The notes under the pieces were generated by a model. That model did no database searches. It was not told the DNA's origin and saw nothing but the letters and a program-made list of their open reading frames with translations. Positions 1 to 64,000 of a DNA stretch of 64,000 nucleotides are shown here, in pieces (positions within the stretch are counted from its first letter, which is position 1; each line of letters begins with the position of its first letter). The DNA comes from a virus (Duplodnaviria; Caudoviricetes): IMG/VR virus record IMGVR_UViG_3300025121_000013, one strand, 5' to 3'. Made by a program: the position numbers and the translations under genes.

Positions 1-1
1 T

Positions 2-319
2 CCTTTAGTCGTTTCAACGTCTTGTGCTTTGTCTTTTTGTTTTGGAATTGATGTTCCAATTTGTTATAATCGAAAAGAAGAAAAAGATCATGGAGAAAAA
101 GGAAATTTCATAGGATATGATTTCACAAAAGAACCTTGTACATGTCTTGTATTAGATGATGTATTCACATCAGGAAAAACTAAGTATGAAGTTTTAGATA
201 TGTTTTCTAAATATCCCAATGTTAAGATTTTAGGATTTTTGGTTGGAGTCAATCGATCAAAAGAAAATGATTTCTTGGAGAAAACAGGAATTCCTATTTT
301 GTATTTAGCTTCATTGTGA
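2..319 (+). CDS. pyrE: Orotate phosphoribosyltransferase-like protein (5' partial)
   Basis: Frame is open from the window edge. It contains RKEEKDHGEKGN (PyrE catalytic loop) and LVLDDVFTSG (PRPP-binding motif). Confidence 0.8.
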   Translation, partial: PLVVSTSCALSFCFGIDVPICYNRKEEKDHGEKGNFIGYDFTKEPCTCLVLDDVFTSGKTKYEVLDMFSKYPNVKILGFLVGVNRSKENDFLEKTGIPILYLASL

Positions 320-333
320 AAGGACATTAAGAA

Positions 334-600
334 ATGGTTGATCCTTGTCAATTTTGTCCTCATGGAAAAAGTCAAATTTCGTTAACAGAAGAGAATGCAA
401 CTGGAATATGGAAATATGATATAGAGAATATGCCAATTGGAAAAACACTTTTATTAAATTCAAAAGATTATGGATTTATCACAGGGACAGTTTATAAAGA
501 AAAAGAAAAAAACTGGATTGAAGATTGTTTTGGTGAAGGGATTAACATACATATTAAAAATATTATTTCTTATGCAGAGATAAATGAAAATGTGGTATAA
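334..600 (+). CDS. Hypothetical protein, paralog of 4276..4524
   Basis: ORF with DPCxxCPHG; its core is nearly identical to 4276..4524. Confidence 0.7.
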   Translation: MVDPCQFCPHGKSQISLTEENATGIWKYDIENMPIGKTLLLNSKDYGFITGTVYKEKEKNWIEDCFGEGINIHIKNIISYAEINENVV

Positions 601-838
601 AGGATTTCCTTGGAAAATTAATTATATAAGATATTTTGGCGCATGCACTATTCAAGATTCTGTTTTTAAATGTAAAGCCTGGACTATTTTTGGAGCTTGG
701 TTGAAATTCATGGATTTCATTGATGATGAGCACATAGATAAGAACCAATTTAATTTTTTTATTATGCTCGGAAATATTCATCTTGATTGGGATACTATAT
801 TTCCAGAAGATAGTCAATATAAACGAAAGAATGGATAA
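584..838 (+). CDS. Hypothetical protein
   Basis: ORF packed within the operon. Confidence 0.5.
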   Translation: MKMWYKGFPWKINYIRYFGACTIQDSVFKCKAWTIFGAWLKFMDFIDDEHIDKNQFNFFIMLGNIHLDWDTIFPEDSQYKRKNG

Positions 839-840
839 AA

Positions 841-1455
841 ATGGAAAATACATTTTTTGGAATAGAATGGGTTTCAGAAATACCCAACCCTCCATTAGTT
901 GTTAATTTATTTGCTGGCCCAGGGTGTGGAAAATCCACTTGTGCTTCTGGAATATTTTCCCTTCTAAAATTGAATGGAATTAAATCAGAACTTGTTTTAG
1001 AATTTGCGAAAGATTTAGTTCGAGAAGGAAGAACTGTTGCTTTAGAAAAACAATATTATATTTGGGCAAAACAATTGATGAGAATTGAAAGATGCATAAA
1101 TCAAGTCGATATTGTAATAACCGATTCCCCAATTTTATTATCAATACTTTACGATAATATGCAAAGTCCATCTCTTTCAAAAACCATTCTTGAAAGCTTT
1201 AATAAATTTAATAATTTAAATATATTATTAGAAAGAACAAAGCCCTATATTAAAGACGGAAGATATCAAAATGAAAAAGAAGCCAAGGATTTAGATAATA
1301 AATCTAAGGAAATGTTAGATAAATTTAATATCCCATATCATATCCATTCTGGAGACTCAAAAGGAATAAATGAAATAGTTTATTCAATCTTGTTAAATGT
1401 TTTTGGAATGAAAAGTAAATCCTTTATCATGGAAATGGTTGGAGGTCCTTCTTAA
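841..1455 (+). CDS. P-loop NTPase/kinase (AAA_28/NadR-like)
   Basis: Walker A NLFAGPGCGKST, followed by VLEFAK, ITDSP and GRYQ motifs. Confidence 0.75.
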   Translation: MENTFFGIEWVSEIPNPPLVVNLFAGPGCGKSTCASGIFSLLKLNGIKSELVLEFAKDLVREGRTVALEKQYYIWAKQLMRIERCINQVDIVITDSPILLSILYDNMQSPSLSKTILESFNKFNNLNILLERTKPYIKDGRYQNEKEAKDLDNKSKEMLDKFNIPYHIHSGDSKGINEIVYSILLNVFGMKSKSFIMEMVGGPS

Positions 1456-1457
1456 AA

Positions 1458-1628
1458 ATGATAACACAATTAGATAGAATTAAAAATATATTAAGATTCA
1501 TCAAGAAAAAGGAATGGCGACTTGTTTCTAGGGAATGGCAATATATAGGAGAAAAACTATTTAAGGGCTATGCCACGGATGAACTTTGGAATTTGGATGA
1601 TAATTTAATAGATTTTATCGATCTGTAG
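1458..1628 (+). pseudogene. Small ORF whose 3' end was displaced by the IS insertion
   Basis: Joining 1618 to 2843 restores ...DFMDNFLNLSW-stop, directly before the next gene's AAGGAG. Confidence 0.6.
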
Positions 1629-2842
1629 TCTGAAGAAGACTGGCGGCTTTAGACGTCCAAATGAATTCAGCACTTTCTTGGTTTTTAAAGAACATATTTA
1701 AAAGTCCTTCCTTTAGGAGTTTTTATGCCGAAATCTTCCAAATCTTATACAGTTAAAATTGGTGGAAATATTTTGAATAAAGTCAATTACTTAGAGTGGA
1801 TGATTGACGAACTAGAAGATCTTTCTTGCTTTGTCTTTAATTTCGGCAAAAGGTTTGGAGAAAAACATTGGGATAATTATGGACAAATGTATCATTTCGC
1901 TCGGAGATTTTTTCCAGATTTAAATACGAAAGTTTTGCAGAATTTTATTCGGCTTTATAGAAAGCGAGGTAAAAGACCACAACCAAAATCTCCAATAAAT
2001 CCAAGTATTTATATAGATCAAGCATTTAATATAAAGAAAACTAATGAGACTAAAATTACAAATTATTGGTTGAGATTTCACAAAAAGAATTTCCCTTTAT
2101 TTGGCAAAAGAATTCTCAATAGAATTTCAAAATTCTCCCAGGTCAAATTGATTCAAATCTATAAGAAAAACAATAACTTATATTGCAAACTTTGTCTCGT
2201 AAATCCTTTGGCTTTGCCAAAAGAAAATAAGAATTCAAAAACCATAGGTTGTGACGTTAATTTTAAAACTTTAGTTCTTTCGGATAACTCCTTCTTTTCA
2301 TTGGCAAAATTAGCACATCGAAAACTTGAGCATAAGAAAAATAATTCTAAAAAGAAAAACCTCACAAATTTCTCAAAAGATTTTTGCCACAAAATAACTT
2401 CTCAAATGGTCGAACATCTTTTAAGTACAGGATCAAAAGTTTTGATTCTCGAAGATCTTCGAACTTTGAGGAAAAACGCTTCGAGAAAATATGGATCATA
2501 TTCTAAGTTAAGAAATTATATAATAAATACAATGCCTTACGGAATGATCCAAAACTTTCTCGAATACAAATGTTTAGACGCTGGAATTTTAGTTCACAAA
2601 ATAAATCCTGCTTACACAAGCAAAACATGCTCGGCCTGTGAATCGTTAGAAACACAAAGACCGACACAGAACAGTTTTGTTTGTCAAAAATGTGGACTGA
2701 AATTACATGCAGATCTAAACGGGTCGAGAAACATCGAGAAGTTCTACACGAACACTCGATGGGCTACCAGTGAATCTAGCCCAGCCAAGGACCTTTAAAA
2801 CTTGGAGAAGCTGGGATCCTTTCGGACCGTCCAGAAGTTCAC
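1619..2842 (+). mobile_element. IS200/IS605-family element, TnpB only (IS1341-like)
   Basis: The left end follows TTTAT and has AAGA plus a GGCGGCTTTAGACGTCC hairpin. The right end is GAAG-hairpin-AGTTCAC. There is no tnpA. Confidence 0.8.
1725..2798 (+). CDS. tnpB: TnpB RNA-guided endonuclease
   Basis: RuvC-I IGCDVN, RuvC-II ILEDL, Zn finger CSAC..CQKC and RuvC-III ADLNGSRNI; the catalytic triad is intact. Confidence 0.92.
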   Translation: MPKSSKSYTVKIGGNILNKVNYLEWMIDELEDLSCFVFNFGKRFGEKHWDNYGQMYHFARRFFPDLNTKVLQNFIRLYRKRGKRPQPKSPINPSIYIDQAFNIKKTNETKITNYWLRFHKKNFPLFGKRILNRISKFSQVKLIQIYKKNNNLYCKLCLVNPLALPKENKNSKTIGCDVNFKTLVLSDNSFFSLAKLAHRKLEHKKNNSKKKNLTNFSKDFCHKITSQMVEHLLSTGSKVLILEDLRTLRKNASRKYGSYSKLRNYIINTMPYGMIQNFLEYKCLDAGILVHKINPAYTSKTCSACESLETQRPTQNSFVCQKCGLKLHADLNGSRNIEKFYTNTRWATSESSPAKDL

Positions 2843-2862
2843 GGATAACTTTTTGAATTTAA
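2690..2862 (+). ncRNA. Predicted omega/reRNA scaffold plus guide (guide starts at about 2843, GGATAACTTTTTGAATTTAA); 5' boundary approximate
   Basis: TnpB guide RNAs are known to span the ORF 3' end and right end and to run into the flank. The right end is seen at 2842. Confidence 0.55.
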
Positions 2863-2885
2863 GTTGGTAGAAGGAGAGTGATAAA

Positions 2886-3128
2886 ATGATCTGTCCAAAT
2901 TGTGATAAAGAATTAGAAGAATCGTATATAGATAGTTTTAATAATATACCTATTGAAAAAATTGAATTTTTTCATTGTAAAAATTGTAACCTATGTGTTG
3001 GAAAAATACATCCTATCTTAACCGATAAAGATTTTGTTGGCTATGTATGTTGGAAAAAAGATGGAGAAATAAATTTCAACAAAATGTATGATGTGAAAAA
3101 AGATAAAGGAATTATACTTGGAGGATGA
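2886..3128 (+). CDS. Zn-ribbon hypothetical protein
   Basis: CPNC...CKNC motifs; AAGGAG RBS. Confidence 0.65.
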   Translation: MICPNCDKELEESYIDSFNNIPIEKIEFFHCKNCNLCVGKIHPILTDKDFVGYVCWKKDGEINFNKMYDVKKDKGIILGG

Positions 3129-3354
3129 AATGGAGAAAATCAAAGAGATTAAAAATCCTGAGCTTCTTAAAATTTTAGAAGATGAAAAGATTGACCCTTG
3201 TATATTTGTAGACATGGGAAATAGCATCTTAAAAATGATTGAAAAAGAAAAGGAAGAATATTTAAAACCTGATTATCCATTCAAAAATATTTTTAAACAA
3301 GAAAAGTCCATAGATGAAGAAATTCTCATCAAATATCCATGTAAGAAAGGATGA
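3118..3354 (+). CDS. Hypothetical protein
   Basis: ORF coupled to its neighbours. Confidence 0.55.
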   Translation: MEDEMEKIKEIKNPELLKILEDEKIDPCIFVDMGNSILKMIEKEKEEYLKPDYPFKNIFKQEKSIDEEILIKYPCKKG

Positions 3355-3692
3355 AAATGATCATAGTTCAGTGGGGAGTAAATAATTTTCTTGATGACTT
3401 TTCGAGCGACTATTCAGATTTTTTGCCAGAAGAGGTTAGAAAAAATTTTTCTATTATTCTGTTGTCAGGACATGAAGGATGTGGGGACCCGGAATGCGAT
3501 TTTGAAATGTATTGTCATGGGCTGCTTTCAGGAGGCATAAAAATTTGGGGGACTCAAGAAATAACATATACATTATGTCCTGGGGATTATGTCATACAAG
3601 TTTCTGAAGAAGAATTTGTGAGAGTCAAACGAAAGTTTTTTGAGGATTCTAAATTTTTCAACTTAGTAAAAGATAAAATAATTTCGTGCTAG
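3351..3692 (+). CDS. Phage hypothetical protein (CPGDY motif)
   Basis: TLCPGDYVI motif, shared with 3724..4038. Confidence 0.65.
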   Translation: MKMIIVQWGVNNFLDDFSSDYSDFLPEEVRKNFSIILLSGHEGCGDPECDFEMYCHGLLSGGIKIWGTQEITYTLCPGDYVIQVSEEEFVRVKRKFFEDSKFFNLVKDKIISC

Positions 3693-3723
3693 TTAAATAA
3701 CCCAGAAGTTTTAGAAAGGAATC

Positions 3724-4038
3724 ATGAAAATGAATTACGTTCAATGGTTTAAGAATGGTGATCATCCTGAAGATGGCCCTTCAGCTTTAGAAGGAAAGGT
3801 TGTTAGATATTTTAGAGATCCTGATATTTCTGGAGATACGATTTGTGATGATTGTAATCAGGAAATGAATTCCCATGGGTGGATTGATCAAAGTGAATAT
3901 GGTTATGTAGTTTGCCCAGGAGATTATATTTTCGAAACGTCTCCTGGTGTTTATAAACCTTTAAACGAAGATCTAGTTGAGATTATAAACGGCATGGTTG
4001 AAAATGCAATCAAAGAACATAATAAGGCAATATCATGA
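3724..4038 (+). CDS. Phage hypothetical protein (CPGDY motif)
   Basis: VVCPGDYIF motif; RBS present. Confidence 0.65.
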   Translation: MKMNYVQWFKNGDHPEDGPSALEGKVVRYFRDPDISGDTICDDCNQEMNSHGWIDQSEYGYVVCPGDYIFETSPGVYKPLNEDLVEIINGMVENAIKEHNKAIS

Positions 4039-4283
4039 AAAAATATATCATTGAAAATTTGGAAGTTAAAGAAATTAATATTTATAGAGAAACGGAACAA
4101 TATGTTTATATGCCTGGCGGAAAGAGAAAAGAAAAATCTAAAAAGTATTTTTCATCTAAAGAAGAAGCCATGTTGTTTTTAATGAAAGAAGAAGTTAAAA
4201 AATTTGAAAACGATATCTTTTCTTTTCAAAGTAGATGGAGCAGACTTCTCGAATACAACGAAGGGATATTAAAAAATGTTTGA
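4035..4283 (+). CDS. Hypothetical protein
   Basis: ATGA overlap with the upstream gene. Confidence 0.55.
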   Translation: MKKYIIENLEVKEINIYRETEQYVYMPGGKRKEKSKKYFSSKEEAMLFLMKEEVKKFENDIFSFQSRWSRLLEYNEGILKNV

Positions 4284-4524
4284 TCCTTGCACGGCTTGTC
4301 CACATGGAAATAAACTAGAATTGAAAGAAAGTCCAACGAGTCCTTGGAAATATGATGTAGAGAATATGCCAATAAAAAAGACGCTTTTATTAAATTCTAA
4401 GGTTTATGGTTTTATCACAGGAACTGCCTATAAAGAAAATGAAAAAATTTGGATTGAAGATTGTTTCGGAGAGGGCTTTGGAATTAAGATTGAAGATATT
4501 TTGGCATATGCCGAAATAACATGA
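4276..4524 (+). CDS. Hypothetical protein, paralog of 334..600
   Basis: The 44-aa core WKYD..CFGEG differs from 334..600 at 6 positions. Confidence 0.7.
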   Translation: MFDPCTACPHGNKLELKESPTSPWKYDVENMPIKKTLLLNSKVYGFITGTAYKENEKIWIEDCFGEGFGIKIEDILAYAEIT

Positions 4525-4543
4525 TAAAAAGGAGATTACAAAA

Positions 4544-4786
4544 ATGGCATTGACTTCATTGGAACAAGGATTTTTGATTGGGATTGGATTTGCAATTAGC
4601 AAGATGTCTGAAAATGAATTGAAGCCTTTGATCGATACCCTTGGACAATTAAAGACTCAGCTTGGTGGAATGTTAACATCTCCGGAATTCAATGAAGCTT
4701 TTAAAACCATTCAAAATGGATTTAATATGGCAAAGCCTCCAGAACCTGTTAATACCCCTCCGACGGATATTCCTCAAGAAAGTTAA
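4544..4786 (+). CDS. Hypothetical protein
   Basis: AAGGAG RBS; Pro-rich tail. Confidence 0.65.
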   Translation: MALTSLEQGFLIGIGFAISKMSENELKPLIDTLGQLKTQLGGMLTSPEFNEAFKTIQNGFNMAKPPEPVNTPPTDIPQES

Positions 4787-4792
4787 ATATAA

Positions 4793-5383
4793 ATGTATAT
4801 CACCCCTTGTACAAAATGTGTTTTCACTTTGACATGCGCTAAAAAGAAAGAACTTTTGAAATCAATAAGAGATAATGGTTTTGGATCTTATGTTACAAAA
4901 TTAAATATAAAGTGTGATATTCATTGGAGAGAAATTCAACCTGGGCAAAGAATTATTTATGCCTTTTCTGACTTTAATGGTCCAGAGCATGATATTATTC
5001 TTTCATATCAAACAATTTCTGGAACAGTTATGAAAAGAATGAAGAAAATTAATAAGTTATTAGTTTGGTTAGATGATAATGATTTTACTAGAAGAAAAAT
5101 TGTAAAACTTCTTCCTTCTCTTGTCGAAATTTTAAATGAGCCAAAAGAAGCATTATGTTCGATGTGCAATAGGCCAATATCTAAATCAAATTTTGAAGGA
5201 TTCAATTGTGGATTATGCAACCCAGCTAAAGAATACATAGAAAATTGTGAGTTAGATTATGAAATATCTAAGTTATCTAAATTACCGGATTATTTTTATG
5301 ACGAGATGGCAAAAAATATGGCTAAACAGATAGATGAAGAAATTATGAAACTCTTTGAAAAAAGTAAAAACAGAAAAGAATAA
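4793..5383 (+). CDS. Cys-containing hypothetical protein
   Basis: 196-aa ORF with CxxC pairs. Confidence 0.65.
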   Translation: MYITPCTKCVFTLTCAKKKELLKSIRDNGFGSYVTKLNIKCDIHWREIQPGQRIIYAFSDFNGPEHDIILSYQTISGTVMKRMKKINKLLVWLDDNDFTRRKIVKLLPSLVEILNEPKEALCSMCNRPISKSNFEGFNCGLCNPAKEYIENCELDYEISKLSKLPDYFYDEMAKNMAKQIDEEIMKLFEKSKNRKE

Positions 5384-5425
5384 ATATCTAATATTCAATA
5401 TGCCTTCAGAAAAGGGATTTAAAAA

Positions 5426-5668
5426 ATGAAAGTTTCAATTCATAAGCTGGAGAATCCTTCAAAGAAATCTGGAGATCGATATGTCTTTTCTGCAAAGTAT
5501 TGTTGTATGAACATGTTTAATGCTCTTCAGAAAAATGACGGAGTTATAATGCTTCCTCTGTTGTATTCTGACTTCGATGTTGAAACATCATTGAACATGA
5601 CTTTAAGCGGCACTCCAATCTCTTTTTGTCCATTCTGTGGATCAGAGATTAGCTTTGTTAGAAAGTGA
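5426..5668 (+). CDS. Hypothetical protein (CC..CPFC)
   Basis: YCC and FCPFCG motifs. Confidence 0.6.
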   Translation: MKVSIHKLENPSKKSGDRYVFSAKYCCMNMFNALQKNDGVIMLPLLYSDFDVETSLNMTLSGTPISFCPFCGSEISFVRK

Positions 5669-5688
5669 AACATAATGTTCCGGCATAT

Positions 5689-5702
5689 AGAACAAAAATA
5701 AA
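5689..5702 (+). promoter_or_regulatory. AGAACAAA-W2-3-TAAA motif (putative late promoter)
   Basis: The same motif is intergenic at 25273, 28685, 46728, 49616 and 52309. Confidence 0.5.
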
Positions 5703-5729
5703 ACTTTAGTTTTCTTTGGAGAATAAGAA

Positions 5730-6248
5730 ATGATTTTAGCTAGAAATAATCAAGTTGCTTATGAAGATTTTACAGTCACCGATTCTGAAGGAAATTTAAT
5801 TACGGGTTTAGACCAAAGTGATTTTACTTATAAATTATATAATGGCTCAGGAACAGATGTTTCTCTAACAATCTCCGTGACAATTTCAGCTTTAAACAAC
5901 GGAAATTATAGAGCTTCATTTACTCCCAATGCAATTGGAACATGGTATTTGACAATTTATAATTCGACATATTTTCCATGGGGAAAATCAGATTCTATAA
6001 TTGTTCAAGAAAATAATTTTGATACTTTGGATACGTTAATAAAGAGAATTCTTGGTCTGACTCAAGAAAATTATTATATTGATAATATGTCTTATAATAC
6101 AAATGGAAATCTTTTATCTGGAAGAATTAGGATTTATTCAAATCCTTCCAGTGTCGGAACAACCAGTGATGTAATTTCAAGTTATTTAATGTCAGCTTCA
6201 TATGATGCAAGTCAACAATTATCAAATTATTCTGTAATTAAATTGTAA
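5730..6248 (+). CDS. Beta-rich, probably virion-associated protein
   Basis: Ser/Thr/Asn-rich with an Ig-like pattern (GNYRASFTP..GTW). Confidence 0.55.
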   Translation: MILARNNQVAYEDFTVTDSEGNLITGLDQSDFTYKLYNGSGTDVSLTISVTISALNNGNYRASFTPNAIGTWYLTIYNSTYFPWGKSDSIIVQENNFDTLDTLIKRILGLTQENYYIDNMSYNTNGNLLSGRIRIYSNPSSVGTTSDVISSYLMSASYDASQQLSNYSVIKL

Positions 6249-6253
6249 ATAAA

Positions 6254-6532
6254 ATGAAAACTGGAGAATGGTCTGTGTACTTAGTTGAGTGCTCAGACCA
6301 TTCTCTATATTGTGGTATCACAAAAAATATAGAGAAAAGAATAAAAGCCCATAATAAAGGAAAGGGAGCAAAATACACAAGGATGAGAAGACCTGTAAAA
6401 TTAATTGAAGTCTGCTCAGATCTTGATTTATCTTTGGCTTTAAGAACTGAATATTATATCAAATCTTTAGAAAGAAAAAAGAAAGAACCTTTTTTAAGAA
6501 ATTTTAAAAAGAGAAAGGTAATTGTTAAATGA
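6254..6532 (+). CDS. GIY-YIG nuclease (UPF0213-like)
   Basis: VYLVEC..LYCGIT..R...HN.GKGAKYTR motif. Confidence 0.88.
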   Translation: MKTGEWSVYLVECSDHSLYCGITKNIEKRIKAHNKGKGAKYTRMRRPVKLIEVCSDLDLSLALRTEYYIKSLERKKKEPFLRNFKKRKVIVK

Positions 6533-6553
6533 ATATTTGGGAGAAAATAAAAT

Positions 6554-6772
6554 ATGTTATCTATTAAATATATAGTCGAAAATATAGATATTGTAGAAAA
6601 GGCAATGATAAATCGAGGTAATTTGAAAGCTGTTAGTTTATTGCCTAAATTGTTAGAATTATATAATAAGAAAAAGAAACTTCAAATAGATCTTGAAACT
6701 CTTAGGTTCGAAAAAAATAAAAAAACAAAAGAAATGGCTTTATCAAAAAGGAAATTAAAAGAGGAAAAATAA
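6554..6772 (+). CDS. Stand-alone seryl-tRNA synthetase N-terminal (tRNA-binding arm)-like protein
   Basis: MLSIKYIVENIDIVEKAMINRG..LLEL..KKKKLQIDLETLRFEKNK resembles the bacterial SerRS N-terminus; there is no catalytic domain. Confidence 0.65.
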   Translation: MLSIKYIVENIDIVEKAMINRGNLKAVSLLPKLLELYNKKKKLQIDLETLRFEKNKKTKEMALSKRKLKEEK

Positions 6773-6969
6773 TGGCAATTGCCCTAATCACTAAAGGAAT
6801 GTTAAAACCAAGGGGAATTCTTTCAGTCGAGTTTGGCCCTCCAATTACAGTGGTCAAAGAGTCGACACAAAAACCTGAGGTCACTGTTTTTAACGTTACA
6901 TTAAAAGAATCAAAAAATCAAACATTGATTGAAGAGAAAATTAAAATTGTTGTGAAACCAATCGAATAA
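6772..6969 (+). CDS. Hypothetical protein
   Basis: Coupled ORF. Confidence 0.5.
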   Translation: MAIALITKGMLKPRGILSVEFGPPITVVKESTQKPEVTVFNVTLKESKNQTLIEEKIKIVVKPIE

Positions 6970-7028
6970 ATTTTTAGAATAAAAATATTTTATTTTTTTT
7001 GTTTTAAACTTTTTGGAGGTTATAAAAC

Positions 7029-7916
7029 ATGATAGTTTTAGATTCAAATAAAGAAGATAAAATTACCTTTGATGCTTTAATAGAGGGAGTTAGTCATAAG
7101 AATTTACAAGGCACTTTTAATATTATAATTGAAGGGATACATTTGGGGTTTCCTATTCAAGTTTATGAAGGGAGAATAATCGCTAAAATTCCTCAATTGA
7201 ATAAAGTTATAAAAACAGTTTTAAAAGAAAATAATTATGTCGAAGCGCATTTAGATATTATATCAGATGGATTTCATGTTAGGCCATGGAAGGATACAAT
7301 AAATATTAAATCGACTAAATCTCCTTTAAAAGAAATAAAAAAAATAAAGCCAGTGGTTAAAGTGAAGCCTATAAAAGAAGTCGAATATCCAGAAATGAAA
7401 TCTAAGAAAGGAAAAGATATAATCGTTGACGAAGATCCTCCAGAGGAAAATAAAAAGAAAATTGTGGATATCATTGAAAAGAAAATTTCTTCAAATCCTA
7501 TGAATAATGTTTTAGAAAGATTATATAGAGATATAACTGTAAAAGAACGTGATGACAAAGATTTAAAAGATTTAGATAAAAAAATATATATGAAAAATAC
7601 AGAGTCTTCACCTGTGATATTAAAAGAAACTAAAAAAGAAGAAATGAAAACTGATATAAAACCAATTAAAATTTTATCGGAAAATAAATCTTTTCAAAAA
7701 CCTTCAGAAATTAATATTAATGTTATTAAAGAAATGATGTCGTTTTATGGAATGAAAAGTGAATCAACACAAAATAGAATGATAGAATCGACCAAAGAAA
7801 CTTGTGATGATCCAGACACCATGTATAATCATATTGAGAAAATGATAAAAGGAAATCAATCAAATCTTACTCCGGCCACTCCAGAAGAATTTTTAAAAAT
7901 GTTTTCTCCAACTTAA
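7029..7916 (+). CDS. Hypothetical protein
   Basis: 295-aa ORF with GGAGG RBS. Confidence 0.7.
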   Translation: MIVLDSNKEDKITFDALIEGVSHKNLQGTFNIIIEGIHLGFPIQVYEGRIIAKIPQLNKVIKTVLKENNYVEAHLDIISDGFHVRPWKDTINIKSTKSPLKEIKKIKPVVKVKPIKEVEYPEMKSKKGKDIIVDEDPPEENKKKIVDIIEKKISSNPMNNVLERLYRDITVKERDDKDLKDLDKKIYMKNTESSPVILKETKKEEMKTDIKPIKILSENKSFQKPSEININVIKEMMSFYGMKSESTQNRMIESTKETCDDPDTMYNHIEKMIKGNQSNLTPATPEEFLKMFSPT

Positions 7917-7934
7917 AAATGAAGGGTTTTAAGA

Positions 7935-8444
7935 ATGTCAAGAATTGAATGGGATGAATTCTTTTTAAAAACTGCATATTTGGTTGCCGAAAGATCAACA
8001 TGTTTAAGAAGAATGGTTGGAGCAGTTTTAGTTAAAGATAAACGAATTATCGCTACGGGATATAACGGGGCTCCTTCGGGGCATAAACATTGTTTAGATG
8101 TTGGATGTATGAGAAAAGAATTGAAGATTCCTCGTGGAGAAAGATATGAAATTTGTAGAGCAATACACGCTGAGCAAAATTGTATTGTTCAATGCGCAAA
8201 ACATGGAATTCCAACTCAAGGCTCAATTTTGTATTGTACTTTAAAACCTTGTATGATGTGTGCAAGAGAAATTTGTAATACAGGAATTAAAGAAATTATA
8301 GTTTGTGGAAATTATTCAGATGACACTTCAGATAAATATTTAGAAGAATCTGGAGTCTCTTTAAGATTTATAAATCCTTTTAATTTAGATAAAGCCTTGA
8401 GTTGGGAAACAAAAATTATAGAAAAAAATGATATAGAATATTAA
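7935..8444 (+). CDS. dCMP deaminase (ComEB family)
   Basis: RSTCLRR.VGAV..IIATGYNG, HAEQN and PCMMC zinc motifs. Confidence 0.92.
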   Translation: MSRIEWDEFFLKTAYLVAERSTCLRRMVGAVLVKDKRIIATGYNGAPSGHKHCLDVGCMRKELKIPRGERYEICRAIHAEQNCIVQCAKHGIPTQGSILYCTLKPCMMCAREICNTGIKEIIVCGNYSDDTSDKYLEESGVSLRFINPFNLDKALSWETKIIEKNDIEY

Positions 8445-8449
8445 GCTCG

Positions 8450-8668
8450 TCCACCACGTGTGGAAGGAGTAAAGATATTCCCACTTTAGGGATATCGGCA
8501 TTTTTAGTTAGAAAATTTACAAAAAAATAAATTTTGTTGCCTGGTGCTCTTAGCCTAAGATTTAAGCTAAGAGCACCAGACTCCGACAACCGCTTTCTCA
8601 TATTCCCCCAGTTTCCAGAAGAAGGAAATGGAAAATGAGATAGCGGCTCCGCGATATCGTGTGGTGGA
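8450..8668. ncRNA. GC-rich multibranch structured element of about 220 nt, between convergent genes
   Basis: Closing stem TCCACCAC/GTGGTGGA, a perfect 14-bp stem CTGGTGCTCTTAGC/GCTAAGAGCACCAG, and further stems. Confidence 0.45.
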
Positions 8669-8673
8669 ATCCC

Positions 8674-8892
8674 CTAGTGAATAACCCCCTTTCCTTTACA
8701 CTTAGGACAAATCCGTTTGGGTGAAATGTATTTTCGGGTTCCGAATTCTCCTTCCAATGCATCTTTTCCCAGAACCCTTTTCTTGTTAGAATGGGTTCTG
8801 TAAATCCGTTGGGTAGTTTTGGAAGTGGTTATTGAATCCCCGACCCTATAGATAATCAGGATCGTTATTAAGCCGATAATGACCCAGAACAT
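8674..8892 (-). CDS. Small membrane-anchored Zn-finger protein
   Basis: N-terminal hydrophobic helix and CPKCKGKG. Confidence 0.6.
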   Translation of the reverse strand: MFWVIIGLITILIIYRVGDSITTSKTTQRIYRTHSNKKRVLGKDALEGEFGTRKYISPKRICPKCKGKGVIH

Positions 8893-8928
8893 GGTCAGCT
8901 CCTTTCAAAAATATGTCAAATAACACTC

Positions 8929-8951
8929 CTCATATATTAATATATATAAAA
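8929..8951 (-). promoter_or_regulatory. Variant of the AACTATATATATTAATAAATGAG motif (putative early promoter)
   Basis: Degenerate copy of the 23-mer at 15015, 25214 and 46679. Confidence 0.45.
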
Positions 8952-8963
8952 GAATACAAAAAA

Positions 8964-9000
8964 ATGATCCGGGGAAAATACTTCTTCCCCCCGGATCATT
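8964..9000 (-). terminator. Rho-independent terminator
   Basis: 12-bp stem AATGATCCGGGG/CCCCGGATCATT followed by a T-tract on the minus strand. Confidence 0.8.
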
Positions 9001-9247
9001 TTCAATCAATAATTATTTTGTGCTATTCTTGAAATATCTTCTGTCCACACGTAGAACAAAGTACAACTGGAACTTTTATAAAAAGAATTTTCATTCGTCT
9101 TTTTCTATATACAAATTTCTTGTTTAAAATGTATATATAAAAATCTCCAACGATATAGAGAATTGATAAAGCAATGACGATTGAAAGGGCAAGAATCATT
9201 TAGATTCCTTTCATGGAGATTGGCTTAAAGACGTTTTTATAAAGTTT

Positions 9248-9487
9248 TTATCTAATTATAAGATCAGATTCAACTGGAGTGACAATTAAGGCATTATCAA
9301 AATATAAAAGTTTGCAATCACTCAATCTTAATGTATTTATATATAGAAATGTTTGTTGACCATATTGAAAAGTAAAAGTCTCAACTTTTAGATAATATTC
9401 ATCTTGATCATTAACATAAAATACAGTATTTTTTGGTAGATTTCCAAATTTAATTTTTTTGTCTTCATCAATAATTTTAATATTCAT
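9248..9487 (-). CDS. Paralog family A, one domain
   Basis: MxIK..F.xL..F..YxK..L..V...L.I pattern. Confidence 0.65.
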   Translation of the reverse strand: MNIKIIDEDKKIKFGNLPKNTVFYVNDQDEYYLKVETFTFQYGQQTFLYINTLRLSDCKLLYFDNALIVTPVESDLIIR

Positions 9488-9702
9488 ATGACAAGACCCT
9501 TTATATTCAATTCTGCATCAACTTTTAAAACTTGATTGTATTCTGGAAATATAGAAAGAACTGTCGTTTCTAGATTTATTGCATTCCAATTATTTATTTT
9601 TTTAATTTTCATATAATATTGAGTGTCATATAAAAATACATCTCTTTCTTTGATACTATGAAAATTTACCCATGCCGATTCGAATTCTGCTATAATTTTC
9701 AT
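9484..9702 (-). CDS. Paralog family A, one domain
   Basis: Same pattern, ending KVDAELNI; the start is probably MKI. Confidence 0.65.
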   Translation of the reverse strand: MKIIAEFESAWVNFHSIKERDVFLYDTQYYMKIKKINNWNAINLETTVLSIFPEYNQVLKVDAELNIKGLVI

Positions 9703-10202
9703 TTTAGATTTTCTCCACAATCAATTCAGCGTCAACTTTTTGTACAAAATCATTATCATGTAAAAAACGTCCACTTCGAAAAACAAGTTCAAAAACATTT
9801 AGTCTGTGGTTTCCAATACTACATGGTTCAATTTTCATGAAATAACAATTATTAAGATAAATTACCTCTCCATATTTAATTTCGGAAAATTTTATAATAT
9901 TATTTCTTTTGTTTTCTGGATTAAATTCTAAAAGTGTTTTTAAAAATAATTTAGCATATATTTTTTGTATTATTTCATGATCATTGAATGTCGATAATGA
10001 ACCATCTCTTAAACATATTGAATTTTTTACCCCCTGGCTATTATATAATTTTGTTGTTTTCATAAAAGGATTCTCTAAGGAACCAATGCAAAAGGGATCT
10101 CCAGAATGAAGTTCAAGAAATTTTGTAGAGGAAGAAAGTTGTCCTTCCACGGTAATTTTCATTTTAGATTTTCTCCACAATCAATTCAGCGTCAACTTTT
10201 TG
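9693..10202. repeat. Exact 50-bp direct repeat (9693-9742 and 10153-10202)
   Basis: TAATTTTCATTTTAGATTTTCTCCACAATCAATTCAGCGTCAACTTTTTG occurs twice, each copy spanning a gene junction. Confidence 0.9.
9704..10162 (-). CDS. Paralog family A, two domains
   Basis: Internal domain duplication; ends QKVDAELIVEKI. Confidence 0.65.
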   Translation of the reverse strand: MKITVEGQLSSSTKFLELHSGDPFCIGSLENPFMKTTKLYNSQGVKNSICLRDGSLSTFNDHEIIQKIYAKLFLKTLLEFNPENKRNNIIKFSEIKYGEVIYLNNCYFMKIEPCSIGNHRLNVFELVFRSGRFLHDNDFVQKVDAELIVEKI

Positions 10203-10619
10203 AACTAAATCGGATTTATTTATTGATATTATATTTTTATGAATAAGATCTAGAGCATTCAACACATTACTTTCAGTACAAAATCCTTCAATTTTAATAA
10301 ACCAATTATTTTTTAGAAGAAAAATTTCACCTGGGTTAACATCATAAAAATTTGTGAAGATTCTTTCTATAGTTTCTAAATCAAATGTTATTTTTATATT
10401 TAATTTCGCTTTTAGAAGTTCAGTCATTACATTAATATTTTCAAAATTATATAGTAAACCATTTGTTAAATTTATTGAATTTACTTTTTTATGCGATCCA
10501 TTCAATGGAGATATTTTTATAAAGATTTGGTTTGTAATTGGGTTACGGATTGGATGAAAAATTTCATCTAATTTAACTTCAGAAAATGGAATAGTTCTTT
10601 CGTCTACGATAATTTTCAT
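10164..10619 (-). CDS. Paralog family A, two domains
   Basis: Internal domain duplication; ends QKVDAELIVEKI. Confidence 0.65.
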   Translation of the reverse strand: MKIIVDERTIPFSEVKLDEIFHPIRNPITNQIFIKISPLNGSHKKVNSINLTNGLLYNFENINVMTELLKAKLNIKITFDLETIERIFTNFYDVNPGEIFLLKNNWFIKIEGFCTESNVLNALDLIHKNIISINKSDLVQKVDAELIVEKI

Positions 10620-10852
10620 TAATTTATTTCACTTTTAGAAAGTGTCAAAGTTCCGTAATATTCAAAAACTGGTTGGCTATTGAGAATTTCATACATAGAA
10701 TAATTAATTAAACTAAATCCTTTGCCCGTGGAGCCTAATGTTCCCTCATCACTTTTAATAAGAAAATGACTTCTATTTATAGTAAAAATATCCCCTGGTT
10801 TTAAATCGCCAAAGGTTTTTTCTTTTTTATTTTCTATCTTGATTTGGATCAT
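10619..10852 (-). CDS. Paralog family A, one domain
   Basis: FGDLKPGDIF motif. Confidence 0.6.
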   Translation of the reverse strand: MIQIKIENKKEKTFGDLKPGDIFTINRSHFLIKSDEGTLGSTGKGFSLINYSMYEILNSQPVFEYYGTLTLSKSEIN

Positions 10853-10905
10853 GTTCGGTCCTTTCTGAACTCCATATTTTTGATGGTTTATAAAAGTTTA
10901 GGAAT

Positions 10906-11604
10906 TTAATATATGAGATTTATAAACCAAAGATTAGAAGGACATTGATTTAAAATTGTAAATTTTGTATTTTCTATTCTTGATTCGTAAAATGTATGCC
11001 AATGGCCACAATACCATAAATCAGGTTTGTATTTTTCCCAAACAAGATCCAAAGCGTTTATTGAAGGGTCATTTACAGGAGAACCTAAAATCATTCTTTG
11101 AAAATTTTGTTGTTCTAAAATTCTTTTAGGTATGGTATGAGAAATTACAATGTCGATCTTTAAATCTGGAAGATTTTGAATATCATTATAATTTATAATT
11201 TCTTCAGGCCACCAAGAAACTCCTTGAATTCTTAAGTTTTTATCTATTGAGTCTGCCCCTCCCATAAATAAAACATTTCTTCCATCGGGAAGAGTTAAGA
11301 AAGACCCTCTTGGCATATAATAAATATTTGTATCAATTGAAATTGGAACTCTTCCATATTTTTTAACTTTTAAAGTTAAATCTTCATGATTTTCATGATT
11401 TCCATCACACCAATATATTTTTGTTTTTTTCGGGTTAATTCCATATTGATTAAATTTGTTATTAGAGTTCGAATGGATATTATGTAGATGAGGCCACCAT
11501 CCAAAATCTCCACATTGTAAAATTATATCTGGTTTATAAAGATCGATTAATCTATTTAAATCTCCCCATCTACAATGAAGATCTCCACAAATAATAATAT
11601 TCAT
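10906..11604 (-). CDS. Calcineurin-like metallophosphoesterase
   Basis: GDLH, GDFG, GNHE, SH and GHWH motifs. Confidence 0.9.
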   Translation of the reverse strand: MNIIICGDLHCRWGDLNRLIDLYKPDIILQCGDFGWWPHLHNIHSNSNNKFNQYGINPKKTKIYWCDGNHENHEDLTLKVKKYGRVPISIDTNIYYMPRGSFLTLPDGRNVLFMGGADSIDKNLRIQGVSWWPEEIINYNDIQNLPDLKIDIVISHTIPKRILEQQNFQRMILGSPVNDPSINALDLVWEKYKPDLWYCGHWHTFYESRIENTKFTILNQCPSNLWFINLIY

Positions 11605-11677
11605 TTTTCCCCTATTTTTTGATTTTCTTTTATCGATCTACGATATGAAGAAGATCATAGCCCAGACGTTTTAAAAT

Positions 11678-11917
11678 TTATTTTAATGTTCTTTTAATTA
11701 TATCTTTGTCTTCTGGTTTTGACCTGATATCTAAAGTTGAAGAATTTCCAGAACAATTAATTTCATCAGAATATACTTTTAGAAAACCGGCTGAATTTGG
11801 AGCCAAGGTTTTAAATTCATTCGTTATAAATTCCGACATTTTTTTATGATCGATAATATCGGGAAATAGTACAGAAAAGGATTCTCCAGAAGAGTTTTTA
11901 AAAATGATATATTTCAT
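11678..11917 (-). CDS. Hypothetical protein
   Basis: Phage-type small ORF (SAGF, C.G.S.TL..S). Confidence 0.6.
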   Translation of the reverse strand: MKYIIFKNSSGESFSVLFPDIIDHKKMSEFITNEFKTLAPNSAGFLKVYSDEINCSGNSSTLDIRSKPEDKDIIKRTLK

Positions 11918-12180
11918 CTAATTCTAATCTTAAAATACTTTTTAGTATTTTTAAAAAACGTTGTTGAAAATGCAAATAAACAACAAATCAATTGAAAAAA
12001 TAATATGTTAAAAGCAAAAGTCCATGTACTTAAATGATCGTTTGGATATTTCATAAAAATAATAAAAAACCATATTGTCTCAATAATATAAGTAATAAAA
12101 ATAAGTATTGATATATAATAAATAAAATTCTTTTTTAAATCACTCATTTTTAAGAATTCTTTTCTAAGATGCGATATCAT
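11914..12180 (-). CDS. Small membrane protein
   Basis: Two hydrophobic segments. Confidence 0.5.
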   Translation of the reverse strand: MISHLRKEFLKMSDLKKNFIYYISILIFITYIIETIWFFIIFMKYPNDHLSTWTFAFNILFFQLICCLFAFSTTFFKNTKKYFKIRIR

Positions 12181-12503
12181 TTTTCAATTTTCTTTTTTTG
12201 AGTTTTCACCCATTCTAAATAATCTCTTTTAATCTTATCAATTTTAATAAACTCTAACGGATCTTTTATCCAAAATTTCTTTTCAATATATTTAAAATCA
12301 TAGAAACATGCTTCAAAAGAAAATTTTAATTCTTGATATTTAAAATAATAAATTGGTGTATGATAAAAATTTATAAAGGAGTTTATTAAATTAAATGCAA
12401 ATTTAATTCTTCTACCCATGTATATCCACCAGAACATATTTAACACACTTAGACATAATAAAATCGATGTAAATATAATAGGGATATAGAGATTTTCTTT
12501 CAT
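12177..12503 (-). CDS. Membrane-anchored hypothetical protein
   Basis: N-terminal hydrophobic helix. Confidence 0.5.
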   Translation of the reverse strand: MKENLYIPIIFTSILLCLSVLNMFWWIYMGRRIKFAFNLINSFINFYHTPIYYFKYQELKFSFEACFYDFKYIEKKFWIKDPLEFIKIDKIKRDYLEWVKTQKKKIEK

Positions 12504-12514
12504 ATATTCTCCTC

Positions 12515-12724
12515 TCAGAACTTTCGTTTTATTTTAATGTATTTATCTTTTAAAAGAATTTCTTTCATTTCTTCATTTTGAAAATAAATCGCCATTAAGA
12601 TTGAAAAAATTGCAAATACAAGAATACAAAGACAATTAAATATATTTCTTTGAACTATAAATCCAGAAGAACCAAAAGAAATAAACGCTATAATGAAGAA
12701 TATCATTTTTAGAGCGCTATTCAT
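12515..12724 (-). CDS. Small membrane protein
   Basis: Two hydrophobic segments. Confidence 0.5.
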   Translation of the reverse strand: MNSALKMIFFIIAFISFGSSGFIVQRNIFNCLCILVFAIFSILMAIYFQNEEMKEILLKDKYIKIKRKF

Positions 12725-12726
12725 TT

Positions 12727-13161
12727 TTAATTCTCTTCCTCAGGAATAAAATCTTCTTCTTCTTCTTCATCATCATAATTATCTAGATCAATATTTTCAT
12801 CAACATTTCCCATCAAATTTCCTTGGTTTCCCCAACCTTGATTGGGATCATTTTCAGATCTTGTTTTTGGAATTTCTCCTTTAAAACATTTTGTATGAAC
12901 TGCAGCAATTCCATTGGATTTATTATCATTAAACATCAAATCACAAACGTCACCCCAGTCTAAATCCCATTGAATAGAATCCCTTAAATTTTCATTTATC
13001 TTTTCGTTAGAGAAAACTCTTCCATATGAATCATATTCTCCACTCATCACCTGAATGCAATTCCCATCTTTCAATAAAAACAATTTTGTAGTTTGACCTC
13101 GAAAACTATTTGATAGAATCGCTTCTCCACATTCCTTGCAGATAAAACTAAAACATCCTAT
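12727..13161 (-). CDS. Hypothetical protein with acidic tail; probable ATA start
   Basis: The frame is open upstream of 13083 to ATA-GGA-TGT-TTT (MGCFSFICKECG), with AAGGA just upstream. Confidence 0.6.
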   Translation of the reverse strand: MGCFSFICKECGEAILSNSFRGQTTKLFLLKDGNCIQVMSGEYDSYGRVFSNEKINENLRDSIQWDLDWGDVCDLMFNDNKSNGIAAVHTKCFKGEIPKTRSENDPNQGWGNQGNLMGNVDENIDLDNYDDEEEEEDFIPEEEN

Positions 13162-13203
13162 GGGGTATTTTCCTTTCAGAACATGTTTTTAATGGAAATT
13201 GAT

Positions 13204-13506
13204 CTAATTAAAACTTCTTATCTCAGCGTTCATTAAAACGGCAAATTCTTTTGCTAATTCAATATTTGGAAAAACCAATTTTGCTTCATCAATTAAGACT
13301 ACTCCTTTTTGTGGTGGCTTGTTAAATCTATAAGGAAGAAGTACAGTAAAAAATTCTCCCTGAGAGTTTTGAGTTTCATAGATTGTCACAAAGTCAATTT
13401 TTGGTTTTTCTTTTAAAAAAATTTTAACCTCGGGATCATTCCCAAAATGTCTTGTTAGTTTTTCAAGCTTTTGATCTTTTTTCCTCTTAGATATATTTTT
13501 TAGCAT
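13204..13506 (-). CDS. Hypothetical protein
   Basis: ATG at 13506 follows AGGAAGG. Confidence 0.6.
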   Translation of the reverse strand: MLKNISKRKKDQKLEKLTRHFGNDPEVKIFLKEKPKIDFVTIYETQNSQGEFFTVLLPYRFNKPPQKGVVLIDEAKLVFPNIELAKEFAVLMNAEIRSFN

Positions 13507-13522
13507 GTTTTCCTTCCTTTTT

Positions 13523-13568
13523 GGAAATGGATGGGGAGGAAGAGAGAATAACCTCCCCATCCATTTCC
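13523..13568. other. Perfect 17-bp inverted repeat
   Basis: GGAAATGGATGGGGAGG, 12-nt loop, CCTCCCCATCCATTTCC. Confidence 0.85.
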
Positions 13569-13621
13569 TTAGAAATACAACTCAATCGAACTATAGATTT
13601 CATTCTTTTTGTTAATAATTT

Positions 13622-13873
13622 TTATTCTTTTAAATCGTTTGGATTTCTATTTCGACAGGAACATTGATTTATATTAGGATGAGAGTGCCCTCTCTTTTCC
13701 AATGCTTCCCAAAATTCTTTTGCATTATGTCTGGTTAGTAGATTTTCTTTTGGCTTATTTACCCTTCCCTTTTCATGTACTGGGATTGGAAGTCCAAGAG
13801 ATTCACATTTCGCTTCAACCCAAGCTCTTTCATGATTCAATGAAACTTTCCAATGTGGAAATTCAGTTTCCAT
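13622..13873 (-). CDS. Hypothetical protein
   Basis: ORF with RBS. Confidence 0.55.
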   Translation of the reverse strand: METEFPHWKVSLNHERAWVEAKCESLGLPIPVHEKGRVNKPKENLLTRHNAKEFWEALEKRGHSHPNINQCSCRNRNPNDLKE

Positions 13874-13890
13874 TTTTTCTCCTTTCTTTG

Positions 13891-14130
13891 TTATTCTTTT
13901 TTAAGAAGTTCAATAATTTCTTGAACGAAATAATAAATTGAAACTCCTAACATGCATAAAGAATATAGAATCAAGAACATTCCATGAGCTGGAAACTTTT
14001 CCAATAGAAAAACCCCAACGAAAATTCCACAATTGAGAATGCATAAAAGCAATAATTTCATCTTCAAAGGGTCATTGAATTTTTTCAATTTTTTATATGG
14101 ACCATATGGGTTAAAATTCTTTTGTATCAT
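13891..14130 (-). CDS. Small membrane protein
   Basis: Two hydrophobic segments. Confidence 0.5.
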   Translation of the reverse strand: MIQKNFNPYGPYKKLKKFNDPLKMKLLLLCILNCGIFVGVFLLEKFPAHGMFLILYSLCMLGVSIYYFVQEIIELLKKE

Positions 14131-14265
14131 TCAGATTCTCCATTCTTGATAAAATAGTATCTCCATCGAATTGATTCCATTTCAAATGAAGAAGAACTCA
14201 TCGAAGAAATATAACCCAACAGAATTTTTCTTTTCAATCTCAATTCAGACATTTAAATTGATTTA

Positions 14266-14460
14266 TTAATCATGAAGAATAACAAGTTCAAAATTCCAAA
14301 AGAATACCTCTACCAAGATATTGCCATCATTTTTGTCCCTTTCAAAACCAAACCCAAAATGTTTATAATGCGGATTAAAACAATCTTTTAATATAACCTC
14401 TAATCTCCCTATTTTTCTTGAAAAATATATCTTTTCATCATAGAGGTCGACAAAGTCCAT
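14266..14460 (-). CDS. Hypothetical protein
   Basis: ORF with RBS. Confidence 0.5.
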   Translation of the reverse strand: MDFVDLYDEKIYFSRKIGRLEVILKDCFNPHYKHFGFGFERDKNDGNILVEVFFWNFELVILHD

Positions 14461-14480
14461 GTGGTTTCCTTTCTTTACTT

Positions 14481-14981
14481 TTATTGCTCTGTGTCAGTAC
14501 CTTCAGTGTTTGCCATCATATCAATTGATATTGATTTTGCTAAATTATCAATTCCCATTTCTTCGATCATTTCTTTTCCTTCTTCAGTGAGGCTCAATAC
14601 TTCAGTTCCAATTGGAGGGTCATACCCATCATACCAGACCCCACAAAAATCCATGGCCTCTTGTAAAAGATGTTTCTTAATTCGAATATTTCTGGTCTCA
14701 TCTTCGAACTAAAAATATTCACAAATGGGACAAATCAAAAAATTGAGAACCCTATCGACTTGTTTGTAATTGATCCAATCAAAAAGGTTATCCCATGAAA
14801 AAATAACATCTACCATCGTCACATCCAATATGTCTGATATAATCGATTGGATCAATTCATCATCGGTCATATTATCAATTGAGATATTTCCATTGAATGC
14901 GTGACATACATATCTCCATAATTCATTATCAGGAAAGGATGAAAATGTATTTTTGTATATCTCAACCAGTCCGTTTCGCAT
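14481..14981 (-). pseudogene. Hypothetical gene with an in-frame TAG at 14709-14711
   Basis: The frame continues for 75 coding-like codons after the TAG (FEDETRNIR..GTDTEQ), with no well-spaced start of its own. Confidence 0.5.
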
Positions 14982-15014
14982 TTAACTATCTACTTTCAAA
15001 AAGTAAAACTCTAT

Positions 15015-15037
15015 CTCATTTATTAATATATATAGTT
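15015..15037 (-). promoter_or_regulatory. AACTATATATATTAATAAATGAG motif (putative early promoter)
   Basis: Identical 23-mer at 25214 and 46679. Confidence 0.65.
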
Positions 15038-15053
15038 AAATTTTTACAAAAAA

Positions 15054-15087
15054 ATAAAGGGGCATAAAACCTTCTCCGCCCCTTTAT
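15054..15087 (-). terminator. Rho-independent terminator
   Basis: ATAAAGGGGC/GCCCCTTTAT stem with a T-tract on the minus strand. Confidence 0.75.
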
Positions 15088-15171
15088 ATTCTAATTCTTT
15101 ATGTTTATCTATTTTTCCCTAAATAGTATAAAAATGGAGAGATAAAAATATAAAGACTGATTTTAAATATT

Positions 15172-15396
15172 TTAGTCATAATTTAAAACTGCATTCTCCA
15201 ATACTTTAACATAAAGATCAGTTTTGATATGGCATAAATTTCCATTATCCAGGAATACTGAATTTCGTGTCTCTCCGTTTTTTAAGATGACTTTGGGAAT
15301 TTTCATTAGAAATAAACCATTAATAGTGAAAGGAATTCCACATTTAACATTTTCAAAAGTAACATCATTGTACTTTTCCGATTTCTTTATCTTCAT
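15172..15396 (-). CDS. Paralog family A, dispersed member
   Basis: MKI..F.NVK.G.PF..FLMKI..L.NG.L pattern. Confidence 0.6.
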   Translation of the reverse strand: MKIKKSEKYNDVTFENVKCGIPFTINGLFLMKIPKVILKNGETRNSVFLDNGNLCHIKTDLYVKVLENAVLNYD

Positions 15397-15411
15397 CTTC
15401 CCCTTCTTTCT

Positions 15412-15603
15412 TTATGGCTTATTTTTCATTGAGATTTTTCTTGGTTTTTTATCGTCAAAAATTTCTTGAAGTTTTATTTCATCTATAGGCAATATAGCTG
15501 AATCAAGAAAAATTTCAGCATCTTTTCTCGCTGAAATATCATTTAAAGAATGAAAGGTATAAACTATTGTCAGTCTGTATTTCTTTCCAGATGTTGACTT
15601 CAT
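15412..15603 (-). CDS. Hypothetical protein
   Basis: Small ORF. Confidence 0.5.
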   Translation of the reverse strand: MKSTSGKKYRLTIVYTFHSLNDISARKDAEIFLDSAILPIDEIKLQEIFDDKKPRKISMKNKP

Positions 15604-15782
15604 TTAAGATACATAACCACTGAAGCCTACAGATTTAATTTCTAAATTTTCCTTTTTCTTTCTTCTGATCAATTTATTATATTGTCTTTTGGCCCATTTT
15701 TTAAATTTATGTCCGGCTTTTTGACCAGATATCTGTTCCTTATATGTGGCCATATGGTCTCCTTTAAAACTTATTTAAATAG

Positions 15783-15817
15783 CTCCGAGAGGGCTTTTGT
15801 TTCTTGCCCTCTCGGAG
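15783..15817 (-). terminator. Perfect 12-bp hairpin, terminator-like
   Basis: CTCCGAGAGGGC/GCCCTCTCGGAG; the U-tract is weak. Confidence 0.55.
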
Positions 15818-15844
15818 GTTAAAGTTAAAAATTATTTTGATTGG

Positions 15845-16009
15845 TTAAAGAGAAGTTTCCTTCTTTTCATATCTGAATGTGGAATGCCAGGTTTTCTTAT
15901 TTTTTGCTGCGAAGATCTTTATTTTCGGAATTTCATCGATCTGTATGTCGAAAGAAGTTCTGTGAAAGACAAAAAGAAATCCGGCTATGAAGAATAGCGT
16001 AGTGAGCAC
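15845..16009 (-). CDS. Small hypothetical protein (GTG start)
   Basis: AAGGAG followed by GTG; hydrophobic N-terminus. Confidence 0.4.
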   Translation of the reverse strand: MLTTLFFIAGFLFVFHRTSFDIQIDEIPKIKIFAAKNKKTWHSTFRYEKKETSL

Positions 16010-16035
16010 TCTTTTCTCCTTTTCTTTTGGGAGAT

Positions 16036-16455
16036 TTAGTTGGGAACAATGGAAAGGATTTCTGTTGCCCACAATGGAAGTTTATAATTCTTGAAATACC
16101 TTCTGGATCTTTCGATAAATTCGATGATGTCATCAGCGTAATCTGGGTGCATTCTCGAATTATAATATTTGATCTGGTCTTCAAAATTATCAAATTTAAG
16201 ACCATCGATGCTTCTGGCGGCTGCTGTGAAGAAGCCAATCGCCTTATCAAATTTATCGGGAGGCACGACCTTTTCAGGTTCTCCCTTTTTGTTAATTACC
16301 ATCGGCTTTTGCCTGCAAAAGGAAAAGCCGATATGAATCTGTGGATCTCCAATTTCGGTCCATGAAAAAAGAACTCCAGTTTTCTGATTGTTTTCATTTC
16401 GTACATATTCCAACAGATATCCACTATTCCTTTGCTTCCTCGGGCCGTCTTCCAT
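16036..16455 (-). CDS. Phage hypothetical protein
   Basis: 139-aa ORF in the block's strand orientation. Confidence 0.6.
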   Translation of the reverse strand: MEDGPRKQRNSGYLLEYVRNENNQKTGVLFSWTEIGDPQIHIGFSFCRQKPMVINKKGEPEKVVPPDKFDKAIGFFTAAARSIDGLKFDNFEDQIKYYNSRMHPDYADDIIEFIERSRRYFKNYKLPLWATEILSIVPN

Positions 16456-16780
16456 AGAAGGCGATTCCTTTCTTATTGGTTGTTTGTTGTTTTCTTTTTA
16501 GACTTTTAAAATTGAATTCAGGAATTAAAATATATAACCATGAGATAAAGAATATGACAAAGGATATTGATAAATATAATTTCAGAGTTTTATAATCTAA
16601 TGTATGATTTTTAATTATGGTTAAACAAAATGAAAATATTCCAATTAAAATTATTAGTGCTATACATCTTAAAATAGTATTCTTTAGAGTCAAAATTATT
16701 CTCCCTTCTCCTTGGGATCTTTCCAATTTCCTTTTGCTAAAATATTTGAAATATAAATTGAGCATCTTGTGAAAAAACAT
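16424..16780 (-). CDS. Membrane protein
   Basis: Two hydrophobic segments. Confidence 0.45.
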   Translation of the reverse strand: MFFHKMLNLYFKYFSKRKLERSQGEGRIILTLKNTILRCIALIILIGIFSFCLTIIKNHTLDYKTLKLYLSISFVIFFISWLYILIPEFNFKSLKRKQQTTNKKGIAFYGRRPEEAKE

Positions 16781-16944
16781 TCCGTATCTACAGGATAATC
16801 AAAATCTATTGAGTTCTTTGTAATTAGGAGAGGACAATGATATTGTTCATTTTTTTTAATTTTTAAGGGACAATATTTGAGGAATACAGCAAAAGCTTTT
16901 TCATTTCCAGGAAAGGTTTTTTGTTTTAAATCGTGAAAACTCAT
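16696..16944 (-). CDS. Hypothetical protein
   Basis: Coupled to the upstream ORF; several Cys residues. Confidence 0.5.
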   Translation of the reverse strand: MSFHDLKQKTFPGNEKAFAVFLKYCPLKIKKNEQYHCPLLITKNSIDFDYPVDTECFFTRCSIYISNILAKGNWKDPKEKGE

Positions 16945-17309
16945 TCCTCAACAATTCTAAATGATTTACATAATGCAACGTTAAAAGATTTTCCGTTAAT
17001 GAAATTTAATTCTTTTCTTTGTCCCAACCCTTTTCTATATTCAATTTTTTTAACAATCAATTCTGAGAAATCTGGGACGGATAATAATATATCTTTAAGA
17101 ACATTTGTAGTTTCAGGCTCTTCAAGAAAAAAGCAAAATCCATCATCAACAACATTATATTTTGCCCAATTGATCCAGCCATCTTCTTTTTCATAATTAG
17201 AAAACATAAATCCACGAAGATGGCCATTAATTTGAGAAAATATTTTCCATCCAAAACCATTTTCGGGAATCGGAAAAACTTCACTCCCATTTTCCAGTTT
17301 ATTGCACAA
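16941..17309 (-). CDS. Hypothetical protein
   Basis: TTG start after AAGGAG, downstream of the tRNA; the track's longer start lies inside tRNA-Lys. Confidence 0.6.
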   Translation of the reverse strand: MCNKLENGSEVFPIPENGFGWKIFSQINGHLRGFMFSNYEKEDGWINWAKYNVVDDGFCFFLEEPETTNVLKDILLSVPDFSELIVKKIEYRKGLGQRKELNFINGKSFNVALCKSFRIVEE

Positions 17310-17344
17310 AGAGAATCTCCTTAAGATCAGTGATATCAAGATGA

Positions 17345-17416
17345 TGGGGCCGGTTGGGCTCGAACCAACGACTCTCTGCTTAAAAGGCAGATACTCTACC
17401 ACTGAGTTACGGCCCC
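17345..17416 (-). tRNA. tRNA-Lys(TTT), CCA not encoded
   Basis: Full cloverleaf; acceptor GGGGCCG/CGGCCCC; anticodon loop CTTTTAA. Confidence 0.95.
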
Positions 17417-17434
17417 ATTTAGACACGTAATATT

Positions 17435-17812
17435 TTATTCTTTAGGAAGATTTTCTAAAATAGTTCTAAATGTAATATAAATATATTTTTTACTTTCCTT
17501 ATTTATAAATGAAAAATATATTCCCGATCTTGTTGAAATATATTCTTTCTCAATATCAGTTTTTAGTTCTCCTAAATATTCTAAACAAATTCCATATATA
17601 GTACTTTGATAAATAGTTGGTTCTGTCGAATTTTCATCTAGAGGGTCTTTTTCATATATTTTCATAAATCTTTGTATCAATTCTTTTTGTGTTGTTAAAC
17701 AATCTTTTTTTATAACCCAATCTATCAGTAATTGACACTCTGTTTCACAAATATCTCTTAGAACACATTCAGAACAAATTGAAGGCAACCCATGAATTGT
17801 TATCCTTTTCAC
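17435..17812 (-). CDS. Hypothetical protein carrying the array's Cx2Cx5Cx3C motif
   Basis: ICSECVLRDICETEC. Confidence 0.65.
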   Translation of the reverse strand: MKRITIHGLPSICSECVLRDICETECQLLIDWVIKKDCLTTQKELIQRFMKIYEKDPLDENSTEPTIYQSTIYGICLEYLGELKTDIEKEYISTRSGIYFSFINKESKKYIYITFRTILENLPKE

Positions 17813-18429
17813 ATTAAAACCACTCCGAAAACTATCCCCTGAATGAAGCCATATATAACTTCAGATTGACTCCATTTATTATCCATGTGTGGATATTTAG
17901 GAATATTGATTAAACAAGGAATATTAACGCTAATCGGAAAAGATATACTTAAAATAAAAATATATATTAAATATATTGGGCTTAAAATTAAAAATGGTAT
18001 AAAAGGGGGAACCCAAAAATATAAACCTCTAATAAATAATGCTACATTTGCATACAAAAGATAATTTTTTTCATGAGAAATAAAAACTTCTGTGATTTGA
18101 GAAATGCCATCACAAATTCTATATCCAAAAAAGTTTCCACAGCTTTTTTCTGGATTATAATTTTTTGGATCTTTATCGATAATCGTTGCAATCCATGTTC
18201 CCCATCCAAACGACTCACCGATTTTATATAAGATATAACCAATAAATTCACAAAAGAAAATATTCCAATGAGTTTTAAAATATAAAATTATCCCAATAGA
18301 AATTCCAATTCCTAATTTTGCAAATGTGTCCATTTCTATTTCTTGAACTTTAATATCAGAGCCACGTACCCTATGTAAAAAACTAAATACAATTCCTATA
18401 AAAATCACAATGAAAAATTTAATTATCAT
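17809..18429 (-). CDS. Multi-pass membrane protein
   Basis: Several hydrophobic helices. Confidence 0.65.
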   Translation of the reverse strand: MIIKFFIVIFIGIVFSFLHRVRGSDIKVQEIEMDTFAKLGIGISIGIILYFKTHWNIFFCEFIGYILYKIGESFGWGTWIATIIDKDPKNYNPEKSCGNFFGYRICDGISQITEVFISHEKNYLLYANVALFIRGLYFWVPPFIPFLILSPIYLIYIFILSISFPISVNIPCLINIPKYPHMDNKWSQSEVIYGFIQGIVFGVVLM

Positions 18430-18432
18430 TTT

Positions 18433-18822
18433 TTAAAATTTATCTTTGATTATTGAACTAATCATTTTTCCATCCGCTTTTGTTCCAAAATGATTTTTAA
18501 TAATTCCAATAGCTTGCATTTTATTTTTCAAAGAACTAAAATCAATATGATTTGAAATCCACATTAATAATTCTTCTTCAGATATAGGTTGAGGTATGTA
18601 CTGTTTTAAAATTGAAATATAAACTTCATCTGGCACTGGAAACTTTTTTGCATCATCAGCCATTTTATTTAAAAGATTTATTATTCTTTGATCTTCGATT
18701 TCTTTTTTTGTATCTATTCTTGCCAATTCTCCCATTATAATAATCAATACATTTTTCTTTATTTCATCTTTTTCTTTTCTAGCTTTTTGAAGGTCGGCTT
18801 TTATTTTCTGTTGAATTGTCAT
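18433..18822 (-). CDS. GatB/YqeY domain protein
   Basis: MTIQQKIKADLQKARKEKDEIKKNVL..LKQYIP..MGII pattern. Confidence 0.75.
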   Translation of the reverse strand: MTIQQKIKADLQKARKEKDEIKKNVLIIIMGELARIDTKKEIEDQRIINLLNKMADDAKKFPVPDEVYISILKQYIPQPISEEELLMWISNHIDFSSLKNKMQAIGIIKNHFGTKADGKMISSIIKDKF

Positions 18823-19619
18823 TTAGTTAGAGGAAGATTACAAATTAAACCGATTTGTCTAATCATTTCTGATATTTCTAAAACAGGAATATTTAAAATT
18901 TTCGAAATTTCTTCCCTCTTTTTCTCTTCAAAAAAGATATAATTTATAATTTGTTTTTGACTTTCAGTCAATTTTTCAAGATTTGGTTTAACATTAGATT
19001 CATAAACTTCTCCTGGATGAAAGGATAAAAGTTGAAAATTAGGATATAATTTTTTAAAAGAAACATCTAGAGTTCTACAGAGGTGAAGAATGACATTCTT
19101 ATAACAATATTTATTAATATTTTTCATATGAATTGGAGAAACATTTCCATTCATTATACTTCTCAACGTAGAATATGACAATCCAGTCCCTTTCATGATG
19201 TCTTCTATTCGAGATCCATAAAGAGAATAACAAAATTCTTCAACTTTATTTTCAAAATGCCAACGAGTTCTTTCATTTTTTTCTTTAACCATACTAATAG
19301 GAATTGGAATTGGTTCAGGAATTGTAGTTGAAGGTGGAATTTCCGGAACAATATTTTTTGTTTTAAGTTTTTCTGCTAGAGGAACGATCATATCCAATTC
19401 TTTTTTATGTTTATCCATATAAAATTTATAAATAAATTCAGGAGAAATGCCGAAATATTTTGAAAGTTTAAGAACTCCACAGGTACTAAATTCTACATCG
19501 TCATTTAAAGCTGCTGTGAGGCCTTTTACAGTTCCAAAAAGGTGTTTGGCCATTTCTTCAATTGAAATATTATTTGGTTTCAAAAAACATTCGATGATCA
19601 TCTCTCCTATTGAGTACAT
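18819..19619 (-). CDS. Multi-HTH regulator (HigA-like N-terminus, central HTH, sigma-r4-like C-terminus)
   Basis: GEMIIECFLKPNNIS..LSKYFGISPEF; DIMKGTGLSYSTL; LTESQKQII..EEISKILNI. Confidence 0.6.
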   Translation of the reverse strand: MYSIGEMIIECFLKPNNISIEEMAKHLFGTVKGLTAALNDDVEFSTCGVLKLSKYFGISPEFIYKFYMDKHKKELDMIVPLAEKLKTKNIVPEIPPSTTIPEPIPIPISMVKEKNERTRWHFENKVEEFCYSLYGSRIEDIMKGTGLSYSTLRSIMNGNVSPIHMKNINKYCYKNVILHLCRTLDVSFKKLYPNFQLLSFHPGEVYESNVKPNLEKLTESQKQIINYIFFEEKKREEISKILNIPVLEISEMIRQIGLICNLPLTK

Positions 19620-19935
19620 TTGTTGCCTTTCTTTTCTAGCTTTTGAACATCAACTTTTATATCTTGTTGGATCGACATATCAACCTTTCAAATCAGATCT
19701 GATTTGACAAAATTTAGTTTTAAGAAAAGATTTAAAGGTTATTTAATTTTTCCTTTTTGTGATTTCATTCTATTTGATAAATCTATAAGATCTGACCATT
19801 CGCTGTTATTTTGTTCTGGCTCTTCTTTTGGGGTTTTTCCCCAATCAATATTATCATAGTTATCTCTATATTTTTTTGAGACCGCCTTATGATCTTTAGA
19901 CATTAAGTTTTCCATGGTTTATTTTCCTTTATCTA

Positions 19936-20574
19936 TTATTTTTTATAATAGTGTTTTTGTTGAATATATTTTAAAACTTTAGGTAATGACATAAAAGGTG
20001 TCTCACATTTAGAAGAATAATATCTTATCATATTTACACAGCCCTCATTTGTTTTTGGATTAATTATAAGAGAATATGAGCCACCTTGTGATAATGTTTC
20101 TTCCATAATATGAAATACAATAATTTCATGTTCAAAATCATACATGTCATCTTCAAAAGGAATCATAAAAGGTAGAATTGTCTTTAAGCCATTTTCAACC
20201 TTTTTTAATTGTTCATCATCATTTTTATTTAAACAAATCTCGATAGCAACTTGTTTTATTTTAGGAAAATAACCCATTGTTTTTAAACCTAAATCTGAAA
20301 GATATGTTTCTAATTCTTTGCGGAAAGGACTATTTCCACAATCGTTTACGGATAATAAGGCTTTCCAATCAGGCCCATTCAATTTCATGTCTTCTTTTTT
20401 TAAGTTAACTTTTTTAAGAAGTAAAGCTTCTTTTTCTTTTTTATATTTTTCGATAATTTTATTAAATGGCTTCATTAATTTATATAAAGGTTTTATATTT
20501 TCATCATGAACTTTTTTAGAAAGTAAATCTAGTTCTTCGATCTGTTTATCTATTTCCTCATATTTTTCTTCCAT
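19936..20574 (-). CDS. Hypothetical coiled-coil protein
   Basis: The real start is probably MEEKY; the track's N-terminal extension is the adjacent tRNA. Confidence 0.65.
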   Translation of the reverse strand: MEEKYEEIDKQIEELDLLSKKVHDENIKPLYKLMKPFNKIIEKYKKEKEALLLKKVNLKKEDMKLNGPDWKALLSVNDCGNSPFRKELETYLSDLGLKTMGYFPKIKQVAIEICLNKNDDEQLKKVENGLKTILPFMIPFEDDMYDFEHEIIVFHIMEETLSQGGSYSLIINPKTNEGCVNMIRYYSSKCETPFMSLPKVLKYIQQKHYYKK

Positions 20575-20606
20575 AAAGAAGTCCTTTCTTTTTTTGTTTT
20601 GAAAAA

Positions 20607-20691
20607 TGCCGATGGAAGGATTCGAACCTTCATGATGGGAACTCACATCAGGGTGGCCAAGCCGAGCGTCTTCCATTTTCGCCACATCGGC
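20607..20691 (-). tRNA. Atypical type-II tRNA with a Leu-like body and an aberrant anticodon arm
   Basis: Perfect acceptor GCCGATG/CATCGGC with discriminator A, D-arm, T-arm GAAGG-TTCGAAT-CCTTC and a long variable arm. The anticodon stem does not pair canonically. Confidence 0.7.
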
Positions 20692-20697
20692 ATATGA

Positions 20698-20787
20698 TGG
20701 TGCCTAAGACGGGAGTCGAACCCGTACAGGGATTTCTCCACCGAGGGATTTTAAGTCCCTTGCGTCTACCAGTTCCGCCACTCAGGC
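20698..20787 (-). tRNA. tRNA-Leu(TAA), CCA encoded
   Basis: Cloverleaf with long variable arm; anticodon loop CTTAAAA. Confidence 0.95.
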
Positions 20788-20832
20788 ACATTGAACTCAT
20801 TTCACTGCCTTAAACTAATGCAACGTATTCTT

Positions 20833-21549
20833 TTAAGTGGCTATATATAATTGATCAATACCTTCCGAAAGAAGTCTAATCAATTTATCCTTTGGAATTG
20901 CATAGCGTTCTCTCATTGATTTATAAACTTTTTCTGTTTCCTCAATGTAAGCTTTCACAAAATTTTTATAAAATTCTTTAAAGGTTGGATCATTGGCTAT
21001 AATATCTTTGGTTTGAATATATGTAGAGTCCTCATAATGCAACATATGGTTTTTTTCATGTTTGAAATTTGTATCAAAAGAATTAATATTTTCAAGCTTT
21101 TTAAATGCCAATTTATCAAAGATACAAAATGTGGAATTTTGCTTTAAAACAATATAAACATGTTTATCACTTCCAACTGAAATATTTGTTTGAATTAATG
21201 CACTTTTGCCTTCTTTTGATAAAGTCGCTGCATTTAAAAAATCATTGAAAATTTGATCAAATTTTTTCGTAATATTTTCTAATTGTATATAGCTTCGCCT
21301 TAGTTCTTTATTATTATTTAACCAAATAACATGTTTTTCATTTTTTCCTTTATGAGAATCTTCCCAGAAATAATGAACCCAGCCCCAAGGAATTCCTTTT
21401 AATGTCATAGATTTTTCATCTATAATATCTTCTTCTAAAATTTGTCTAAAGACTCTTTGTGTTAATTGTCTATTCCCAATTAAAATGGTTTTCACACTAA
21501 CCGTTGTTGTTGTAACAGATATTTTTTCCATCTCGAGATCCCTTTTCAT
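20833..21549 (-). CDS. Phage hypothetical protein
   Basis: 238-aa ORF. Confidence 0.65.
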   Translation of the reverse strand: MKRDLEMEKISVTTTTVSVKTILIGNRQLTQRVFRQILEEDIIDEKSMTLKGIPWGWVHYFWEDSHKGKNEKHVIWLNNNKELRRSYIQLENITKKFDQIFNDFLNAATLSKEGKSALIQTNISVGSDKHVYIVLKQNSTFCIFDKLAFKKLENINSFDTNFKHEKNHMLHYEDSTYIQTKDIIANDPTFKEFYKNFVKAYIEETEKVYKSMRERYAIPKDKLIRLLSEGIDQLYIAT

Positions 21550-21790
21550 AATCTTTTTTTGAATTTTCTAAAATAAAATTTTTAACTTCTTTTATCAATT
21601 TTCTAACATCATTTTTATCAAAATCAAAAGTTGTAAAGACGCATATCAGATATGAATTATCAGAGAATATTATTTTTCCAATACTAGACTCACTTAAATT
21701 TTTTCTTTTGTCTATGTAAAGAAAAAGATCTACAATTTCTTTTAACGTCATGTCTATAAATAAATGATTCATAATCAAAACATGTTCCAT
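21497..21790 (-). CDS. Hypothetical protein
   Basis: ORF downstream of tRNA-Ser. Confidence 0.5.
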   Translation of the reverse strand: MEHVLIMNHLFIDMTLKEIVDLFLYIDKRKNLSESSIGKIIFSDNSYLICVFTTFDFDKNDVRKLIKEVKNFILENSKKDYEKGSRDGKNICYNNNG

Positions 21791-21817
21791 GGCGATCCCT
21801 TTCTTTGGGATTTTATG

Positions 21818-21905
21818 TGGCGGAGGGTGTAGGATTCGAACCTACGGTGGCTTTCACCACAACGGTTTTCAAGACCGCCGCTTTCGTCCTCTCAGCCAAC
21901 CCTCC
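21818..21905 (-). tRNA. tRNA-Ser(TGA), CCA encoded
   Basis: Acceptor GGAGGGT/ACCCTCC with discriminator G; anticodon loop CTTGAAA; long variable arm. Confidence 0.95.
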
Positions 21906-21909
21906 TTGA

Positions 21910-21983
21910 TGGCGGTGCCTGGATTCGAACCAGGGATCCCTCGATTATCGGTCGAGTGCTCTACCAGGCTGAGCTACACCGCC
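21910..21983 (-). tRNA. tRNA-Ile(GAT) with C33, CCA not encoded
   Basis: Cloverleaf; anticodon loop CCGATAA. Confidence 0.92.
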
Positions 21984-21998
21984 TTAGACAAAAATTCT

Positions 21999-22216
21999 TT
22001 ATTTTCCAACAAGTATCTTTTTTAATTTTTTTAATGAACTTTTATGTATTTTTTGAACTCTTTGAAATGATATCCCCATTTTGTTCGCTATTTCTCTTAA
22101 ACTTAAGTTTTCAAAATATAAAAAGTATACCACTTGTTTTTGTCGATCATTTAAACGGTTTAAAAGTTGTTCAATATCAATATCAATATCATTATCAACA
22201 TCTTTTTCCCTCTCAC
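21999..22216 (-). pseudogene. Stand-alone sigma-70 region 4 HTH protein, one base short in an A5 run near the start
   Basis: DIEQLLNRLNDRQKQVVYFLYFENLSLREIANKMGISFQRVQKIHKSSLKKLK. A GTG start overlapping the upstream TGA is in frame if one A is added at 22203-22207. Confidence 0.7.
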
Positions 22217-22653
22217 TCTTTTAAAAAATAATACGATAATATAGTATTATATACATGCCTATTTGGGGCGTAACGTTTAAAAAAGAATTGATCATCGCCA
22301 TTAAATATTTTTGAAATTGCGGCTGCGACTCCAGCGGATCTAGAAATTCCAGCATCGCATTGACATAATAAAAAATTATCTTCGTTTATAAAATCAAGTA
22401 TTGTTTTAGCTAAATTTTTATCAAAAAGAATTATTTTTCTTTTTAGTTTTTTCTCTATTTCTTCCTCATCAATTTTTTTCATTGGGTCTAGATCATCAAA
22501 AAATATTTGTAACATTCTTTGTCTAAATTTATTTTCAGGATATATTATATGTTTATCCCCAGGGGTCGAAATTGATATAATATCATGAGGAATTGAAATA
22601 TTATCTTCAGTTATTTTATTAACCTCTCTTCTCCCTAAAACTAAGATCTTCAT
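22213..22653 (-). CDS. Protein-tyrosine/dual-specificity phosphatase-like protein
   Basis: Cx5R loop CDAGISRS; IISIS, FDDL and PNRHV motifs. Confidence 0.8.
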   Translation of the reverse strand: MKILVLGRREVNKITEDNISIPHDIISISTPGDKHIIYPENKFRQRMLQIFFDDLDPMKKIDEEEIEKKLKRKIILFDKNLAKTILDFINEDNFLLCQCDAGISRSAGVAAAISKIFNGDDQFFFKRYAPNRHVYNTILSYYFLKE

Positions 22654-22671
22654 AAATGTTCTCTTCTTATC

Positions 22672-23049
22672 TTAATTATTAAGTTCATGAATATGTATAT
22701 CTATTTCTTTGTACCTAATTTTTTCTTTTCCATTTTTTAAAATATTTTTTGTTCCTTTCATAATTAAATACATTTGTTCATTTTTTGGGACATCGGGGTA
22801 TGTAAATTTATCAATTACATTACACCCACATGTCTTTGGCTCTTCAAATAAAATTAACTGTTTATTTTCGTCTAAAATATATATTGAATGATTATCATTT
22901 TCTCCGATCTTAAATTCAACTATTTCAATTCTTTTTTCAATTGAAGAAGAATTCTTCACCCTATAACCAGAGAGAGCATTATATTCCAAACTAAGAATCC
23001 CTAATACAAAAAATACAATCAAAACCTTAAAGATAAAACTTTTTGCCAT
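22672..23049 (-). CDS. Exported or membrane-anchored hypothetical protein
   Basis: Signal-like N-terminus. Confidence 0.6.
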   Translation of the reverse strand: MAKSFIFKVLIVFFVLGILSLEYNALSGYRVKNSSSIEKRIEIVEFKIGENDNHSIYILDENKQLILFEEPKTCGCNVIDKFTYPDVPKNEQMYLIMKGTKNILKNGKEKIRYKEIDIHIHELNN

Positions 23050-23100
23050 CAGAGGCCGCCTTTCTTTTCAAAGATGAAAAACTATAGTTTTGAAATTAAT

Positions 23101-23175
23101 TGGAGCCGGTGGAGGGATTTGAACCCACGGCTTGCTGATTACAGATCAGCTGCTCTGCCACTGAGCTACACCGGC
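23101..23175 (-). tRNA. tRNA-Thr(TGT) with C33, CCA encoded
   Basis: Acceptor GCCGGTG/CACCGGC; anticodon loop TCTGTAA; one T-stem mismatch. Confidence 0.92.
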
Positions 23176-23183
23176 TCTTGACT

Positions 23184-23915
23184 CTATTTCACTGCCTTAA
23201 ATTCATTTAATGAATTCAATCGATATTTGACATTTGGAAGAAGGCCATCTTCTCCAATATAGCCAACTTTAATTCTTTTTCTATTATTTTTATAATAAGA
23301 TATTTGAATTATTCCGCAATCTCCTGCGGTAGCAGTTCCGCAATATCCTGCGGTAGCGGTTCCGTAATCTCCTGCGGTAGCAGTTCCGCCATTTCCTGCG
23401 GTAGCGGTTCCGTCATCTCCTGCGGTAGCGGTTCCGCCATCTCCTGCGGTAGCGGTTCCGTCATCTCCTGCGGTAGCGGTTCCGCCATCTCCTGCGGTAG
23501 CGGTTCCGTTATCTCCTGCGGTAGCGATTCCGTTATCTCCTGCGGTAGCGATTTCATTGTCTCCGGCAACATAAGTCGCGCCAATGATCGGCTGACCATT
23601 TTTTACGAATTTCTTCATGAATTCTGTGGAATGAAAACGATCTCCGACAAAGAGAACCTTAACCTCTTCAGATTTTGCTTTCCCATCAAATTCAATGCAA
23701 GATGTCGTTTGAAGAACAATCCATTTAGCGGTTAGATCCCAATTCAACCAAGAGGGGTTTCCTTGCCCATTCTTTAAAAAATAAAGTCCTCCAGTACATC
23801 TCGGATTAGGATCCCAATTTAAACACTTTACTTTTCCTTGCATTGGCCATTGAAAATTATCTCTAGAAATCATGTTTTCTGGGCATGTTCTTAACCCGTA
23901 GATGTACTTCGGCAT
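23184..23915 (-). CDS. Phage protein with ATAGDxGT octapeptide repeats
   Basis: Globular N-terminus (WDPNPRCTGGL), about 11 8-aa repeats, and a C-terminal GYIGEDGL..NVKY. Confidence 0.75.
   Translation of the reverse strand: MPKYIYGLRTCPENMISRDNFQWPMQGKVKCLNWDPNPRCTGGLYFLKNGQGNPSWLNWDLTAKWIVLQTTSCIEFDGKAKSEEVKVLFVGDRFHSTEFMKKFVKNGQPIIGATYVAGDNEIATAGDNGIATAGDNGTATAGDGGTATAGDDGTATAGDGGTATAGDDGTATAGNGGTATAGDYGTATAGYCGTATAGDCGIIQISYYKNNRKRIKVGYIGEDGLLPNVKYRLNSLNEFKAVK
23322..23570. repeat. 24-bp coding tandem repeat
   Basis: CTCCTGCGGTAGCGGTTCCG(C/T)CAT-like units. Confidence 0.9.
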
Positions 23916-23969
23916 TCTCTTTCTCCCTTTAACGTATTCTTTAAAATATATATGTTCTATAAAAGTTAA

Positions 23970-24839
23970 TTAATCAATTAACTTTATTTTTTGTTTTTTA
24001 TTTAAAATACTTTGTATGATAATTCCTGTTAGATCATCCATAGTTAATTTTGAAGGATCATTCTCAGGAGAACTAATTAAATTTCTTCTATATATCCATC
24101 CGGGTTCAAGAGATGAAATTTTTGTAAAAATGTCATTCCCTCGAATATTTTTTAATGAGATTGTATATTTAATAAAATTATCTGTTAATTTAGAAATTAA
24201 AATATCAGGATTATATAGTTTTCTAATTACCGGCATTATGCCATAAAATTCACTTGAGATTTGACATATTTTTATATTTTGTTCTTTGATAACAATTGTA
24301 TTTTTTAACGCATAGGGTCTTAAAATACTTTTATATTTTTTCTTAATTGAGGCGAACATTTCAAATCCAGATATTGAACTAAAAACATCTTGTTCTTCAT
24401 CAATGATTCTTCGTAAAACATAAAGCCCTTTTTCAAATGCCATTTTATTATCATTTTTATATTTTATTAATACTCCAGAAATTATATCAGTCAACATGGG
24501 AAATTTAACTTTTCCATAATTCGTAAAACCTCTTGGACCTTTTGTCTCAAGAATATTTATATATTCTACAATATCTTTAAGATGTTTTGGGCATCCTTTA
24601 TATTTCCACGCTTGCATTGAAGCGGTTTCAGTAATTCCATTTCCATGATGATCCCAACAATTTAAATCTGTTCGTCCAGAATATTCATGTGTGCATTCTA
24701 TGCAACAAATTTCTTTATCTAAAATATCTTTTGTAGGAACTTTATTTGAAAAAATAATTTTATTATGATCTTGGAGTTCAAGACAAATGTATGTAATTAA
24801 AACATCCAAGTCTATCTTTTTCGAAACATAGATATACAT
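23970..24839 (-). CDS. DHH-family phosphoesterase-like protein
   Basis: IDLD, WDHH and ETAS motifs in DHH order; DHHA1-like C-terminus. Confidence 0.55.
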   Translation of the reverse strand: MYIYVSKKIDLDVLITYICLELQDHNKIIFSNKVPTKDILDKEICCIECTHEYSGRTDLNCWDHHGNGITETASMQAWKYKGCPKHLKDIVEYINILETKGPRGFTNYGKVKFPMLTDIISGVLIKYKNDNKMAFEKGLYVLRRIIDEEQDVFSSISGFEMFASIKKKYKSILRPYALKNTIVIKEQNIKICQISSEFYGIMPVIRKLYNPDILISKLTDNFIKYTISLKNIRGNDIFTKISSLEPGWIYRRNLISSPENDPSKLTMDDLTGIIIQSILNKKQKIKLID

Positions 24840-24871
24840 AACATACCTCTTCTCGTTAAAGATTCTTTTTT

Positions 24872-25006
24872 GACATACCCGTTGTTTCTTCCATTGAGGT
24901 ATACAACGGGAAAAATACCTATGTTTGGCCCAGGGAATTAAGAGGAAGTGATGGGAGGCTTAATCCCCTGACAGATGGAAGACCCTGCTACATGAACATC
25001 CTCCCT
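24872..25006 (-). ncRNA. Structured RNA-like element, copy 1
   Basis: Five complementary helix pairs; a G.U wobble favours the minus strand. Confidence 0.65.
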
Positions 25007-25019
25007 AATTTTGATTTTT

Positions 25020-25147
25020 GACATACCCGTTGTTTCTTCCATTGAGGTATACAACGGGAAAAATACCTTTAGGATAGGGAATCAAGAATTCGTCTTGGGA
25101 GGCTTGATTCCCTTCAGATGGAAGACCCTGGCCATGTGTTCCTCCCT
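25020..25147 (-). ncRNA. Structured RNA-like element, copy 2
   Basis: Shares an identical 54-bp block with copy 1 and shows compensatory changes in the long stem. Confidence 0.65.
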
Positions 25148-25213
25148 TAGATTTTTAAAGTTTTCTTTTTTTTCTAAATTGATTAGAAATAAAAAAAATA
25201 AAATTCAACCTTT

Positions 25214-25236
25214 CTCATTTATTAATATATATAGTT
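25214..25236 (-). promoter_or_regulatory. AACTATATATATTAATAAATGAG motif (putative early promoter)
   Basis: Identical to 15015 and 46679. Confidence 0.65.
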
Positions 25237-25272
25237 AATAAAAGAAAAATTAAAAGAATCTATAAATATGAA

Positions 25273-25286
25273 AGAACAAATTTAAA
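25273..25286 (+). promoter_or_regulatory. AGAACAAA-W-TAAA motif (putative late promoter)
   Basis: Recurrent upstream of plus-strand blocks. Confidence 0.5.
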
Positions 25287-25314
25287 ATTGGAATATATTT
25301 AAGAAAGGAAAAAT

Positions 25315-25911
25315 ATGGATAGGGGATATTTTAATAAAGAAGATTATAAAAAATGGTTGGATAAAATAGAAAAAATTTTACAAAAAAATATGACGGAAAG
25401 AGGATTTTTATTTTGGAAAGGCTTGAATGAAAAAATTCCAATGATATGGCATAGACCAGTTTCTTCATCTTTTAAATATCATCAAAAAGAAGATCTTAGA
25501 ATTCCAACAATTGCTGAACATGTTTTTGAAATGATATATGCGGCAGTTCCTATTTTAGGAAGTATAAATATAAAATCAAAAACAGAAGATTGTGACACTA
25601 TTCTTTTAGCTATTCTTTTACATGATGGTTTTAAATATGGAAAAACTCCTGACGAATCTAAATTTACAAATAAGCAACATGATAGAATTGTAGCAGATTT
25701 TATAGGAAAAAATAAATTGATTTTTGAACAATTATTTCAAAGCTCTAAAATTGAAATATTAGAAGAAATTGTTAGGTATCATTCTGGACCGTGGTCTCCT
25801 GATGCTAAAAAAGATTTTTGTTTTTCAAATGTTCATCCGTATGTGATGTTTGTTCATTTATTAGATAATTTAAGTTGTAAAAATTTGTTAAAAAATGGAG
25901 AATATGAATGA
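25315..25911 (+). CDS. HD-domain phosphohydrolase/exonuclease
   Basis: EHV..ILLHDGFKYG..H..YHSGPW..VHLLDNL. Confidence 0.82.
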   Translation: MDRGYFNKEDYKKWLDKIEKILQKNMTERGFLFWKGLNEKIPMIWHRPVSSSFKYHQKEDLRIPTIAEHVFEMIYAAVPILGSINIKSKTEDCDTILLAILLHDGFKYGKTPDESKFTNKQHDRIVADFIGKNKLIFEQLFQSSKIEILEEIVRYHSGPWSPDAKKDFCFSNVHPYVMFVHLLDNLSCKNLLKNGEYE

Positions 25912-26450
25912 AAATAATTTCTTATAAAAACTTGTTAAAAGAATTAGTTATTTTAAAAGAAAGTATTCCGTGGAGAAATGGAAAGGTTCCTATTGACATA
26001 GGCGAAACTTCTATGGAAGGGTTAAAACAAAAATGTATAGTTTTAAATAATTTATCATACTTTCACTTAAAACCAAGCTTTATGATTATATTCCCATCTT
26101 TAGACCCTTTAAAAGAAATTGGTGGGGGAACCAATGGATTTATCATTGCATCTCCTGAAGCACAATATTTAGAATATAGAAAAATAGAATCTGGATTATG
26201 TTATGCAAAAACTTATTTTTGGGGCAGGCCAAAACGTGATAGATTTTTAGATCTTTTAGATCGTCTATCTGAAAGAGGTTTTTCCTTAGAAAATTTTTCA
26301 AATTTAAAATCTTTTGATAAGGATGTAAAATTAAATCTTTCTGTTGATAGAAATCAATTATTGATAACGTTAGGAGGCTTTAGAGAAAATCCAGAATTAA
26401 AAGATAAGAACATAATAAAAATTAACACAAGAATCTCAAGGATAAGATAA
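25908..26450 (+). CDS. Hypothetical protein
   Basis: Coupled ORF. Confidence 0.6.
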   Translation: MKIISYKNLLKELVILKESIPWRNGKVPIDIGETSMEGLKQKCIVLNNLSYFHLKPSFMIIFPSLDPLKEIGGGTNGFIIASPEAQYLEYRKIESGLCYAKTYFWGRPKRDRFLDLLDRLSERGFSLENFSNLKSFDKDVKLNLSVDRNQLLITLGGFRENPELKDKNIIKINTRISRIR

Positions 26451-27076
26451 TGTCATATAAAAATTTTATTCCTGAATTTCAATATTATTTTCATAATATT
26501 ATGATAAATAATTATTTAAATAAGTTTGAGGTTCCATTACCTACAGAAGTCTCATCGCAATATATGCCAGTGGAGTCTTTTATAGAATTATTATTCAATG
26601 AATCATATTCATATAATACATATAAATATTTATATTCAATAGATTCAAATTCTTATGGATGGCCTTCAGTTGTTAAAACAAGAACTTTGATTTATCCTCA
26701 AACTATGAGATATCATATTTGCGGAAATACAGGACAAAATTTATTTTCTTTAACAAATGAACAATTAGAAATGTTAAATGGACTTTTGTTATATAGACAA
26801 AGACCAGATAATTTTAGCGTAATTGATAGTACATCGGTTGATTCGACAAATGTCATAATTATAGACAGCACAACGTCAATTTTATTAGAAGTCAATTTTG
26901 ACAATTTATCACCTTTGTCGAAACTTATATATATCTATTTAGACTTTAAAATCAATCAATCTGTTTCAAAATATAATAATGAAACCCCCATAGCCAGGGA
27001 AGAGAGCTTATTGGAACTATTATATGAAACATATATTTTAGATATGATTTTTCAATTTAAATCAACGGGTTCCTAA
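26450..27076 (+). CDS. Hypothetical protein, probably structural
   Basis: Located in the structural block. Confidence 0.6.
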   Translation: MSYKNFIPEFQYYFHNIMINNYLNKFEVPLPTEVSSQYMPVESFIELLFNESYSYNTYKYLYSIDSNSYGWPSVVKTRTLIYPQTMRYHICGNTGQNLFSLTNEQLEMLNGLLLYRQRPDNFSVIDSTSVDSTNVIIIDSTTSILLEVNFDNLSPLSKLIYIYLDFKINQSVSKYNNETPIAREESLLELLYETYILDMIFQFKSTGS

Positions 27077-27088
27077 AGGAGTTTTAAT

Positions 27089-28660
27089 ATGTCTTTTTAC
27101 GAAATAGATGATCTTTGGAAAATTCTCAATACGATTCGAGGCGGAACAGAAGATATTCCAAAGTCTCTTTCGACGTTAGGTTTATCTGAACAGAAAAAGA
27201 CAATATCACTTTTCTCTGATATTATAGATCAGCAATGTTTTCAAACTCAAGATTACTTAAGAATACGAAATTTCATTATTGACTTATATTCTTCTCATAA
27301 AACTTTAACCTCTGCTCAGAAAAATGTTCATGATATATATAGTTTAGATGAACAACATTTAGATGAACTTTTTAAAAGTTTTGGATTTAATTTTTCAAGA
27401 CAATTATCCATATTCACAAAAGAAACAAATATTAATAAAGCCAACTTCTTTTTAGATTTGGTAAATCTTTATAAAATAAAAGGGACCCCTCAAGGACTGG
27501 CAAAGGTTTTAGCTTATTATGGTTTTGCAGATTTAGATATTATAGAATTTTGGTTACAAAAAAATAGTGAAGGGGATCTAATTTTTAGAGGAGAGGTTAT
27601 AGAGGGAACTATCTCAAGAGATTTAAAACTTCCTATAATTGATTTAGATTTTAACACATTTACAGAAAATGACCCACACTGGCTTTTACCTGAAAGTAAA
27701 ATTCATCAATTATTTAGTCTAAATCAAATAAGATTTCCTAGTAAATCTCCTTATTTTTCTTTAAGACCAAAATTTGATTTAACGACCATAAATGCAATTA
27801 TGTCTGCCGTTGTTAGAATAGTTCAAGATCAATATTATGCTTGGAATCTAAATGGAACGATCCCAACGAAAGATGTCGAAGTTACAAAAACTGGAGATAA
27901 GGTTTCTCTTCTTGAAATTTATTTAGCTAATATTTATCTTTTTAATTCCGAGTATGAACATGGAAAAGATAATAATATTAATTTTTTATGTTATGACGGA
28001 ACAACAGAATCTTATGCACAAATTATTTCTGAGTTTACTAATTTAATTAAAATGCCATCATCAAGATCTGAAAAGAAAATAAATACTGATTTATTTTCTA
28101 ATTTATTCACTAGATTAAAAAGTACAAATTTTCTTATCAACAAAAATACGGCGGGAACAATTTTAAATCAAATCAATTCAACGTTCAAACAAAATGTTGA
28201 TAATTTATTAATTGACACATTTAATTTTGAAGAACTTTTAATAAATTTTTTAATTGATCTTTCTAGATGGATCAGAGTGAATTTTGGTTTGGGTTATCCA
28301 AGTTTAGCTTTTATTGTTTTAGGAAGGGAGGCGATTTTAAATTATGTTGGAGACGTCATAGATTTCTTTAAACCATATCATGCCAGAGTTAGTTTGGTCG
28401 AAGCAATAAATGTTTCAAATGATCCTTTACATGATTCTTTAATTATGGAAGATGGACTTTTTGAAACAATTACAGAAAATATTTATGATTATCAAACGGG
28501 TAACAGTACTCCTTGTTGTTCATCCCCAAATATATTATGTCCGGGTGGAAGTTATTATTCAAGAGATTTTTACGATTGTGGTTCATATCATGATCTTGGA
28601 CATTGCCTTGATGAATTTGCAATATATGATGATGGAGTTTTGGTTTATCAGTCTTTTTAA
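27089..28660 (+). CDS. Baseplate wedge-like protein (P2 gpI/T4 gp7-like)
   Basis: HLDELFKSFGF..LVNLYKIKGTPQGLAKVL pattern; ends near KPYHA. Confidence 0.55.
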   Translation: MSFYEIDDLWKILNTIRGGTEDIPKSLSTLGLSEQKKTISLFSDIIDQQCFQTQDYLRIRNFIIDLYSSHKTLTSAQKNVHDIYSLDEQHLDELFKSFGFNFSRQLSIFTKETNINKANFFLDLVNLYKIKGTPQGLAKVLAYYGFADLDIIEFWLQKNSEGDLIFRGEVIEGTISRDLKLPIIDLDFNTFTENDPHWLLPESKIHQLFSLNQIRFPSKSPYFSLRPKFDLTTINAIMSAVVRIVQDQYYAWNLNGTIPTKDVEVTKTGDKVSLLEIYLANIYLFNSEYEHGKDNNINFLCYDGTTESYAQIISEFTNLIKMPSSRSEKKINTDLFSNLFTRLKSTNFLINKNTAGTILNQINSTFKQNVDNLLIDTFNFEELLINFLIDLSRWIRVNFGLGYPSLAFIVLGREAILNYVGDVIDFFKPYHARVSLVEAINVSNDPLHDSLIMEDGLFETITENIYDYQTGNSTPCCSSPNILCPGGSYYSRDFYDCGSYHDLGHCLDEFAIYDDGVLVYQSF

Positions 28661-28684
28661 AAGTGCTAATATGAATCATCTTTA

Positions 28685-28699
28685 AGAACAAATTATAAA
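28685..28699 (+). promoter_or_regulatory. AGAACAAA-W-TAAA motif (putative late promoter)
   Basis: Recurrent motif. Confidence 0.5.
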
Positions 28700-28718
28700 C
28701 TTTCTATAAAAGGTTAAA

Positions 28719-29372
28719 ATGAGCCAAGAAAATAAAAAATATCTCGTAGAGATACATGACAAGGTTCGTGGTTGTATTCTCGATGGAGATTTAAACCACA
28801 ATAGAAAGCCACAAGGTCTTGTCGAAGTTTACGAATTAGATGAAAATAATGAAAAACAATTAATTGGTAAATCAAACCTTGTTGTTTATTTAGGAAGAGA
28901 ATCCATTTTACAAAGATCTTTAGATTATCAAAATTCACATATCACTCCAACAAAAGATGAATTTATTTGTTGGTTTGGCATAGGGGATGGCGGGTCAAAT
29001 CCTTCAGACCCTTTTGATCCAATTCCTCCAACAAATAATGATATTGATTTAAATAATGAAGTTCCAATAAGCGCCACTGATACGACATGTGCTGATTTTC
29101 ATGATGGCTTTTATTGGAAACATCCTTTTGATAGCATAAATTATATTCAAGATTCAGAAAATGATAATTCATGGATCATTTCAGTTTTATCAATTATTTT
29201 ATCTCCCGCACAAGCAGTTGGAGAACAGATAAATGAGGCTGGCCTTTTTATGGCCGAGAGTCGAGCACCGGGATATGGAGGGCCGTTTCATTTATATGCC
29301 AGGGTGACATTTCCCACTATGGTAAAATCAGGATTACGAAGTTTGCTTTTTGTTTGGTATTTATATTTTTAA
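28719..29372 (+). CDS. Tail collar/baseplate-associated protein
   Basis: NLVVYLGRE..FGIGDGG..L..E..INEAGLF..YAR.TF pattern, typical of tail-collar domains. Confidence 0.6.
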   Translation: MSQENKKYLVEIHDKVRGCILDGDLNHNRKPQGLVEVYELDENNEKQLIGKSNLVVYLGRESILQRSLDYQNSHITPTKDEFICWFGIGDGGSNPSDPFDPIPPTNNDIDLNNEVPISATDTTCADFHDGFYWKHPFDSINYIQDSENDNSWIISVLSIILSPAQAVGEQINEAGLFMAESRAPGYGGPFHLYARVTFPTMVKSGLRSLLFVWYLYF

Positions 29373-29383
29373 GAGGACAAAAA

Positions 29384-29806
29384 ATGTCAACTGCTTATAT
29401 TCCAAATAGAGCAAAAAGGGAACTTTTAAAAGGGACATTTATTTTATTAAGTCATTCTTTAAAAGCGGCATTGATGGCTTCAGGATTCACTTTTGATATT
29501 GATAGCCATAATATCTGGTCTGATGTTTCCGCGAGTGAAGTTAGCGGAGTCGGTAATAATTATTCACAACAAACAATTTCTGGAAATACTGTAACGCAAA
29601 ATAATACTACAGATAAAGGAATATTTACTTGTAATTATTCTAGTTTTTCGGCTATCGGTGGAGATATAGGGCCGGCTGCCGGTTTATTAATTTATGATGA
29701 TGACGGCGGAGATAATATTTTAGTGTATTTTGAATTTGACTCTCCTGAAACAATCTCAGATGGATATACAACGAGATTTTCAGGAATTCAAGTTGAGGTA
29801 AATTAA
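29384..29806 (+). CDS. Virion structural protein
   Basis: AKRELLKG..LKAALM..WSDVSASEVSG..Y pattern, common in phage tail regions. Confidence 0.6.
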   Translation: MSTAYIPNRAKRELLKGTFILLSHSLKAALMASGFTFDIDSHNIWSDVSASEVSGVGNNYSQQTISGNTVTQNNTTDKGIFTCNYSSFSAIGGDIGPAAGLLIYDDDGGDNILVYFEFDSPETISDGYTTRFSGIQVEVN

Positions 29807-29808
29807 TA

Positions 29809-32430
29809 ATGCCAACGACAATATTATATCCGTTGGCGTCGGCAGATGATGGATATATTTTTGATGCTGGGGGTGGCACCCAATACAATAATAATGAAGT
29901 GCATTTACAAAACCAAGATAATATGCAATGCACGCCATATATTAGATTTCCATTAGCGCCAGTGCCTCCCCATTCAACAATTACAAATGCTTTTTTTAGA
30001 TTCACATCAGAGGTAAGCAACTCCAACCCTTTAATAATGTTGATTTATGGTTTTGATGAAGATAATTCGACACAAGTAACTGGGGTTGCTGATTATGGAG
30101 GCAGAACAAAAACTACAAGTTTTGTTTCATGGACTTTTGGAAGCTGGGTTATAGGAAATAGTTATGACAGTCCAGATATCTCGACTGTCATCCAAGAAAT
30201 TATAGATCGAGCGGGCTGGGCTGAAGATAATGCTTTACAAACTGGATTATATTCAGACGGTATTTTTCAAGCTGGAAACAGAACATTTTATTCTTTCGAT
30301 AATGGTGCTGGAATTCCAGAATTACATCTTGAATGGGAACCGCCTATAACGACCGTTACGCTTGACCCAGCTTCTTTAATAATTTCAGGTGGTTCCATAA
30401 GTTCATATTCAACAAGAACTGTGAATCCAGATATAGGACCCGTAATTTCAGACTTTTCAAATACAGGAGGACAAGGCATGTCTGTATCGCCCGGCGTATA
30501 TACCAATATTTTGGATATTACCACATATCCTAAAAAGGTTCCCAGTACAATCGCTTTTATTGCTGGTTTTTCAGATAAGGGAGAAGATAATAAGTTAAAG
30601 TATTATGAATCAAAAGAAACCTTTGTCATCGAGAATGGTTATCCTAATTATGATCTTTATGGCAAAGAATTTTCTCAAGGTATGTTTTGCGCTCATAATT
30701 ATCTTGATGAAGCTGAATCACTTTATTGGTTAAGAGCTTTACCTTCTTCAGCTCAATATGCAAATTTTAGAATTGATGGAGTTATGTCATCGACAGATAA
30801 TACCGCATCTATTTCATTGACATATGTTAATACTTTAACGACAAAAAGTGCTATCGCCGCGACTTTGGCAACGGCTGGCACGACTTATCCTCTTTGTGTT
30901 TTGGCCGGTTTAGGAAGAGGCGTTTATTACAATAAAATTGGTATTCGTTTAACGCAACATGCAAATCCCATTTTATCTGGAGTTTTTGTTTTAGATATTT
31001 ATGAAAGACAATCTGATGGAACCGATAAAATTATTGAATCGTATGAGATTTCTTTTGATCCAAATGGAACAGATTTAAATGGAAATACAATTTATATTGT
31101 TGATATTTTAAATAATTATTCTTCTGTTTTAAGAGCCTATGAATCTTTAAGTTCCGGAGCTGTCACCCCAGGATATGAATTATTAGTTAAAGTTTTTGAC
31201 AAAGATATTGGGACTGTGTCCTCAGTCATTACAGATGGGTCTGCGACCATCACAGATAATAAACAAGATTTTAGCACTTGGGATACAAATCCCGAAACTG
31301 GTTACGCTTCATATATTGTTATTGCGAAAGATAATAAAGGAAATGAAATTTGGGGTTGGCTTGGCTCTGCTAATGGTGCCGGCTCTACGGTAAATGTTTT
31401 TGACGGAAGAAATCTTGATACCGCAACCCAAAGTTGGCAGGGTGATACAAGCTCATTTAATACCAGCGGAACAATTACATATCAAATCAAGAAATCCTAT
31501 AATGAAATTGCAAGCGCTTTTGTTTCTTCTGAACCCGTTCCTTTAAGAAAAGGAACTGATGGAACTTTATTTGATGTTGACGGAACAATCAATTCTACCG
31601 TGGCAACTGACACTTTAGAAGATGCTTATTCCGGAGATTTAGACGACCAAGTTTTAGACACGGATAATATTTATTTTTCTGTCGTTTTTGATTGTGGGTA
31701 TCCAACTTCCGTAAAAGATGAAGTTGACGCTCTTTTAAGAACCAGAGAAGACGCTATGGGTTTTATCGACAATGGAGATAATTCGACTGTCAACTCTGCT
31801 ATTCTTTCAAGAGATTCTGCTCACGATTATGATTCTGAATATTTATCGCTTTATGAACCTTATAATAAGGTTGAAGATCCTGTAACCAAAAGAGATATTT
31901 GGGTTTCTCCTATTTATCATATGTCTTATCTTGTTCCGAAAAATGATATTATTGGAAAACCTTGGTATGCGGTTGCCGGTTTTAATCGCGGGGAAAACAA
32001 TTCAATTAAAGAAATGAGATTTATTGCCAAACAAGCTGATAGAGAAAGATTTTATCCAAAACAAATAAACCCTATCACAAAAATTAATAACAAATATATT
32101 CCCTATAGTCAGTTAACAACCCTGGGAAGAATGAGTCCTTTAAATGATGTTAATAGTGTTCGAGTGATTTTATATTGCAAAAGAGCTTTAAAGAACTTTT
32201 GTCTTGGATATATTTTTGAGCAAAACGATCAGCAAACCTGGACATCTGTCGCAACAGATATTTCTGAATTCTTATCTATCGTTCAACAGGAAAGAGGTTT
32301 GGACAGTTATACCATTGAGGTTTCAGCGACTGATTATGAAAAGAAATTAAAGAAATTTCATGTTAACGTAACCTTGGCTCCAACGCCAACCACAGAGCAA
32401 ATATCTTTAAATTTCTTTATCACAAGATAA
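29809..32430 (+). CDS. Tail sheath protein with a 223-aa N-terminal accessory domain
   Basis: SPGVYT at 30481; C-terminal PWYAVAGFNRG, INPI, VR..L, IFEQND..TW and SYTI motifs. Confidence 0.88.
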   Translation: MPTTILYPLASADDGYIFDAGGGTQYNNNEVHLQNQDNMQCTPYIRFPLAPVPPHSTITNAFFRFTSEVSNSNPLIMLIYGFDEDNSTQVTGVADYGGRTKTTSFVSWTFGSWVIGNSYDSPDISTVIQEIIDRAGWAEDNALQTGLYSDGIFQAGNRTFYSFDNGAGIPELHLEWEPPITTVTLDPASLIISGGSISSYSTRTVNPDIGPVISDFSNTGGQGMSVSPGVYTNILDITTYPKKVPSTIAFIAGFSDKGEDNKLKYYESKETFVIENGYPNYDLYGKEFSQGMFCAHNYLDEAESLYWLRALPSSAQYANFRIDGVMSSTDNTASISLTYVNTLTTKSAIAATLATAGTTYPLCVLAGLGRGVYYNKIGIRLTQHANPILSGVFVLDIYERQSDGTDKIIESYEISFDPNGTDLNGNTIYIVDILNNYSSVLRAYESLSSGAVTPGYELLVKVFDKDIGTVSSVITDGSATITDNKQDFSTWDTNPETGYASYIVIAKDNKGNEIWGWLGSANGAGSTVNVFDGRNLDTATQSWQGDTSSFNTSGTITYQIKKSYNEIASAFVSSEPVPLRKGTDGTLFDVDGTINSTVATDTLEDAYSGDLDDQVLDTDNIYFSVVFDCGYPTSVKDEVDALLRTREDAMGFIDNGDNSTVNSAILSRDSAHDYDSEYLSLYEPYNKVEDPVTKRDIWVSPIYHMSYLVPKNDIIGKPWYAVAGFNRGENNSIKEMRFIAKQADRERFYPKQINPITKINNKYIPYSQLTTLGRMSPLNDVNSVRVILYCKRALKNFCLGYIFEQNDQQTWTSVATDISEFLSIVQQERGLDSYTIEVSATDYEKKLKKFHVNVTLAPTPTTEQISLNFFITR
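30466..30480 (+). promoter_or_regulatory. Internal GGAGG and in-frame ATG at the canonical sheath N-terminus
   Basis: GGAGG-7 nt-ATG TCT GTA TCG CCC GGC GTA TAT. Confidence 0.7.
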
Positions 32431-32450
32431 TATTTTTAAAAATTTACAAA

Positions 32451-32491
32451 AAAATGGGGCAGGGAGATTCTTTAAATCCCTGTCCCATTTT
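32451..32491. terminator. Bidirectional terminator
   Basis: AAAATGGGGCAGGGA/TCCCTGTCCCATTTT between convergent blocks. Confidence 0.8.
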
Positions 32492-32812
32492 TCATCTCAA
32501 ATTTTCAAAAAAGAAATAATAATTGTTCTTAAATTTATATTTAGTCTTATGAATATGATTTAAAAAATTAGTTCTACAAAATTTAAACTTCATTTTTAAA
32601 TGAGAAATAATTAACGTATGCATATTATTAGAAAAATGAAATTCAGCTTTGCAATTTGAACAGATAAGAATTTTAAAACATAATATACTCTTTTTAAAAT
32701 CTATTGTTTTTTCCCCACATATTAGACAATAACTATCCTCTAATGAATTCAAAGAAAAATCCCCACATGGCATATCACATTGATCTTTCAAAATACATTC
32801 AATACAAATCAT
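32492..32812 (-). CDS. Family C paralog
   Basis: CIECILKDQCDMPC / CLIC..CSNC. Confidence 0.75.
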   Translation of the reverse strand: MICIECILKDQCDMPCGDFSLNSLEDSYCLICGEKTIDFKKSILCFKILICSNCKAEFHFSNNMHTLIISHLKMKFKFCRTNFLNHIHKTKYKFKNNYYFFFENLR

Positions 32813-33115
32813 CGAACAACTCTCCTATATAAATTTTCAGAAAGAAAACTGTACATAAAATAATATTTTAAATTTTTTGAAAATATAGACATACTTATTG
32901 TCTCAATTTGATATTTTTGATTGCAATTAATACATTCAATATTAATAACATTGTTATAAACAATTCTAGAATTACAAAAAATACATCGACAATTTCTAAA
33001 TGAATAAATTTTTGATTCAAAAAAACGCATTACATTTTTCAATCTGTATTGTTTTTAAAATATCAATGCAAGGGTTTTCACAAATATTTTGAAGAATGCA
33101 ATTATCACAAAGCAT
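32809..33115 (-). pseudogene. Family C paralog, frameshifted at an A5 run (33035-33039)
   Basis: MLCDNCILQNICENPC is in one frame and CIFC..CINC in the next. Confidence 0.7.
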
Positions 33116-33479
33116 TTTTCTTCGCAATAAATCTATAAAAATATTCCATATGATAAAGAAGACAAATTCCTGAATATAAATCAGATTCCAATATAAAGCA
33201 TACAAAAGGTTCAAAAACATAAGTTATATTACAAGTTGAACATCTGGTAATTAAAGAATTGTTTATCGAGATTCCTCCTTTATTATGTAAATGTCCAAAA
33301 TTTTTATATTTGTTTTTAAGTTCTGTAAATATAAGATTATTGCAAAATACACATTTTGATTTATGTGGGGTATAGGGTCTAATCAATTGTTGAAAATTTA
33401 ATGTTTTTAAACGGTTATGTAATTCAGAACATATTTCATTATTACAAATATTTTGAAGAATGCAATTATCACAAAGCAT
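33105..33479 (-). CDS. Family C paralog
   Basis: CDNCILQNICNNEIC / CVFC..CSTC; its first 36 bp are identical to 33080-33115. Confidence 0.75.
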   Translation of the reverse strand: MLCDNCILQNICNNEICSELHNRLKTLNFQQLIRPYTPHKSKCVFCNNLIFTELKNKYKNFGHLHNKGGISINNSLITRCSTCNITYVFEPFVCFILESDLYSGICLLYHMEYFYRFIAKKNAL

Positions 33480-33481
33480 AT

Positions 33482-33784
33482 TTATTCATTATATGTACTA
33501 AAACTTCCTTTATTAAAAATTATAATTCCCTTATCTTTTGTTTTTTTAGATTTAATTATTGTGCCAAAATTAGTTTGAAAATATTCTAACCCACAGTTTT
33601 GACAAAATGATTTTTTAGATATATACCTTTCATAAAAGCTAAATTTATTTTTACAAAAAATACAATGATCCATTTTGGTTCTATAAACACTTAAAATTCT
33701 TTCCATTTCTGAACATATATTTTTGCAAATATTTTGTATAATACATGCTTCACAAAGAAAACTACTAATTTTTAGGTTTTCCAA
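33482..33784 (-). CDS. Family C paralog
   Basis: CEACIIQNICKNIC / CIFC..CQNC. Confidence 0.75.
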   Translation of the reverse strand: MENLKISSFLCEACIIQNICKNICSEMERILSVYRTKMDHCIFCKNKFSFYERYISKKSFCQNCGLEYFQTNFGTIIKSKKTKDKGIIIFNKGSFSTYNE

Positions 33785-34250
33785 TCAAAGCTATATTGGC
33801 TCCATTAAAGTTCAATTTTCGTTGAATAACTTCGAAAGATGAATTCTCAGCGATTCTTATTAAATGTTCTATCCATTTTTTTATATCTCTATTTTTATTA
33901 TTAAACTGAGTTGTGGTTGGCAATACGCAACAGGGAATAATAAAGAATGGAATTCTTCTTTTTAAAGATTCTGTTAAAATAATATCAGTTGCTTCATCTG
34001 GGTGAATTCCAACCAATAAATCAAAATTATCATTTTCTTTCTCAGAAAAATAAGTATTTTTAAAATTAATATTTTTTTCTCTTTTTCTTCTATTTCTTTT
34101 CTTATCAAAGGTCGTGATATTATAGTCAGATAATACTATTTGTAATTTTCCAGTTCCTCCAGCAATATCAGCAATATTCCTAAATTTTTCTTTTGGAAAA
34201 TAAAACCTTATGAGTCTTCCTGCCTCAAAAAACCTCTTTCTGTCTCCCAT
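33765..34250 (-). CDS. Class I SAM-dependent methyltransferase-like protein
   Basis: IADIAGGTGKL; GIHPDEAT; IIPCC. Confidence 0.75.
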   Translation of the reverse strand: MGDRKRFFEAGRLIRFYFPKEKFRNIADIAGGTGKLQIVLSDYNITTFDKKRNRRKREKNINFKNTYFSEKENDNFDLLVGIHPDEATDIILTESLKRRIPFFIIPCCVLPTTTQFNNKNRDIKKWIEHLIRIAENSSFEVIQRKLNFNGANIALIGKPKN

Positions 34251-34296
34251 TTTTTCTCCTCTTCAAATCTAGATTTTTGTCAATTTTATAAAACTA

Positions 34297-34656
34297 TCAC
34301 ATAATATTTATGGATCTTCTCAAAGAATTTTTTCTTCTATAGCCTTGTTCTTTTAAAATAAATTTACAGCTTCTTTTTCTATGAAAATTTTTTATAAGAC
34401 AGAATTCATTTCGAAAATTTGTGAAAATAGAAAAATACAATTCTGTGATTCTGTATTTTGTTTTACAGTTAGAACATAGCCATCTATTTGGTGAAGGTTT
34501 TATTAATTTTAAGTCGCAGATCAAACATTTTTTATTTTCATTCTCTGAAAATATTGAATGCGTTTGAAGTTTAGCAATCGATTCATTTAAAAGAAAACAA
34601 TTATCACAATATGAATTTTTAAATATTAAACATTCAAAACAAGGAATATTAATCAA
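34297..34656 (-). CDS. Family C paralog (subtype B)
   Basis: CFECLIFKNSYCDNC / CLIC..CSNC. Confidence 0.75.
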   Translation of the reverse strand: MINIPCFECLIFKNSYCDNCFLLNESIAKLQTHSIFSENENKKCLICDLKLIKPSPNRWLCSNCKTKYRITELYFSIFTNFRNEFCLIKNFHRKRSCKFILKEQGYRRKNSLRRSINIM

Positions 34657-34985
34657 GTCTGAAACCCCATCTTAGGTTTTATTTTATAAGCTGTATCAAA
34701 TGTGTGATATTCTAAATATATGTTTTTAATAGATATAGATAAATAATTGAATGTACATATATAACTTACTCTACAATTTTCACACCAGTATCTATGAAAT
34801 AAATTAGCTTTTAAGTTTGATTTACAAAATAAACATGTCTTAATTTCTTGATTTGAAAATATTGGATTATTTTGGATTTTAATTTTAAAAAATTCTTCTT
34901 GTAAAAGAATGCAAGAAGAACAAGTCGGCATATTTAATAATAGGCATTCAAAACAAGGCACATGAAAAGAATTTAAATTAGTCAA
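34653..34985 (-). CDS. Family C paralog (subtype B)
   Basis: CFECLLLNMPTCSSC / CLFC..CENC. Confidence 0.75.
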   Translation of the reverse strand: MTNLNSFHVPCFECLLLNMPTCSSCILLQEEFFKIKIQNNPIFSNQEIKTCLFCKSNLKANLFHRYWCENCRVSYICTFNYLSISIKNIYLEYHTFDTAYKIKPKMGFQT

Positions 34986-35308
34986 GAATCAAATATTGAA
35001 AAACTTTTAATACTAACATTTGTCGAATGATAATATTCAAATTCTATTTCTTCTTTTATAAACCGAATATATAAATAGTGTGAAAATACTAAATAATAAA
35101 TTTTACAATGTTTGCATTCAAAATTAGGTTTTGAAATAACTGTTACGACTTTTTCGCAAAACAAACATGTCTTAATTTCTTGTTTTAAAAACATCGAATG
35201 ATCCTTAAGATTGTCAAATTCATCTTTTAGAAGTATGCATTGTTTACATCGATATTTTTTAAGAATGCAATTAAAACAAGGAATATGAAGAAAATCTGAA
35301 CTAATCAA
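34982..35308 (-). CDS. Family C paralog (subtype B)
   Basis: CFNCILKKYRCKQC / CLFC..CKHC. Confidence 0.75.
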   Translation of the reverse strand: MISSDFLHIPCFNCILKKYRCKQCILLKDEFDNLKDHSMFLKQEIKTCLFCEKVVTVISKPNFECKHCKIYYLVFSHYLYIRFIKEEIEFEYYHSTNVSIKSFSIFDS

Positions 35309-35656
35309 TTAAAAAGGTAAAAAGGGCTAATCATAGGTTTTTTAAAATAATATTTATAAGTTCTATCAGGAGATAAAAAATATTCAATTAGAATATTAGA
35401 TTTTACTAATTTGATGCATAAATAATTTATAGTCATTATATATTGAATTTTACAATGTACACATAAATATTCATGTTTTGTAATAATATTGTCGGTATGT
35501 TTTCCACATATTAAACAATTACAAATCTCTTTTTTTAAAGACATTGAATTATTTTTAAATTTATCAAATTCATTTTTTAGAAGTATACAATCAACACGCA
35601 TAATTTTTAAGAATGCAATCAAAACAGTGAACTTGAAAAGAATTTAAATTAGTCAT
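35305..35656 (-). pseudogene. Family C paralog (subtype B), frameshifted near 35595
   Basis: MTNLNSFQVHCFDCILKNYAC is followed by a stop; VDCILL.. continues in another frame. Confidence 0.7.
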
Positions 35657-35730
35657 ATTCGAAAATTTGAATATTAGAAATTTCTCTTTTAAAATAAGTT
35701 TTATAAATATATTCTTCAAATGGAAAATAT

Positions 35731-36015
35731 TCAATTAATATTTTTATTCATAAACCGAATGTATAAATATTTTCTAGAAACTACAAAATAAATTTTACAA
35801 TGAGTACATTCAAAATCACTTATTGAAATATATCTTGTCGGTTTTTCACAAAATAAACATTTTTTATTTTTTCTTTCTAAAAATATTAAATTATCTTTAA
35901 GTTTATAAAATTCATTCTTTAAAAGTATACAATCAACGCACTGAGCATAATTTTTAAGAATACAATCAAAACAATATATGTTAATATTTTTATTTAAATT
36001 ATGGAGTTCTTTCAT
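35731..36015 (-). CDS. Family C paralog (subtype B)
   Basis: CFDCILKNYAQCVDC / CLFC..CTHC. Confidence 0.75.
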   Translation of the reverse strand: MKELHNLNKNINIYCFDCILKNYAQCVDCILLKNEFYKLKDNLIFLERKNKKCLFCEKPTRYISISDFECTHCKIYFVVSRKYLYIRFMNKNIN

Positions 36016-36521
36016 AACCTAAAATTTTCATTATTTGGAAGATTCTTCATTATTTCCTTAATTTGATCAAAAGAAACCGGATAAAAATTATTATTATCCA
36101 CTCCTATATCCCATGTTTTTCCATAGGGTTTCATCCTTCCGTGTGAATGCCCAAATAAAAGCCAACTATTATAATGTGATCTAGGCCATCTTAACATAGC
36201 GTAATGGCAAATTACAATATATTCTTTTTCATATTTTAATTCAAATATTTCATGATAAAATTTTTTATTAAGTTTCATCCAATAATCATGACTGCCTTTT
36301 AAAAAAATATGTTTTCCTTTTAAAGAATTTATATAATCTTGAACATCGGTTTTTAACAAAGAAAAATCTCCAGCATGAATAACAATATCATTCTCTTTAA
36401 CAATTTCATTATTATTTTGAATCAATTTATTATCCATCTCTGTTATATTTTTAAATGGTCGATTACATAATTTAATTATTTTTCTATGGCCATAATGTTC
36501 ATCAGAAGTGAAAAAATACAT
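36012..36521 (-). CDS. Metallophosphoesterase (calcineurin-like)
   Basis: FTSDEHYGH, HAGDFS, GSHD, CHY and GHSHG motifs. Confidence 0.9.
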   Translation of the reverse strand: MYFFTSDEHYGHRKIIKLCNRPFKNITEMDNKLIQNNNEIVKENDIVIHAGDFSLLKTDVQDYINSLKGKHIFLKGSHDYWMKLNKKFYHEIFELKYEKEYIVICHYAMLRWPRSHYNSWLLFGHSHGRMKPYGKTWDIGVDNNNFYPVSFDQIKEIMKNLPNNENFRL

Positions 36522-36576
36522 ATTTTAAAACCCCTCCTGTACAAAAGATTTTATTGCTATTTTTTAGTATTTAGAT

Positions 36577-36897
36577 TTAATTAATTTCTATAGGAGATGA
36601 ACTAAATGTCCATATTACATTCTTTTTCACAAACCCAATTCGTCTGGTAGCTAACTGAACTCCAATTCCATTATTTTTCTTAAATTCAATAATTAAACTA
36701 CTAATAAAAGTCCTATATATGATATTACATTTTTCACAATAATAATTATCTCTTTCCTTATTAATAGTTTTACACCCACAATTTAAACAATTTTTTATTA
36801 TTCTATCCCATGAAAAAGTTTTAAAACTATTTATAATATTTGTACAAAGTTCTTTACATTGTGGTTTTAAAATACAATCAACACAAAGTAGTTTCAT
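36577..36897 (-). CDS. Family C paralog
   Basis: CVDCILKPQCKELC / CLNC..CEKC. Confidence 0.75.
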   Translation of the reverse strand: MKLLCVDCILKPQCKELCTNIINSFKTFSWDRIIKNCLNCGCKTINKERDNYYCEKCNIIYRTFISSLIIEFKKNNGIGVQLATRRIGFVKKNVIWTFSSSPIEIN

Positions 36898-36913
36898 TTT
36901 GTTTTATTCCTCC

Positions 36914-37135
36914 CTAACATTTTCTTGATATAGAATGTTTATAGTCTATGTCTTTTAAAGGCTCATTACAAAATAAGCATCTGGTAAATCGATCATGATT
37001 TATAAAAAATTTATCATTTTTAACAATTTGTTTCCATTCTTTCATTAAGTTTAAAGTTATGGGGTTGAAGATTTTTATACAATCGTCACATTGTGAGTCA
37101 CAAGTTTTTGTTAAAATACAATGGCTACAAATCAA
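36914..37135 (-). CDS. Family C paralog, C-terminally truncated
   Basis: CSHCILTKTCDSQC / CLFC..C, then a stop. Confidence 0.65.
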   Translation of the reverse strand: MICSHCILTKTCDSQCDDCIKIFNPITLNLMKEWKQIVKNDKFFINHDRFTRCLFCNEPLKDIDYKHSISRKC

Positions 37136-37548
37136 AGTGAGATCCCATAATCACGAATAATTATATTATCAAAATCATTATCTTTAGAATTTTTATGCAT
37201 ACAAATATAGTATTTTTCTATCTCAAAAATATGTCTCCTATCAACCAATTGAATAATCATTAAATTTGAAAAATTGGAAAACATATAAATTAAATTTTCT
37301 TTTTCACAATGAAATTTAGGAGCCCCATTTATTAAGGAAAATCTATCAGAAGATATATTTTTCTTTTTCTTTAGAATATCATCACAAAAAATACATTTAA
37401 TGGGTTCTAAATTTCCTATCCATTTAGCATCAGAATGATGAACTGATAAAAGTTCTTAGATTTGATCTTTCTTGTTTTTTACTATTTGAATTAAATTTAA
37501 ACACGCTGTATTACAACATTTTTCTAAAATACAATGATCACATATCAT
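37132..37548 (-). pseudogene. Family C paralog with an in-frame TAA (37456-37458)
   Basis: MICDHCILEKCCNTAC..; the 139-codon frame is otherwise open. Confidence 0.7.
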
Positions 37549-37563
37549 ATCTTTCCTTTCATA

Positions 37564-37923
37564 TTATATTTCATATTGAGGCAAAGAAAAATCTAATTTT
37601 CCACTTTCGGAATTATAATTTTTTCCTAAGGTAATTTTTCCATTAGGAAAACTAGGATAATTAAATATGAAAAATAAATTATATTTTTGACCTTCTATAA
37701 TTAAAAAAATTCTATCAAGAAGAAAATAATATAAAATTTTACAATTGGGACATTTAAATGAATGTGGGTAGTTTTGAACACGTTTTAATTTCACTTCGCA
37801 AAAAATACATTTTAAAGTTTTATTAATACTCCAGATTTGTTTTTTAGATTTTTTAACGAAATCAATTATAAAAATACAAGGAGCATTGCATTCTTTAGAA
37901 ATAATACAATCAATACAAATCAT
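37564..37923 (-). CDS. Family C paralog
   Basis: CIDCIISKECNAPC / CIFC..CPNC. Confidence 0.75.
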   Translation of the reverse strand: MICIDCIISKECNAPCIFIIDFVKKSKKQIWSINKTLKCIFCEVKLKRVQNYPHSFKCPNCKILYYFLLDRIFLIIEGQKYNLFFIFNYPSFPNGKITLGKNYNSESGKLDFSLPQYEI

Positions 37924-38330
37924 TTTTCAACTATTCTTTTAAATTGATCATTTTTTATATAAAAATCTTTTGATAAATAAATATTTTTCTTGTGTGCCGC
38001 TACCTCAACAAAAAATAAATACGTTGAATTTAAGGGTTTTATAAGAAATATATAATATCGAGAAAATTCATATCTATTTTCATATAAAAATACAGTTTTA
38101 CATTTTTTGCACCTTTTTGGGAGTGCAAAAGAGCCATCTATTAAAGGTATGTTCTCACAAATTCCATCACAAAATAAACACGGTTCAAAATTCATATTAT
38201 TTAATATTTCCCATCTTCTCTTAACATGCCAAGCCAACTTTTTTAAAATAATTTTTGAATCATCACATGGAAAATTACATATTCTTGTTAAAATGCAGTT
38301 ATCACATATCATAAGTTTTAATCTCTCCAA
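37920..38330 (-). CDS. Family C paralog
   Basis: CDNCILTRICNFPC / CLFC..CKKC. Confidence 0.75.
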   Translation of the reverse strand: MERLKLMICDNCILTRICNFPCDDSKIILKKLAWHVKRRWEILNNMNFEPCLFCDGICENIPLIDGSFALPKRCKKCKTVFLYENRYEFSRYYIFLIKPLNSTYLFFVEVAAHKKNIYLSKDFYIKNDQFKRIVEK

Positions 38331-38365
38331 GCTCCTTAAGTGCGAACGTCAAATTCTTAAGGAGC
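38331..38365. other. Perfect 10-bp intergenic hairpin containing AAGGAG
   Basis: GCTCCTTAAG/CTTAAGGAGC. Confidence 0.6.
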
Positions 38366-38380
38366 ATTTTAGTTGTGAAT

Positions 38381-38914
38381 TTATCTTTTCTCAAAATGAT
38401 TTTTTCTAACATTATGAAATGTAGTTTCAGTTTCCCTTTTTAAATTTTCAGGTTCTTTAAAATAATAATAAAGATAGTACGGAACCAAATTATTTTTGTA
38501 GTACATATCTTCAAGAATATATTCTCCTCGGTTTCTGGCATATTGTGCTTTTGGATCTTTAATTATTTTCATTGTATATAAAAGTAAAACGCCTTTTGTA
38601 TTTTCTCCCAATTTTATTAAAATTCTCATATGTATTAAATATAACGATATGTCAGGACGTTTTCTTGTGAAAGAAATTATTTCTGGTTCACACTTTGCTT
38701 CAATCAATCTCTTTAATAAATCTTTTTCTGAAATGATAAAATTAAAATAATCTGAATAAATTGAATCAAGTTCAGGAAGATTTTTAAACCCTATTATTTT
38801 TCCTTCAAAGATTCCTGGAAGAAAATCATATGGGCCATTATTTGCTAAACAATTAGAACTTGTGAAGATTAATAAAAATATGAATAAAGATATCGTTTTA
38901 ACCATAGCTTTCAT
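38381..38914 (-). CDS. Secreted or periplasmic hypothetical protein
   Basis: Signal peptide-like N-terminus ending in CLA. Confidence 0.65.
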   Translation of the reverse strand: MKAMVKTISLFIFLLIFTSSNCLANNGPYDFLPGIFEGKIIGFKNLPELDSIYSDYFNFIISEKDLLKRLIEAKCEPEIISFTRKRPDISLYLIHMRILIKLGENTKGVLLLYTMKIIKDPKAQYARNRGEYILEDMYYKNNLVPYYLYYYFKEPENLKRETETTFHNVRKNHFEKR

Positions 38915-38952
38915 GAACGATTCCTTTCCTTTTTAAATCACATTACTAAAGA

Positions 38953-39273
38953 TTAAAAATTTTCTATAAATATCTTTGAGGAAACAAAATTTCTGCTAAA
39001 AATATATTTCGTTTTATAAATAAGCATTGTTAAATCATTATTATTATTATCTTTAATATGTATTCTTCGATTTGTGATAAAATAATGAATTGAACATTTT
39101 AGACATTTGGAACGCCCCATATATATTTTTAACTGGGAATTACAAAATATACATTTATTTATTTCATTGTTTAAAAAATTTAAAATTCTGTTTTTATTTT
39201 TAGTTATCTCTTCAAAAAGATTAATACATATTTCATTGCAATTAAAACCTAAAATACAATTAACACAAATCAT
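38953..39273 (-). CDS. Family C paralog
   Basis: CVNCILGFNCNEIC / CIFC..CLKC. Confidence 0.75.
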   Translation of the reverse strand: MICVNCILGFNCNEICINLFEEITKNKNRILNFLNNEINKCIFCNSQLKIYMGRSKCLKCSIHYFITNRRIHIKDNNNNDLTMLIYKTKYIFSRNFVSSKIFIENF

Positions 39274-39682
39274 TAGGCAACTTTATACTAACGCCGGGAA
39301 GAATTTCAGTTGAATTAAAAACTTTTGTAACTGTTAATTTTTTAAAGGAGTCATCGATAAAAAATTCTGTTTTTCTATCAAGAAATAATTGTATAACGTA
39401 ACCTCTTCCATTATAGTTAAAATATATATTACAATTTTTACATATTTTTACAGAATTATTTGGAGCTTGTTCTAATTTTGAATCACAATAAATACAATTG
39501 ATCATAATAGGTTGTTTTAAAACATAAAGTATTTCTTTTATTTTATAAATTATCAATTCATCCATGATTCTATGACAAGGATAAAAACATATATTTTTTA
39601 AAATACAAATAGAACAATATGTTCTTCCATCAATTTTTATATTTTTTAAAATTTTGTTTTTATCAAAAATATAGTTAGACAT
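39260..39682 (-). CDS. Family C paralog
   Basis: CSICILKNICFYPC / CIYC..CKNC. Confidence 0.75.
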   Translation of the reverse strand: MSNYIFDKNKILKNIKIDGRTYCSICILKNICFYPCHRIMDELIIYKIKEILYVLKQPIMINCIYCDSKLEQAPNNSVKICKNCNIYFNYNGRGYVIQLFLDRKTEFFIDDSFKKLTVTKVFNSTEILPGVSIKLPNDLC

Positions 39683-40067
39683 CTTGTTCAATGACCTTTG
39701 AAGAATAAAGACGCATACCATTTTTATGTAATTGAAAATGGTTTAAATCCATGCAAATTTCTATTAAGAAATTTTCACTTATTATAAGGCGAACATAATC
39801 TACGAAAATATAATATTTTTGCCCGCAAACGCAACATTTATAATTAAGTTTACTTTTTAGATAAATACCAGAATCTGCCATTTGTAAATTGTTATCACAT
39901 AACAAACATTTTGTCACTCTCTTAGATAAAGTATAATTTCTTATAAAATTATTTTTAATTTTTTTAATCTCATTTTCATATTCTTTGCAAATGTTAAAAC
40001 ATATTCTTTTTAAAATACATTTGCCGCAAATTTCTAAAAAGTTTTTAGAGAACATATTCTTTTCCAT
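39675..40067 (-). CDS. Family C paralog
   Basis: CGKCILKRICFNIC / CLLC..CCVC. Confidence 0.75.
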   Translation of the reverse strand: MEKNMFSKNFLEICGKCILKRICFNICKEYENEIKKIKNNFIRNYTLSKRVTKCLLCDNNLQMADSGIYLKSKLNYKCCVCGQKYYIFVDYVRLIISENFLIEICMDLNHFQLHKNGMRLYSSKVIEQDV

Positions 40068-40413
40068 GTGTCAAATGAAATATTTGTTTATCATTTTTTG
40101 ATACTATTAAATAAACCATTATAGTACTAATCTCAATTTTGTAATCTTCTTTTTTAAAACAAATATAATCTAAAAAACTATAATATAACTGGTTACAATT
40201 TGGACACTTATACCACATATTTAACCTATCTATTTTTATTTTTATAACTCTTTCACCACAAATTAAACATTGTTCTATATGTTTGTATAATTTAAAATCT
40301 TTTTCAAAATTATTTTTCATTTCTATAAGTTTATTTTTATATTCTAAGCAAATAGGAATACAAACATTTTTTAAAATGCAATTATTACAAAAAGTTAAAA
40401 TATTATTATTCAT
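40045..40413 (-). CDS. Family C paralog
   Basis: CNNCILKNVCIPIC / CLIC..CPNC. Confidence 0.75.
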   Translation of the reverse strand: MNNNILTFCNNCILKNVCIPICLEYKNKLIEMKNNFEKDFKLYKHIEQCLICGERVIKIKIDRLNMWYKCPNCNQLYYSFLDYICFKKEDYKIEISTIMVYLIVSKNDKQIFHLTHGKEYVL

Positions 40414-40774
40414 ATATGAACAGCAATTTCTCTTTGAAAGAAATATTTTCTTGATCAATAATTTTTTTAAAGTACAATACATTGCCAATATTAAAAACTT
40501 TAATTTCACAATTACCAATACAAAAAGAAAATGCCCAGTCACAGACTAAATTAAAATTATATTTGACTCCACACTTACAATTATAAGAAATGATAATTCC
40601 CAATGGAATTTCTAGATCACAAAAAATACAGTATCTGGGTTTCTCATTTAATAATTGATTCATTTTTAATTTTCTCGGTTCAAATTCTTCTTTGACAATT
40701 CTTTCACAAAATTCAAAACATGTACGGTTTAAAATGCAATTATTACAAAAAAACATTTTTATGTACTGTTTCAT
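40406..40774 (-). CDS. Family C paralog
   Basis: CNNCILNRTCFEFC / CIFC..CKC. Confidence 0.75.
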   Translation of the reverse strand: MKQYIKMFFCNNCILNRTCFEFCERIVKEEFEPRKLKMNQLLNEKPRYCIFCDLEIPLGIIISYNCKCGVKYNFNLVCDWAFSFCIGNCEIKVFNIGNVLYFKKIIDQENISFKEKLLFIYE

Positions 40775-41126
40775 TTAGTTCAACTGGAATATAACTATTT
40801 GTAACATTTTTCACTCTTTTAAAACCTATATTAAAATTTCTTTTCACTATCCAATATAATTCTTCGTTTTCTTCAATTACAACAAAACTTTCTGAGCAAC
40901 TCTCAACCCCTATGTTAAATTTCAAATTACAAAAATCACATTTAAAACTTAGAATATTTGATTGTTTATTTATCATTAATAATCTTCCACAATTCATACA
41001 TATTCTTTCTCCAACAAGAACACTTCTAATTTTTTCTAAAGATAATTTTTTAGAAATTTCTTCTATTCTATAACAATTTTTTTCACAAATTATTTTGCAT
41101 ATACAATCGGAACATGGAAATATCAT
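40743..41126 (-). CDS. Family C paralog
   Basis: CSDCICKIICEKNC / CMNC..CDFC. Confidence 0.75.
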   Translation of the reverse strand: MIFPCSDCICKIICEKNCYRIEEISKKLSLEKIRSVLVGERICMNCGRLLMINKQSNILSFKCDFCNLKFNIGVESCSESFVVIEENEELYWIVKRNFNIGFKRVKNVTNSYIPVELNETVHKNVFL

Positions 41127-41503
41127 AACGAAATCTCTCTTTCATCTTGAGGTTTAAATATTTTATATTTTGAAGTTCGTTCTCCTAAATTCAAATATAT
41201 CTTATCAAAGAATACTATTAAAAGAATTATTTCATACGGAGTTTTAATATAAATTTTTCCCATGGTTAAAAATATATTAAATGTATATGAAAGATTGCAT
41301 CTAGAACATTTTTTATGAAAAAGTATGTCATTACAATTAAGGGATGTTTTAGATAGAGTTTCCCCACAATTTATACAAATGTTTTTATTTGTTTTTATAT
41401 TATATAAAATATACTTTCTTTTTTCTTTAAAATTTTGAAGAATATTATAACAAGGAAAATGACAATTATTTTTTAAAATACAATTTAGACATTGTTTTGT
41501 CAT
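41123..41503 (-). CDS. Family C paralog
   Basis: CLNCILKNNCHFPC / CINC..CSRC. Confidence 0.75.
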   Translation of the reverse strand: MTKQCLNCILKNNCHFPCYNILQNFKEKRKYILYNIKTNKNICINCGETLSKTSLNCNDILFHKKCSRCNLSYTFNIFLTMGKIYIKTPYEIILLIVFFDKIYLNLGERTSKYKIFKPQDEREISL

Positions 41504-41871
41504 TCTAGATGTATTCTTATAAAAGCAGGATAATTCCATGCAGTTTCATCTGAATAAAAACTCATCCAATTTTTGCTAATACTAATAATTTTAGATCTTT
41601 GATCAATGGAAAATAAAAATCTATGTCCAGGTAATAAAAATTTTATGCACCAAGTTAATATAAATATTGTATTACAGTTTGGACAAATTTTTAATCTTTC
41701 ATACTCCTTAAAATCCTTAAGTAATTTTTCACAAAATATGCATTTATTTTTTCCTAATAAAATTAAATTTTTTGAAAGTGTGGTTTTGTTTTCTTCAAAA
41801 TATTTTTCAGTCAATGAACAAATTTGGTAACAACTATTTCCTAAAATACATTCTTGACAAGGAGGAATCAT
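41500..41871 (-). CDS. Family C paralog
   Basis: CQECILGNSCYQIC / CIFC..CPNC. Confidence 0.75.
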   Translation of the reverse strand: MIPPCQECILGNSCYQICSLTEKYFEENKTTLSKNLILLGKNKCIFCEKLLKDFKEYERLKICPNCNTIFILTWCIKFLLPGHRFLFSIDQRSKIISISKNWMSFYSDETAWNYPAFIRIHLE

Positions 41872-42259
41872 ATCTTATCATATCCTTAACTTTTCCATTT
41901 AAATAAAAATATTTATAATTCTTTGAAATTACCAAATGTGTTTCAGATATCTGAATGTCAAATATAAATTTGTGGTTGAATAAACGAAATTCAAAACACC
42001 CTACCATTGATCCAAATGCCGTATTACATTTAGGGCAGGTTTTTTTAAAAACAGATGGATTACTTTTTAATAATTTCTCTTTACAAAATATACATTGTTC
42101 ATTTATTTTTACAATATTGATCATATTTATAATTTCCTGTTTATTTTCTTCAAAATAATTTTTTGTTATCACACAAATTTGATAACAATTATTTTTTAAA
42201 ATACAATTAGTATCACAAGGGAGAAACAATTGAGATATCATACTGAGACGTATATTCAC
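41834..42259 (-). CDS. Family C paralog
   Basis: CDTNCILKNNCYQIC / CIFC..CPKC. Confidence 0.75.
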   Translation of the reverse strand: MNIRLSMISQLFLPCDTNCILKNNCYQICVITKNYFEENKQEIINMINIVKINEQCIFCKEKLLKSNPSVFKKTCPKCNTAFGSMVGCFEFRLFNHKFIFDIQISETHLVISKNYKYFYLNGKVKDMIRYDSSLSRMYFRK

Positions 42260-42554
42260 TGGTTTTAAAATACCAATATTCTTTTGTCAAATAAATTAAA
42301 AATCTACTTTTTGGTAAATTGACAACCAGGCTAAAACCATAAAATATATTCATAAAAGTAGTGGCACATTTGGGGCATTTTCCTCCAGGGACGTTTTGTA
42401 ATCTATCTAATTCAATATTACAAAATAAACATTTTTCTATAGATATTAAATTATCATCTGTTGAAAATAGTTTTCGATTTTCTCTAATATAGTTTCGAGT
42501 TTGATCACATATTCGGTCACATGCACTTATCAAAATACAATTCAAACAAAACAA
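42213..42554 (-). CDS. Family C paralog
   Basis: CLNCILISACDRIC / CLFC..CPKC. Confidence 0.75.
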   Translation of the reverse strand: MFCLNCILISACDRICDQTRNYIRENRKLFSTDDNLISIEKCLFCNIELDRLQNVPGGKCPKCATTFMNIFYGFSLVVNLPKSRFLIYLTKEYWYFKTSEYTSQYDISIVSPL

Positions 42555-42878
42555 TTAAATTATCACAGTGCAATCGTCATTTTTTATTTCATTTTTATAA
42601 ATAACCCCTTTATTAATTCTTATTTGTTTTGTATTTTTATTTATTGAGATTAAAAAATTATATTTTTTATTTAAAATCAGATAATATAGAGGATGCAAAC
42701 TCATATACATTAAATTTCAGTTCATACAATATAAATTAATTAAAGTATCCCCACAAAATAAGCAATTAGAAAAATCTTGATTTTTAAAGAACCGGTTTTT
42801 ATTTTTAAGAAAAGGGTCAATTATTTTTTGACATGATAAATTACAAAAATTATTTAAAATGCAAGTATTACAAATCAT
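42555..42878 (-). pseudogene. Family C paralog with an in-frame TGA at a conserved Cys position (42717-42719)
   Basis: MICNTCILNNFCNLSC..CLFC..YCMN*NLMY; 108-codon frame that is absent from the ORF track. Confidence 0.75.
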
Positions 42879-43327
42879 TTATAAATTATTTCTTTTATAA
42901 ATCGAGCTGGTGAACCATAATAAAGGCCTGGTTTTATTATGTTTTTAGAAACTAAAGACCCAGCCCCTATAATTGTATTTTCAACAATTTCAATTCCAGC
43001 TAAAATAATACAGCCAGACCCTATAATACAATTTTTATGAATGATAGTTATTTTCTCTTCTTCATCAGACCCAATATATTTAGTATGATTAAATATAACC
43101 CCTGGGCCGATAAAACAATTATCTTCAATGATAACATTTTTAGATATAATTGCGTTAGGCCTTATATTTACGTTTTTTCCAATAAAACAAGACCCGGTAG
43201 TTTTTACCCCATCTCCTATAATCGAATTTGATCTAATATGAGTTCCTGATTTTAATACAACCATATTTCCAATTAGAACATTATCACCAATAAAAACCTT
43301 ATTCTCAATTACACAAAATTCTCCCAT
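42875..43327 (-). CDS. Hexapeptide-repeat (left-handed beta-helix) acyltransferase
   Basis: Repeated IG.N/IG.G hexapeptides; IGAGSLVSK and GSPAR. Confidence 0.85.
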   Translation of the reverse strand: MGEFCVIENKVFIGDNVLIGNMVVLKSGTHIRSNSIIGDGVKTTGSCFIGKNVNIRPNAIISKNVIIEDNCFIGPGVIFNHTKYIGSDEEEKITIIHKNCIIGSGCIILAGIEIVENTIIGAGSLVSKNIIKPGLYYGSPARFIKEIIYK

Positions 43328-43331
43328 GTTT

Positions 43332-44009
43332 TTATCTCCTTAAACGTGCGGGATTTCCAAAATAAGTTGAATCTGGTTTTGTACTTTCCAATAAAACTGA
43401 TCCAATTCCTATGGTTGAAAACTTTGAAATGCATAGATTATTTGATATGGTTGATCCGGGTCCAATATAAGTTCCTTTCTCTATAACACAATCTCCGCAA
43501 ATTGTTGAATTGGCACCAATATAAACAAAATCTTTAATGATACTTTGCCCACCAATATGTGACCCAGCTATAATTGTGGAAAATTCTCCTATTCTAACCA
43601 TTGGACTAATAGTGACATTTGGCCCAATAAAAATTCCTTTCTCTAAAATATAATTTTTAGGCATTGACACAGAATGATGAATAACAGATAAAATTTGTTT
43701 GTCAGGAATGTTCATTTTTTTAATCAAATTAATTCGACTTTTCATATCGTTAACTTTTAACAAAGAAAAAGCAAAAAGGCAACCGTCATCTATACGTCTC
43801 TGAATATCATTAAAAGATTCAAGAACTGGAATTCCTAAAAAAACAGATCCAATTGGAAAATTATCATCTAAAAATCCCAAAATTTTATGTTCTGATTTCA
43901 CAAAATTTGTATAAAAAGTATGTTCTCTATAAATGCTTGCGCCGCCTATAATTGCATCTGCAATTTGTATTCCAGCTGAACGGACTCCGAGTATGATTAT
44001 ATTTTTCAT
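43332..44009 (-). CDS. NeuD/PglD-like sugar O/N-acetyltransferase
   Basis: N-terminal Rossmann-like IIILG..GFLDD, then hexapeptides and GNPAR. Confidence 0.85.
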   Translation of the reverse strand: MKNIIILGVRSAGIQIADAIIGGASIYREHTFYTNFVKSEHKILGFLDDNFPIGSVFLGIPVLESFNDIQRRIDDGCLFAFSLLKVNDMKSRINLIKKMNIPDKQILSVIHHSVSMPKNYILEKGIFIGPNVTISPMVRIGEFSTIIAGSHIGGQSIIKDFVYIGANSTICGDCVIEKGTYIGPGSTISNNLCISKFSTIGIGSVLLESTKPDSTYFGNPARLRR

Positions 44010-44269
44010 TTCTTCTTTCTCCTTCTATATTGAAATATCAATATTAAAATCCATAAATTTATTATGATACAAAAAATATTTGAAATTATCATTGGATTGT
44101 TTGAAATTTTGAACCCATAAATTATCCACCATATTTGTCCATGAATAACAATGAGCCATAATGATATCGAAATATCATCACTTCTTTTTCTTTGATACAA
44201 TTTGATAATTTGTGGAACCCCAGAAAAAGCCATTGATACCCCAATTATTGTAATCCAAAAATCAATCAA
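44006..44269 (-). CDS. SemiSWEET/PQ-loop family membrane protein
   Basis: GVPQIIKLYQRKRSDDIS..WWIIYG..PMIISN; three TM helices. Confidence 0.85.
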   Translation of the reverse strand: MIDFWITIIGVSMAFSGVPQIIKLYQRKRSDDISISLWLIVIHGQIWWIIYGFKISNNPMIISNIFCIIINLWILILIFQYRRRKKK

Positions 44270-44691
44270 GGAAGTACAAGCCTTACCACCCCATTGTGAA
44301 GCTTATCGTCTCTATACCTAGAAAAATCTTCTGAACATATATGAAACTGCCTCACAATATCCATTCTAAATATTCTAACATTTAAATGTTCTGTATGAAA
44401 ATAATCAATTAAAATTTGTTTTTCATTTTTAATAAGAATTGCAAAAAACTTATAATTAGGAGTGTATAAATATTGAACGTCACAAATTCCACAAGAATAT
44501 AAACAATTAGGAAACAAGTGTTCTTCTCTTTTGTTTAATAATTCTTCTCCACAAAATACACAATTATTTAATATTGTGTCTTTATAACTATTATTATCAA
44601 TTAATTCTTTGAAGTTAATCATTTTAATTAGATTTTTACACGGGGTTTCACATGTCTTTTTTAAAATACATTCTATACAACAAATTTTCAT
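44266..44691 (-). CDS. Family C paralog
   Basis: CIECILKKTCETPC / CVFC..CGIC. Confidence 0.75.
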   Translation of the reverse strand: MKICCIECILKKTCETPCKNLIKMINFKELIDNNSYKDTILNNCVFCGEELLNKREEHLFPNCLYSCGICDVQYLYTPNYKFFAILIKNEKQILIDYFHTEHLNVRIFRMDIVRQFHICSEDFSRYRDDKLHNGVVRLVLP

Positions 44692-44701
44692 TCTTCCTCC
44701 T

Positions 44702-45058
44702 TTAAGTTATATTGACATAATGATATTTATGAAGAATTAAAATATTATAAGTGTCTGGATGTTTATATCTGTTAAATCTATAAATATTAAAAAAACTATA
44801 AATTCGTTTAGAAATAAAAACATCAAAAATGAAATTAAAATTTGAATCTTTTTCAATTAATAAAAAACAATCGTTTCTATGACTTATCATTTGAAAAGTA
44901 ATATTACAATTCCCACATTGATTAGCGACTAAATATTTTTCACAAAAAATACATTTTTCTAATCTTATTAAATTTTGTATATTTTTTATTGTGTGAACAA
45001 AATCAATACAAACTAAATCACATGAATTTTTTAGAATGCAATTATTACAAAGAAACAT
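44702..45058 (-). CDS. Family C paralog
   Basis: CNNCILKNSCDLVC / CIFC..CGNC. Confidence 0.75.
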   Translation of the reverse strand: MFLCNNCILKNSCDLVCIDFVHTIKNIQNLIRLEKCIFCEKYLVANQCGNCNITFQMISHRNDCFLLIEKDSNFNFIFDVFISKRIYSFFNIYRFNRYKHPDTYNILILHKYHYVNIT

Positions 45059-45494
45059 CTAATTTCACCTGATTTTCTCGATTTAGGCTTATTAAATAAG
45101 ATATATTATATAACGAGTCTTTAAAATAGGTAGTGAATTTAAAAACTGTAAATAAAGTACTGTTTCTATTAGCTTTTATAAAATCAAAAATAAATAAATT
45201 TTTATTTTTTGATATTATTGCAAAACATTCAACTCTAGAAACACCTATATATCTTAATTTACACCCTTCACAAATAAAAAGATTATTAGATTTTTCAGTT
45301 TTTCCTGTTAATTTGTTTTTACAAAATACACAATGCTCTGGTCGTTTTCGATATTTATTAATACTATAATCATTTATAATTATTGAGAAATCTATTTCTT
45401 TAATAATTTCATCGCATGGTTTCATACATGTAAAACATAAAATACAATTATCACAAATTAACATATAAAATAAGTCCTTTATCTTTTTTATCAT
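45045..45494 (-). CDS. Family C paralog
   Basis: CDNCILCFTCMKPC / CVFC..CEGC. Confidence 0.75.
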   Translation of the reverse strand: MIKKIKDLFYMLICDNCILCFTCMKPCDEIIKEIDFSIIINDYSINKYRKRPEHCVFCKNKLTGKTEKSNNLFICEGCKLRYIGVSRVECFAIISKNKNLFIFDFIKANRNSTLFTVFKFTTYFKDSLYNISYLISLNRENQVKLDVSL

Positions 45495-45855
45495 GGATCA
45501 ACCTAGTCAAGTTTTGATCTGTTTTTAAAAACCGATGAGAAACATTTACTCGAAATATTATAAAATGCATACGATTTGAAGAAAAATTATCATAATCAAA
45601 AATAAATTTTGGCTTTATGCTTTCTGCATAAGATAATGAAAAACATTTCCAACGAAAAGTTGATGAATATATTATATTACAATTTTTACATTTTAAATCA
45701 AAAAAATTCCCTTCAAACACTTTTCCACAAAATAAACAAACGGGAGGAAAAAGCGTTACACCCTTAAAATGTTGAAAATTCATATTTTTTATGATCTCTT
45801 CACATGGCTTCACGCAGGTAAAAGTTAAAATACATTTTTCGCAGAGATCAATCAA
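45451..45855 (-). CDS. Family C paralog
   Basis: CEKCILTFTCVKPC / CLFC..CKNC. Confidence 0.75.
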   Translation of the reverse strand: MIDLCEKCILTFTCVKPCEEIIKNMNFQHFKGVTLFPPVCLFCGKVFEGNFFDLKCKNCNIIYSSTFRWKCFSLSYAESIKPKFIFDYDNFSSNRMHFIIFRVNVSHRFLKTDQNLTRLIHDKKDKGLILYVNL

Positions 45856-46238
45856 GGCGTCTTCTCCTTTGTATCTAAAGGTATAAAATTAAATGATCTA
45901 TTATGTAAAATATTTATAGCTATTTTTGAAAAAGATATATATGTCTGAATTTGTTTAAAAAATATTTCAATTGAGATTTTATGATTAATCAAAAGAATAG
46001 ATGAACAATATTCACAAGTTTCACGTATTATATGAGGAGAGGCATTATAAACTTTATATTTGCCATCATATAAATATTTTCCACAACAAAAACAATGTAA
46101 AAATTCTTTTTGATTAATCAGATCAAAAATAGTTTTTTGATTTTTAAAAATATATTGTAATGATGAAGCACATGATTCTTGACAATAACCAATTAAAATG
46201 CAATCTAAACAAGGGAATCTCTCAAATCTATTTTTCAA
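45852..46238 (-). CDS. Family C paralog
   Basis: CLDCILIGYCQESC / CFCC..CEYC. Confidence 0.75.
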   Translation of the reverse strand: MKNRFERFPCLDCILIGYCQESCASSLQYIFKNQKTIFDLINQKEFLHCFCCGKYLYDGKYKVYNASPHIIRETCEYCSSILLINHKISIEIFFKQIQTYISFSKIAINILHNRSFNFIPLDTKEKTP

Positions 46239-46600
46239 GGAGATTTTCCAGTCCTTAAGATAATTCCTTCTGACATAAAATCTTTTGGGTGGTTTCTTAA
46301 GACCAATAATTTATTAATATAAAATTCCAACGATAGCAAAATATTATTATTTTTTTCATCCAGAAAAAATATATCTGAAAAATAAATTATTCTTAATCCA
46401 CATGTTTTACAAAATCTGACTGGGATATAATCTCCTGTTTCAAATAAAAGTTTTTCTTCACAATAAATACATTTTGAACTATCAACATTTTTAAAAAAAT
46501 CTATCTCCTTAAGATATGGTTTAAACATTTTATCTACAATTTCTTTGCAGCATTCTAAACATTGATTTTTTAAAATACAATCGATGCATAGGCATTTCAT
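46235..46600 (-). CDS. Family C paralog (first gene of the array)
   Basis: CIDCILKNQCLECC / CIYC..CKTC. Confidence 0.75.
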   Translation of the reverse strand: MKCLCIDCILKNQCLECCKEIVDKMFKPYLKEIDFFKNVDSSKCIYCEEKLLFETGDYIPVRFCKTCGLRIIYFSDIFFLDEKNNNILLSLEFYINKLLVLRNHPKDFMSEGIILRTGKSP

Positions 46601-46678
46601 ATTTTCTCTCCTATGAACATATGGATTTTCATTCTATATAATTCTTTAAGATTCTAAATAAAAAAAATAAAACCTTAA

Positions 46679-46701
46679 CTCATTTATTAATATATATAGT
46701 T
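46679..46701 (-). promoter_or_regulatory. AACTATATATATTAATAAATGAG motif (putative early promoter) heading the Cys array
   Basis: Identical to 15015 and 25214. Confidence 0.65.
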
Positions 46702-46727
46702 TATAATTCTAAACTTGTATCTTTTAT

Positions 46728-46742
46728 AGAACAAAATATAAA
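46728..46742 (+). promoter_or_regulatory. AGAACAAA-W-TAAA motif (putative late promoter)
   Basis: Recurrent motif. Confidence 0.5.
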
Positions 46743-46812
46743 TTTCTTTTTAAGAATTGAATCTAAGAAAAATTAAGGGTTTAAATATCTATAAGTAAGG
46801 ATCTTTAAAATA

Positions 46813-47550
46813 ATGGAAAAAATTGATTTTCCTGAGGATGAATATAAAAGTATAAAAGATCGACTCGATCAAAATAAAGTCAGCCATACAATTAGAATAA
46901 AATCTGAATGGGGTAAATATAAAATGGGAAATATTTACGCAACTCCGTGGGGAGATCATATTAAAATTTTATCGATCAAAAGACTTCAATCCATAAGACA
47001 ATATGTTTTTTATAATGATTTAACAAATGATCAAAAAAATGAATTAAGCCAAAAGGATTGTATTGAACATATTGTATTTAAAAAAGTTCCAAAAGACATT
47101 GAAGAATCTGTGGGTGCTTTTGCCATAGATTCTCCTTTAAAAAGAAACGTTAGATTCGAATCTTTTTTAGAACAAAAAATGGATAACATATTAATTGATT
47201 TTGATAAAGTCATTCATTCCTATCATGAAGGATGGCAGAATGGATATATTTATGGGTTTGTCATTGATGGAGCAAAAGAATCATTGACCTTTTTGAAAAA
47301 ATATTTTAATATTATTATTTTCACGGCAAGAGCGTCAGAAGTTCATAAAGACGAAAAAGAAAAAATGATTAGAAACGTTGAAGATTGGTTAAGAAAAAAT
47401 GAGATACCCTTTGATTTAGTTACCGCTGATAAAATGCCAGCGTTTGCGTACATTGATGATAAAGCTATCAATTTTGACAATTGGAAAAATGTAATTGGGA
47501 TCGTAAAACAAATGATGACTCAAAAAGAGACAAAAGTTGGAGGGTTTTAA
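46813..47550 (+). CDS. Two-domain protein with a C-terminal HAD-family phosphatase (5'-nucleotidase-like)
   Basis: ILIDFDKVIHSY, IFTAR and YIDDKAI motifs; unrelated N-terminal domain. Confidence 0.75.
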   Translation: MEKIDFPEDEYKSIKDRLDQNKVSHTIRIKSEWGKYKMGNIYATPWGDHIKILSIKRLQSIRQYVFYNDLTNDQKNELSQKDCIEHIVFKKVPKDIEESVGAFAIDSPLKRNVRFESFLEQKMDNILIDFDKVIHSYHEGWQNGYIYGFVIDGAKESLTFLKKYFNIIIFTARASEVHKDEKEKMIRNVEDWLRKNEIPFDLVTADKMPAFAYIDDKAINFDNWKNVIGIVKQMMTQKETKVGGF

Positions 47551-47552
47551 AT

Positions 47553-48272
47553 ATGAAGACATCTTTTAGTATTTTGGAACAGGATCAATTAAGACGTACC
47601 TTCGGTGGTACGACTGTCGGCACGGCTGATCCTTATTTAACTGGTTTATTTGGAATTCAATTTGCAAAGCTTCCCGCTGCTTTGGAATCTAGAGTCAACC
47701 CATATGATATTTCCAGTAATAATGAGGTTAGAAAAATTTTAGCGGGTACATGTATTTCCGTGACCCCTCCCGGCGGAACATTGAATAGCCAGGATTATAC
47801 AGGTCTCGGTGGCATCAAATCGGGTGTGCCTTCCAACATTGATTATGGAAATGTGGTGACTTTAAGATTTGTTGAAATGAACGGCATTCCCGTTTTTAGA
47901 ATTATTCATGAGTGGTTTAAGATGATTCGTGACTATCGATTCGGTGCGTCTAACTTACAAGAAACAGCGAGTTTGACCGGATATTCAAAAAGAACTTTTT
48001 CTGGTCTTTTATATTACTGGACAACCGCTCCTGATGCGAAAACTGTTGAATTTGCCGCGTGCTATGATGGCGTTTATCCTACGAAGGATCCTCAAGATCT
48101 TTTTGGTTCTGATATTGATACCGTGGGTAGACTGGATATAGATATCGACTTTCATATTGATACGCCATGGCAAGAGTCTTGGGTAAAAACAAAATGTCAA
48201 GAATTTGCTGATCAAAGAGCCGCTCAGATTTCTGTCATCAAAAATTATGGCCCCAAGCAAGCTGGTGTGTAA
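47553..48272 (+). CDS. Tail tube protein (T4 gp19-like)
   Basis: VTPPGGTL..YGN.VTLRF.E..IHEWF..YDGVYP..DI.IDF..D pattern. Confidence 0.7.
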   Translation: MKTSFSILEQDQLRRTFGGTTVGTADPYLTGLFGIQFAKLPAALESRVNPYDISSNNEVRKILAGTCISVTPPGGTLNSQDYTGLGGIKSGVPSNIDYGNVVTLRFVEMNGIPVFRIIHEWFKMIRDYRFGASNLQETASLTGYSKRTFSGLLYYWTTAPDAKTVEFAACYDGVYPTKDPQDLFGSDIDTVGRLDIDIDFHIDTPWQESWVKTKCQEFADQRAAQISVIKNYGPKQAGV

Positions 48273-48285
48273 TGAGGATAAAATT

Positions 48286-49377
48286 ATGATTATCACAGAA
48301 TCTCCAAAACTTTTTGATTCTGCATTATTTTCTTTTGTGACAAGGTCGGTTCTTTGCGATTATGTTACTGAATCAAATATTCAAAATAAAAAAGATCTTA
48401 AGAATTTTATTTTGAAGGAAGCCACTGATTATGAAATAATGAATATTTTACTTTTAAATAAAATTCCTAAAGAATCTTCAAATCTTTTAAAAGAAACTGC
48501 GTTGTATAGTATTTTAAAAGAACAGATGGTTCAAAATTGTGATTTACTTGTTGAGCATATAGGACATGAAACATTTAATAATATTTTATTCAATGTTTCT
48601 CCTTTATCTTTGTTTGATAAAACTCCTGAAAATATTTTTGAATCTTTTCTTCTTGAGGCTCCAAAAAAGAAAAAAGGTATAAAAGGTCCACAAACCCAAG
48701 GGCCTGATGATTCTTCAATGGAGCCAACTTCTGAACCGTCTCCTGAGCCTCAACAAACTTCTCAAGCTAAGGAAATAGGCGGGGAAGCGGCCAATGTCGC
48801 AAAAAGCATGCTTCTTTATAATGCCGTTGGGGCTTTGATTGGAAAAGCAAAAGATCTTGCTGCCAAAGGAATTGGCCCAGTGATAAGTCTAGTTCAAGGA
48901 CATCCAATTATGGCTGGGGCAACATTGGCGGCTATTTTAGGCTATGCTGCAATTCGAGCATATCAAAATCATTTTAGCGCCGCTGCAAAACAATGTGAAG
49001 GTTCTGATGATAAAGCTGAATGTATGAAATTTGCTAAAATTCAAGCTCTTGGATCTCAAATCAATGATTTAAGAAAAGGATTATCTGCTTGTAAAAATTC
49101 AAAAGATCCCAAGGGTTGTCAAGATTCTATAAATAAAAAAATTCAAGGCGTTGAAGAAAAAATATCTAAGGCAAGAATTAGTGAATCTTTAATCCAAGAA
49201 TTTTTTGGAAGAAAAAAAGAAAAAACTTTTCAAGAGAAATTAAATGAATTAGATATTAAAAATAATGAGATTAAAGAAAAAATTTCTAATTTAAAAAAAG
49301 AAATTGCTACCTTAATAGAGAAAAAAAATTATCTGAGACCGATGAGCCTAAACGCTATAAGGGGCATTATTCATTAA
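48286..49377 (+). CDS. Family H paralog 1 (putative head-cargo protein); a -1 shift at the A8 run 49321-49328 extends it to 49604
   Basis: MIITE..EATDYEIM N-domain, Gly/Ala TM-like helix and twin Cx8C. Confidence 0.7.
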   Translation: MIITESPKLFDSALFSFVTRSVLCDYVTESNIQNKKDLKNFILKEATDYEIMNILLLNKIPKESSNLLKETALYSILKEQMVQNCDLLVEHIGHETFNNILFNVSPLSLFDKTPENIFESFLLEAPKKKKGIKGPQTQGPDDSSMEPTSEPSPEPQQTSQAKEIGGEAANVAKSMLLYNAVGALIGKAKDLAAKGIGPVISLVQGHPIMAGATLAAILGYAAIRAYQNHFSAAAKQCEGSDDKAECMKFAKIQALGSQINDLRKGLSACKNSKDPKGCQDSINKKIQGVEEKISKARISESLIQEFFGRKKEKTFQEKLNELDIKNNEIKEKISNLKKEIATLIEKKNYLRPMSLNAIRGIIH

Positions 49378-49615
49378 AAACATTTGAAGATTTAATTAAA
49401 GCGGCTAAGCTTGATATTAAATATGAAGTTTTACAATTAGCATTAAACGAATTAGATAAAAAATATTTGCAAATTTTTTCGAAATATAAAATAATGAAAA
49501 ATCCAGAGATTTGTAAAAAGAAGGCTGAAATGAATTACGATAAAGAAAATGAAGGAATTTATAGATCTCATGGATTTGGATATGCTATTCAAAAGTATGA
49601 TTAAAAATAACTCTT

Positions 49616-49630
49616 AGAACAAAATTTAAA
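49616..49630 (+). promoter_or_regulatory. AGAACAAA-W-TAAA motif (putative late promoter)
   Basis: Recurrent motif. Confidence 0.5.
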
Positions 49631-49665
49631 TCAGCTTTACTTAAACATAAGCAGGAGATATGTAT

Positions 49666-50273
49666 ATGATCATCACAGAAAATGTCAATGTTAAAGAATC
49701 TATAAATTTTCTAAGATCTTTGCGTTATATAATTTCTGAATCATATAAGAAAAAAGTAATAGAAACTTTATTTTAAGGGAGGCCAGTAATTATCAAATTA
49801 TGAATCTTTTAATAAATGGAAAGATTCCATCAGAGAAACATGACATTCAAAAGGAACAAGAATTATTTTCGATTTTCAAAGAAAGTATTTTAGAAAATTA
49901 TGATATTTTTTCTTTTTTGATAGGAAAGGAAGAAACTAATAAATTGATTCTTGAGGTAGGCCCGATCAAAAATATTACTTATATTAGAGAGTTTGTTGAT
50001 GCTGGAGTGGCGATTCCTATTCTTGTTGGGGCTTTTGTAGGGCACATGGTTGGGAAAAGACGTAGTATGGAAATGAAAGCATGTAAAGATTCTAAAGATA
50101 AGAAAACTTGTATAAAAAATTATTGGATAAAAGTTCATACTGATATTATTAATGAATTAAAGAAAAGTAAAGCAACTTGTGGAAAACAGAAAAATCCCGC
50201 TAAATGCAAAACCGCTTTTGATAAGATAATTAAAAGACATACTGATGCAATAGAAAAACAAAAGAGAAAATAA
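49666..50273 (+). pseudogene. Family H paralog 2, frameshifted at the A6 run 49750-49755
   Basis: MIITENVN.. in one frame; NFILREASNYQIMNLL.. continues in the -1 frame. Confidence 0.7.
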
Positions 50274-50311
50274 ATAATTCTTTTAAATAAACATAGTAGG
50301 AGATAAACCAG

Positions 50312-51262
50312 ATGATCATCACAGAAAATGTAAAGATTTCAGATTCTATTTTGTTTCTGACCACAGCTAGAAGTATTTTAGCTGATAATATTAATGAGTC
50401 AAAAATGGAAAACAAAACAGAACTTGTTGAGTTTATTATAAATGAAGCCTCAGACTATGAAATTATGTCTGTTCTAGTCACAAATGAAATGCCTAAGGAA
50501 AAATATAATATTCAAAAGGAAATGCAATTATTTAGTATTTTAAAAGAACAGATTTTAAATTCTTCAGATGTTTTAATGGAAGCGATGGGGTCTAAAGTTT
50601 TCAAGGAATTCATTCTGGAAATTGGCCCGGTCTATCCTCATCTTTCCACGGCTAAACCTTTGCTTGAGTTCTATATGAATTCTCATAGTTTAAACGAAGA
50701 CTGGAAAGATTGGAATGCTAGAACAGTTTTAAATAAAGCAGGTGAAGGAATTTCTAAAGCGGGAAAAAAGGCTGGAGAAGTCACTGGCATTGCAGGGCAT
50801 TCTGCTGAAAAATCCTCTGAGGCAGGATTTCAAACTGCAAAAAAATTATATCAACAAACACAATCAAATAAAGCTCTTCAAAAAGGTATAAAAATTGATA
50901 AAGATATTTTAAGAAAAAAAGCAAAGGAATCTGCTGAAAAAGGCATTTCTTCTGTTAAAGCTCTAGCCTCTGGACCGATGGGAAAATATCTTGGAGGCGC
51001 AGCCCTTGCTACTCTTCTCGCTTTTGCTGGAATTAAGCTTTATAAAAAATATTTTTCACAAGCAGCTAAGTCCTGTAAAAACTCTCCAGATAAAGCGGGT
51101 TGTATGAAAAAGTTTAGACAAGACGCAATAAAGAAACAAATGGATAGTTTACGTTCCTCGTTATCTTCTTGTAAAAAATCTAATAATCCAGAAAAGTGTG
51201 AATCATTGATTCAACAAAGAATTTCAAAACTTAGTAAACAAATTGCTAATTTAGCAAGATAA
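50312..51262 (+). CDS. Family H paralog 3
   Basis: MIITENVK..NEASDYEIM; LGGAALATLLAFAG; twin Cx8C. Confidence 0.75.
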   Translation: MIITENVKISDSILFLTTARSILADNINESKMENKTELVEFIINEASDYEIMSVLVTNEMPKEKYNIQKEMQLFSILKEQILNSSDVLMEAMGSKVFKEFILEIGPVYPHLSTAKPLLEFYMNSHSLNEDWKDWNARTVLNKAGEGISKAGKKAGEVTGIAGHSAEKSSEAGFQTAKKLYQQTQSNKALQKGIKIDKDILRKKAKESAEKGISSVKALASGPMGKYLGGAALATLLAFAGIKLYKKYFSQAAKSCKNSPDKAGCMKKFRQDAIKKQMDSLRSSLSSCKKSNNPEKCESLIQQRISKLSKQIANLAR

Positions 51263-51293
51263 ACAATATTTTTATATCAGGAGATTTAAAACA

Positions 51294-52268
51294 ATGATTA
51301 TCACAGAAAATGTAAAACTTTCTGACTCAATTTTATTCTTGACTATTGCTCGTCAAACTTTAGCTGAAGCAGTCTCAAAACAAAACATGAAAGATTTTCT
51401 TATCAATGAAGCTTCTGATTATGAAATTATGAGTCTTTTAATGACAAATAAAATGCCTAAAGAAAAATATAATATTCAATCTGAGATGGCTTTATTTAGT
51501 TTGTTAAAGGAACAAGTTTTAGGTTCTTATAATGTTCTTTATGAAATGATTGGTAAGGAACCTTTAAATACTTTTATATCTGAAGTGGGTCCAGTTTATC
51601 CCCAACTTTCAACGGCTAAACCTTTGCTTGAGTTCTTTATGAATTCTCATACAGATATTTTAAATGAAAAATTAAGTGACCATTTTAGCACTAATATATT
51701 TAAAGGCCCAAATGATAAAGGCTTTACTGGAGATGAATTAAAAAGGCATGAGGCTTTAAAGAAGAAGGCTGCTATTATGAAAGCTGGAAAAGTTGGAGAG
51801 TTAAAACGTAAAGGCATGGCTATGGGGAAAGAAGCGTTAGAAAAGGGTGTGCAGAAAGGACAAGAGATCAAGGGAAATGTTCAACAAGGAGTACAGCAAG
51901 CGAAAACATCTGGGACTAACGCTCTTGCAGCTGGAAAAGCCGCTGCTGAAAAGGGAATTGGCGCTGTCAATAAATTTGCTACAACTCCAGTAGGTAAGGC
52001 TGTTGGTGGTTTGGCATTGGCAGCCCTCCTTGGTTATGGCGCGGCAAAAATTTATAAGAATTATTTTTCTGCTGCAGCGAAACAATGTTCTGGCGCTCCA
52101 GATAAAGCCGCTTGTATGAGAAAGTTTAAGCAAGATGCTTTAAGAAAACAAATTGCCGGTTTGAATTCTTCGATGTCAGCTTGTAGAAATTCTTCTAATC
52201 CACAAAAGTGCACTGAAGGAATTAAAGCGAGAATTCAAAAATTAAATGACCAAATTACAAAAGCTTAA
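51294..52268 (+). CDS. Family H paralog 4
   Basis: MIITENVK..NEASDYEIM; VGGLALAALLGYG; twin Cx8C. Confidence 0.75.
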   Translation: MIITENVKLSDSILFLTIARQTLAEAVSKQNMKDFLINEASDYEIMSLLMTNKMPKEKYNIQSEMALFSLLKEQVLGSYNVLYEMIGKEPLNTFISEVGPVYPQLSTAKPLLEFFMNSHTDILNEKLSDHFSTNIFKGPNDKGFTGDELKRHEALKKKAAIMKAGKVGELKRKGMAMGKEALEKGVQKGQEIKGNVQQGVQQAKTSGTNALAAGKAAAEKGIGAVNKFATTPVGKAVGGLALAALLGYGAAKIYKNYFSAAAKQCSGAPDKAACMRKFKQDALRKQIAGLNSSMSACRNSSNPQKCTEGIKARIQKLNDQITKA

Positions 52269-52308
52269 AAAATAAGTTTTTAAAAATATACAAACCCTGG
52301 CTCCCTAA

Positions 52309-52322
52309 AGAACAAATATAAA
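52309..52322 (+). promoter_or_regulatory. AGAACAAA-W-TAAA motif (putative late promoter)
   Basis: Recurrent motif. Confidence 0.5.
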
Positions 52323-52375
52323 AGATTCTTTTGGGAGCCGTCTTTCACATCATTACAAATGAAAAGGAGATAAGG

Positions 52376-53155
52376 ATGTTTACTGGATTTAGAACTGCGA
52401 AAAAGCCTGTTTATGAAGTCATCACCCCTCAGACTAAATTGTCGTTTAAATTAAGAAGTCTTACCGTTAGAGAAGAAGAAAGACTCAAGGCAAGTTTGCT
52501 AACCCCATCAAAAGTTACGGAACATTTAAATCAATGTATTTTTGATTCGATTGATCAAAAGCCAGAATCGATCACAGATTTTAAATCTTTTCTTCAAAGT
52601 TTAACGATAAAAGATAGAGACGCTCTTCTTTATGGTTTGTATCATGTTAGCTACGAAGAAATTAGAAACTATGATGTAAAATGTGCAAGTTGTTCAAAAG
52701 AATTCCCAGTTACGATTAAGGCTTCTTCCACTTTCAATGTGACTCCATATCCAGACAATGACATTCTTACAAAAAGAGTTCGTTTTAATCTTCCTGAATA
52801 TAATGGGGTATGGGTTGTTTTAAAACAGCCTACTTTAGAAGATGAATTAAAAGGGTTGAAAGATTTAGGAACATCTAATTTAGACACTTTAAATAAAATT
52901 CTTCCTATTGAAAGTATTGAAGAAGAAAATAATGTTACCTCAGATCAAATTATTTTTAAAGATAAAACTGATATTTTAGATGCATTTAAAGAACTTATTC
53001 CTAAGGATAAAAATTTTATAACTGAAAAATATAATGAAACTTTTGGAAAATATGGAATTGACTTAAAGATGAAAACATTTTGTGCTCACTGTGGCCATAG
53101 CCAAATCGTTGGCATTGATCTTGTGGAAAACTTTTTTCGTATGGTATTTATCTGA
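52376..53155 (+). CDS. Baseplate hub/tail assembly chaperone (T4 gp26-like)
   Basis: P.YEV.TP..KL..R.LTV.EE, D..ALLY, CASC..CAHC; ends NFF. Confidence 0.7.
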   Translation: MFTGFRTAKKPVYEVITPQTKLSFKLRSLTVREEERLKASLLTPSKVTEHLNQCIFDSIDQKPESITDFKSFLQSLTIKDRDALLYGLYHVSYEEIRNYDVKCASCSKEFPVTIKASSTFNVTPYPDNDILTKRVRFNLPEYNGVWVVLKQPTLEDELKGLKDLGTSNLDTLNKILPIESIEEENNVTSDQIIFKDKTDILDAFKELIPKDKNFITEKYNETFGKYGIDLKMKTFCAHCGHSQIVGIDLVENFFRMVFI

Positions 53156-53351
53156 TTTAGATCAAGAAACTTATAAAAAAGTTCTTGATGAAAATATTTA
53201 TACTTGTATGGAATTGTCTAAACAATCCTATGAAGATATTTTAGAAATGCCCGTAGCAAGGTTCACTACATATTTGAAATGGAAATCAAAATTGGAGGAA
53301 GAGAAAATGAAAAGCCTTGCTAGCATGTCAAATTTTGGAAAAAGAAAATGA
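53130..53351 (+). CDS. gp51-like C-terminal chaperone ORF, possibly reached by frameshift
   Basis: SYEDILEMPVARFTTYLKW; overlaps the upstream gene in the +1 frame and has no clear RBS. Confidence 0.55.
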   Translation, partial: TFFVWYLSDLDQETYKKVLDENIYTCMELSKQSYEDILEMPVARFTTYLKWKSKLEEEKMKSLASMSNFGKRK

Positions 53352-53764
53352 ATTTTTTAGATAGATTTAATAAATCATCAATCGGCTCAAATAATAAACT
53401 TATAGACTTTACATCCAATATAGGTTCCCAAGGAGATTTTCAAAAAATTTATGATATCGATGTAATTATAAATTCATGGAAGAATATTCTTACGACAAGA
53501 TTGGGAACCTATATTGATGATCCAACTTATGGCAGTAAAATTTATGATTTATTGTTTCAACCCTTTGATGAGGGAACGAGACAAGATATTTTAAATGAAG
53601 TCAAAGAAAGACTTTTTTCTATTGATGATAGAGCCGATATTAGAAATCTTGATGTAAAAAGGATTTCAGGAAAGAAAGGGTTTGTGGTTTTTATAAATGT
53701 TAATTATGATAAAAAGAATGTAACTTTCACAGTTCCTTTTACAGAATCAAATATTGGAAGTTAA
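53348..53764 (+). CDS. Baseplate wedge protein, gp25/GPW-like
   Basis: SWKNILTT.LG....DPTYGS.I.DLLFQP..DDR pattern. Confidence 0.85.
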   Translation: MNFLDRFNKSSIGSNNKLIDFTSNIGSQGDFQKIYDIDVIINSWKNILTTRLGTYIDDPTYGSKIYDLLFQPFDEGTRQDILNEVKERLFSIDDRADIRNLDVKRISGKKGFVVFINVNYDKKNVTFTVPFTESNIGS

Positions 53765-53767
53765 ACA

Positions 53768-54280
53768 ATGAATTTCGGCTATTATTTAATTGTAAAAACT
53801 TATAAAGGGATCTTTCAAAAAACTCACACTGGAAATACACATTTTATTATTTTACCTACAAATAAGAAATATCTATATTTAAATATAATGGCTGAAGATA
53901 TAGAGACTGGAGATTTACTTGCTGGTAAAATTGAAAATATTAAAGATGAATCTTATCCCAAAAAAGTAATAAAAAATATTCAAAATAAGTTTGGATTTAA
54001 TGCAATTTTTTTAGAAAAGATTTCTCTCGAATATAATGAGAAAGATAAAACCTTATATTATAAAACTAATGATAATACAAAATATTTTCCAAAAAAATTT
54101 AGTTTAGAATATTCAGAAAAACTTTCAAAAGAATATAATATAACCATGTTCTTTTTGAAGGGAAATTTTAAATTAGAACTTAAAGAGGTTGGACAATACA
54201 ATTTTGATTTTAAAATGAATGTTAAAACCTCAATGGCAAAAGCTCTTGCAATAAAAAATTTATTGCTCAAGGAACCATAA
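53768..54280 (+). CDS. Hypothetical protein
   Basis: ORF in the structural operon. Confidence 0.55.
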   Translation: MNFGYYLIVKTYKGIFQKTHTGNTHFIILPTNKKYLYLNIMAEDIETGDLLAGKIENIKDESYPKKVIKNIQNKFGFNAIFLEKISLEYNEKDKTLYYKTNDNTKYFPKKFSLEYSEKLSKEYNITMFFLKGNFKLELKEVGQYNFDFKMNVKTSMAKALAIKNLLLKEP

Positions 54281-54925
54281 ATGCAAAAATATAATAGAGT
54301 TTTAGATTATATTCATGAATATCAAAATTTAGTTTATGATTATTATGGAAAACACGGCATACCATTTTTAGTTAATTATTATAATATTGACCGAACAAAT
54401 ACGGTATGGGAAAATGAATATTTGATGGGCGGTTCTTATGAAGACATAGGAAATTTAACAGGGAAAAAATTTAATAAATATTTATTATTGCCAGTTTATT
54501 TTATTGAAGAAATAACAACCATTTTTGATGCTCAGGAAGTTGGATATGTGAAAGAAAATGATACGACTATTGTAATTCCTTATTCTTATGAAATAACGCC
54601 CTATCCCGGAGATATGTTCAAATTAGAACAAGATTTTATGAGACCGACAAATAATATTTATCCTCTATTTATTGTGAGTGGAGCTCAAATTTCTGCAAAC
54701 ACAGATAAAAGGTTTTGGAGTTTAAAAGCTCATATAAAACAAAGTCGAACCACTTCAGAATTAGATTTACAAGTGACAAATAATTATGTCTTTTATGAAT
54801 ATGATAAAACTATTCATACTGTAGATGAAGCGACTTTTTTAACAAAACTTTTATTAAAAAATGAATCACTCAAAGACAATTTGATTTCAAAATTTGATAA
54901 CAATAGTGGTTTCTATTTTCTTTAA
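54281..54925 (+). CDS. Structural hypothetical protein (neck or tail completion candidate)
   Basis: Conserved-looking ORF (ITPYPGD) in the baseplate operon. Confidence 0.55.
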   Translation: MQKYNRVLDYIHEYQNLVYDYYGKHGIPFLVNYYNIDRTNTVWENEYLMGGSYEDIGNLTGKKFNKYLLLPVYFIEEITTIFDAQEVGYVKENDTTIVIPYSYEITPYPGDMFKLEQDFMRPTNNIYPLFIVSGAQISANTDKRFWSLKAHIKQSRTTSELDLQVTNNYVFYEYDKTIHTVDEATFLTKLLLKNESLKDNLISKFDNNSGFYFL

Positions 54926-54936
54926 AAGAGGAACAA

Positions 54937-57396
54937 ATGGCCAACGAAATTTCTAATAAAGTTTATGCATCAAGAGAACAAATACGAAACCAAATTATTT
55001 CTTATATGCAATCCTATCTTGAATTGGAAAATGTTGATTTAGCCAAATCAAGTTTTGTTTCTTTTTTAATCAATGTTCTTTCTAGCTTAACAAGCAATTT
55101 ATTATTTTATCAATTATCGACATATAGAGAATTCTTTTTAACAAGCGCTCAATTACCAGAATCTATTTTAAATCTTTCTTCTTTTTTAGGATACAATTCT
55201 CAAAATGCCACACCAGCTGTGACAAATGCACTTTTAACAATTCCATTGACTTTTACCTCATCGCCTGCGACCATTACAATTCCCTCTGGATTTAAATTCT
55301 CAACATCAGATGCTTGTTATTTTACAACATATTATATAACCATAATTACGATTACAAATAATACCACAGTTTCAATTAAAATACAAAATGGAAATCAAAG
55401 ATACGATTTACCCTATAATATAGACACAGCAGAAAATACTTTAAGTTTTGTTTTACCTTTAAAACAAGTTGTGAGCAATGTTCAAGAATTTTCCTTAGAT
55501 CAAGATATTCAAATATATCAATTTGTGACTTTAGATATTCCCTTAACTAATCAATCCGCTGGATTGACAGTTCAAGTTCAATCTCCTGGAAGTTCTTCAT
55601 GGACAACTTATGAAGAATTTACAAGCCTTTATTTAATGTCAAATTTATCTTATGGATTTGTCCAAAGAAGAACTTCCACTGGAATAAGATTATATTTTGG
55701 AAATGGTTTAATCGGAATTCAACCTGCCCCTGGAAGTAAAATTAGAGTGACAGTTCAGGAAACAAAAGGAGATGATGGAAATATTATTGCAGGAGCTTTA
55801 AGATCTGGAGAAAGACTTTATGTTCCATTATATTCTGGAGGTTATGAAATTGTAAATTATACAGTTTTAAACGCTTCTCCGGCAGTCAATGGAGTCGATC
55901 AAGAATCCATTGACGAGGTTAGAAGAAATGCAATTTCTGGTTTGACGACATTAGGAAAACTTTCTTCCGAGAGTGATTTTAGTCATGTTTCTGAAGTCTC
56001 AAATAATTCTAATATTATAAAGTCTTTACCAATTTTAAAAAGATCTGATATAAAGAATAATGAAATTCTAATTTTTACAGTTTTAAATTTTTTAAATGAA
56101 ATTGTTCCAACAAGAAATTTATATGCCTCAGTCGATGACTCAACCACTTATATTCCAAGGGGAACAACATTCAATTTTGATGATGAAGATTATTTAACAA
56201 TATTTGATATGAATTTAGACACAATAAATTATTCGGCACTTTATTCTTATATTATGTATGAAATACAACAAATTCCATCTTTAATTACAAGCTATGGATC
56301 TTCATATAATATTACCGCAGATAATCTTTTAGTTCAAAGATCTGGCAGTTCTGCACTTTTTCAATTAACTTATAAATCGGATGAATTAGATTCTTATCTT
56401 ACAGAATGTACTTTAGAGAACGCATATTCTGGCATAACTTATAATATGACAAATGATGCTACAAGTTCTTTTACTTATACCTTTTCAGATTATACCATTA
56501 TTCCTGAGGGAGAAAATACATATTATTTTAATATCTCAAAAGGCGGATCAAATATTGCAAAATATTCTTCGACATTTACTTTTAGAAAAAACTTAAATAA
56601 TTTTATGATGTCAAATTTAACAACAGACTCAACAGCTATAACCATTTATGATATTCCAGTTATTAAAAAATCTTATTATAATTCGATAAATCAAAGAGAT
56701 TTTGAATTACTAGTTTTACAAAATCTTTTAGACACAATCAATTTTTCTCAATATAAAATGTTGACTGATTTTCTAAATTTAAAATTTTCAAATACGACAG
56801 GTAATTTATATTCGATGACATATAATAAACAAACAAAATTACCCGTGATAGATTTTAGATCTAGCCCTCCAACATTTCCCACATTGAACGACAGATATAT
56901 TGTTAAAGATGGAGTAGGAGATTGGCTAAATAAAGATGGGCAAATTGCTCAATGTACAGATGAAACAAGTATGACATGGATTTACATAATTCCATTTACA
57001 GATGATATTGTCGAGGTTTTAAATTCAAATAGAAAATATGTGTATACGGAAACAGGATGGTTTTATCCCATTTTAACAAATCCCTTGGAAATAGAAATTG
57101 AGGTTTATAAATCTTCAACATACACGGGAACTGCCACAGAATTAGCCAATAATATTTCCTTAACAATTTTAGAAAACTATCAAGACAGATTTGGAATCAA
57201 TACAAAAATATTTAAATCTGAATTAATAAATACCGTTCAAGATGTTGACGGGGTTGAACATTGCAGAATTATAAAACCTGTCACAAGTATATTTTTCAAT
57301 TTTGATATAAAAGAATTCACTCAAGATGAACTTTTAAAATATGGCCCAGAATATATTTATTTCACTGCTAGCAATATTAGTATAAAGGTAATTTAA
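54937..57396 (+). CDS. Baseplate wedge protein (T4 gp6/baseplate J-like)
   Basis: E.FL.SAQL..SI.NL..FLGY, YFGNG.IG..P and G.D.ESIDEVR motifs. Confidence 0.85.
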   Translation: MANEISNKVYASREQIRNQIISYMQSYLELENVDLAKSSFVSFLINVLSSLTSNLLFYQLSTYREFFLTSAQLPESILNLSSFLGYNSQNATPAVTNALLTIPLTFTSSPATITIPSGFKFSTSDACYFTTYYITIITITNNTTVSIKIQNGNQRYDLPYNIDTAENTLSFVLPLKQVVSNVQEFSLDQDIQIYQFVTLDIPLTNQSAGLTVQVQSPGSSSWTTYEEFTSLYLMSNLSYGFVQRRTSTGIRLYFGNGLIGIQPAPGSKIRVTVQETKGDDGNIIAGALRSGERLYVPLYSGGYEIVNYTVLNASPAVNGVDQESIDEVRRNAISGLTTLGKLSSESDFSHVSEVSNNSNIIKSLPILKRSDIKNNEILIFTVLNFLNEIVPTRNLYASVDDSTTYIPRGTTFNFDDEDYLTIFDMNLDTINYSALYSYIMYEIQQIPSLITSYGSSYNITADNLLVQRSGSSALFQLTYKSDELDSYLTECTLENAYSGITYNMTNDATSSFTYTFSDYTIIPEGENTYYFNISKGGSNIAKYSSTFTFRKNLNNFMMSNLTTDSTAITIYDIPVIKKSYYNSINQRDFELLVLQNLLDTINFSQYKMLTDFLNLKFSNTTGNLYSMTYNKQTKLPVIDFRSSPPTFPTLNDRYIVKDGVGDWLNKDGQIAQCTDETSMTWIYIIPFTDDIVEVLNSNRKYVYTETGWFYPILTNPLEIEIEVYKSSTYTGTATELANNISLTILENYQDRFGINTKIFKSELINTVQDVDGVEHCRIIKPVTSIFFNFDIKEFTQDELLKYGPEYIYFTASNISIKVI

Positions 57397-57397
57397 C

Positions 57398-58525
57398 ATG
57401 CCAATTGATGATGTCATTAAAAAAGGAAAAATTAACGATCCTTCTTTAAAAAAATTGATTGTCAATATTACAGGAAAAGAATTAGCTAAATTATCTGAGC
57501 CATGTTATTATCCATCTCTTAAGAAATATTATTTTGAACTTCTTCATGAAACTAATTTAACAGAAAATGATATAAAAAAATTTGTGAAAGATTTTTATAA
57601 AGATCTTCCAGCTTCAAAATGGGCTCTACAAACAGATCCGATAACAAACTTTCTGATTATTTTAATGTATTATTTTTTGAAAAATAAAGATTATATTTCT
57701 TTTCAATATACTTTACTTTTTATGGGAATAAGAAACTATGCAAATATTTTAAACAAACAAATGAAGTTTTGCAAAGAAGAACATTTTAAATATGCGATTC
57801 AACATTTAAATAGGACACATTTATTTGTGAGAGAAGGAAGTATTGGAAATGGAATTTATTATCTATCTAAAGAATTAGCTAAAAGATATAATTCAAAAAT
57901 TCTTGAAGGAAATCCAGAAGGCATATCTGAATTTATTACAGAATATAGACATAGAATATCTCAAAGTTTAAAAAGTTTTGCTGAGGAATATTATAGAGCC
58001 TCTGAAAGCGGAATGGGTATTAAAACACAAATTGAATATGAAGATGAAGAAGGAAACATTAATTTACATCAAGAAAAAGGTGGTGAGAAAGGATCTGAAT
58101 TAATCAATAATATTACTAAGAAAATTGCCATCTATAAATACGTAGATAAAAAAGCACAAATCGAAGCACAAAAACTAACCAAAATCAATTATTCTTTATC
58201 CAATTTGTTAATTAATAATTTAAATGATATCAAATATTCTGACAAAATTCATAATATTCTAAGATTATTTGTAAAGGACTTAAGCTCTACAAAAGAGGTA
58301 TGTGGAGATCAATTCTATCCTTTTGTAAAAAAATTGATGGGAACTAAATCTATTAAAATAAATAGTTTTAGAGGATCGATAAATATTCTTCTTTTAAACC
58401 TAATTGAAGATATAGGATTTAAAGAAGAGTATGATAATCTTGGAATTCAAACAAAAAAATTAATCTCTGATTTCTTAGCTTATTATATCACAATGGTTTT
58501 ACGAAATACATTATGTTTTAAATAA
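57398..58525 (+). CDS. Hypothetical protein
   Basis: 375-aa ORF. Confidence 0.7.
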   Translation: MPIDDVIKKGKINDPSLKKLIVNITGKELAKLSEPCYYPSLKKYYFELLHETNLTENDIKKFVKDFYKDLPASKWALQTDPITNFLIILMYYFLKNKDYISFQYTLLFMGIRNYANILNKQMKFCKEEHFKYAIQHLNRTHLFVREGSIGNGIYYLSKELAKRYNSKILEGNPEGISEFITEYRHRISQSLKSFAEEYYRASESGMGIKTQIEYEDEEGNINLHQEKGGEKGSELINNITKKIAIYKYVDKKAQIEAQKLTKINYSLSNLLINNLNDIKYSDKIHNILRLFVKDLSSTKEVCGDQFYPFVKKLMGTKSIKINSFRGSINILLLNLIEDIGFKEEYDNLGIQTKKLISDFLAYYITMVLRNTLCFK

Positions 58526-60014
58526 CCTCATTTATTTTTTGATAAACAAATTTTCCTATGGAAATATTTTGTTGATTTTGATCTTGATTTTGTATTCCTT
58601 CAGAAAAACTCGGAGCATCTTTCAAAACATTTCCAGTAAGCATATCTATTACCACATTATCTTTAATAAATTCTCTTGCCTCAACAAGAACTCTATCTAA
58701 AATATTCATAACTCTTAACGCTTCTAAATAATCAGAACTATTTTCTAAAAATTCTGTAACCATTGCCGCAGCTTCAGAGTGAATCCCAAAAGCTCCTAAA
58801 ATAGTGTTCACATTATTAACCACACTGTCAAGTTCATTCAATACCGCAGGAACGCCTTCTTGAGCAATTCTAACGACTCCAAGCATTTTATCTAATAATG
58901 TTTTTGATTCTTTGATTTTGTTTGGGTCAACCCTCCCACTTAAAAATTCATCTATCTGTTCAGCGGCTACGCCAAATTCAAAATCTGATTCTTTTTGAAT
59001 TTTCAAAGGAACTAATTTATTTGTACTTAAATCTATATGGGTATCATATAATACGTCTTTAGAGCCACCTAAACTATCTAAATAACTTTTTAAAGATGGC
59101 CTATTTTTATCTTCAGTTCCGCCTTCATTTGCAATTATAGAATTAAACAAACTTCCAAAATCGATTCTAACATCAACTGACCCTAATCTTTGATTATGGC
59201 CTATCATTTGTTGATCGCCGCCTTTTACCACTGTGATATTACTTATAAACGCATAGGGAATTCTAAATATTCCTGGTACGCTTATATTATGTAAAAAAGG
59301 CCAAGAATAAATAAATCCATCAGAAGAAAGTGGAATCCCTAAAAGTAAAAGAGCCGCCAATGGCCCGGTTATATATTTTTTTGTAGAATCTTCATCTGAA
59401 ACATTTGGATTATATAATCTCACTGTAATTGTGTATGAAGGGGTATATGAACTATTTTTCCAAATTATTGGAAAATCCATTCTTCCGCCCATAACCAATG
59501 TTCCCGCACTATTTAATATTGCAGAGAGTGAATTTTTCATAGGAGAATTATTTCCATATGAATTAAATTCATCTTTTATTTCTTTTGGCATAAGTCTTTT
59601 CGCTAAAGCAGATATATCCTTTCCCTCTCTAAATCCAGCCATTTGAGCCGTTCCAGAAATCATATCTGTTGTAATATTAGTTAAACTTTGAAGATAACTT
59701 TGTCCATATTCATTTGTAAAAGAATCTGTTGGAAAATTATCAGCTAAGAAAGCCACTTTTAATTTATTACCTTTAATAGAAAAACCATGATTATTTAATA
59801 TTTTCGTATAAGTTCCCCAATCGTCATCCAACTTAAATACCGTAGCGCCTAAAACGAAATGAGGTTTTTTAGGAGAAATTTCCATTATTGGAGTTGAGTT
59901 TTTATATAGGGCATCACTCACATATCCAGTGGGTGGCATGCCTATAACTTCAGGTAATTCTTTAACATCATTCATTTTATCAATGGTTTCTTGAACAAGA
60001 TTTTCCATAGCCAT
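58518..60014 (-). CDS. Probable tail-tip/baseplate hub structural protein
   Basis: Directly downstream of the tape-measure-like gene; FPIIWKNSSY and WPFL..PG.F motifs. Confidence 0.55.
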   Translation of the reverse strand: MAMENLVQETIDKMNDVKELPEVIGMPPTGYVSDALYKNSTPIMEISPKKPHFVLGATVFKLDDDWGTYTKILNNHGFSIKGNKLKVAFLADNFPTDSFTNEYGQSYLQSLTNITTDMISGTAQMAGFREGKDISALAKRLMPKEIKDEFNSYGNNSPMKNSLSAILNSAGTLVMGGRMDFPIIWKNSSYTPSYTITVRLYNPNVSDEDSTKKYITGPLAALLLLGIPLSSDGFIYSWPFLHNISVPGIFRIPYAFISNITVVKGGDQQMIGHNQRLGSVDVRIDFGSLFNSIIANEGGTEDKNRPSLKSYLDSLGGSKDVLYDTHIDLSTNKLVPLKIQKESDFEFGVAAEQIDEFLSGRVDPNKIKESKTLLDKMLGVVRIAQEGVPAVLNELDSVVNNVNTILGAFGIHSEAAAMVTEFLENSSDYLEALRVMNILDRVLVEAREFIKDNVVIDMLTGNVLKDAPSFSEGIQNQDQNQQNISIGKFVYQKINEVI

Positions 60015-60033
60015 TTATTTTTCAAACTCCTTT

Positions 60034-63000
60034 TTAAAGAAGACCTTGAGAAATTAAAGAGGTAAAAGGATCTAACTTTGATAAACTTTGATTATCTCCA
60101 TTTATATTATTGACATTCGTTTTGCTATTTGTATTTATGCTTGTAATTCTTGGGCCTAAAACATTATTAATATTTTCTGAAGATGATTTTATCGTGTCAG
60201 AAACTTTATTAGTTGCCCCTTCTAAAGCGTCGACTGTTTTTTCCCAATCAAGAAATTTTGAAGCGATATCATAATCGTAGCTCATTTCTTTTCCAAATGG
60301 AATTAAAGTATTTTTCTCATAAGCCTTTAATGCGTCCTTAGATTTTGTAGACAGTCTGTCTATAGTTTCTTTCATACCGGGAGGAATCTTGTTCTCCCAA
60401 ATTTGATAATATCTTTGAAAGTCTGCAATCTTTCTACTTTTCTCATCCTTAAATCTTTTTGTAAATGATTTATATGCATTACTTTCAAAGAATTCATTCA
60501 ATCTTGATTCACTTGGAATGCTAAATTGTCCATTATCCATATTTTCCAACTCGTATGGCAAATGGTAATATCTATCACTACCCATAATTAAATGTCCATC
60601 ACGTATTGCTTTACCTATTCTTTCTGAAACATTCGGACCAGAAAAAGCCCATACCCTTGCTCTTTCTGAAAGCATATCTGGAGTTACCAAATTAACAATA
60701 TTTTCTTGATTGTTTCTATTTCTCCATAATTCATTTTTAATATTTTCGATCCAATCAAACATCATTTTTTTATAATCTTCAAAACCTTCTGACGCTCCAG
60801 AAACTGCTTTCTTAAATAGAGTCTCTTCTTTTTTATCTTTTTCTTCTTTTCTTTTTGCCTCTTCTATTGCATATTCGGCTGAGGTTACAAATTTGTTAGC
60901 TTTTGGATCATATACAATAGTTTTATGTTGAACCAATGTACTAAATATTGTATCCGCGACTGAAGGGTCATTCCCAATCATTGCCGCTGCTTCTTGGCTA
61001 CATTTTCTTCTAATATCATTTAAAAATTCTCTAGATCTTTTTTCTGTCAAACCATCAACTTCTTTTTCATATGAAGTTTTATTTTTTTCCCTATTTCTTG
61101 CCCTTTGTATTTCTAAATCTTCATCATAAGAATAAATTGTCTCAGCTATAGTTTTGTATTTTCCACTTTTATCTTTATAGACTAATTCATTATCTAATAA
61201 ATATCTTGACCACTCAGCTATTCCTGAAGGATCATTGCCAAATAATTTCTTAGCTTCTTCTGAAGAATTTTCTAAAAATTTCTCTAAAAGATTTTTTTCT
61301 AATTTATAATCACCGATCTTTATTCCATCATGTATATTTTTACTAAATCTTTCTTTTGATAAATCAATAATATTTTCACGAATCTTTAGAGCTTCTGATA
61401 ATTGTAATTTTATTCTATCATGTCTACTTTGCTTAAATCCAATTTCAGAAGGAAACATATTCTTTCCACCTACGTTAACTATCGTACCGCTATTAAACAA
61501 TTTATTAAATTGGGAGGGTCCATCTTCTCCAAAACTGTTCAATAATTTCTGAACTTTTGAAGAAGAATTTTTACCTATGGTTTCAGAAAATACTTTATTA
61601 GCTTTATCTGTATGTTCTTTATTTTCTTTCATAATTGTATTATATTCTTTTATAATTTTATTTAAGTCAAGAATTCCTCCTGTTAAAGTTTTAATCAATT
61701 CATTTGATCCTGACCACATCTTTTCAAAAGTGGTTAATCTGTCTTTTGCTTTTAGAAAAATATTCGAAGCATTTCCCCATCCTTTAAAGAATTTCCATAT
61801 GCCTTTACCTATAAGATAGATTCCAGCAAAAACTGAAGTTCCTATTAATACATGCCATAGACCACTGAAGAAATCTTTTCCCCCATGTTTTAATTTTTGA
61901 AAAAACTCTCCTGATTTAAATTTATCTAATCTTTTCTCTAATTTATCAATAATACTTGATACTTTCTTTGACGTTTTGGATTTTAAAATCTTTTGAATAA
62001 AAGGAATCTTTACAATCCGTCCTAAAAATAATCCAACCACTGAAGTTCCCATAAACCATAAATCACCAAGAATATTTTTTGCAGTTGATGGTTTGGGAAT
62101 AACCGCCGTCGTTACCCCTGGAGGAATTATGACACCAGAATATCCATTGGATTCTTTATTAATTCTGATGTCCATTGGGCCATTAAATCTTTCATTGATC
62201 CAGCTTAATAAACCCTTTATTCCAGTTCCAATTTCTTCAAATATTTTAAATTGTTTTTCCACTATGAAATCATATAACTTTTTTAACAAAGATACTGGAG
62301 TTTCTTTTTCTACTATTTTCTTTCTTCTAAAATTCCATCCTCTTTCTGCCATAAGAAATTCAGATGTCTTTTTAAAATATTTAGATTTTCCTAAAAGTTT
62401 AAATACATCATTTACAGTGTTTGTTAGATCTCTAAATAAAAATTTTCCTATATTTATTGGAACCCCAATTCTTCTTCCTTCTAAACCAAGTTTTCGTCCA
62501 AAAATTGCATTCCATAAAAATTCACCAAAATCTTTTGGTTTTTTCTTTCCGTTACTATTGCCACCTAATCCAAACCCTTTAATCCAATCTGGCCCAGTTT
62601 GAATTATATCAATTAACTTATCAAATCTAAACATAGCTTCTTCATAAATGGTTCCTAATAAAGCTGGAAGAACTTCAAAAAAGTTTTTCGACTTTGGTAA
62701 ATCTGAAGAATATTTTCCTCTCTTTTTTACCAACCATTTAAATATTGATATTGGAGAAAAAACAAGTTTTGAAGTTAATTTTGTTAAAAGAACCATTTTT
62801 CTATAAAATGGATGTTCATCTAACATTTTTGTTTGAAACTTTTTGAATCCCTCAACCTTAGCTCCAATAGCGTCCCTAACTTCAAGAAGAGCTCTTAATT
62901 GACGAACATTAGCTGGCTCAGTATGTTCATTATATGACTCACTTAAAGCTCTAAAAGTACTTTTGAAAAATCCTTCTTTTTGATCTCTTTTCATATCTTT

Positions 63001-64000
63001 GATATATGTATTTAATTTTCTATTTGCGGCAACATTTAACGTCATAACATTTAAAAGTCTTTTTGTTGTGGCTAAAAATGTATGTTGATCTTTTCTTCTT
63101 TTTGTTGTGACTTCTCCGGTTTTTAACTCTTTTAAGGTTTTACTAATTTCATCAAACTTTTCAACCATCTGGTTTGCAGACATCACAACTTCTCCGGCGT
63201 GCACTCTAGCAAGACCGGATTTTGTAATAAAACCACCTTTTGAAAGATGGGGAATATTTTCCTCACCTCTTGCAATCTCTATTGTCTTTTTAGATAATTT
63301 TCCCTTAGAGCCTTTTTCATTCATTTTAGCTTCAGTGCTAGCTTTTTGAAATATATAAGATTTATATGTGTATTGTCGAATTGTTTTTAATTCTTGTAAA
63401 ATAGAAACTAATAAGCTAGACTGCTCAAATTCTGTATCTCCTTGAGTCTGTTGAACATATTGGGAGACCGATCCTTTTGGACGTTGCGCAAGACGTGCCG
63501 CATAAATTAATTTTCTTCCACCTCTCTTTCTAAAAGAGTTTCTAACTCGGCTAGCGGCTCCAGAAATCTTTTCCTTCATTTTTGAAAATATATTTTGAAA
63601 GGCTGGTGTCTCAACCATTTTCCCAACAAAATATCCAATCACTGGACTTATTTTACTTAAAGACCCGGCAACAAGATTTCCTTTATTTACATTCATATCT
63701 TCAGATATTTTTTTACTAAAATCAGCTAAAACACTTCCTGTCATTTTTGTAGCTGACACAACAGTGTTTTTCATTCCTACCATAGCGCTCTTAGAAACCA
63801 TAGCGATACTTGACATTGCCATTTTCGAAACTGAGCTTATTTCTCTTTGAGTTTTTTCTCTTGAACGCATAGCGCTTTCAGTAAATGAAGACTTCGCCAT
63901 ATTAGATCTTGAATTAATTCTTTTAGAATATTCATATGCTTTATCCATAGTACTTTCCGAATTTCTAATATCTTCTTTTGATCTAAACTCGGAAGGATCA
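60034..64000 (-). CDS. Tape measure-like protein (5' partial; frame open to the window edge)
   Basis: More than 1300 aa, helical, with GG.V..SG.A.VHAGEVV and hydrophobic segments. Confidence 0.75.
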   Translation of the reverse strand, partial: DPSEFRSKEDIRNSESTMDKAYEYSKRINSRSNMAKSSFTESAMRSREKTQREISSVSKMAMSSIAMVSKSAMVGMKNTVVSATKMTGSVLADFSKKISEDMNVNKGNLVAGSLSKISPVIGYFVGKMVETPAFQNIFSKMKEKISGAASRVRNSFRKRGGRKLIYAARLAQRPKGSVSQYVQQTQGDTEFEQSSLLVSILQELKTIRQYTYKSYIFQKASTEAKMNEKGSKGKLSKKTIEIARGEENIPHLSKGGFITKSGLARVHAGEVVMSANQMVEKFDEISKTLKELKTGEVTTKRRKDQHTFLATTKRLLNVMTLNVAANRKLNTYIKDMKRDQKEGFFKSTFRALSESYNEHTEPANVRQLRALLEVRDAIGAKVEGFKKFQTKMLDEHPFYRKMVLLTKLTSKLVFSPISIFKWLVKKRGKYSSDLPKSKNFFEVLPALLGTIYEEAMFRFDKLIDIIQTGPDWIKGFGLGGNSNGKKKPKDFGEFLWNAIFGRKLGLEGRRIGVPINIGKFLFRDLTNTVNDVFKLLGKSKYFKKTSEFLMAERGWNFRRKKIVEKETPVSLLKKLYDFIVEKQFKIFEEIGTGIKGLLSWINERFNGPMDIRINKESNGYSGVIIPPGVTTAVIPKPSTAKNILGDLWFMGTSVVGLFLGRIVKIPFIQKILKSKTSKKVSSIIDKLEKRLDKFKSGEFFQKLKHGGKDFFSGLWHVLIGTSVFAGIYLIGKGIWKFFKGWGNASNIFLKAKDRLTTFEKMWSGSNELIKTLTGGILDLNKIIKEYNTIMKENKEHTDKANKVFSETIGKNSSSKVQKLLNSFGEDGPSQFNKLFNSGTIVNVGGKNMFPSEIGFKQSRHDRIKLQLSEALKIRENIIDLSKERFSKNIHDGIKIGDYKLEKNLLEKFLENSSEEAKKLFGNDPSGIAEWSRYLLDNELVYKDKSGKYKTIAETIYSYDEDLEIQRARNREKNKTSYEKEVDGLTEKRSREFLNDIRRKCSQEAAAMIGNDPSVADTIFSTLVQHKTIVYDPKANKFVTSAEYAIEEAKRKEEKDKKEETLFKKAVSGASEGFEDYKKMMFDWIENIKNELWRNRNNQENIVNLVTPDMLSERARVWAFSGPNVSERIGKAIRDGHLIMGSDRYYHLPYELENMDNGQFSIPSESRLNEFFESNAYKSFTKRFKDEKSRKIADFQRYYQIWENKIPPGMKETIDRLSTKSKDALKAYEKNTLIPFGKEMSYDYDIASKFLDWEKTVDALEGATNKVSDTIKSSSENINNVLGPRITSINTNSKTNVNNINGDNQSLSKLDPFTSLISQGLL

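Follow-up and report, generated by a model that had tools for sequence, protein, structure and literature searches.

Two tandem repeat units, each able to form the same five interleaved helices, lie in the gap between two divergent genes of a giant phage, upstream of a gene whose product has the predicted fold of a DHH/DHHA1 phosphoesterase. We favor the reading that this element is an orphan, cis-acting structured leader RNA of the DHH operon that responds to a ligand or to a protein, and we put the probability of that reading at about 0.5. The DNA analyzed here, a stretch of 64,000 nucleotides referred to as the window, is part of a 139-kb viral contig from IMG/VR with an estimated completeness of about 45% (CheckV). 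Longer assemblies of the same phage, of 265 to 274 kb, exist, and its DNA was recovered from groundwater and soil metagenomes. The six tRNA genes and the tail-sheath gene in the window indicate a giant phage. Coordinates are collected in Table 1.

Table 1. Features of the leader region and its flanking genes. Positions are those of the window; R1 is the covariance model built from units 1 and 2.
Feature	Position	Strand	Remarks
DHH/DHHA1-fold phosphoesterase, 289 aa	23970..24839	-	First gene of the minus block; AlphaFold2 and Foldseek
Putative DHH ribosome-binding site GAGGUAU	24843..24849	-	Contains AGGUAU of strand D
Unit 1 (proximal)	24867..25005	-	R1 172.8 bits; all pairs standard, G.U in helix C
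Unit 1, strands	A 25000-25005, B 24975-24982, C 24959-24969, A' 24953-24958, C' 24932-24942, D 24915-24920, E 24903-24910, D' 24897-24902, B' 24887-24894, E' 24878-24885	-	
AUG-UAG start-stop	24988..24993	-	6 nt past GGGAGG of unit 1
Unit 2 (distal; first transcribed in the minus-strand reading)	25015..25146	-	R1 161.8 bits; all pairs standard
Unit 2, strands	A 25141-25146, B 25118-25125, C 25103-25113, A' 25097-25102, C' 25076-25086, D 25063-25068, E 25051-25058, D' 25045-25050, B' 25035-25042, E' 25026-25033	-	
17-codon open frame MARVFHLKGIKPPKTNS	25082..25135	-	Starts 5 nt after GGGAGG of unit 2; not conserved in unit 1
Tail copy T0 AAAAAAGAAAACTTTAA	25155..25171	-	Directly repeats the tail found ahead of the DHH ribosome-binding site; keeps the ~148-nt phase
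AU-only hairpin	25162..25198	-	5' part of the presumed leader; inverted repeat I22, 16-nt arms, 88% complementary
Candidate promoter, recurring 23-nt motif AACTATATATATTAATAAATGAG	25214..25236	-	67 nt between its end and the first helix
Promoter-like motif of the HD gene AAGAACAAATTTAAAA	from ~25272	+	Beyond the element
HD-domain protein, divergent neighbor	25315..25911	+	phrog_5889

The two flanking genes are divergent, with a gap of 475 nt between them (24840 to 25314) that holds the element. All genes between 9704 and 24839 run in the minus direction, in a block that begins with the DHH gene. The gap is identical in four independent contigs from ENA and JGI among the five compared, and it measures 476 nt in the fifth extract (L005). 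Contigs of four runs showed no substitutions within the element and, in two of the runs, one extra T at 25014. Because the gap is identical across independent assemblies and Logan contigs span the junction between units 1 and 2, the repeat is not an assembly artifact.

A repeat search found a 54-nt block that is 100% identical at 24867 to 24920 and at 25015 to 25068, a spacing of 148 nt, and a 38-nt block with 76% identity between the units. An identical 16-mer (CAGATGGAAGACCCTG) is present at 24972 to 24987 and at 25115 to 25130, and the stem block AGGGAAT(T/C)AAG...CTT(A/G)AT(C/T)CCCT is common to both units. Three linkers are strongly divergent between the units and unequal in length, and the unpaired nucleotides CAGGG, CUG, UUUU, and the tail UAUGUCAAAAA are kept in both. 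The units have a GC content of 45% against 29% for the genome, which places them at about the 97th percentile of 140-nt windows, yet below the tRNAs. A sequence-only reading of the window had singled out this duplication, its differing linkers, its GC-rich composition in an AT-rich genome, and a set of named pairings. All of these descriptions held up, and each named pairing was found in both units.

Read along the minus strand, a unit consists of strand A (GGGAGG), a linker, B (UCUUCCAU), C (AGGG(G/A)AU(U/C)AAG), A' (CCUCCC), a linker, C' (CUU(A/G)AUUCCCU), a linker, D (AGGUAU), UUUU, E (CCCGUUGU), D' (AUACCU), CA, B' (AUGGAAGA), AA, E' (ACAACGGG), and the tail. The five helices contribute 6 (A), 8 (B), 11 (C), 6 (D), and 8 (E) base pairs, and in each copy all 39 pairs are standard on this strand. 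Helix A/A' is interleaved with the 11-bp hairpin C/C', giving one H-type pseudoknot (pseudoknot 1), and helix D/D' is interleaved with the 8-bp hairpin E/E', giving another (pseudoknot 2). Helix B/B' links a loop of pseudoknot 1 to a loop of pseudoknot 2. The duplex energies are -10.3 kcal/mol for A, -9.2 for B, -13.2 and -16.0 for C in the two copies, -4.9 for D, and -11.8 for E.

Perfect, non-overlapping Watson-Crick helices of at least 6 bp cover 34 bp in unit 1 and 39 bp in unit 2. Dinucleotide shuffles gave a mean coverage of about 10 bp (standard deviation, 6; maximum, 32), and none of 2,000 reached the observed values; a lone 6-bp helix is expected by chance in 140 nt, but the whole set is not. 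The copies differ at 3 of 78 paired columns versus 24 of 62 unpaired columns (Fisher p = 1.5e-7). The nested-fold energies of the minus strand are unremarkable, with z values of -1.5 and -1.6 for the single units and -2.0 for the whole leader, which is expected of a pseudoknotted fold, yet no support for it either. Between the copies, helix C shows one double change, from U-A to C-G, and one change from G.U to A-U. Helices A, B, D, and E are uninformative on pairing because their sequences are identical between copies, an identity that could reflect gene conversion or constraint at the DNA level. The element had been called covarying from the outset. The compensatory pair in the long stem bears this out, but that single pair, in two copies, is the whole basis of the covariation, since the searches found no homolog.

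The invariance of four of the five helices can equally be explained as conserved DNA words, and the array might act at the DNA level or have no function. It would then be a tandem duplication of the region upstream of the gene, with inverted repeats used for protein binding, recombination, or as an origin, or else a leftover insertion between direct repeats of AAAAAAGAA-CTTTAA. We consider this unlikely. In-phase direct repeats border the array, its upstream combinations of a Shine-Dalgarno (SD) sequence and AUG look like duplicated pieces of a gene start, and its position coincides with a divergent transcription switch at which the GC skew changes sign; no relatives were found, and its transcription is something that we infer. 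A young neutral duplication, however, fits poorly, because scrambled linkers of unequal length sit beside perfect blocks. The blocks are constrained, or have been homogenized between copies. The one helix that does vary keeps its pairs, and its G.U pair is sensible only in the RNA of one strand. Five interleaved helices that use nearly all of the conserved bases would also be unlike operators or iterons. Moreover, the DHH transcript must cross the stretch unless a promoter hides in unit 1.

The G.U pair, the pseudoknot loop lengths, and the gene layout together favor placing the element on the minus strand. In helix C of the first copy, the plus strand has an A.C mismatch where the minus strand has G.U, as had been noted, and the stem energy is -9.2 kcal/mol on the plus strand versus -13.2 kcal/mol on the minus strand. 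In the minus orientation, pseudoknot 2 has a 4-nt UUUU loop over an 8-bp stem, a 0-nt junction linker, and a 12-nt loop over a 6-bp stem, lengths that are standard for H-type pseudoknots; read as the plus strand, the same pseudoknot would need a 4-nt A loop to bridge an 8-bp minor groove. By pseudoknot stereochemistry, the loop lengths would therefore fit H-type geometry in the minus orientation only. Since the DHH gene heads the minus block and its neighbor is divergent, the DHH promoter must lie within 24840 to 25314. For the plus strand, the promoter-like motif of the HD gene is positioned past the element.

The candidate for this promoter is a 23-nt motif with three exact copies in the window (at 15015, 25214, and 46679), where 0 are expected by chance. 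The copy at 15015 sits between a minus-strand intrinsic terminator and a minus-strand gene that starts 38 nt away, a layout that fits a promoter in the minus direction. Four other copies in the genome are accompanied by a GAACAAA-WWW-TAAA motif and a gene in the opposite direction, and one copy is surrounded by plus-strand genes only. The direction of the motif is thus ambiguous. A minus-strand promoter motif about 65 nt upstream of the element had been proposed; the exact recurrence and the spacing (67 nt) stand, but the promoter role is putative and the direction ambiguous. A search of the 475-nt gap for a sigma-70-like promoter or a terminator found none. A promoter inside the units was considered and set aside, as the tail GAAGAAACAACGGGTATGTC does not fit the recurrent GAACAAA-WWW-TAAA motif of this phage.

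The placement of the element shortly after a recurring, early-type motif also suits an RNA with another job than sensing for DHH translation, such as a promoter-proximal, put-like modifier of the transcribing polymerase that brings about processive antitermination, a 5' stabilizer against exonucleases, or stable noncoding RNAs released from the units as decoy or sponge. The minus-strand block behind the element spans 15 kb and holds many small genes and six tRNA genes, and read-through of terminators would matter there; the complete identity of four helices is in keeping with a protein that recognizes a specific sequence. On the other hand, the two other copies of the motif in the window lead leaders of 38 and 83 nt that have no such domain, the two-hairpin architecture of put is absent, as are processing signals, and comparison with the T7 A1-A2 leader showed no similarity. 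R1 scored at most 1.1 bits on T7 positions 400 to 1000 with filters off, and homology to the T7 early leader was accordingly rejected. Such another job for the RNA strikes us as somewhat unlikely.

The gene downstream had been described as DHH-like, and structure prediction agrees. An exhaustive HMMER search gave 104 remote homologs of the protein, and an AlphaFold2 model made with 44 aligned homologs reached a pLDDT of 92.5. In Foldseek, this two-domain model matched PggH (7d62) and a PAP phosphatase (8a8k) with E = 1e-8 and a probability of 1.0, with further matches to NrN, NrnA, NrnB, GdpP, DhhP, and RecJ; among these, PggH is a pGpG phosphodiesterase and the structure of NrN was solved with SAM-AMP. 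The metal motifs DxD and DHH are kept, with D10, D12, D63, H64, and H65 invariant or nearly so among the 44 homologs. By its modeled fold, the gene product is a DHH/DHHA1 phosphoesterase. The protein resembles PggH, NrnA/NrnB, GdpP, DhhP, NrN, and RecJ in the two-domain fold and in both motifs, but unlike them it is unrecognized by Pfam: neither Pfam, including its DHH and DHHA1 models, nor PHROG gave a match, and Pfam does not recognize the roughly 100 remote homologs either. The glycine-rich DHHA1 motif (GGGH; GWGG in the subfamily) reads GWIY at residues 247 to 250 of the phage protein.

A homologous-protein search with the DHH protein returned only itself, and a search for related loci returned nothing. 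Five of the closest distant homologs have upstream gaps of 23 to 263 nt, four of them 23 to 57 nt, and so a long leader does not characterize this gene family. The R1 scan of these homologs covered the loci L127 and L128, with no match at either; it did not extend to L254 and L255, and the remaining locus lacked DNA.

The region just upstream of the DHH gene bears on how the array arose. An A-rich tail followed by a purine tract occurs three times in phase, each time as an SD sequence, 5 to 7 nt, and AUG. The copy upstream of unit 2 (T0) reads AAAAAAGAAAACUUUAAAAAUCUAAGGGAGG-AACAC-AUG, the one between the units (T1) reads CAAAAAUCAAAAUUAGGGAGG-AUGUUC-AUG-UAG, and the one before the DHH gene (T2) reads CAAAAAAGAAUCUUUAACGAGAAGAGG-UAUGUU-AUG. 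Because tail, SD, and AUG recur three times in phase, the duplicated unit took in the translation-initiation region of the gene. T0 is a remnant of a third unit, and strand A (GGGAGG) is the homolog of the real SD sequence. In unit 1, GGAGG-AUGUUCAUGUA resembles the DHH start region, AGAGGUAUGUU-AUGUA, and the 17-codon frame of unit 2 is probably a decayed copy of the translation start of the gene. Coding by the short frames after GGGAGG is not supported, as they are not conserved between the units (17 codons versus a start-stop), nor is coding by a 75-aa plus-strand TTG frame (25011 to 25238), which spans one unit only. The gap contains no minus-strand open reading frame of at least 40 aa.

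Unit 1 ends just 27 nt short of the DHH start codon. The putative SD sequence, GAGGUAU, has a 7-nt complement, AUACCUC (24896 to 24902), in the loop of hairpin E, so that AUACCUC could pair either with AGGUAU of strand D or with the SD sequence. The SD:AUACCUC duplex has an energy of -7.8 kcal/mol versus -4.9 kcal/mol for D:D'. A switch of this kind would be sterically awkward, because the 0-nt linker means that hairpin E must open for the SD pairing, and the match itself may be due to chance; SD-like complementarities of 6 to 7 nt easily arise in that way. This complementarity is the sole hint, and a weak one, of a possible expression platform.

Searches for relatives of the RNA place the element as an orphan, as far as near-relative and exact-word searches reach. 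At gathering thresholds, Rfam 15 gave only the six tRNAs in the window, and at E values of up to 10, queries of 3 kb and 401 nt returned snoRNA, miRNA, and sRNA noise far under threshold. R1 found only units 1 and 2 in the whole 139-kb contig, and no match at two related-phage loci (L125 and L126) whose HD protein is 42% identical. Against 50,697 GenBank phage records, blastn with the 475-nt gap as the query found nothing at E <= 0.01, and with one unit at E <= 10 gave only chance matches of 19 to 24 nt. An exact 22-mer had no match in IMG/VR. Degenerate patterns searched in IMG/VR, JGI metagenomes, and GTDB genomes gave chance matches with no convincing stem or ATGGAA context, and on 123 loci derived from these patterns R1 did not exceed 14.7 bits. 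As the patterns demand 15 to 21 exact bases, only fairly close relatives are detectable. We found no published description of such an element in the literature.

The central proposal of the sequence-only reading, an undescribed minus-strand structured RNA before a DHH-like gene, is thus in line with the helix excess, the conservation of paired columns, the pair-preserving changes, the gene layout, and the lack of an Rfam match even at E = 10 with the 401-nt query. Two of its more specific suggestions fared worse. Variable guide loops had been envisaged, and no exact match or complement of a linker occurs elsewhere in the 139-kb contig, those with one mismatch being chance only. A loop (AUCACUUCCU) said to resemble the anti-SD tail of 16S rRNA is present in one copy and is not kept between copies.

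These results also bear on whether the units are a strict tandem riboswitch, a self-cleaving ribozyme, or a programmable guide scaffold, which even taken together we find improbable. Tandem, aptamer-like domains directly before a ribosome-binding site would suit such a function, the conserved unpaired CAGGG, CUG, UUUU, and tail could line a pocket, and the fold family of the product cleaves pGpG, pApA, pAp, c-di-AMP, and SAM-AMP. Against this, no known family matched even at the most permissive E value, the linkers have no targets in the contig, there is no intrinsic terminator, and the homologs of the DHH gene lack the leader. For the self-cleaving classes (twister, hatchet, pistol, HDV-like, and glmS) there was no Rfam match. 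An HDV-like ribozyme, with its helix order of 1 2 3 3' 1' 4 4' 2', differs from the order A B C A' C' D E D' B' E' seen here and was rejected. A guide-RNA scaffold of the bridge, omega, or crRNA-like type was likewise rejected, given linkers that lack targets and neighbors that are DHH and HD phosphoesterases.

Tandem pseudoknotted regulatory leader RNAs are a familiar kind; the architecture and the family of this one appear undescribed. Riboswitches that are tandem (glycine, tandem TPP, and c-di-GMP) or that sequester the SD sequence in a pseudoknot (preQ1-II and -III, SAM-II and -V, and NAD+-II) are the textbook comparison. Like them, the element has predicted folded domains of aptamer size (about 140 nt) in tandem in a 5' leader, an H-type pseudoknot by the ribosome-binding site, and an anti-SD-like strand with two possible partners. 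It differs in the two pseudoknots bridged by a loop-loop helix and in having no Rfam match and no homologs found. Phage early-leader RNAs, such as HK022 put and the T7 A1-A2 leader, are similar in being promoter-proximal, repeated, pseudoknotted RNAs that head an early-type unit. Apart from the low R1 score, the contrast with the T7 leader is that the present units have roughly twice the length and no promoters between them.

Translational operators with pseudoknots are another point of reference. The alpha operon of Escherichia coli (S4) has a nested double pseudoknot, and the leaders of rpsO (S15) and T4 gene 32 have pseudoknots. The element shares with them a complex pseudoknot in a leader near the initiation region, where, putatively here, the product or another protein could bind the leader and trap or exclude the ribosome. 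Those operators, however, are single copies that overlap or abut the start codon, whereas here 28 unstructured nucleotides separate the fold from the SD sequence. The antitoxins of type III toxin-antitoxin systems (ToxI, CptI, and TenpI) also consist of tandem pseudoknot repeats with A-rich boundaries just upstream of a protein gene. That assignment was rejected, because the units are 148 nt long (versus 34 to 47 nt) and present in two copies, no terminator lies between repeats and gene, and the gene encodes a DHH/DHHA1-fold protein rather than a ToxN/AbiQ-type endoribonuclease.

In the favored reading, units 1 and 2 would be transcribed on the minus strand and form most of a 5' leader of about 375 nt of the DHH/DHHA1 operon, and each would fold into a compact domain in which two pseudoknots are tied by helix B. 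The array would have arisen by tandem duplication of the folded body with its A-rich tail and SD/AUG. Because the duplicated piece would have carried SD and AUG, the bodies are flanked by SD-like purine tracts, and each has two anti-SD-like strands (CCUCCC and AUACCUC). The domain, once folded, would most likely act in cis on the expression of the gene behind it. Depending on whether the fold forms, with a ligand or protein stabilizing it, the anti-SD-like strands would be either locked inside or free to mask GAGGUAU. With a single lineage, no homologs found, and one compensatory pair, the element is a good but unproven candidate.

A bolder version, which we hold to be highly improbable, makes the units new giant-phage riboswitch aptamers for a nucleotide messenger that would switch on the DHH/DHHA1 phosphodiesterase destroying that messenger. 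The messenger would be a linear or cyclic di- or oligonucleotide from host signaling or antiphage defense, the partner operon of the divergent HD hydrolase would perhaps be switched on too, and the whole, if true, would be an RNA-sensed counter-defense circuit. Short of this, a fold that proved genuine and regulatory would amount to a new architecture, in which a loop-loop helix locks two H-type pseudoknots together and the whole is repeated in tandem; the two diverged copies already mark the constrained bases. The enzyme under its control would come from a family whose members degrade nucleotide second messengers and nanoRNAs. The element would thereby add an RNA layer to phage takeover or counter-defense, and a new candidate aptamer, from the little-explored giant phages of groundwater.

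The GAACAAA-type motif, (A/T)AGAACAAA-WWW-TAAA, lies 20 to 100 nt 5' of about 20 ORF starts across the genome, on both strands, and is likely a phage-specific promoter class. The 23-nt AT motif, whose copy upstream of the two-unit array of the proposed folded leader RNA is a candidate promoter, usually has a GAACAAA motif next to it. On the plus-strand side, the copies of the 23-nt motif have an A-tract in common (AAAAAAAATAAAA), together with AACCTT, in front of them, and the GAACAAA motif, where present, stands on the opposite side. The 23-nt motif may be a promoter module that works in both directions, and not an early promoter with a single direction.

The two-unit array is itself flanked on both sides by a direct repeat, whose copies are 300 nt apart and in phase with the 148-nt period of the units.

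Features in the window
Feature	Position	Strand	Remarks
23-nt AT motif	15015-15037, 25214-25236, 46679-46701		Three more copies elsewhere in the genome
Direct repeat AAAAAAGAA(AA/U)CUUUAA	25155-25171, 24856-24871 (both minus strand)		16 to 17 nt; near-identical copies
(A/T)AGAACAAA-WWW-TAAA, examples	5690, 25274, 28686, 46729, 52310	+	Genome-wide motif
tRNA-like gene	20606-20692	-	ARAGORN; four-base 'ggcc' anticodon
Second gene of the minus-strand block	23184-23915	-	243-aa protein; weak DUF4774 match; phrog_18079

The tRNA-like gene immediately adjoins tRNA-Leu(taa), and its Rfam score is only 37 bits. Within the second gene of the minus-strand block, a GC peak at 23369-23508 reaches 64%, versus 29% for the genome (140-nt windows), because the sequence there encodes a tandem array of about 13 GTATAGD-type heptads. 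The richest GC stretch of the whole contig in the 140-nt window scan is G000:C1:151-1742 (contig coordinates), about 68 to 70 kb before the window, where consecutive windows have 54 to 69% GC.

The first gene of that block encodes a DHH-fold phosphoesterase, a distant homolog of which, P0006, is found on a bacterial contig (L128; JGI Ga0180438_10000618), adjoining an AEP-TOTE/Mu-Gam-like protein and a Cas1 gene. These neighbors hint that the unannotated DHH subfamily may be part of conflict systems.

What the first reader, a model, noticed from the sequence alone, without database searches (positions are those of the whole stretch)
32492..46600. 14-kb array of about 31 hyperdiverged paralogs, each with two Cys4 metal sites
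Seen in the sequence: about 31 consecutive minus-strand genes of roughly 73-150 aa. They share an N-terminal C-x2-C-(I/L)L-x3-C-x3-C motif, a central C(I/L)xC...CxxC ribbon and a hydrophobic beta-rich C-terminus, with almost no other conserved residues. Many are coupled by ATGA or TTGA overlaps, and the array is headed by one copy of the putative early promoter. Four copies are disrupted and one is truncated, and two share an exact 36-bp start, which indicates ongoing birth-and-death evolution. Established knowledge: Cx2Cx5Cx3C is the spacing of the auxiliary [4Fe-4S] motif in radical-SAM SPASM domains, and CxxC..CxxC is a Zn ribbon. Inference: this is a diversified effector repertoire on a fixed metal scaffold, for example anti-defence proteins, host-protein binders or redox sensors. 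I recognise no described family like it.
Basis: partly seen in the sequence, partly recalled or inferred. Interest (0 to 1): 0.88.

Follow-up and report, generated by a model that had tools for sequence, protein, structure and literature searches.

The report
Huge-phage array of eight-cysteine mini-proteins
An uncultured ~265-kb groundwater phage carries 31 back-to-back, highly diverged copies of a small, undescribed metal-binding protein; other uncultured phage contigs hold arrays of 6 to about 38 copies, which fits a fast-evolving set of host-directed proteins whose function is untested.

Summary
Window 32492-46600 (minus strand) holds 26 intact and 5 decayed paralogs of one small protein (94-141 aa). 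Mean pairwise identity is 23%, with eight conserved cysteines.

Each member has three parts: an N-terminal four-Cys module (mostly C-x2-C-[IL][IL]-x3-C-x3-C), a C4 zinc ribbon, and a variable beta-rich tail. Genes are tightly packed, with 13 ATGA/TTGA overlaps. They sit behind one copy of a phage-specific 14-mer that looks like a promoter.

Pfam, PHROGs, NCBIfam and PADLOC name no family. Only the ribbon resembles known zinc ribbons. No fold search gave a significant match. The family is not a one-off: other uncultured phage contigs carry arrays of about 38, 27, 8, 6 and at least 3 members. The N-terminal module also occurs alone or fused to membrane helices, so it is an independent new domain.

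In one lineage pair, array orthologs have dN/dS 0.29-0.76 against 0.06-0.19 for structural neighbours, and gene content differs (8 versus 6). The genes are therefore functional but fast-evolving, with gain and loss.

Best reading (about 0.5): a cytoplasmic two-zinc scaffold carrying a diversified repertoire of host-directed binders. An Fe-S role for the N-module stays open. The SPASM link is spacing only. Function and expression are untested.

The parts
46686..46699 (-). Phage-specific 14-mer (ATTAATATATATAG on +; read on the minus strand it heads the array), putative promoter, 86 nt before the first start codon
   Evidence: 6 copies with at most 1 mismatch in the window against 0.24 expected; sequence. 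Promoter role and timing are inferred.
46235..46600 (-). Member 1 (121 aa), intact; AF2 model mf2ca4efba728
45852..46238 (-). Member 2 (128 aa), intact, TTGA-coupled
45451..45855 (-). Member 3 (134 aa), intact, TTGA-coupled
45045..45464 (-). Member 4 (139 aa), intact
44702..45058 (-). Member 5 (118 aa), intact
44266..44691 (-). Member 6 (141 aa), intact
44006..44269 (-). Interspersed non-member: SemiSWEET/PQ-loop transporter (87 aa)
   Evidence: PF03083 E 1.9e-11
43332..44009 (-). Interspersed non-member: hexapeptide-repeat acyltransferase (225 aa)
   Evidence: PF00132 E 3.6e-13
42875..43327 (-). Interspersed non-member: hexapeptide-repeat acyltransferase (150 aa)
   Evidence: PF00132 E 4.6e-22
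42555..42878 (-). Decayed member: in-frame TGA after codon 53, second ribbon knuckle lost
42213..42554 (-). Member (113 aa), intact
41834..42259 (-). Member (141 aa), intact; first knuckle is C-x3-C; an 18-nt deletion variant exists in another sample
41500..41871 (-). Member (123 aa), intact; AF2 model md04b70717f42; the near-identical ortholog in contig L004 has a different upstream paralog
41123..41503 (-). Member (126 aa), intact, ATGA-coupled
40743..41126 (-). Member (127 aa), intact, ATGA-coupled
40406..40756 (-). Member (116 aa), intact; atypical second knuckle (C-x-C)
40045..40413 (-). Member (122 aa), intact
39675..40055 (-). Member (126 aa), intact
39260..39682 (-). Member (140 aa), intact, with a 22-aa N-terminal extension
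38953..39273 (-). Member (106 aa), intact
38381..38914 (-). Interspersed non-member: 177-aa protein with a hydrophobic, signal-like N-terminus, no family
37920..38312 (-). Member (130 aa), intact
37564..37923 (-). Member (119 aa), intact, ATGA-coupled
37132..37548 (-). Decayed member: in-frame TAA after codon 30, degenerate second knuckle
36914..37135 (-). Truncated member (73 aa), TAG at the second ribbon knuckle
36577..36897 (-). Member (106 aa), intact
36012..36521 (-). Interspersed non-member: calcineurin-like metallophosphoesterase (169 aa)
   Evidence: PF00149 at its cut-off, PF12850 E 4.8e-5
35731..36015 (-). Member (94 aa), intact; subgroup with C-x2-C-x7-C-x2-C at the N-terminus
35305..35656 (-). 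Decayed member of the same subgroup: frameshift between the N-motif and the rest
34982..35308 (-). Member (108 aa), intact, subgroup; 52% identical to 35731-36015, the closest pair in the array
34653..34985 (-). Member (110 aa), intact, subgroup, TTGA-coupled
34297..34656 (-). Member (119 aa), intact, subgroup, TTGA-coupled
33765..34250 (-). Interspersed non-member: weak methyltransferase-like protein (161 aa)
   Evidence: PF13679 E 3.6e-4, below its cut-off
33482..33784 (-). Member (100 aa), intact
33105..33479 (-). Member (124 aa), intact; its first 36 nt are identical to those of the next, broken copy
32809..33115 (-). Decayed member: frameshift between the N-motif (33017-33115) and the ribbon part (32809-33042)
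32492..32812 (-). Last member (106 aa), intact, ATGA-coupled; ends 61 nt from the convergent tail-sheath gene

Best explanation
The block is a same-strand, tightly packed and probably polycistronic array of 31 paralogs (26 intact) of an undescribed phage protein family.

Each protein has a core of about 60-70 aa made of two self-contained four-cysteine sites. The first is an N-terminal module ([FY]-P-C-x2-C-[IL]-[ILV]-x3-C-x3-C), predicted as a short helix-loop-helix. After a linker helix comes the second, a classical C4 zinc ribbon. A variable, beta-rich tail of 30-70 aa follows.

The most likely reading is that both sites bind structural zinc. They would hold a minimal cytoplasmic scaffold whose tail and exposed surfaces are free to diversify. 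The copies would then form a repertoire of binders or inhibitors aimed at different host proteins (host takeover or counter-defence). Tandem duplication, divergence and pseudogenisation would keep renewing this repertoire.

Shown:
- the anatomy of the array and of each member;
- paralogy;
- the lack of any known family;
- recurrence as arrays on other phage contigs;
- purifying but relaxed selection, and gene turnover (measured in one related lineage pair, not in this phage).

Inferred: the metal identity, the promoter and its timing, translational coupling, and the host-directed function.
For: Anatomy and paralogy.

Two members give the same predicted element order, helices followed by a ribbon and a beta sheet (pLDDT 68 and 70; the ribbon region reaches 84-89). 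The ribbon matches RPA12, Rpb9 and Elf1 zinc ribbons at E 1e-3 to 1e-5.

The two sites are independent. The N-module occurs without a ribbon in IMG/VR contigs L021 and L022, in proteins with only 4-5 Cys. It also occurs fused to membrane helices in L017.

Zinc rather than a cubane is favoured by a subgroup with two CxxC knuckles and by third-to-fourth-Cys spacings of 2 to 10 residues.

Other arrays: L017 about 38 members, L018 27, L008 8, L019 6, L001 at least 3.

Selection between L008 and L019: array orthologs have dN/dS 0.29-0.76, against 0.06-0.19 for the sheath and its neighbours. The core has omega 0.28 and the tail 0.54. Four of the eight L008 genes have no ortholog in L019.

Decay and turnover in this phage: five pseudogenes, a 36-nt shared start, and a strain variant with a different neighbouring paralog.

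Expression unit: 13 ATGA/TTGA overlaps and one enriched 14-mer at the head.

Accessory context: the array is interspersed with SemiSWEET, acyltransferase and phosphoesterase genes, and its GC is 23.5% against 30% elsewhere in the window.
Against: There is no direct evidence of expression, of metal content or of any binding partner.

Gene-wide dN/dS is below 1, so positive selection is not shown. Those values come from a related lineage, not from this phage.

C-x2-C-x5-C is also a recurrent [4Fe-4S] spacing (FNR, WhiB, EndoIII, AddB, SPASM; from my own knowledge). The exact x2/x5/x3 spacing is kept in 83% of 103 members, which is tighter than a purely structural zinc site needs.

The array sits between tail-sheath and baseplate genes, which could also fit a virion-associated role.

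The AF2 models are only moderately confident, and the tails are poorly modelled.
Confidence: 0.5

Rival explanations
1. The N-terminal C-x2-C-x5-C-x3-C module binds an iron-sulfur cluster, with the ribbon binding Zn or Fe. The proteins would then be redox- or oxygen-responsive sensors or small electron carriers, and the array a set of redox-gated regulators.
For: The exact spacing is kept in 86 of 103 members across four lineages. The same C-x2-C-x5-C spacing ligates [4Fe-4S] clusters in FNR, WhiB-like proteins, EndoIII/MutY, AddB/Cas4 and SPASM domains (my own knowledge). One N-module-only protein gives a faint Fer4_15 match at E 0.019. The habitat is groundwater, often anoxic.
Against: No Fe-S family profile reaches significance in any of more than 60 members scanned. 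A subgroup replaces the motif with two CxxC knuckles, and other members lengthen the last spacer to 5-10 residues. Four Cys within 14 residues ligating one cubane is unusual: in SPASM the fourth Cys goes to another cluster (my own knowledge). The held 139 kb of the genome was not screened for Fe-S assembly genes.
Confidence: 0.17
2. The proteins are nucleic-acid-binding regulators, zinc-ribbon transcription or translation factors that tune the phage's own multisubunit RNA polymerase or the host machinery. Paralogs would recognise different sites.
For: The ribbon is most like those of RNA polymerase subunits and elongation factors RPA12, Rpb9 and Elf1. Window members are mildly basic, median pI 8.8. 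What is probably the same phage encodes RNA polymerase beta and beta-prime-like genes, with another family member nearby.
Against: The similarity is generic to zinc ribbons. Apart from one Ile (I9, nearly invariant in A1), no non-Cys position of A1-A4 is conserved that could form a common nucleic-acid interface. N-module-only relatives look acidic (by eye, from alignment A5; no pI computed). The basic pI is expected in a 23% GC region. Thirty or more regulators on a contig would be extreme.
Confidence: 0.13
3. The proteins are virion-associated: packaged, ejected or decoration proteins. They would be comparable in logic to T4 internal proteins, which share a conserved N-terminal part and have hypervariable bodies.
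For: The array lies between the tail sheath (29809-32430) and baseplate genes. In the L008 and L019 lineage it is also next to the sheath gene. The conserved module is always at the extreme N-terminus.
Against: The array is on the opposite strand to the structural genes. It is headed by the motif that precedes accessory blocks, not by the motif before virion operons (earlier notes, unchecked). The orphan copies of this phage are not next to structural genes; what flanks the L017 and L018 arrays was not examined. No prohead-protease-type cleavage motif was looked for or seen.
Confidence: 0.08
4. The array is an evolutionary by-product: a run of duplications that is neutral or decaying, with no function for most copies.
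For: Five of 31 copies are broken. GC is lower than in the rest of the genome. Identity is very low, 16% outside the shared Cys.
Against: Twenty-six frames of 94-141 codons stay open in 23.5% GC DNA. All eight Cys are kept in nearly all copies. Orthologs in a related lineage show dN/dS well below 1. Large arrays recur in at least four other phage lineages or contigs.
Confidence: 0.05

Closest known systems
C4 zinc ribbons of the RNA polymerase subunit and elongation factor type (RPA12, Rpb9, TFIIS, Elf1)
   Same: They share two CxxC knuckles 10-30 residues apart on beta hairpins. Profile hits reach E 1e-3 to 1e-5 and cover only family positions about 30-80. AF2 places strands around both knuckles.
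   Different: Only the middle third of the protein matches. The N-terminal four-Cys module and the C-terminal tail have no counterpart. No Pfam zinc-ribbon model reaches its cut-off.
Small prophage zinc-binding proteins ECs_2282 (NF047912) and YnfU (NF038384), and Lar restriction-alleviation protein (TIGR03655)
   Same: These are small phage or prophage proteins built on one CPxCG...CxxC ribbon. Four of 31 members of other lineages give sub-threshold hits to ECs_2282 or YnfU over the ribbon, and one hits Lar. Lar is a precedent for a tiny zinc-ribbon anti-restriction protein (my own knowledge).
   Different: Scores of 22-27 bits lie below the curated cut-offs of 36-37. Window members were not scanned against NCBIfam. 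There is no N-module, and no tandem expansion is known for those families.
SPASM/twitch auxiliary-cluster domain of radical-SAM enzymes
   Same: The local spacing C-x2-C-x5-C-x3-C is shared (my own knowledge of the SPASM motif; spacing counted).
   Different: There is no radical-SAM core, no upstream C-x9-15-G-x4-C, no trailing Cys and no profile hit. These are free-standing proteins of about 100 aa with the motif at residue 2-15.
Viral multigene families that expand in tandem (T4 internal-protein locus, poxvirus and asfarvirus multigene families). Also a four-Cys mini-protein family of an N4-like coliphage noted earlier in this scan (e1-121465, unchecked)
   Same: Shared features are lineage-specific tandem expansion, fast divergence on a small conserved part, pseudogenes, and placement in accessory regions.
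   Different: There is no sequence relationship. The copy number (31-38) and the two-site metal scaffold are, to my knowledge, not described for phages. The function of those families (host-range or anti-defence) is known in part; here it is unknown.

Membership tests
C4 zinc ribbon (structural class) | Two CxxC (or CPxCG) knuckles separated by a beta hairpin of about 10-30 residues | tested here: met
   Alignments A1-A4 have invariant C-x2-C ... C-x2-C. 96 of 103 members with an N-motif have a ribbon.
C4 zinc ribbon (structural class) | Knuckles on beta strands in the three-dimensional structure | tested here: met
   AF2 models place strands on either side of both knuckles, with pLDDT 84-89 there. 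These are predictions only.
C4 zinc ribbon (structural class) | Binds one Zn(II) through four Cys | not testable with these tools
   Needs metal analysis of purified protein.
SPASM/twitch domain (PF13186 and relatives) | Lies C-terminal to a radical-SAM core with CxxxCxxC | tested here: not met
   Proteins are 94-141 aa with the motif at residues 2-15 and no radical-SAM domain.
SPASM/twitch domain (PF13186 and relatives) | Profile match to the family model | tested here: not met
   SPASM, Fer4_12 and Fer4_14 are absent from the hits of the 10 members scanned at E up to 1 and from the family tally of the 47 scanned at E up to 0.01.
SPASM/twitch domain (PF13186 and relatives) | C-x2-C-x5-C-x3-C spacing | tested here: met
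   86 of 103 members. Spacing alone does not define the family.
WhiB-like / FNR-type [4Fe-4S] sensors | Profile match (Pfam Whib PF02467, or a CRP/FNR fold) and a remote fourth Cys | tested here: not met
   No such Pfam hit appeared. Here all four Cys lie within 14 residues. The shared C-x2-C-x5-C spacing is recalled from memory.
ECs_2282 / YnfU prophage zinc-binding proteins (NCBIfam) | Score above the curated cut-off (36-37 bits) | tested here: not met
   The best scores are 26.5 and 23.6 bits, over the ribbon only, and only in members from other lineages.
Lar restriction-alleviation family (TIGR03655) | Profile match above the cut-off | tested here: not met
   One of 31 members hit at E 0.0035.
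Known anti-phage defence or PHROG families | Any significant profile match | tested here: not met
   PADLOC: three single hits at E above 6e-4 among 47 members. PHROGs: best E 0.007 for window members and 3.8e-4 for one L018 member, over the ribbon only.
PD-(D/E)xK nuclease fold (DpnI-like with a zinc site) | Fold match and conserved D...(D/E)xK residues | tested here: inconclusive
   VIA-align lists several restriction-endonuclease folds, but only at Z 2.0-3.4. DpnI appears at E 4e-4 by sequence over the ribbon. No acidic or Lys column is conserved, so a catalytic role is not supported.

The most novel reading that the evidence does not exclude
The N-terminal [FY]PC-x2-C-[IL][ILV]-x3-C-x3-C element is a new, autonomous metal-cluster domain of phages. 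It may bind Fe-S and be redox-responsive. The 30- to 40-copy arrays built on it would form a combinatorial, immune-like repertoire: each copy neutralises or senses a different host factor, and recombination at the conserved 5' ends of the genes renews the set.
Probability: 0.15. Interest if true: 0.88.

Novelty: new variant of a known kind. Interest (0 to 1): 0.7.

Why it matters
Huge phages carry large blocks of unannotated small genes. Here one such block resolves into a single family with a defined two-site metal scaffold. The family has expanded independently to 6-38 tandem copies on several uncultured phage contigs.

To my knowledge these are among the largest paralog arrays seen in a phage genome. 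The pattern of a fixed metal core, a faster-evolving tail, pseudogenes and copy-number change is what arms-race genes show in large eukaryotic viruses.

If members bind host targets, the family would be a ready-made library of small, stable inhibitors of bacterial proteins or defence systems, on a compact natural binder scaffold. The N-terminal four-Cys module is also a candidate new domain, and its metal (Zn or Fe-S) can be settled by a simple experiment.

Tried and rejected
Family libraries:
- Pfam, PHROGs, NCBIfam and PADLOC scans of more than 60 members gave only sub-threshold, ribbon-only hits.

Fold searches:
- Foldseek against PDB, BFVD, AFDB clusters and the ESM Atlas, plus VIA-align against 48,161 chains, gave no significant match. 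The best results were E 0.07 and Z 3.4.
- The scatter of PD-(D/E)xK hits was judged to be noise, because no catalytic residues are conserved.

Database and related-genome searches:
- The profile search of 1.84 billion representatives returned 49 hits, about two thirds of them the window's own proteins.
- P0008 (1161 aa) is a multi-ribbon protein without the N-module, so it is not a member.
- L005-L007 (P0027) first looked like an independent phage but are the same genome.
- tblastn of two members against 50,697 GenBank phage records found no match.
- The search for related loci failed with the family alignment. With the sheath protein it found no close relatives in IMG/VR.
- The genome search cannot draw relatives for a virus record, and does not hold the ENA and JGI contigs.
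- A DNA pattern for YPCKDC found 24 loci, 20 of them chance matches.

Expression and population data:
- No RNA holder was listed for this DNA.
- Laying contigs of four runs added only an 18-nt deletion variant and assembly breaks at the 36-nt repeat. The joints had short sides and were not trusted.

Other:
- The homodimer prediction with zinc returned 'no answer'.
- A RiPP-precursor reading was rejected. Proteins of 100-140 aa with structural metal motifs are unlike precursors, and no maturase was seen among the six interspersed genes scanned.
- Stop-codon recoding was rejected, because TGA ends 14 of the 26 intact genes.
- The literature searches found no description of the family. The huge-phage paper does not mention paralogs, cysteine or zinc.

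Full report
**What is there**

Between 32492 and 46600 the minus strand carries an almost uninterrupted run of short genes. A motif scan and manual start assignment give 26 intact genes of 94-141 aa. In alignment they share eight cysteines and almost nothing else (A1). Mean pairwise identity is 22.6%, or 16% once shared Cys are removed; the closest pair is 52% identical.

An HMM of the family hits all of them in the genome at E 1e-12 to 1e-26. It also finds five decayed copies:
- two frameshifts (32809-33115, 35305-35656);
- two in-frame stops (37132-37548 TAA, 42555-42878 TGA);
- one truncation (36914-37135 TAG).

Independent assemblies from other samples are 99.98-100% identical over 36235-56600, so the three breaks in that range are real. 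TGA ends 14 of the 26 intact genes, so recoding does not explain the in-frame TGA.

Thirteen junctions are ATGA or TTGA overlaps, and about ten more overlap by 8-47 nt. The 36-nt identical start of two neighbouring copies is exact. One copy of an enriched 14-mer sits 86 nt upstream of the first gene (6 copies against 0.24 expected).

**Context**

The window is part of a 139-kb IMG/VR record estimated at 45% complete. The same phage occurs as contigs of 264.8-265.0 kb, including NCBI GCA_902731115.1, in groundwater and soil metagenomes.

It is a contractile-tailed huge phage. Its sheath protein is only distantly related to those of phiR1-37 and PBS1/AR9.

The array lies between the sheath gene (plus strand, convergent) and baseplate genes (plus strand, divergent). 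Its GC is 23.5%, against 30% for the rest of the window.

Six unrelated genes are interspersed: a SemiSWEET transporter, two hexapeptide acyltransferases, a metallophosphoesterase, a weak methyltransferase-like gene, and a 177-aa protein with a signal-like N-terminus.

One further full-length member lies 63 kb away in the same genome. Another (P0039) sits next to RNA polymerase beta and beta-prime-like genes on contigs from the same samples. It is probably part of this phage outside the held record.

**Anatomy of a member**

The N-terminus carries C-x2-C-[IL][IL]-x3-C-x3-C, starting at residue 2-15. After about 20-25 residues comes C-x-[FIL]-C, and 10-30 residues later C-x2-C.

Two AF2 models of different members (pLDDT 68 and 70) give the same order of elements:
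- a short helix over the first Cys pair;
- a loop with the third Cys;
- a second helix starting at the fourth Cys, then a linker helix;
- a two-hairpin ribbon, the best-modelled part (pLDDT 84-89);
- further strands in the tail, which is poorly modelled.

The ribbon matches RPA12, Rpb9 and Elf1 zinc ribbons at E 1e-3 to 1e-5. Nothing else matches. Pfam, PHROGs, NCBIfam and PADLOC give only sub-threshold, ribbon-only hits. Foldseek and VIA-align searches of PDB, BFVD, AFDB clusters and the ESM Atlas give no significant fold match.

**The family elsewhere**

A profile search of 1.84 billion representative proteins found only 49 hits, two thirds of them from this phage. Following the others to their contigs showed that arrays are the rule:

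| Contig | Length | Members found |
|---|---|---|
| L017 | 15.2 kb | about 38 HMM hits among about 45 consecutive small genes |
| L018 | 26.7 kb | 27 |
| L008 | part of a 101-kb contig | 8, next to the tail-sheath gene |
| L019 | sister lineage of L008 | 6 |
| L001 | 698 bp | at least 3 adjacent |

In these lineages the consensus is [FY]PCK-x-C[LI][ILV]-x3-C-x3-C ... CP-x-CG ... C-x2-C, and the shortest members are only about 60 aa (A4). The core is therefore the eight-Cys unit, and the tail is optional.

The N-terminal module also occurs without a ribbon. It is fused to membrane helices in L017, and to helical tails that look acidic in IMG/VR contigs L021 and L022. For the second type, 32 further database proteins exist, all unnamed.

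Across 103 members with an N-motif, 86 keep the exact x2/x5/x3 spacing. The rest vary, with the third-to-fourth-Cys spacer up to 10 residues, or two CxxC knuckles in the window's 34297-36015 subgroup.

Two members were searched by tblastn against 50,697 GenBank phage records without a match. I found no paper describing the family.

**Evolution**

In this array, neighbours are slightly more alike than distant copies (25.7% against about 22-23%). Eight of 26 members have their best partner next door. This fits tandem duplication followed by deep divergence.

A strain variant (L004) is 99% identical over one gene but carries a different paralog upstream. The switch falls at the conserved 5' end of the gene. 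Another sample has an 18-nt in-frame deletion in 41834-42259.

Between L008 and L019 the sheath is 91% identical, with dN/dS 0.12. The four array orthologs are 59-78% identical, with dN/dS 0.29-0.76. The core has omega 0.28 and the tail 0.54. Four of the eight L008 genes have no ortholog in L019.

The genes are thus under purifying selection, so they encode functional proteins. But they evolve three to six times faster than structural neighbours, and they turn over. Positive selection is not demonstrated, and these figures come from a related lineage, not from the window itself.

**How it most likely works**

The two four-Cys sites are independent, because each occurs on its own in other proteins. 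The ribbon is almost certainly a zinc site.

For the N-module, zinc is the more likely ligand. Four Cys span 14 residues, the same span as a retroviral CCHC knuckle (my own knowledge). The module tolerates replacement by two CxxC knuckles and variable last spacers.

An Fe-S cluster is not excluded. C-x2-C-x5-C is a common [4Fe-4S] spacing, and the spacing is kept in 83% of members.

The proteins have no signal peptide. They are mildly basic here (median pI 8.8), while the ribbon-less relatives look acidic (by eye, from A5). There is therefore no uniform charge signature of a nucleic-acid binder.

Several features match host-directed accessory genes of large viruses:
- a fixed metal core with a faster-evolving tail;
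- lineage-specific expansion and pseudogenes;
- placement in a low-GC accessory block behind a phage-specific motif.

I therefore favour a repertoire of small cytoplasmic binders or inhibitors of host proteins, at about 0.5. The rivals are an Fe-S sensor (0.17), nucleic-acid-binding regulators (0.13), virion-associated proteins (0.08) and neutral expansion (0.05).

The promoter role and 'early' timing of the 14-mer, the translational coupling and the function itself are all inferences.

**Comparison with known things**

The family is a member of no named family. It contains a zinc ribbon as a structural class.

The SPASM resemblance is spacing only. There is no radical-SAM core, no flanking Cys and no profile hit.

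The sub-threshold matches to the prophage zinc proteins ECs_2282 and YnfU, and to Lar, concern only the ribbon.

In kind, it resembles tandemly expanded viral multigene families.

I rate this a new variant of a known kind: a new protein family and a new N-terminal domain, with unusually large arrays.

**What did not work**

- No RNA run holds the region.
- Laying contigs of four runs added little.
- The homodimer prediction gave no answer.
- Close relatives of this phage could not be drawn from IMG/VR.

Noticed in passing
L021:1213-1981 and 12299-12772; L022:936-3195 and 10689-11082: Small proteins (56-98 aa) carry only the N-terminal PC-x2-C-L-x4-C-x3-C module plus a helical tail that looks acidic, in clusters of three. 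32 further unnamed database relatives exist. The module is an autonomous, unnamed domain.
   Followed up: partly
L017:4392-4634, 5387-5731, 6878-7204: In these three genes of the L017 array, the N-terminal four-Cys module is followed by hydrophobic membrane-type helices instead of a zinc ribbon.
   Followed up: no
window 42875-44269: A SemiSWEET/PQ-loop sugar transporter and two hexapeptide acyltransferases are embedded in the array and coupled by ATGA/TTGA overlaps. This could be a small sugar-modification or import cassette carried by the phage.
   Followed up: no
window 1725-2798: A 357-aa ORF has a strong Cas12f1/TnpB-type TNB domain (PF07282, E 6.6e-23), so the phage carries a TnpB-like gene.
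   Followed up: no
window 18819-19619: A 266-aa protein has HTH and sigma-70 region 4 matches. A similar sigma70_r4 protein lies upstream of the 27-member array in L018.
   Followed up: no
G000:C1:39086-39505 (-) and 36817-36993 (-), outside the window: An orphan full-length family member (identical to P0027) and a 59-aa frame with only the N-motif lie about 63 kb from the array, among other small Cys-containing genes.
   Followed up: partly
L015:8001-8405: Another family member (P0039) lies between a GTP cyclohydrolase I gene and a DNA ligase gene, next to RNA polymerase beta and beta-prime-like genes. It comes from contigs of the same samples and is probably part of the same phage outside the held record.
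   Followed up: partly
L002:10001-13486: A 1161-aa protein of another large phage contig has seven CxxC...CxxC ribbons and no N-module, beside a split RNA polymerase beta-like gene and SNF2 and SMC-like genes. It was picked up by the ribbon part of the profile only.
   Followed up: partly
L004:1-243 versus window 41834-42259: A strain variant is 99% identical over 41395-41865 but carries a different paralog upstream. The switch point falls at the conserved 5' end of the gene, which suggests recombination between paralogs.
   Followed up: partly
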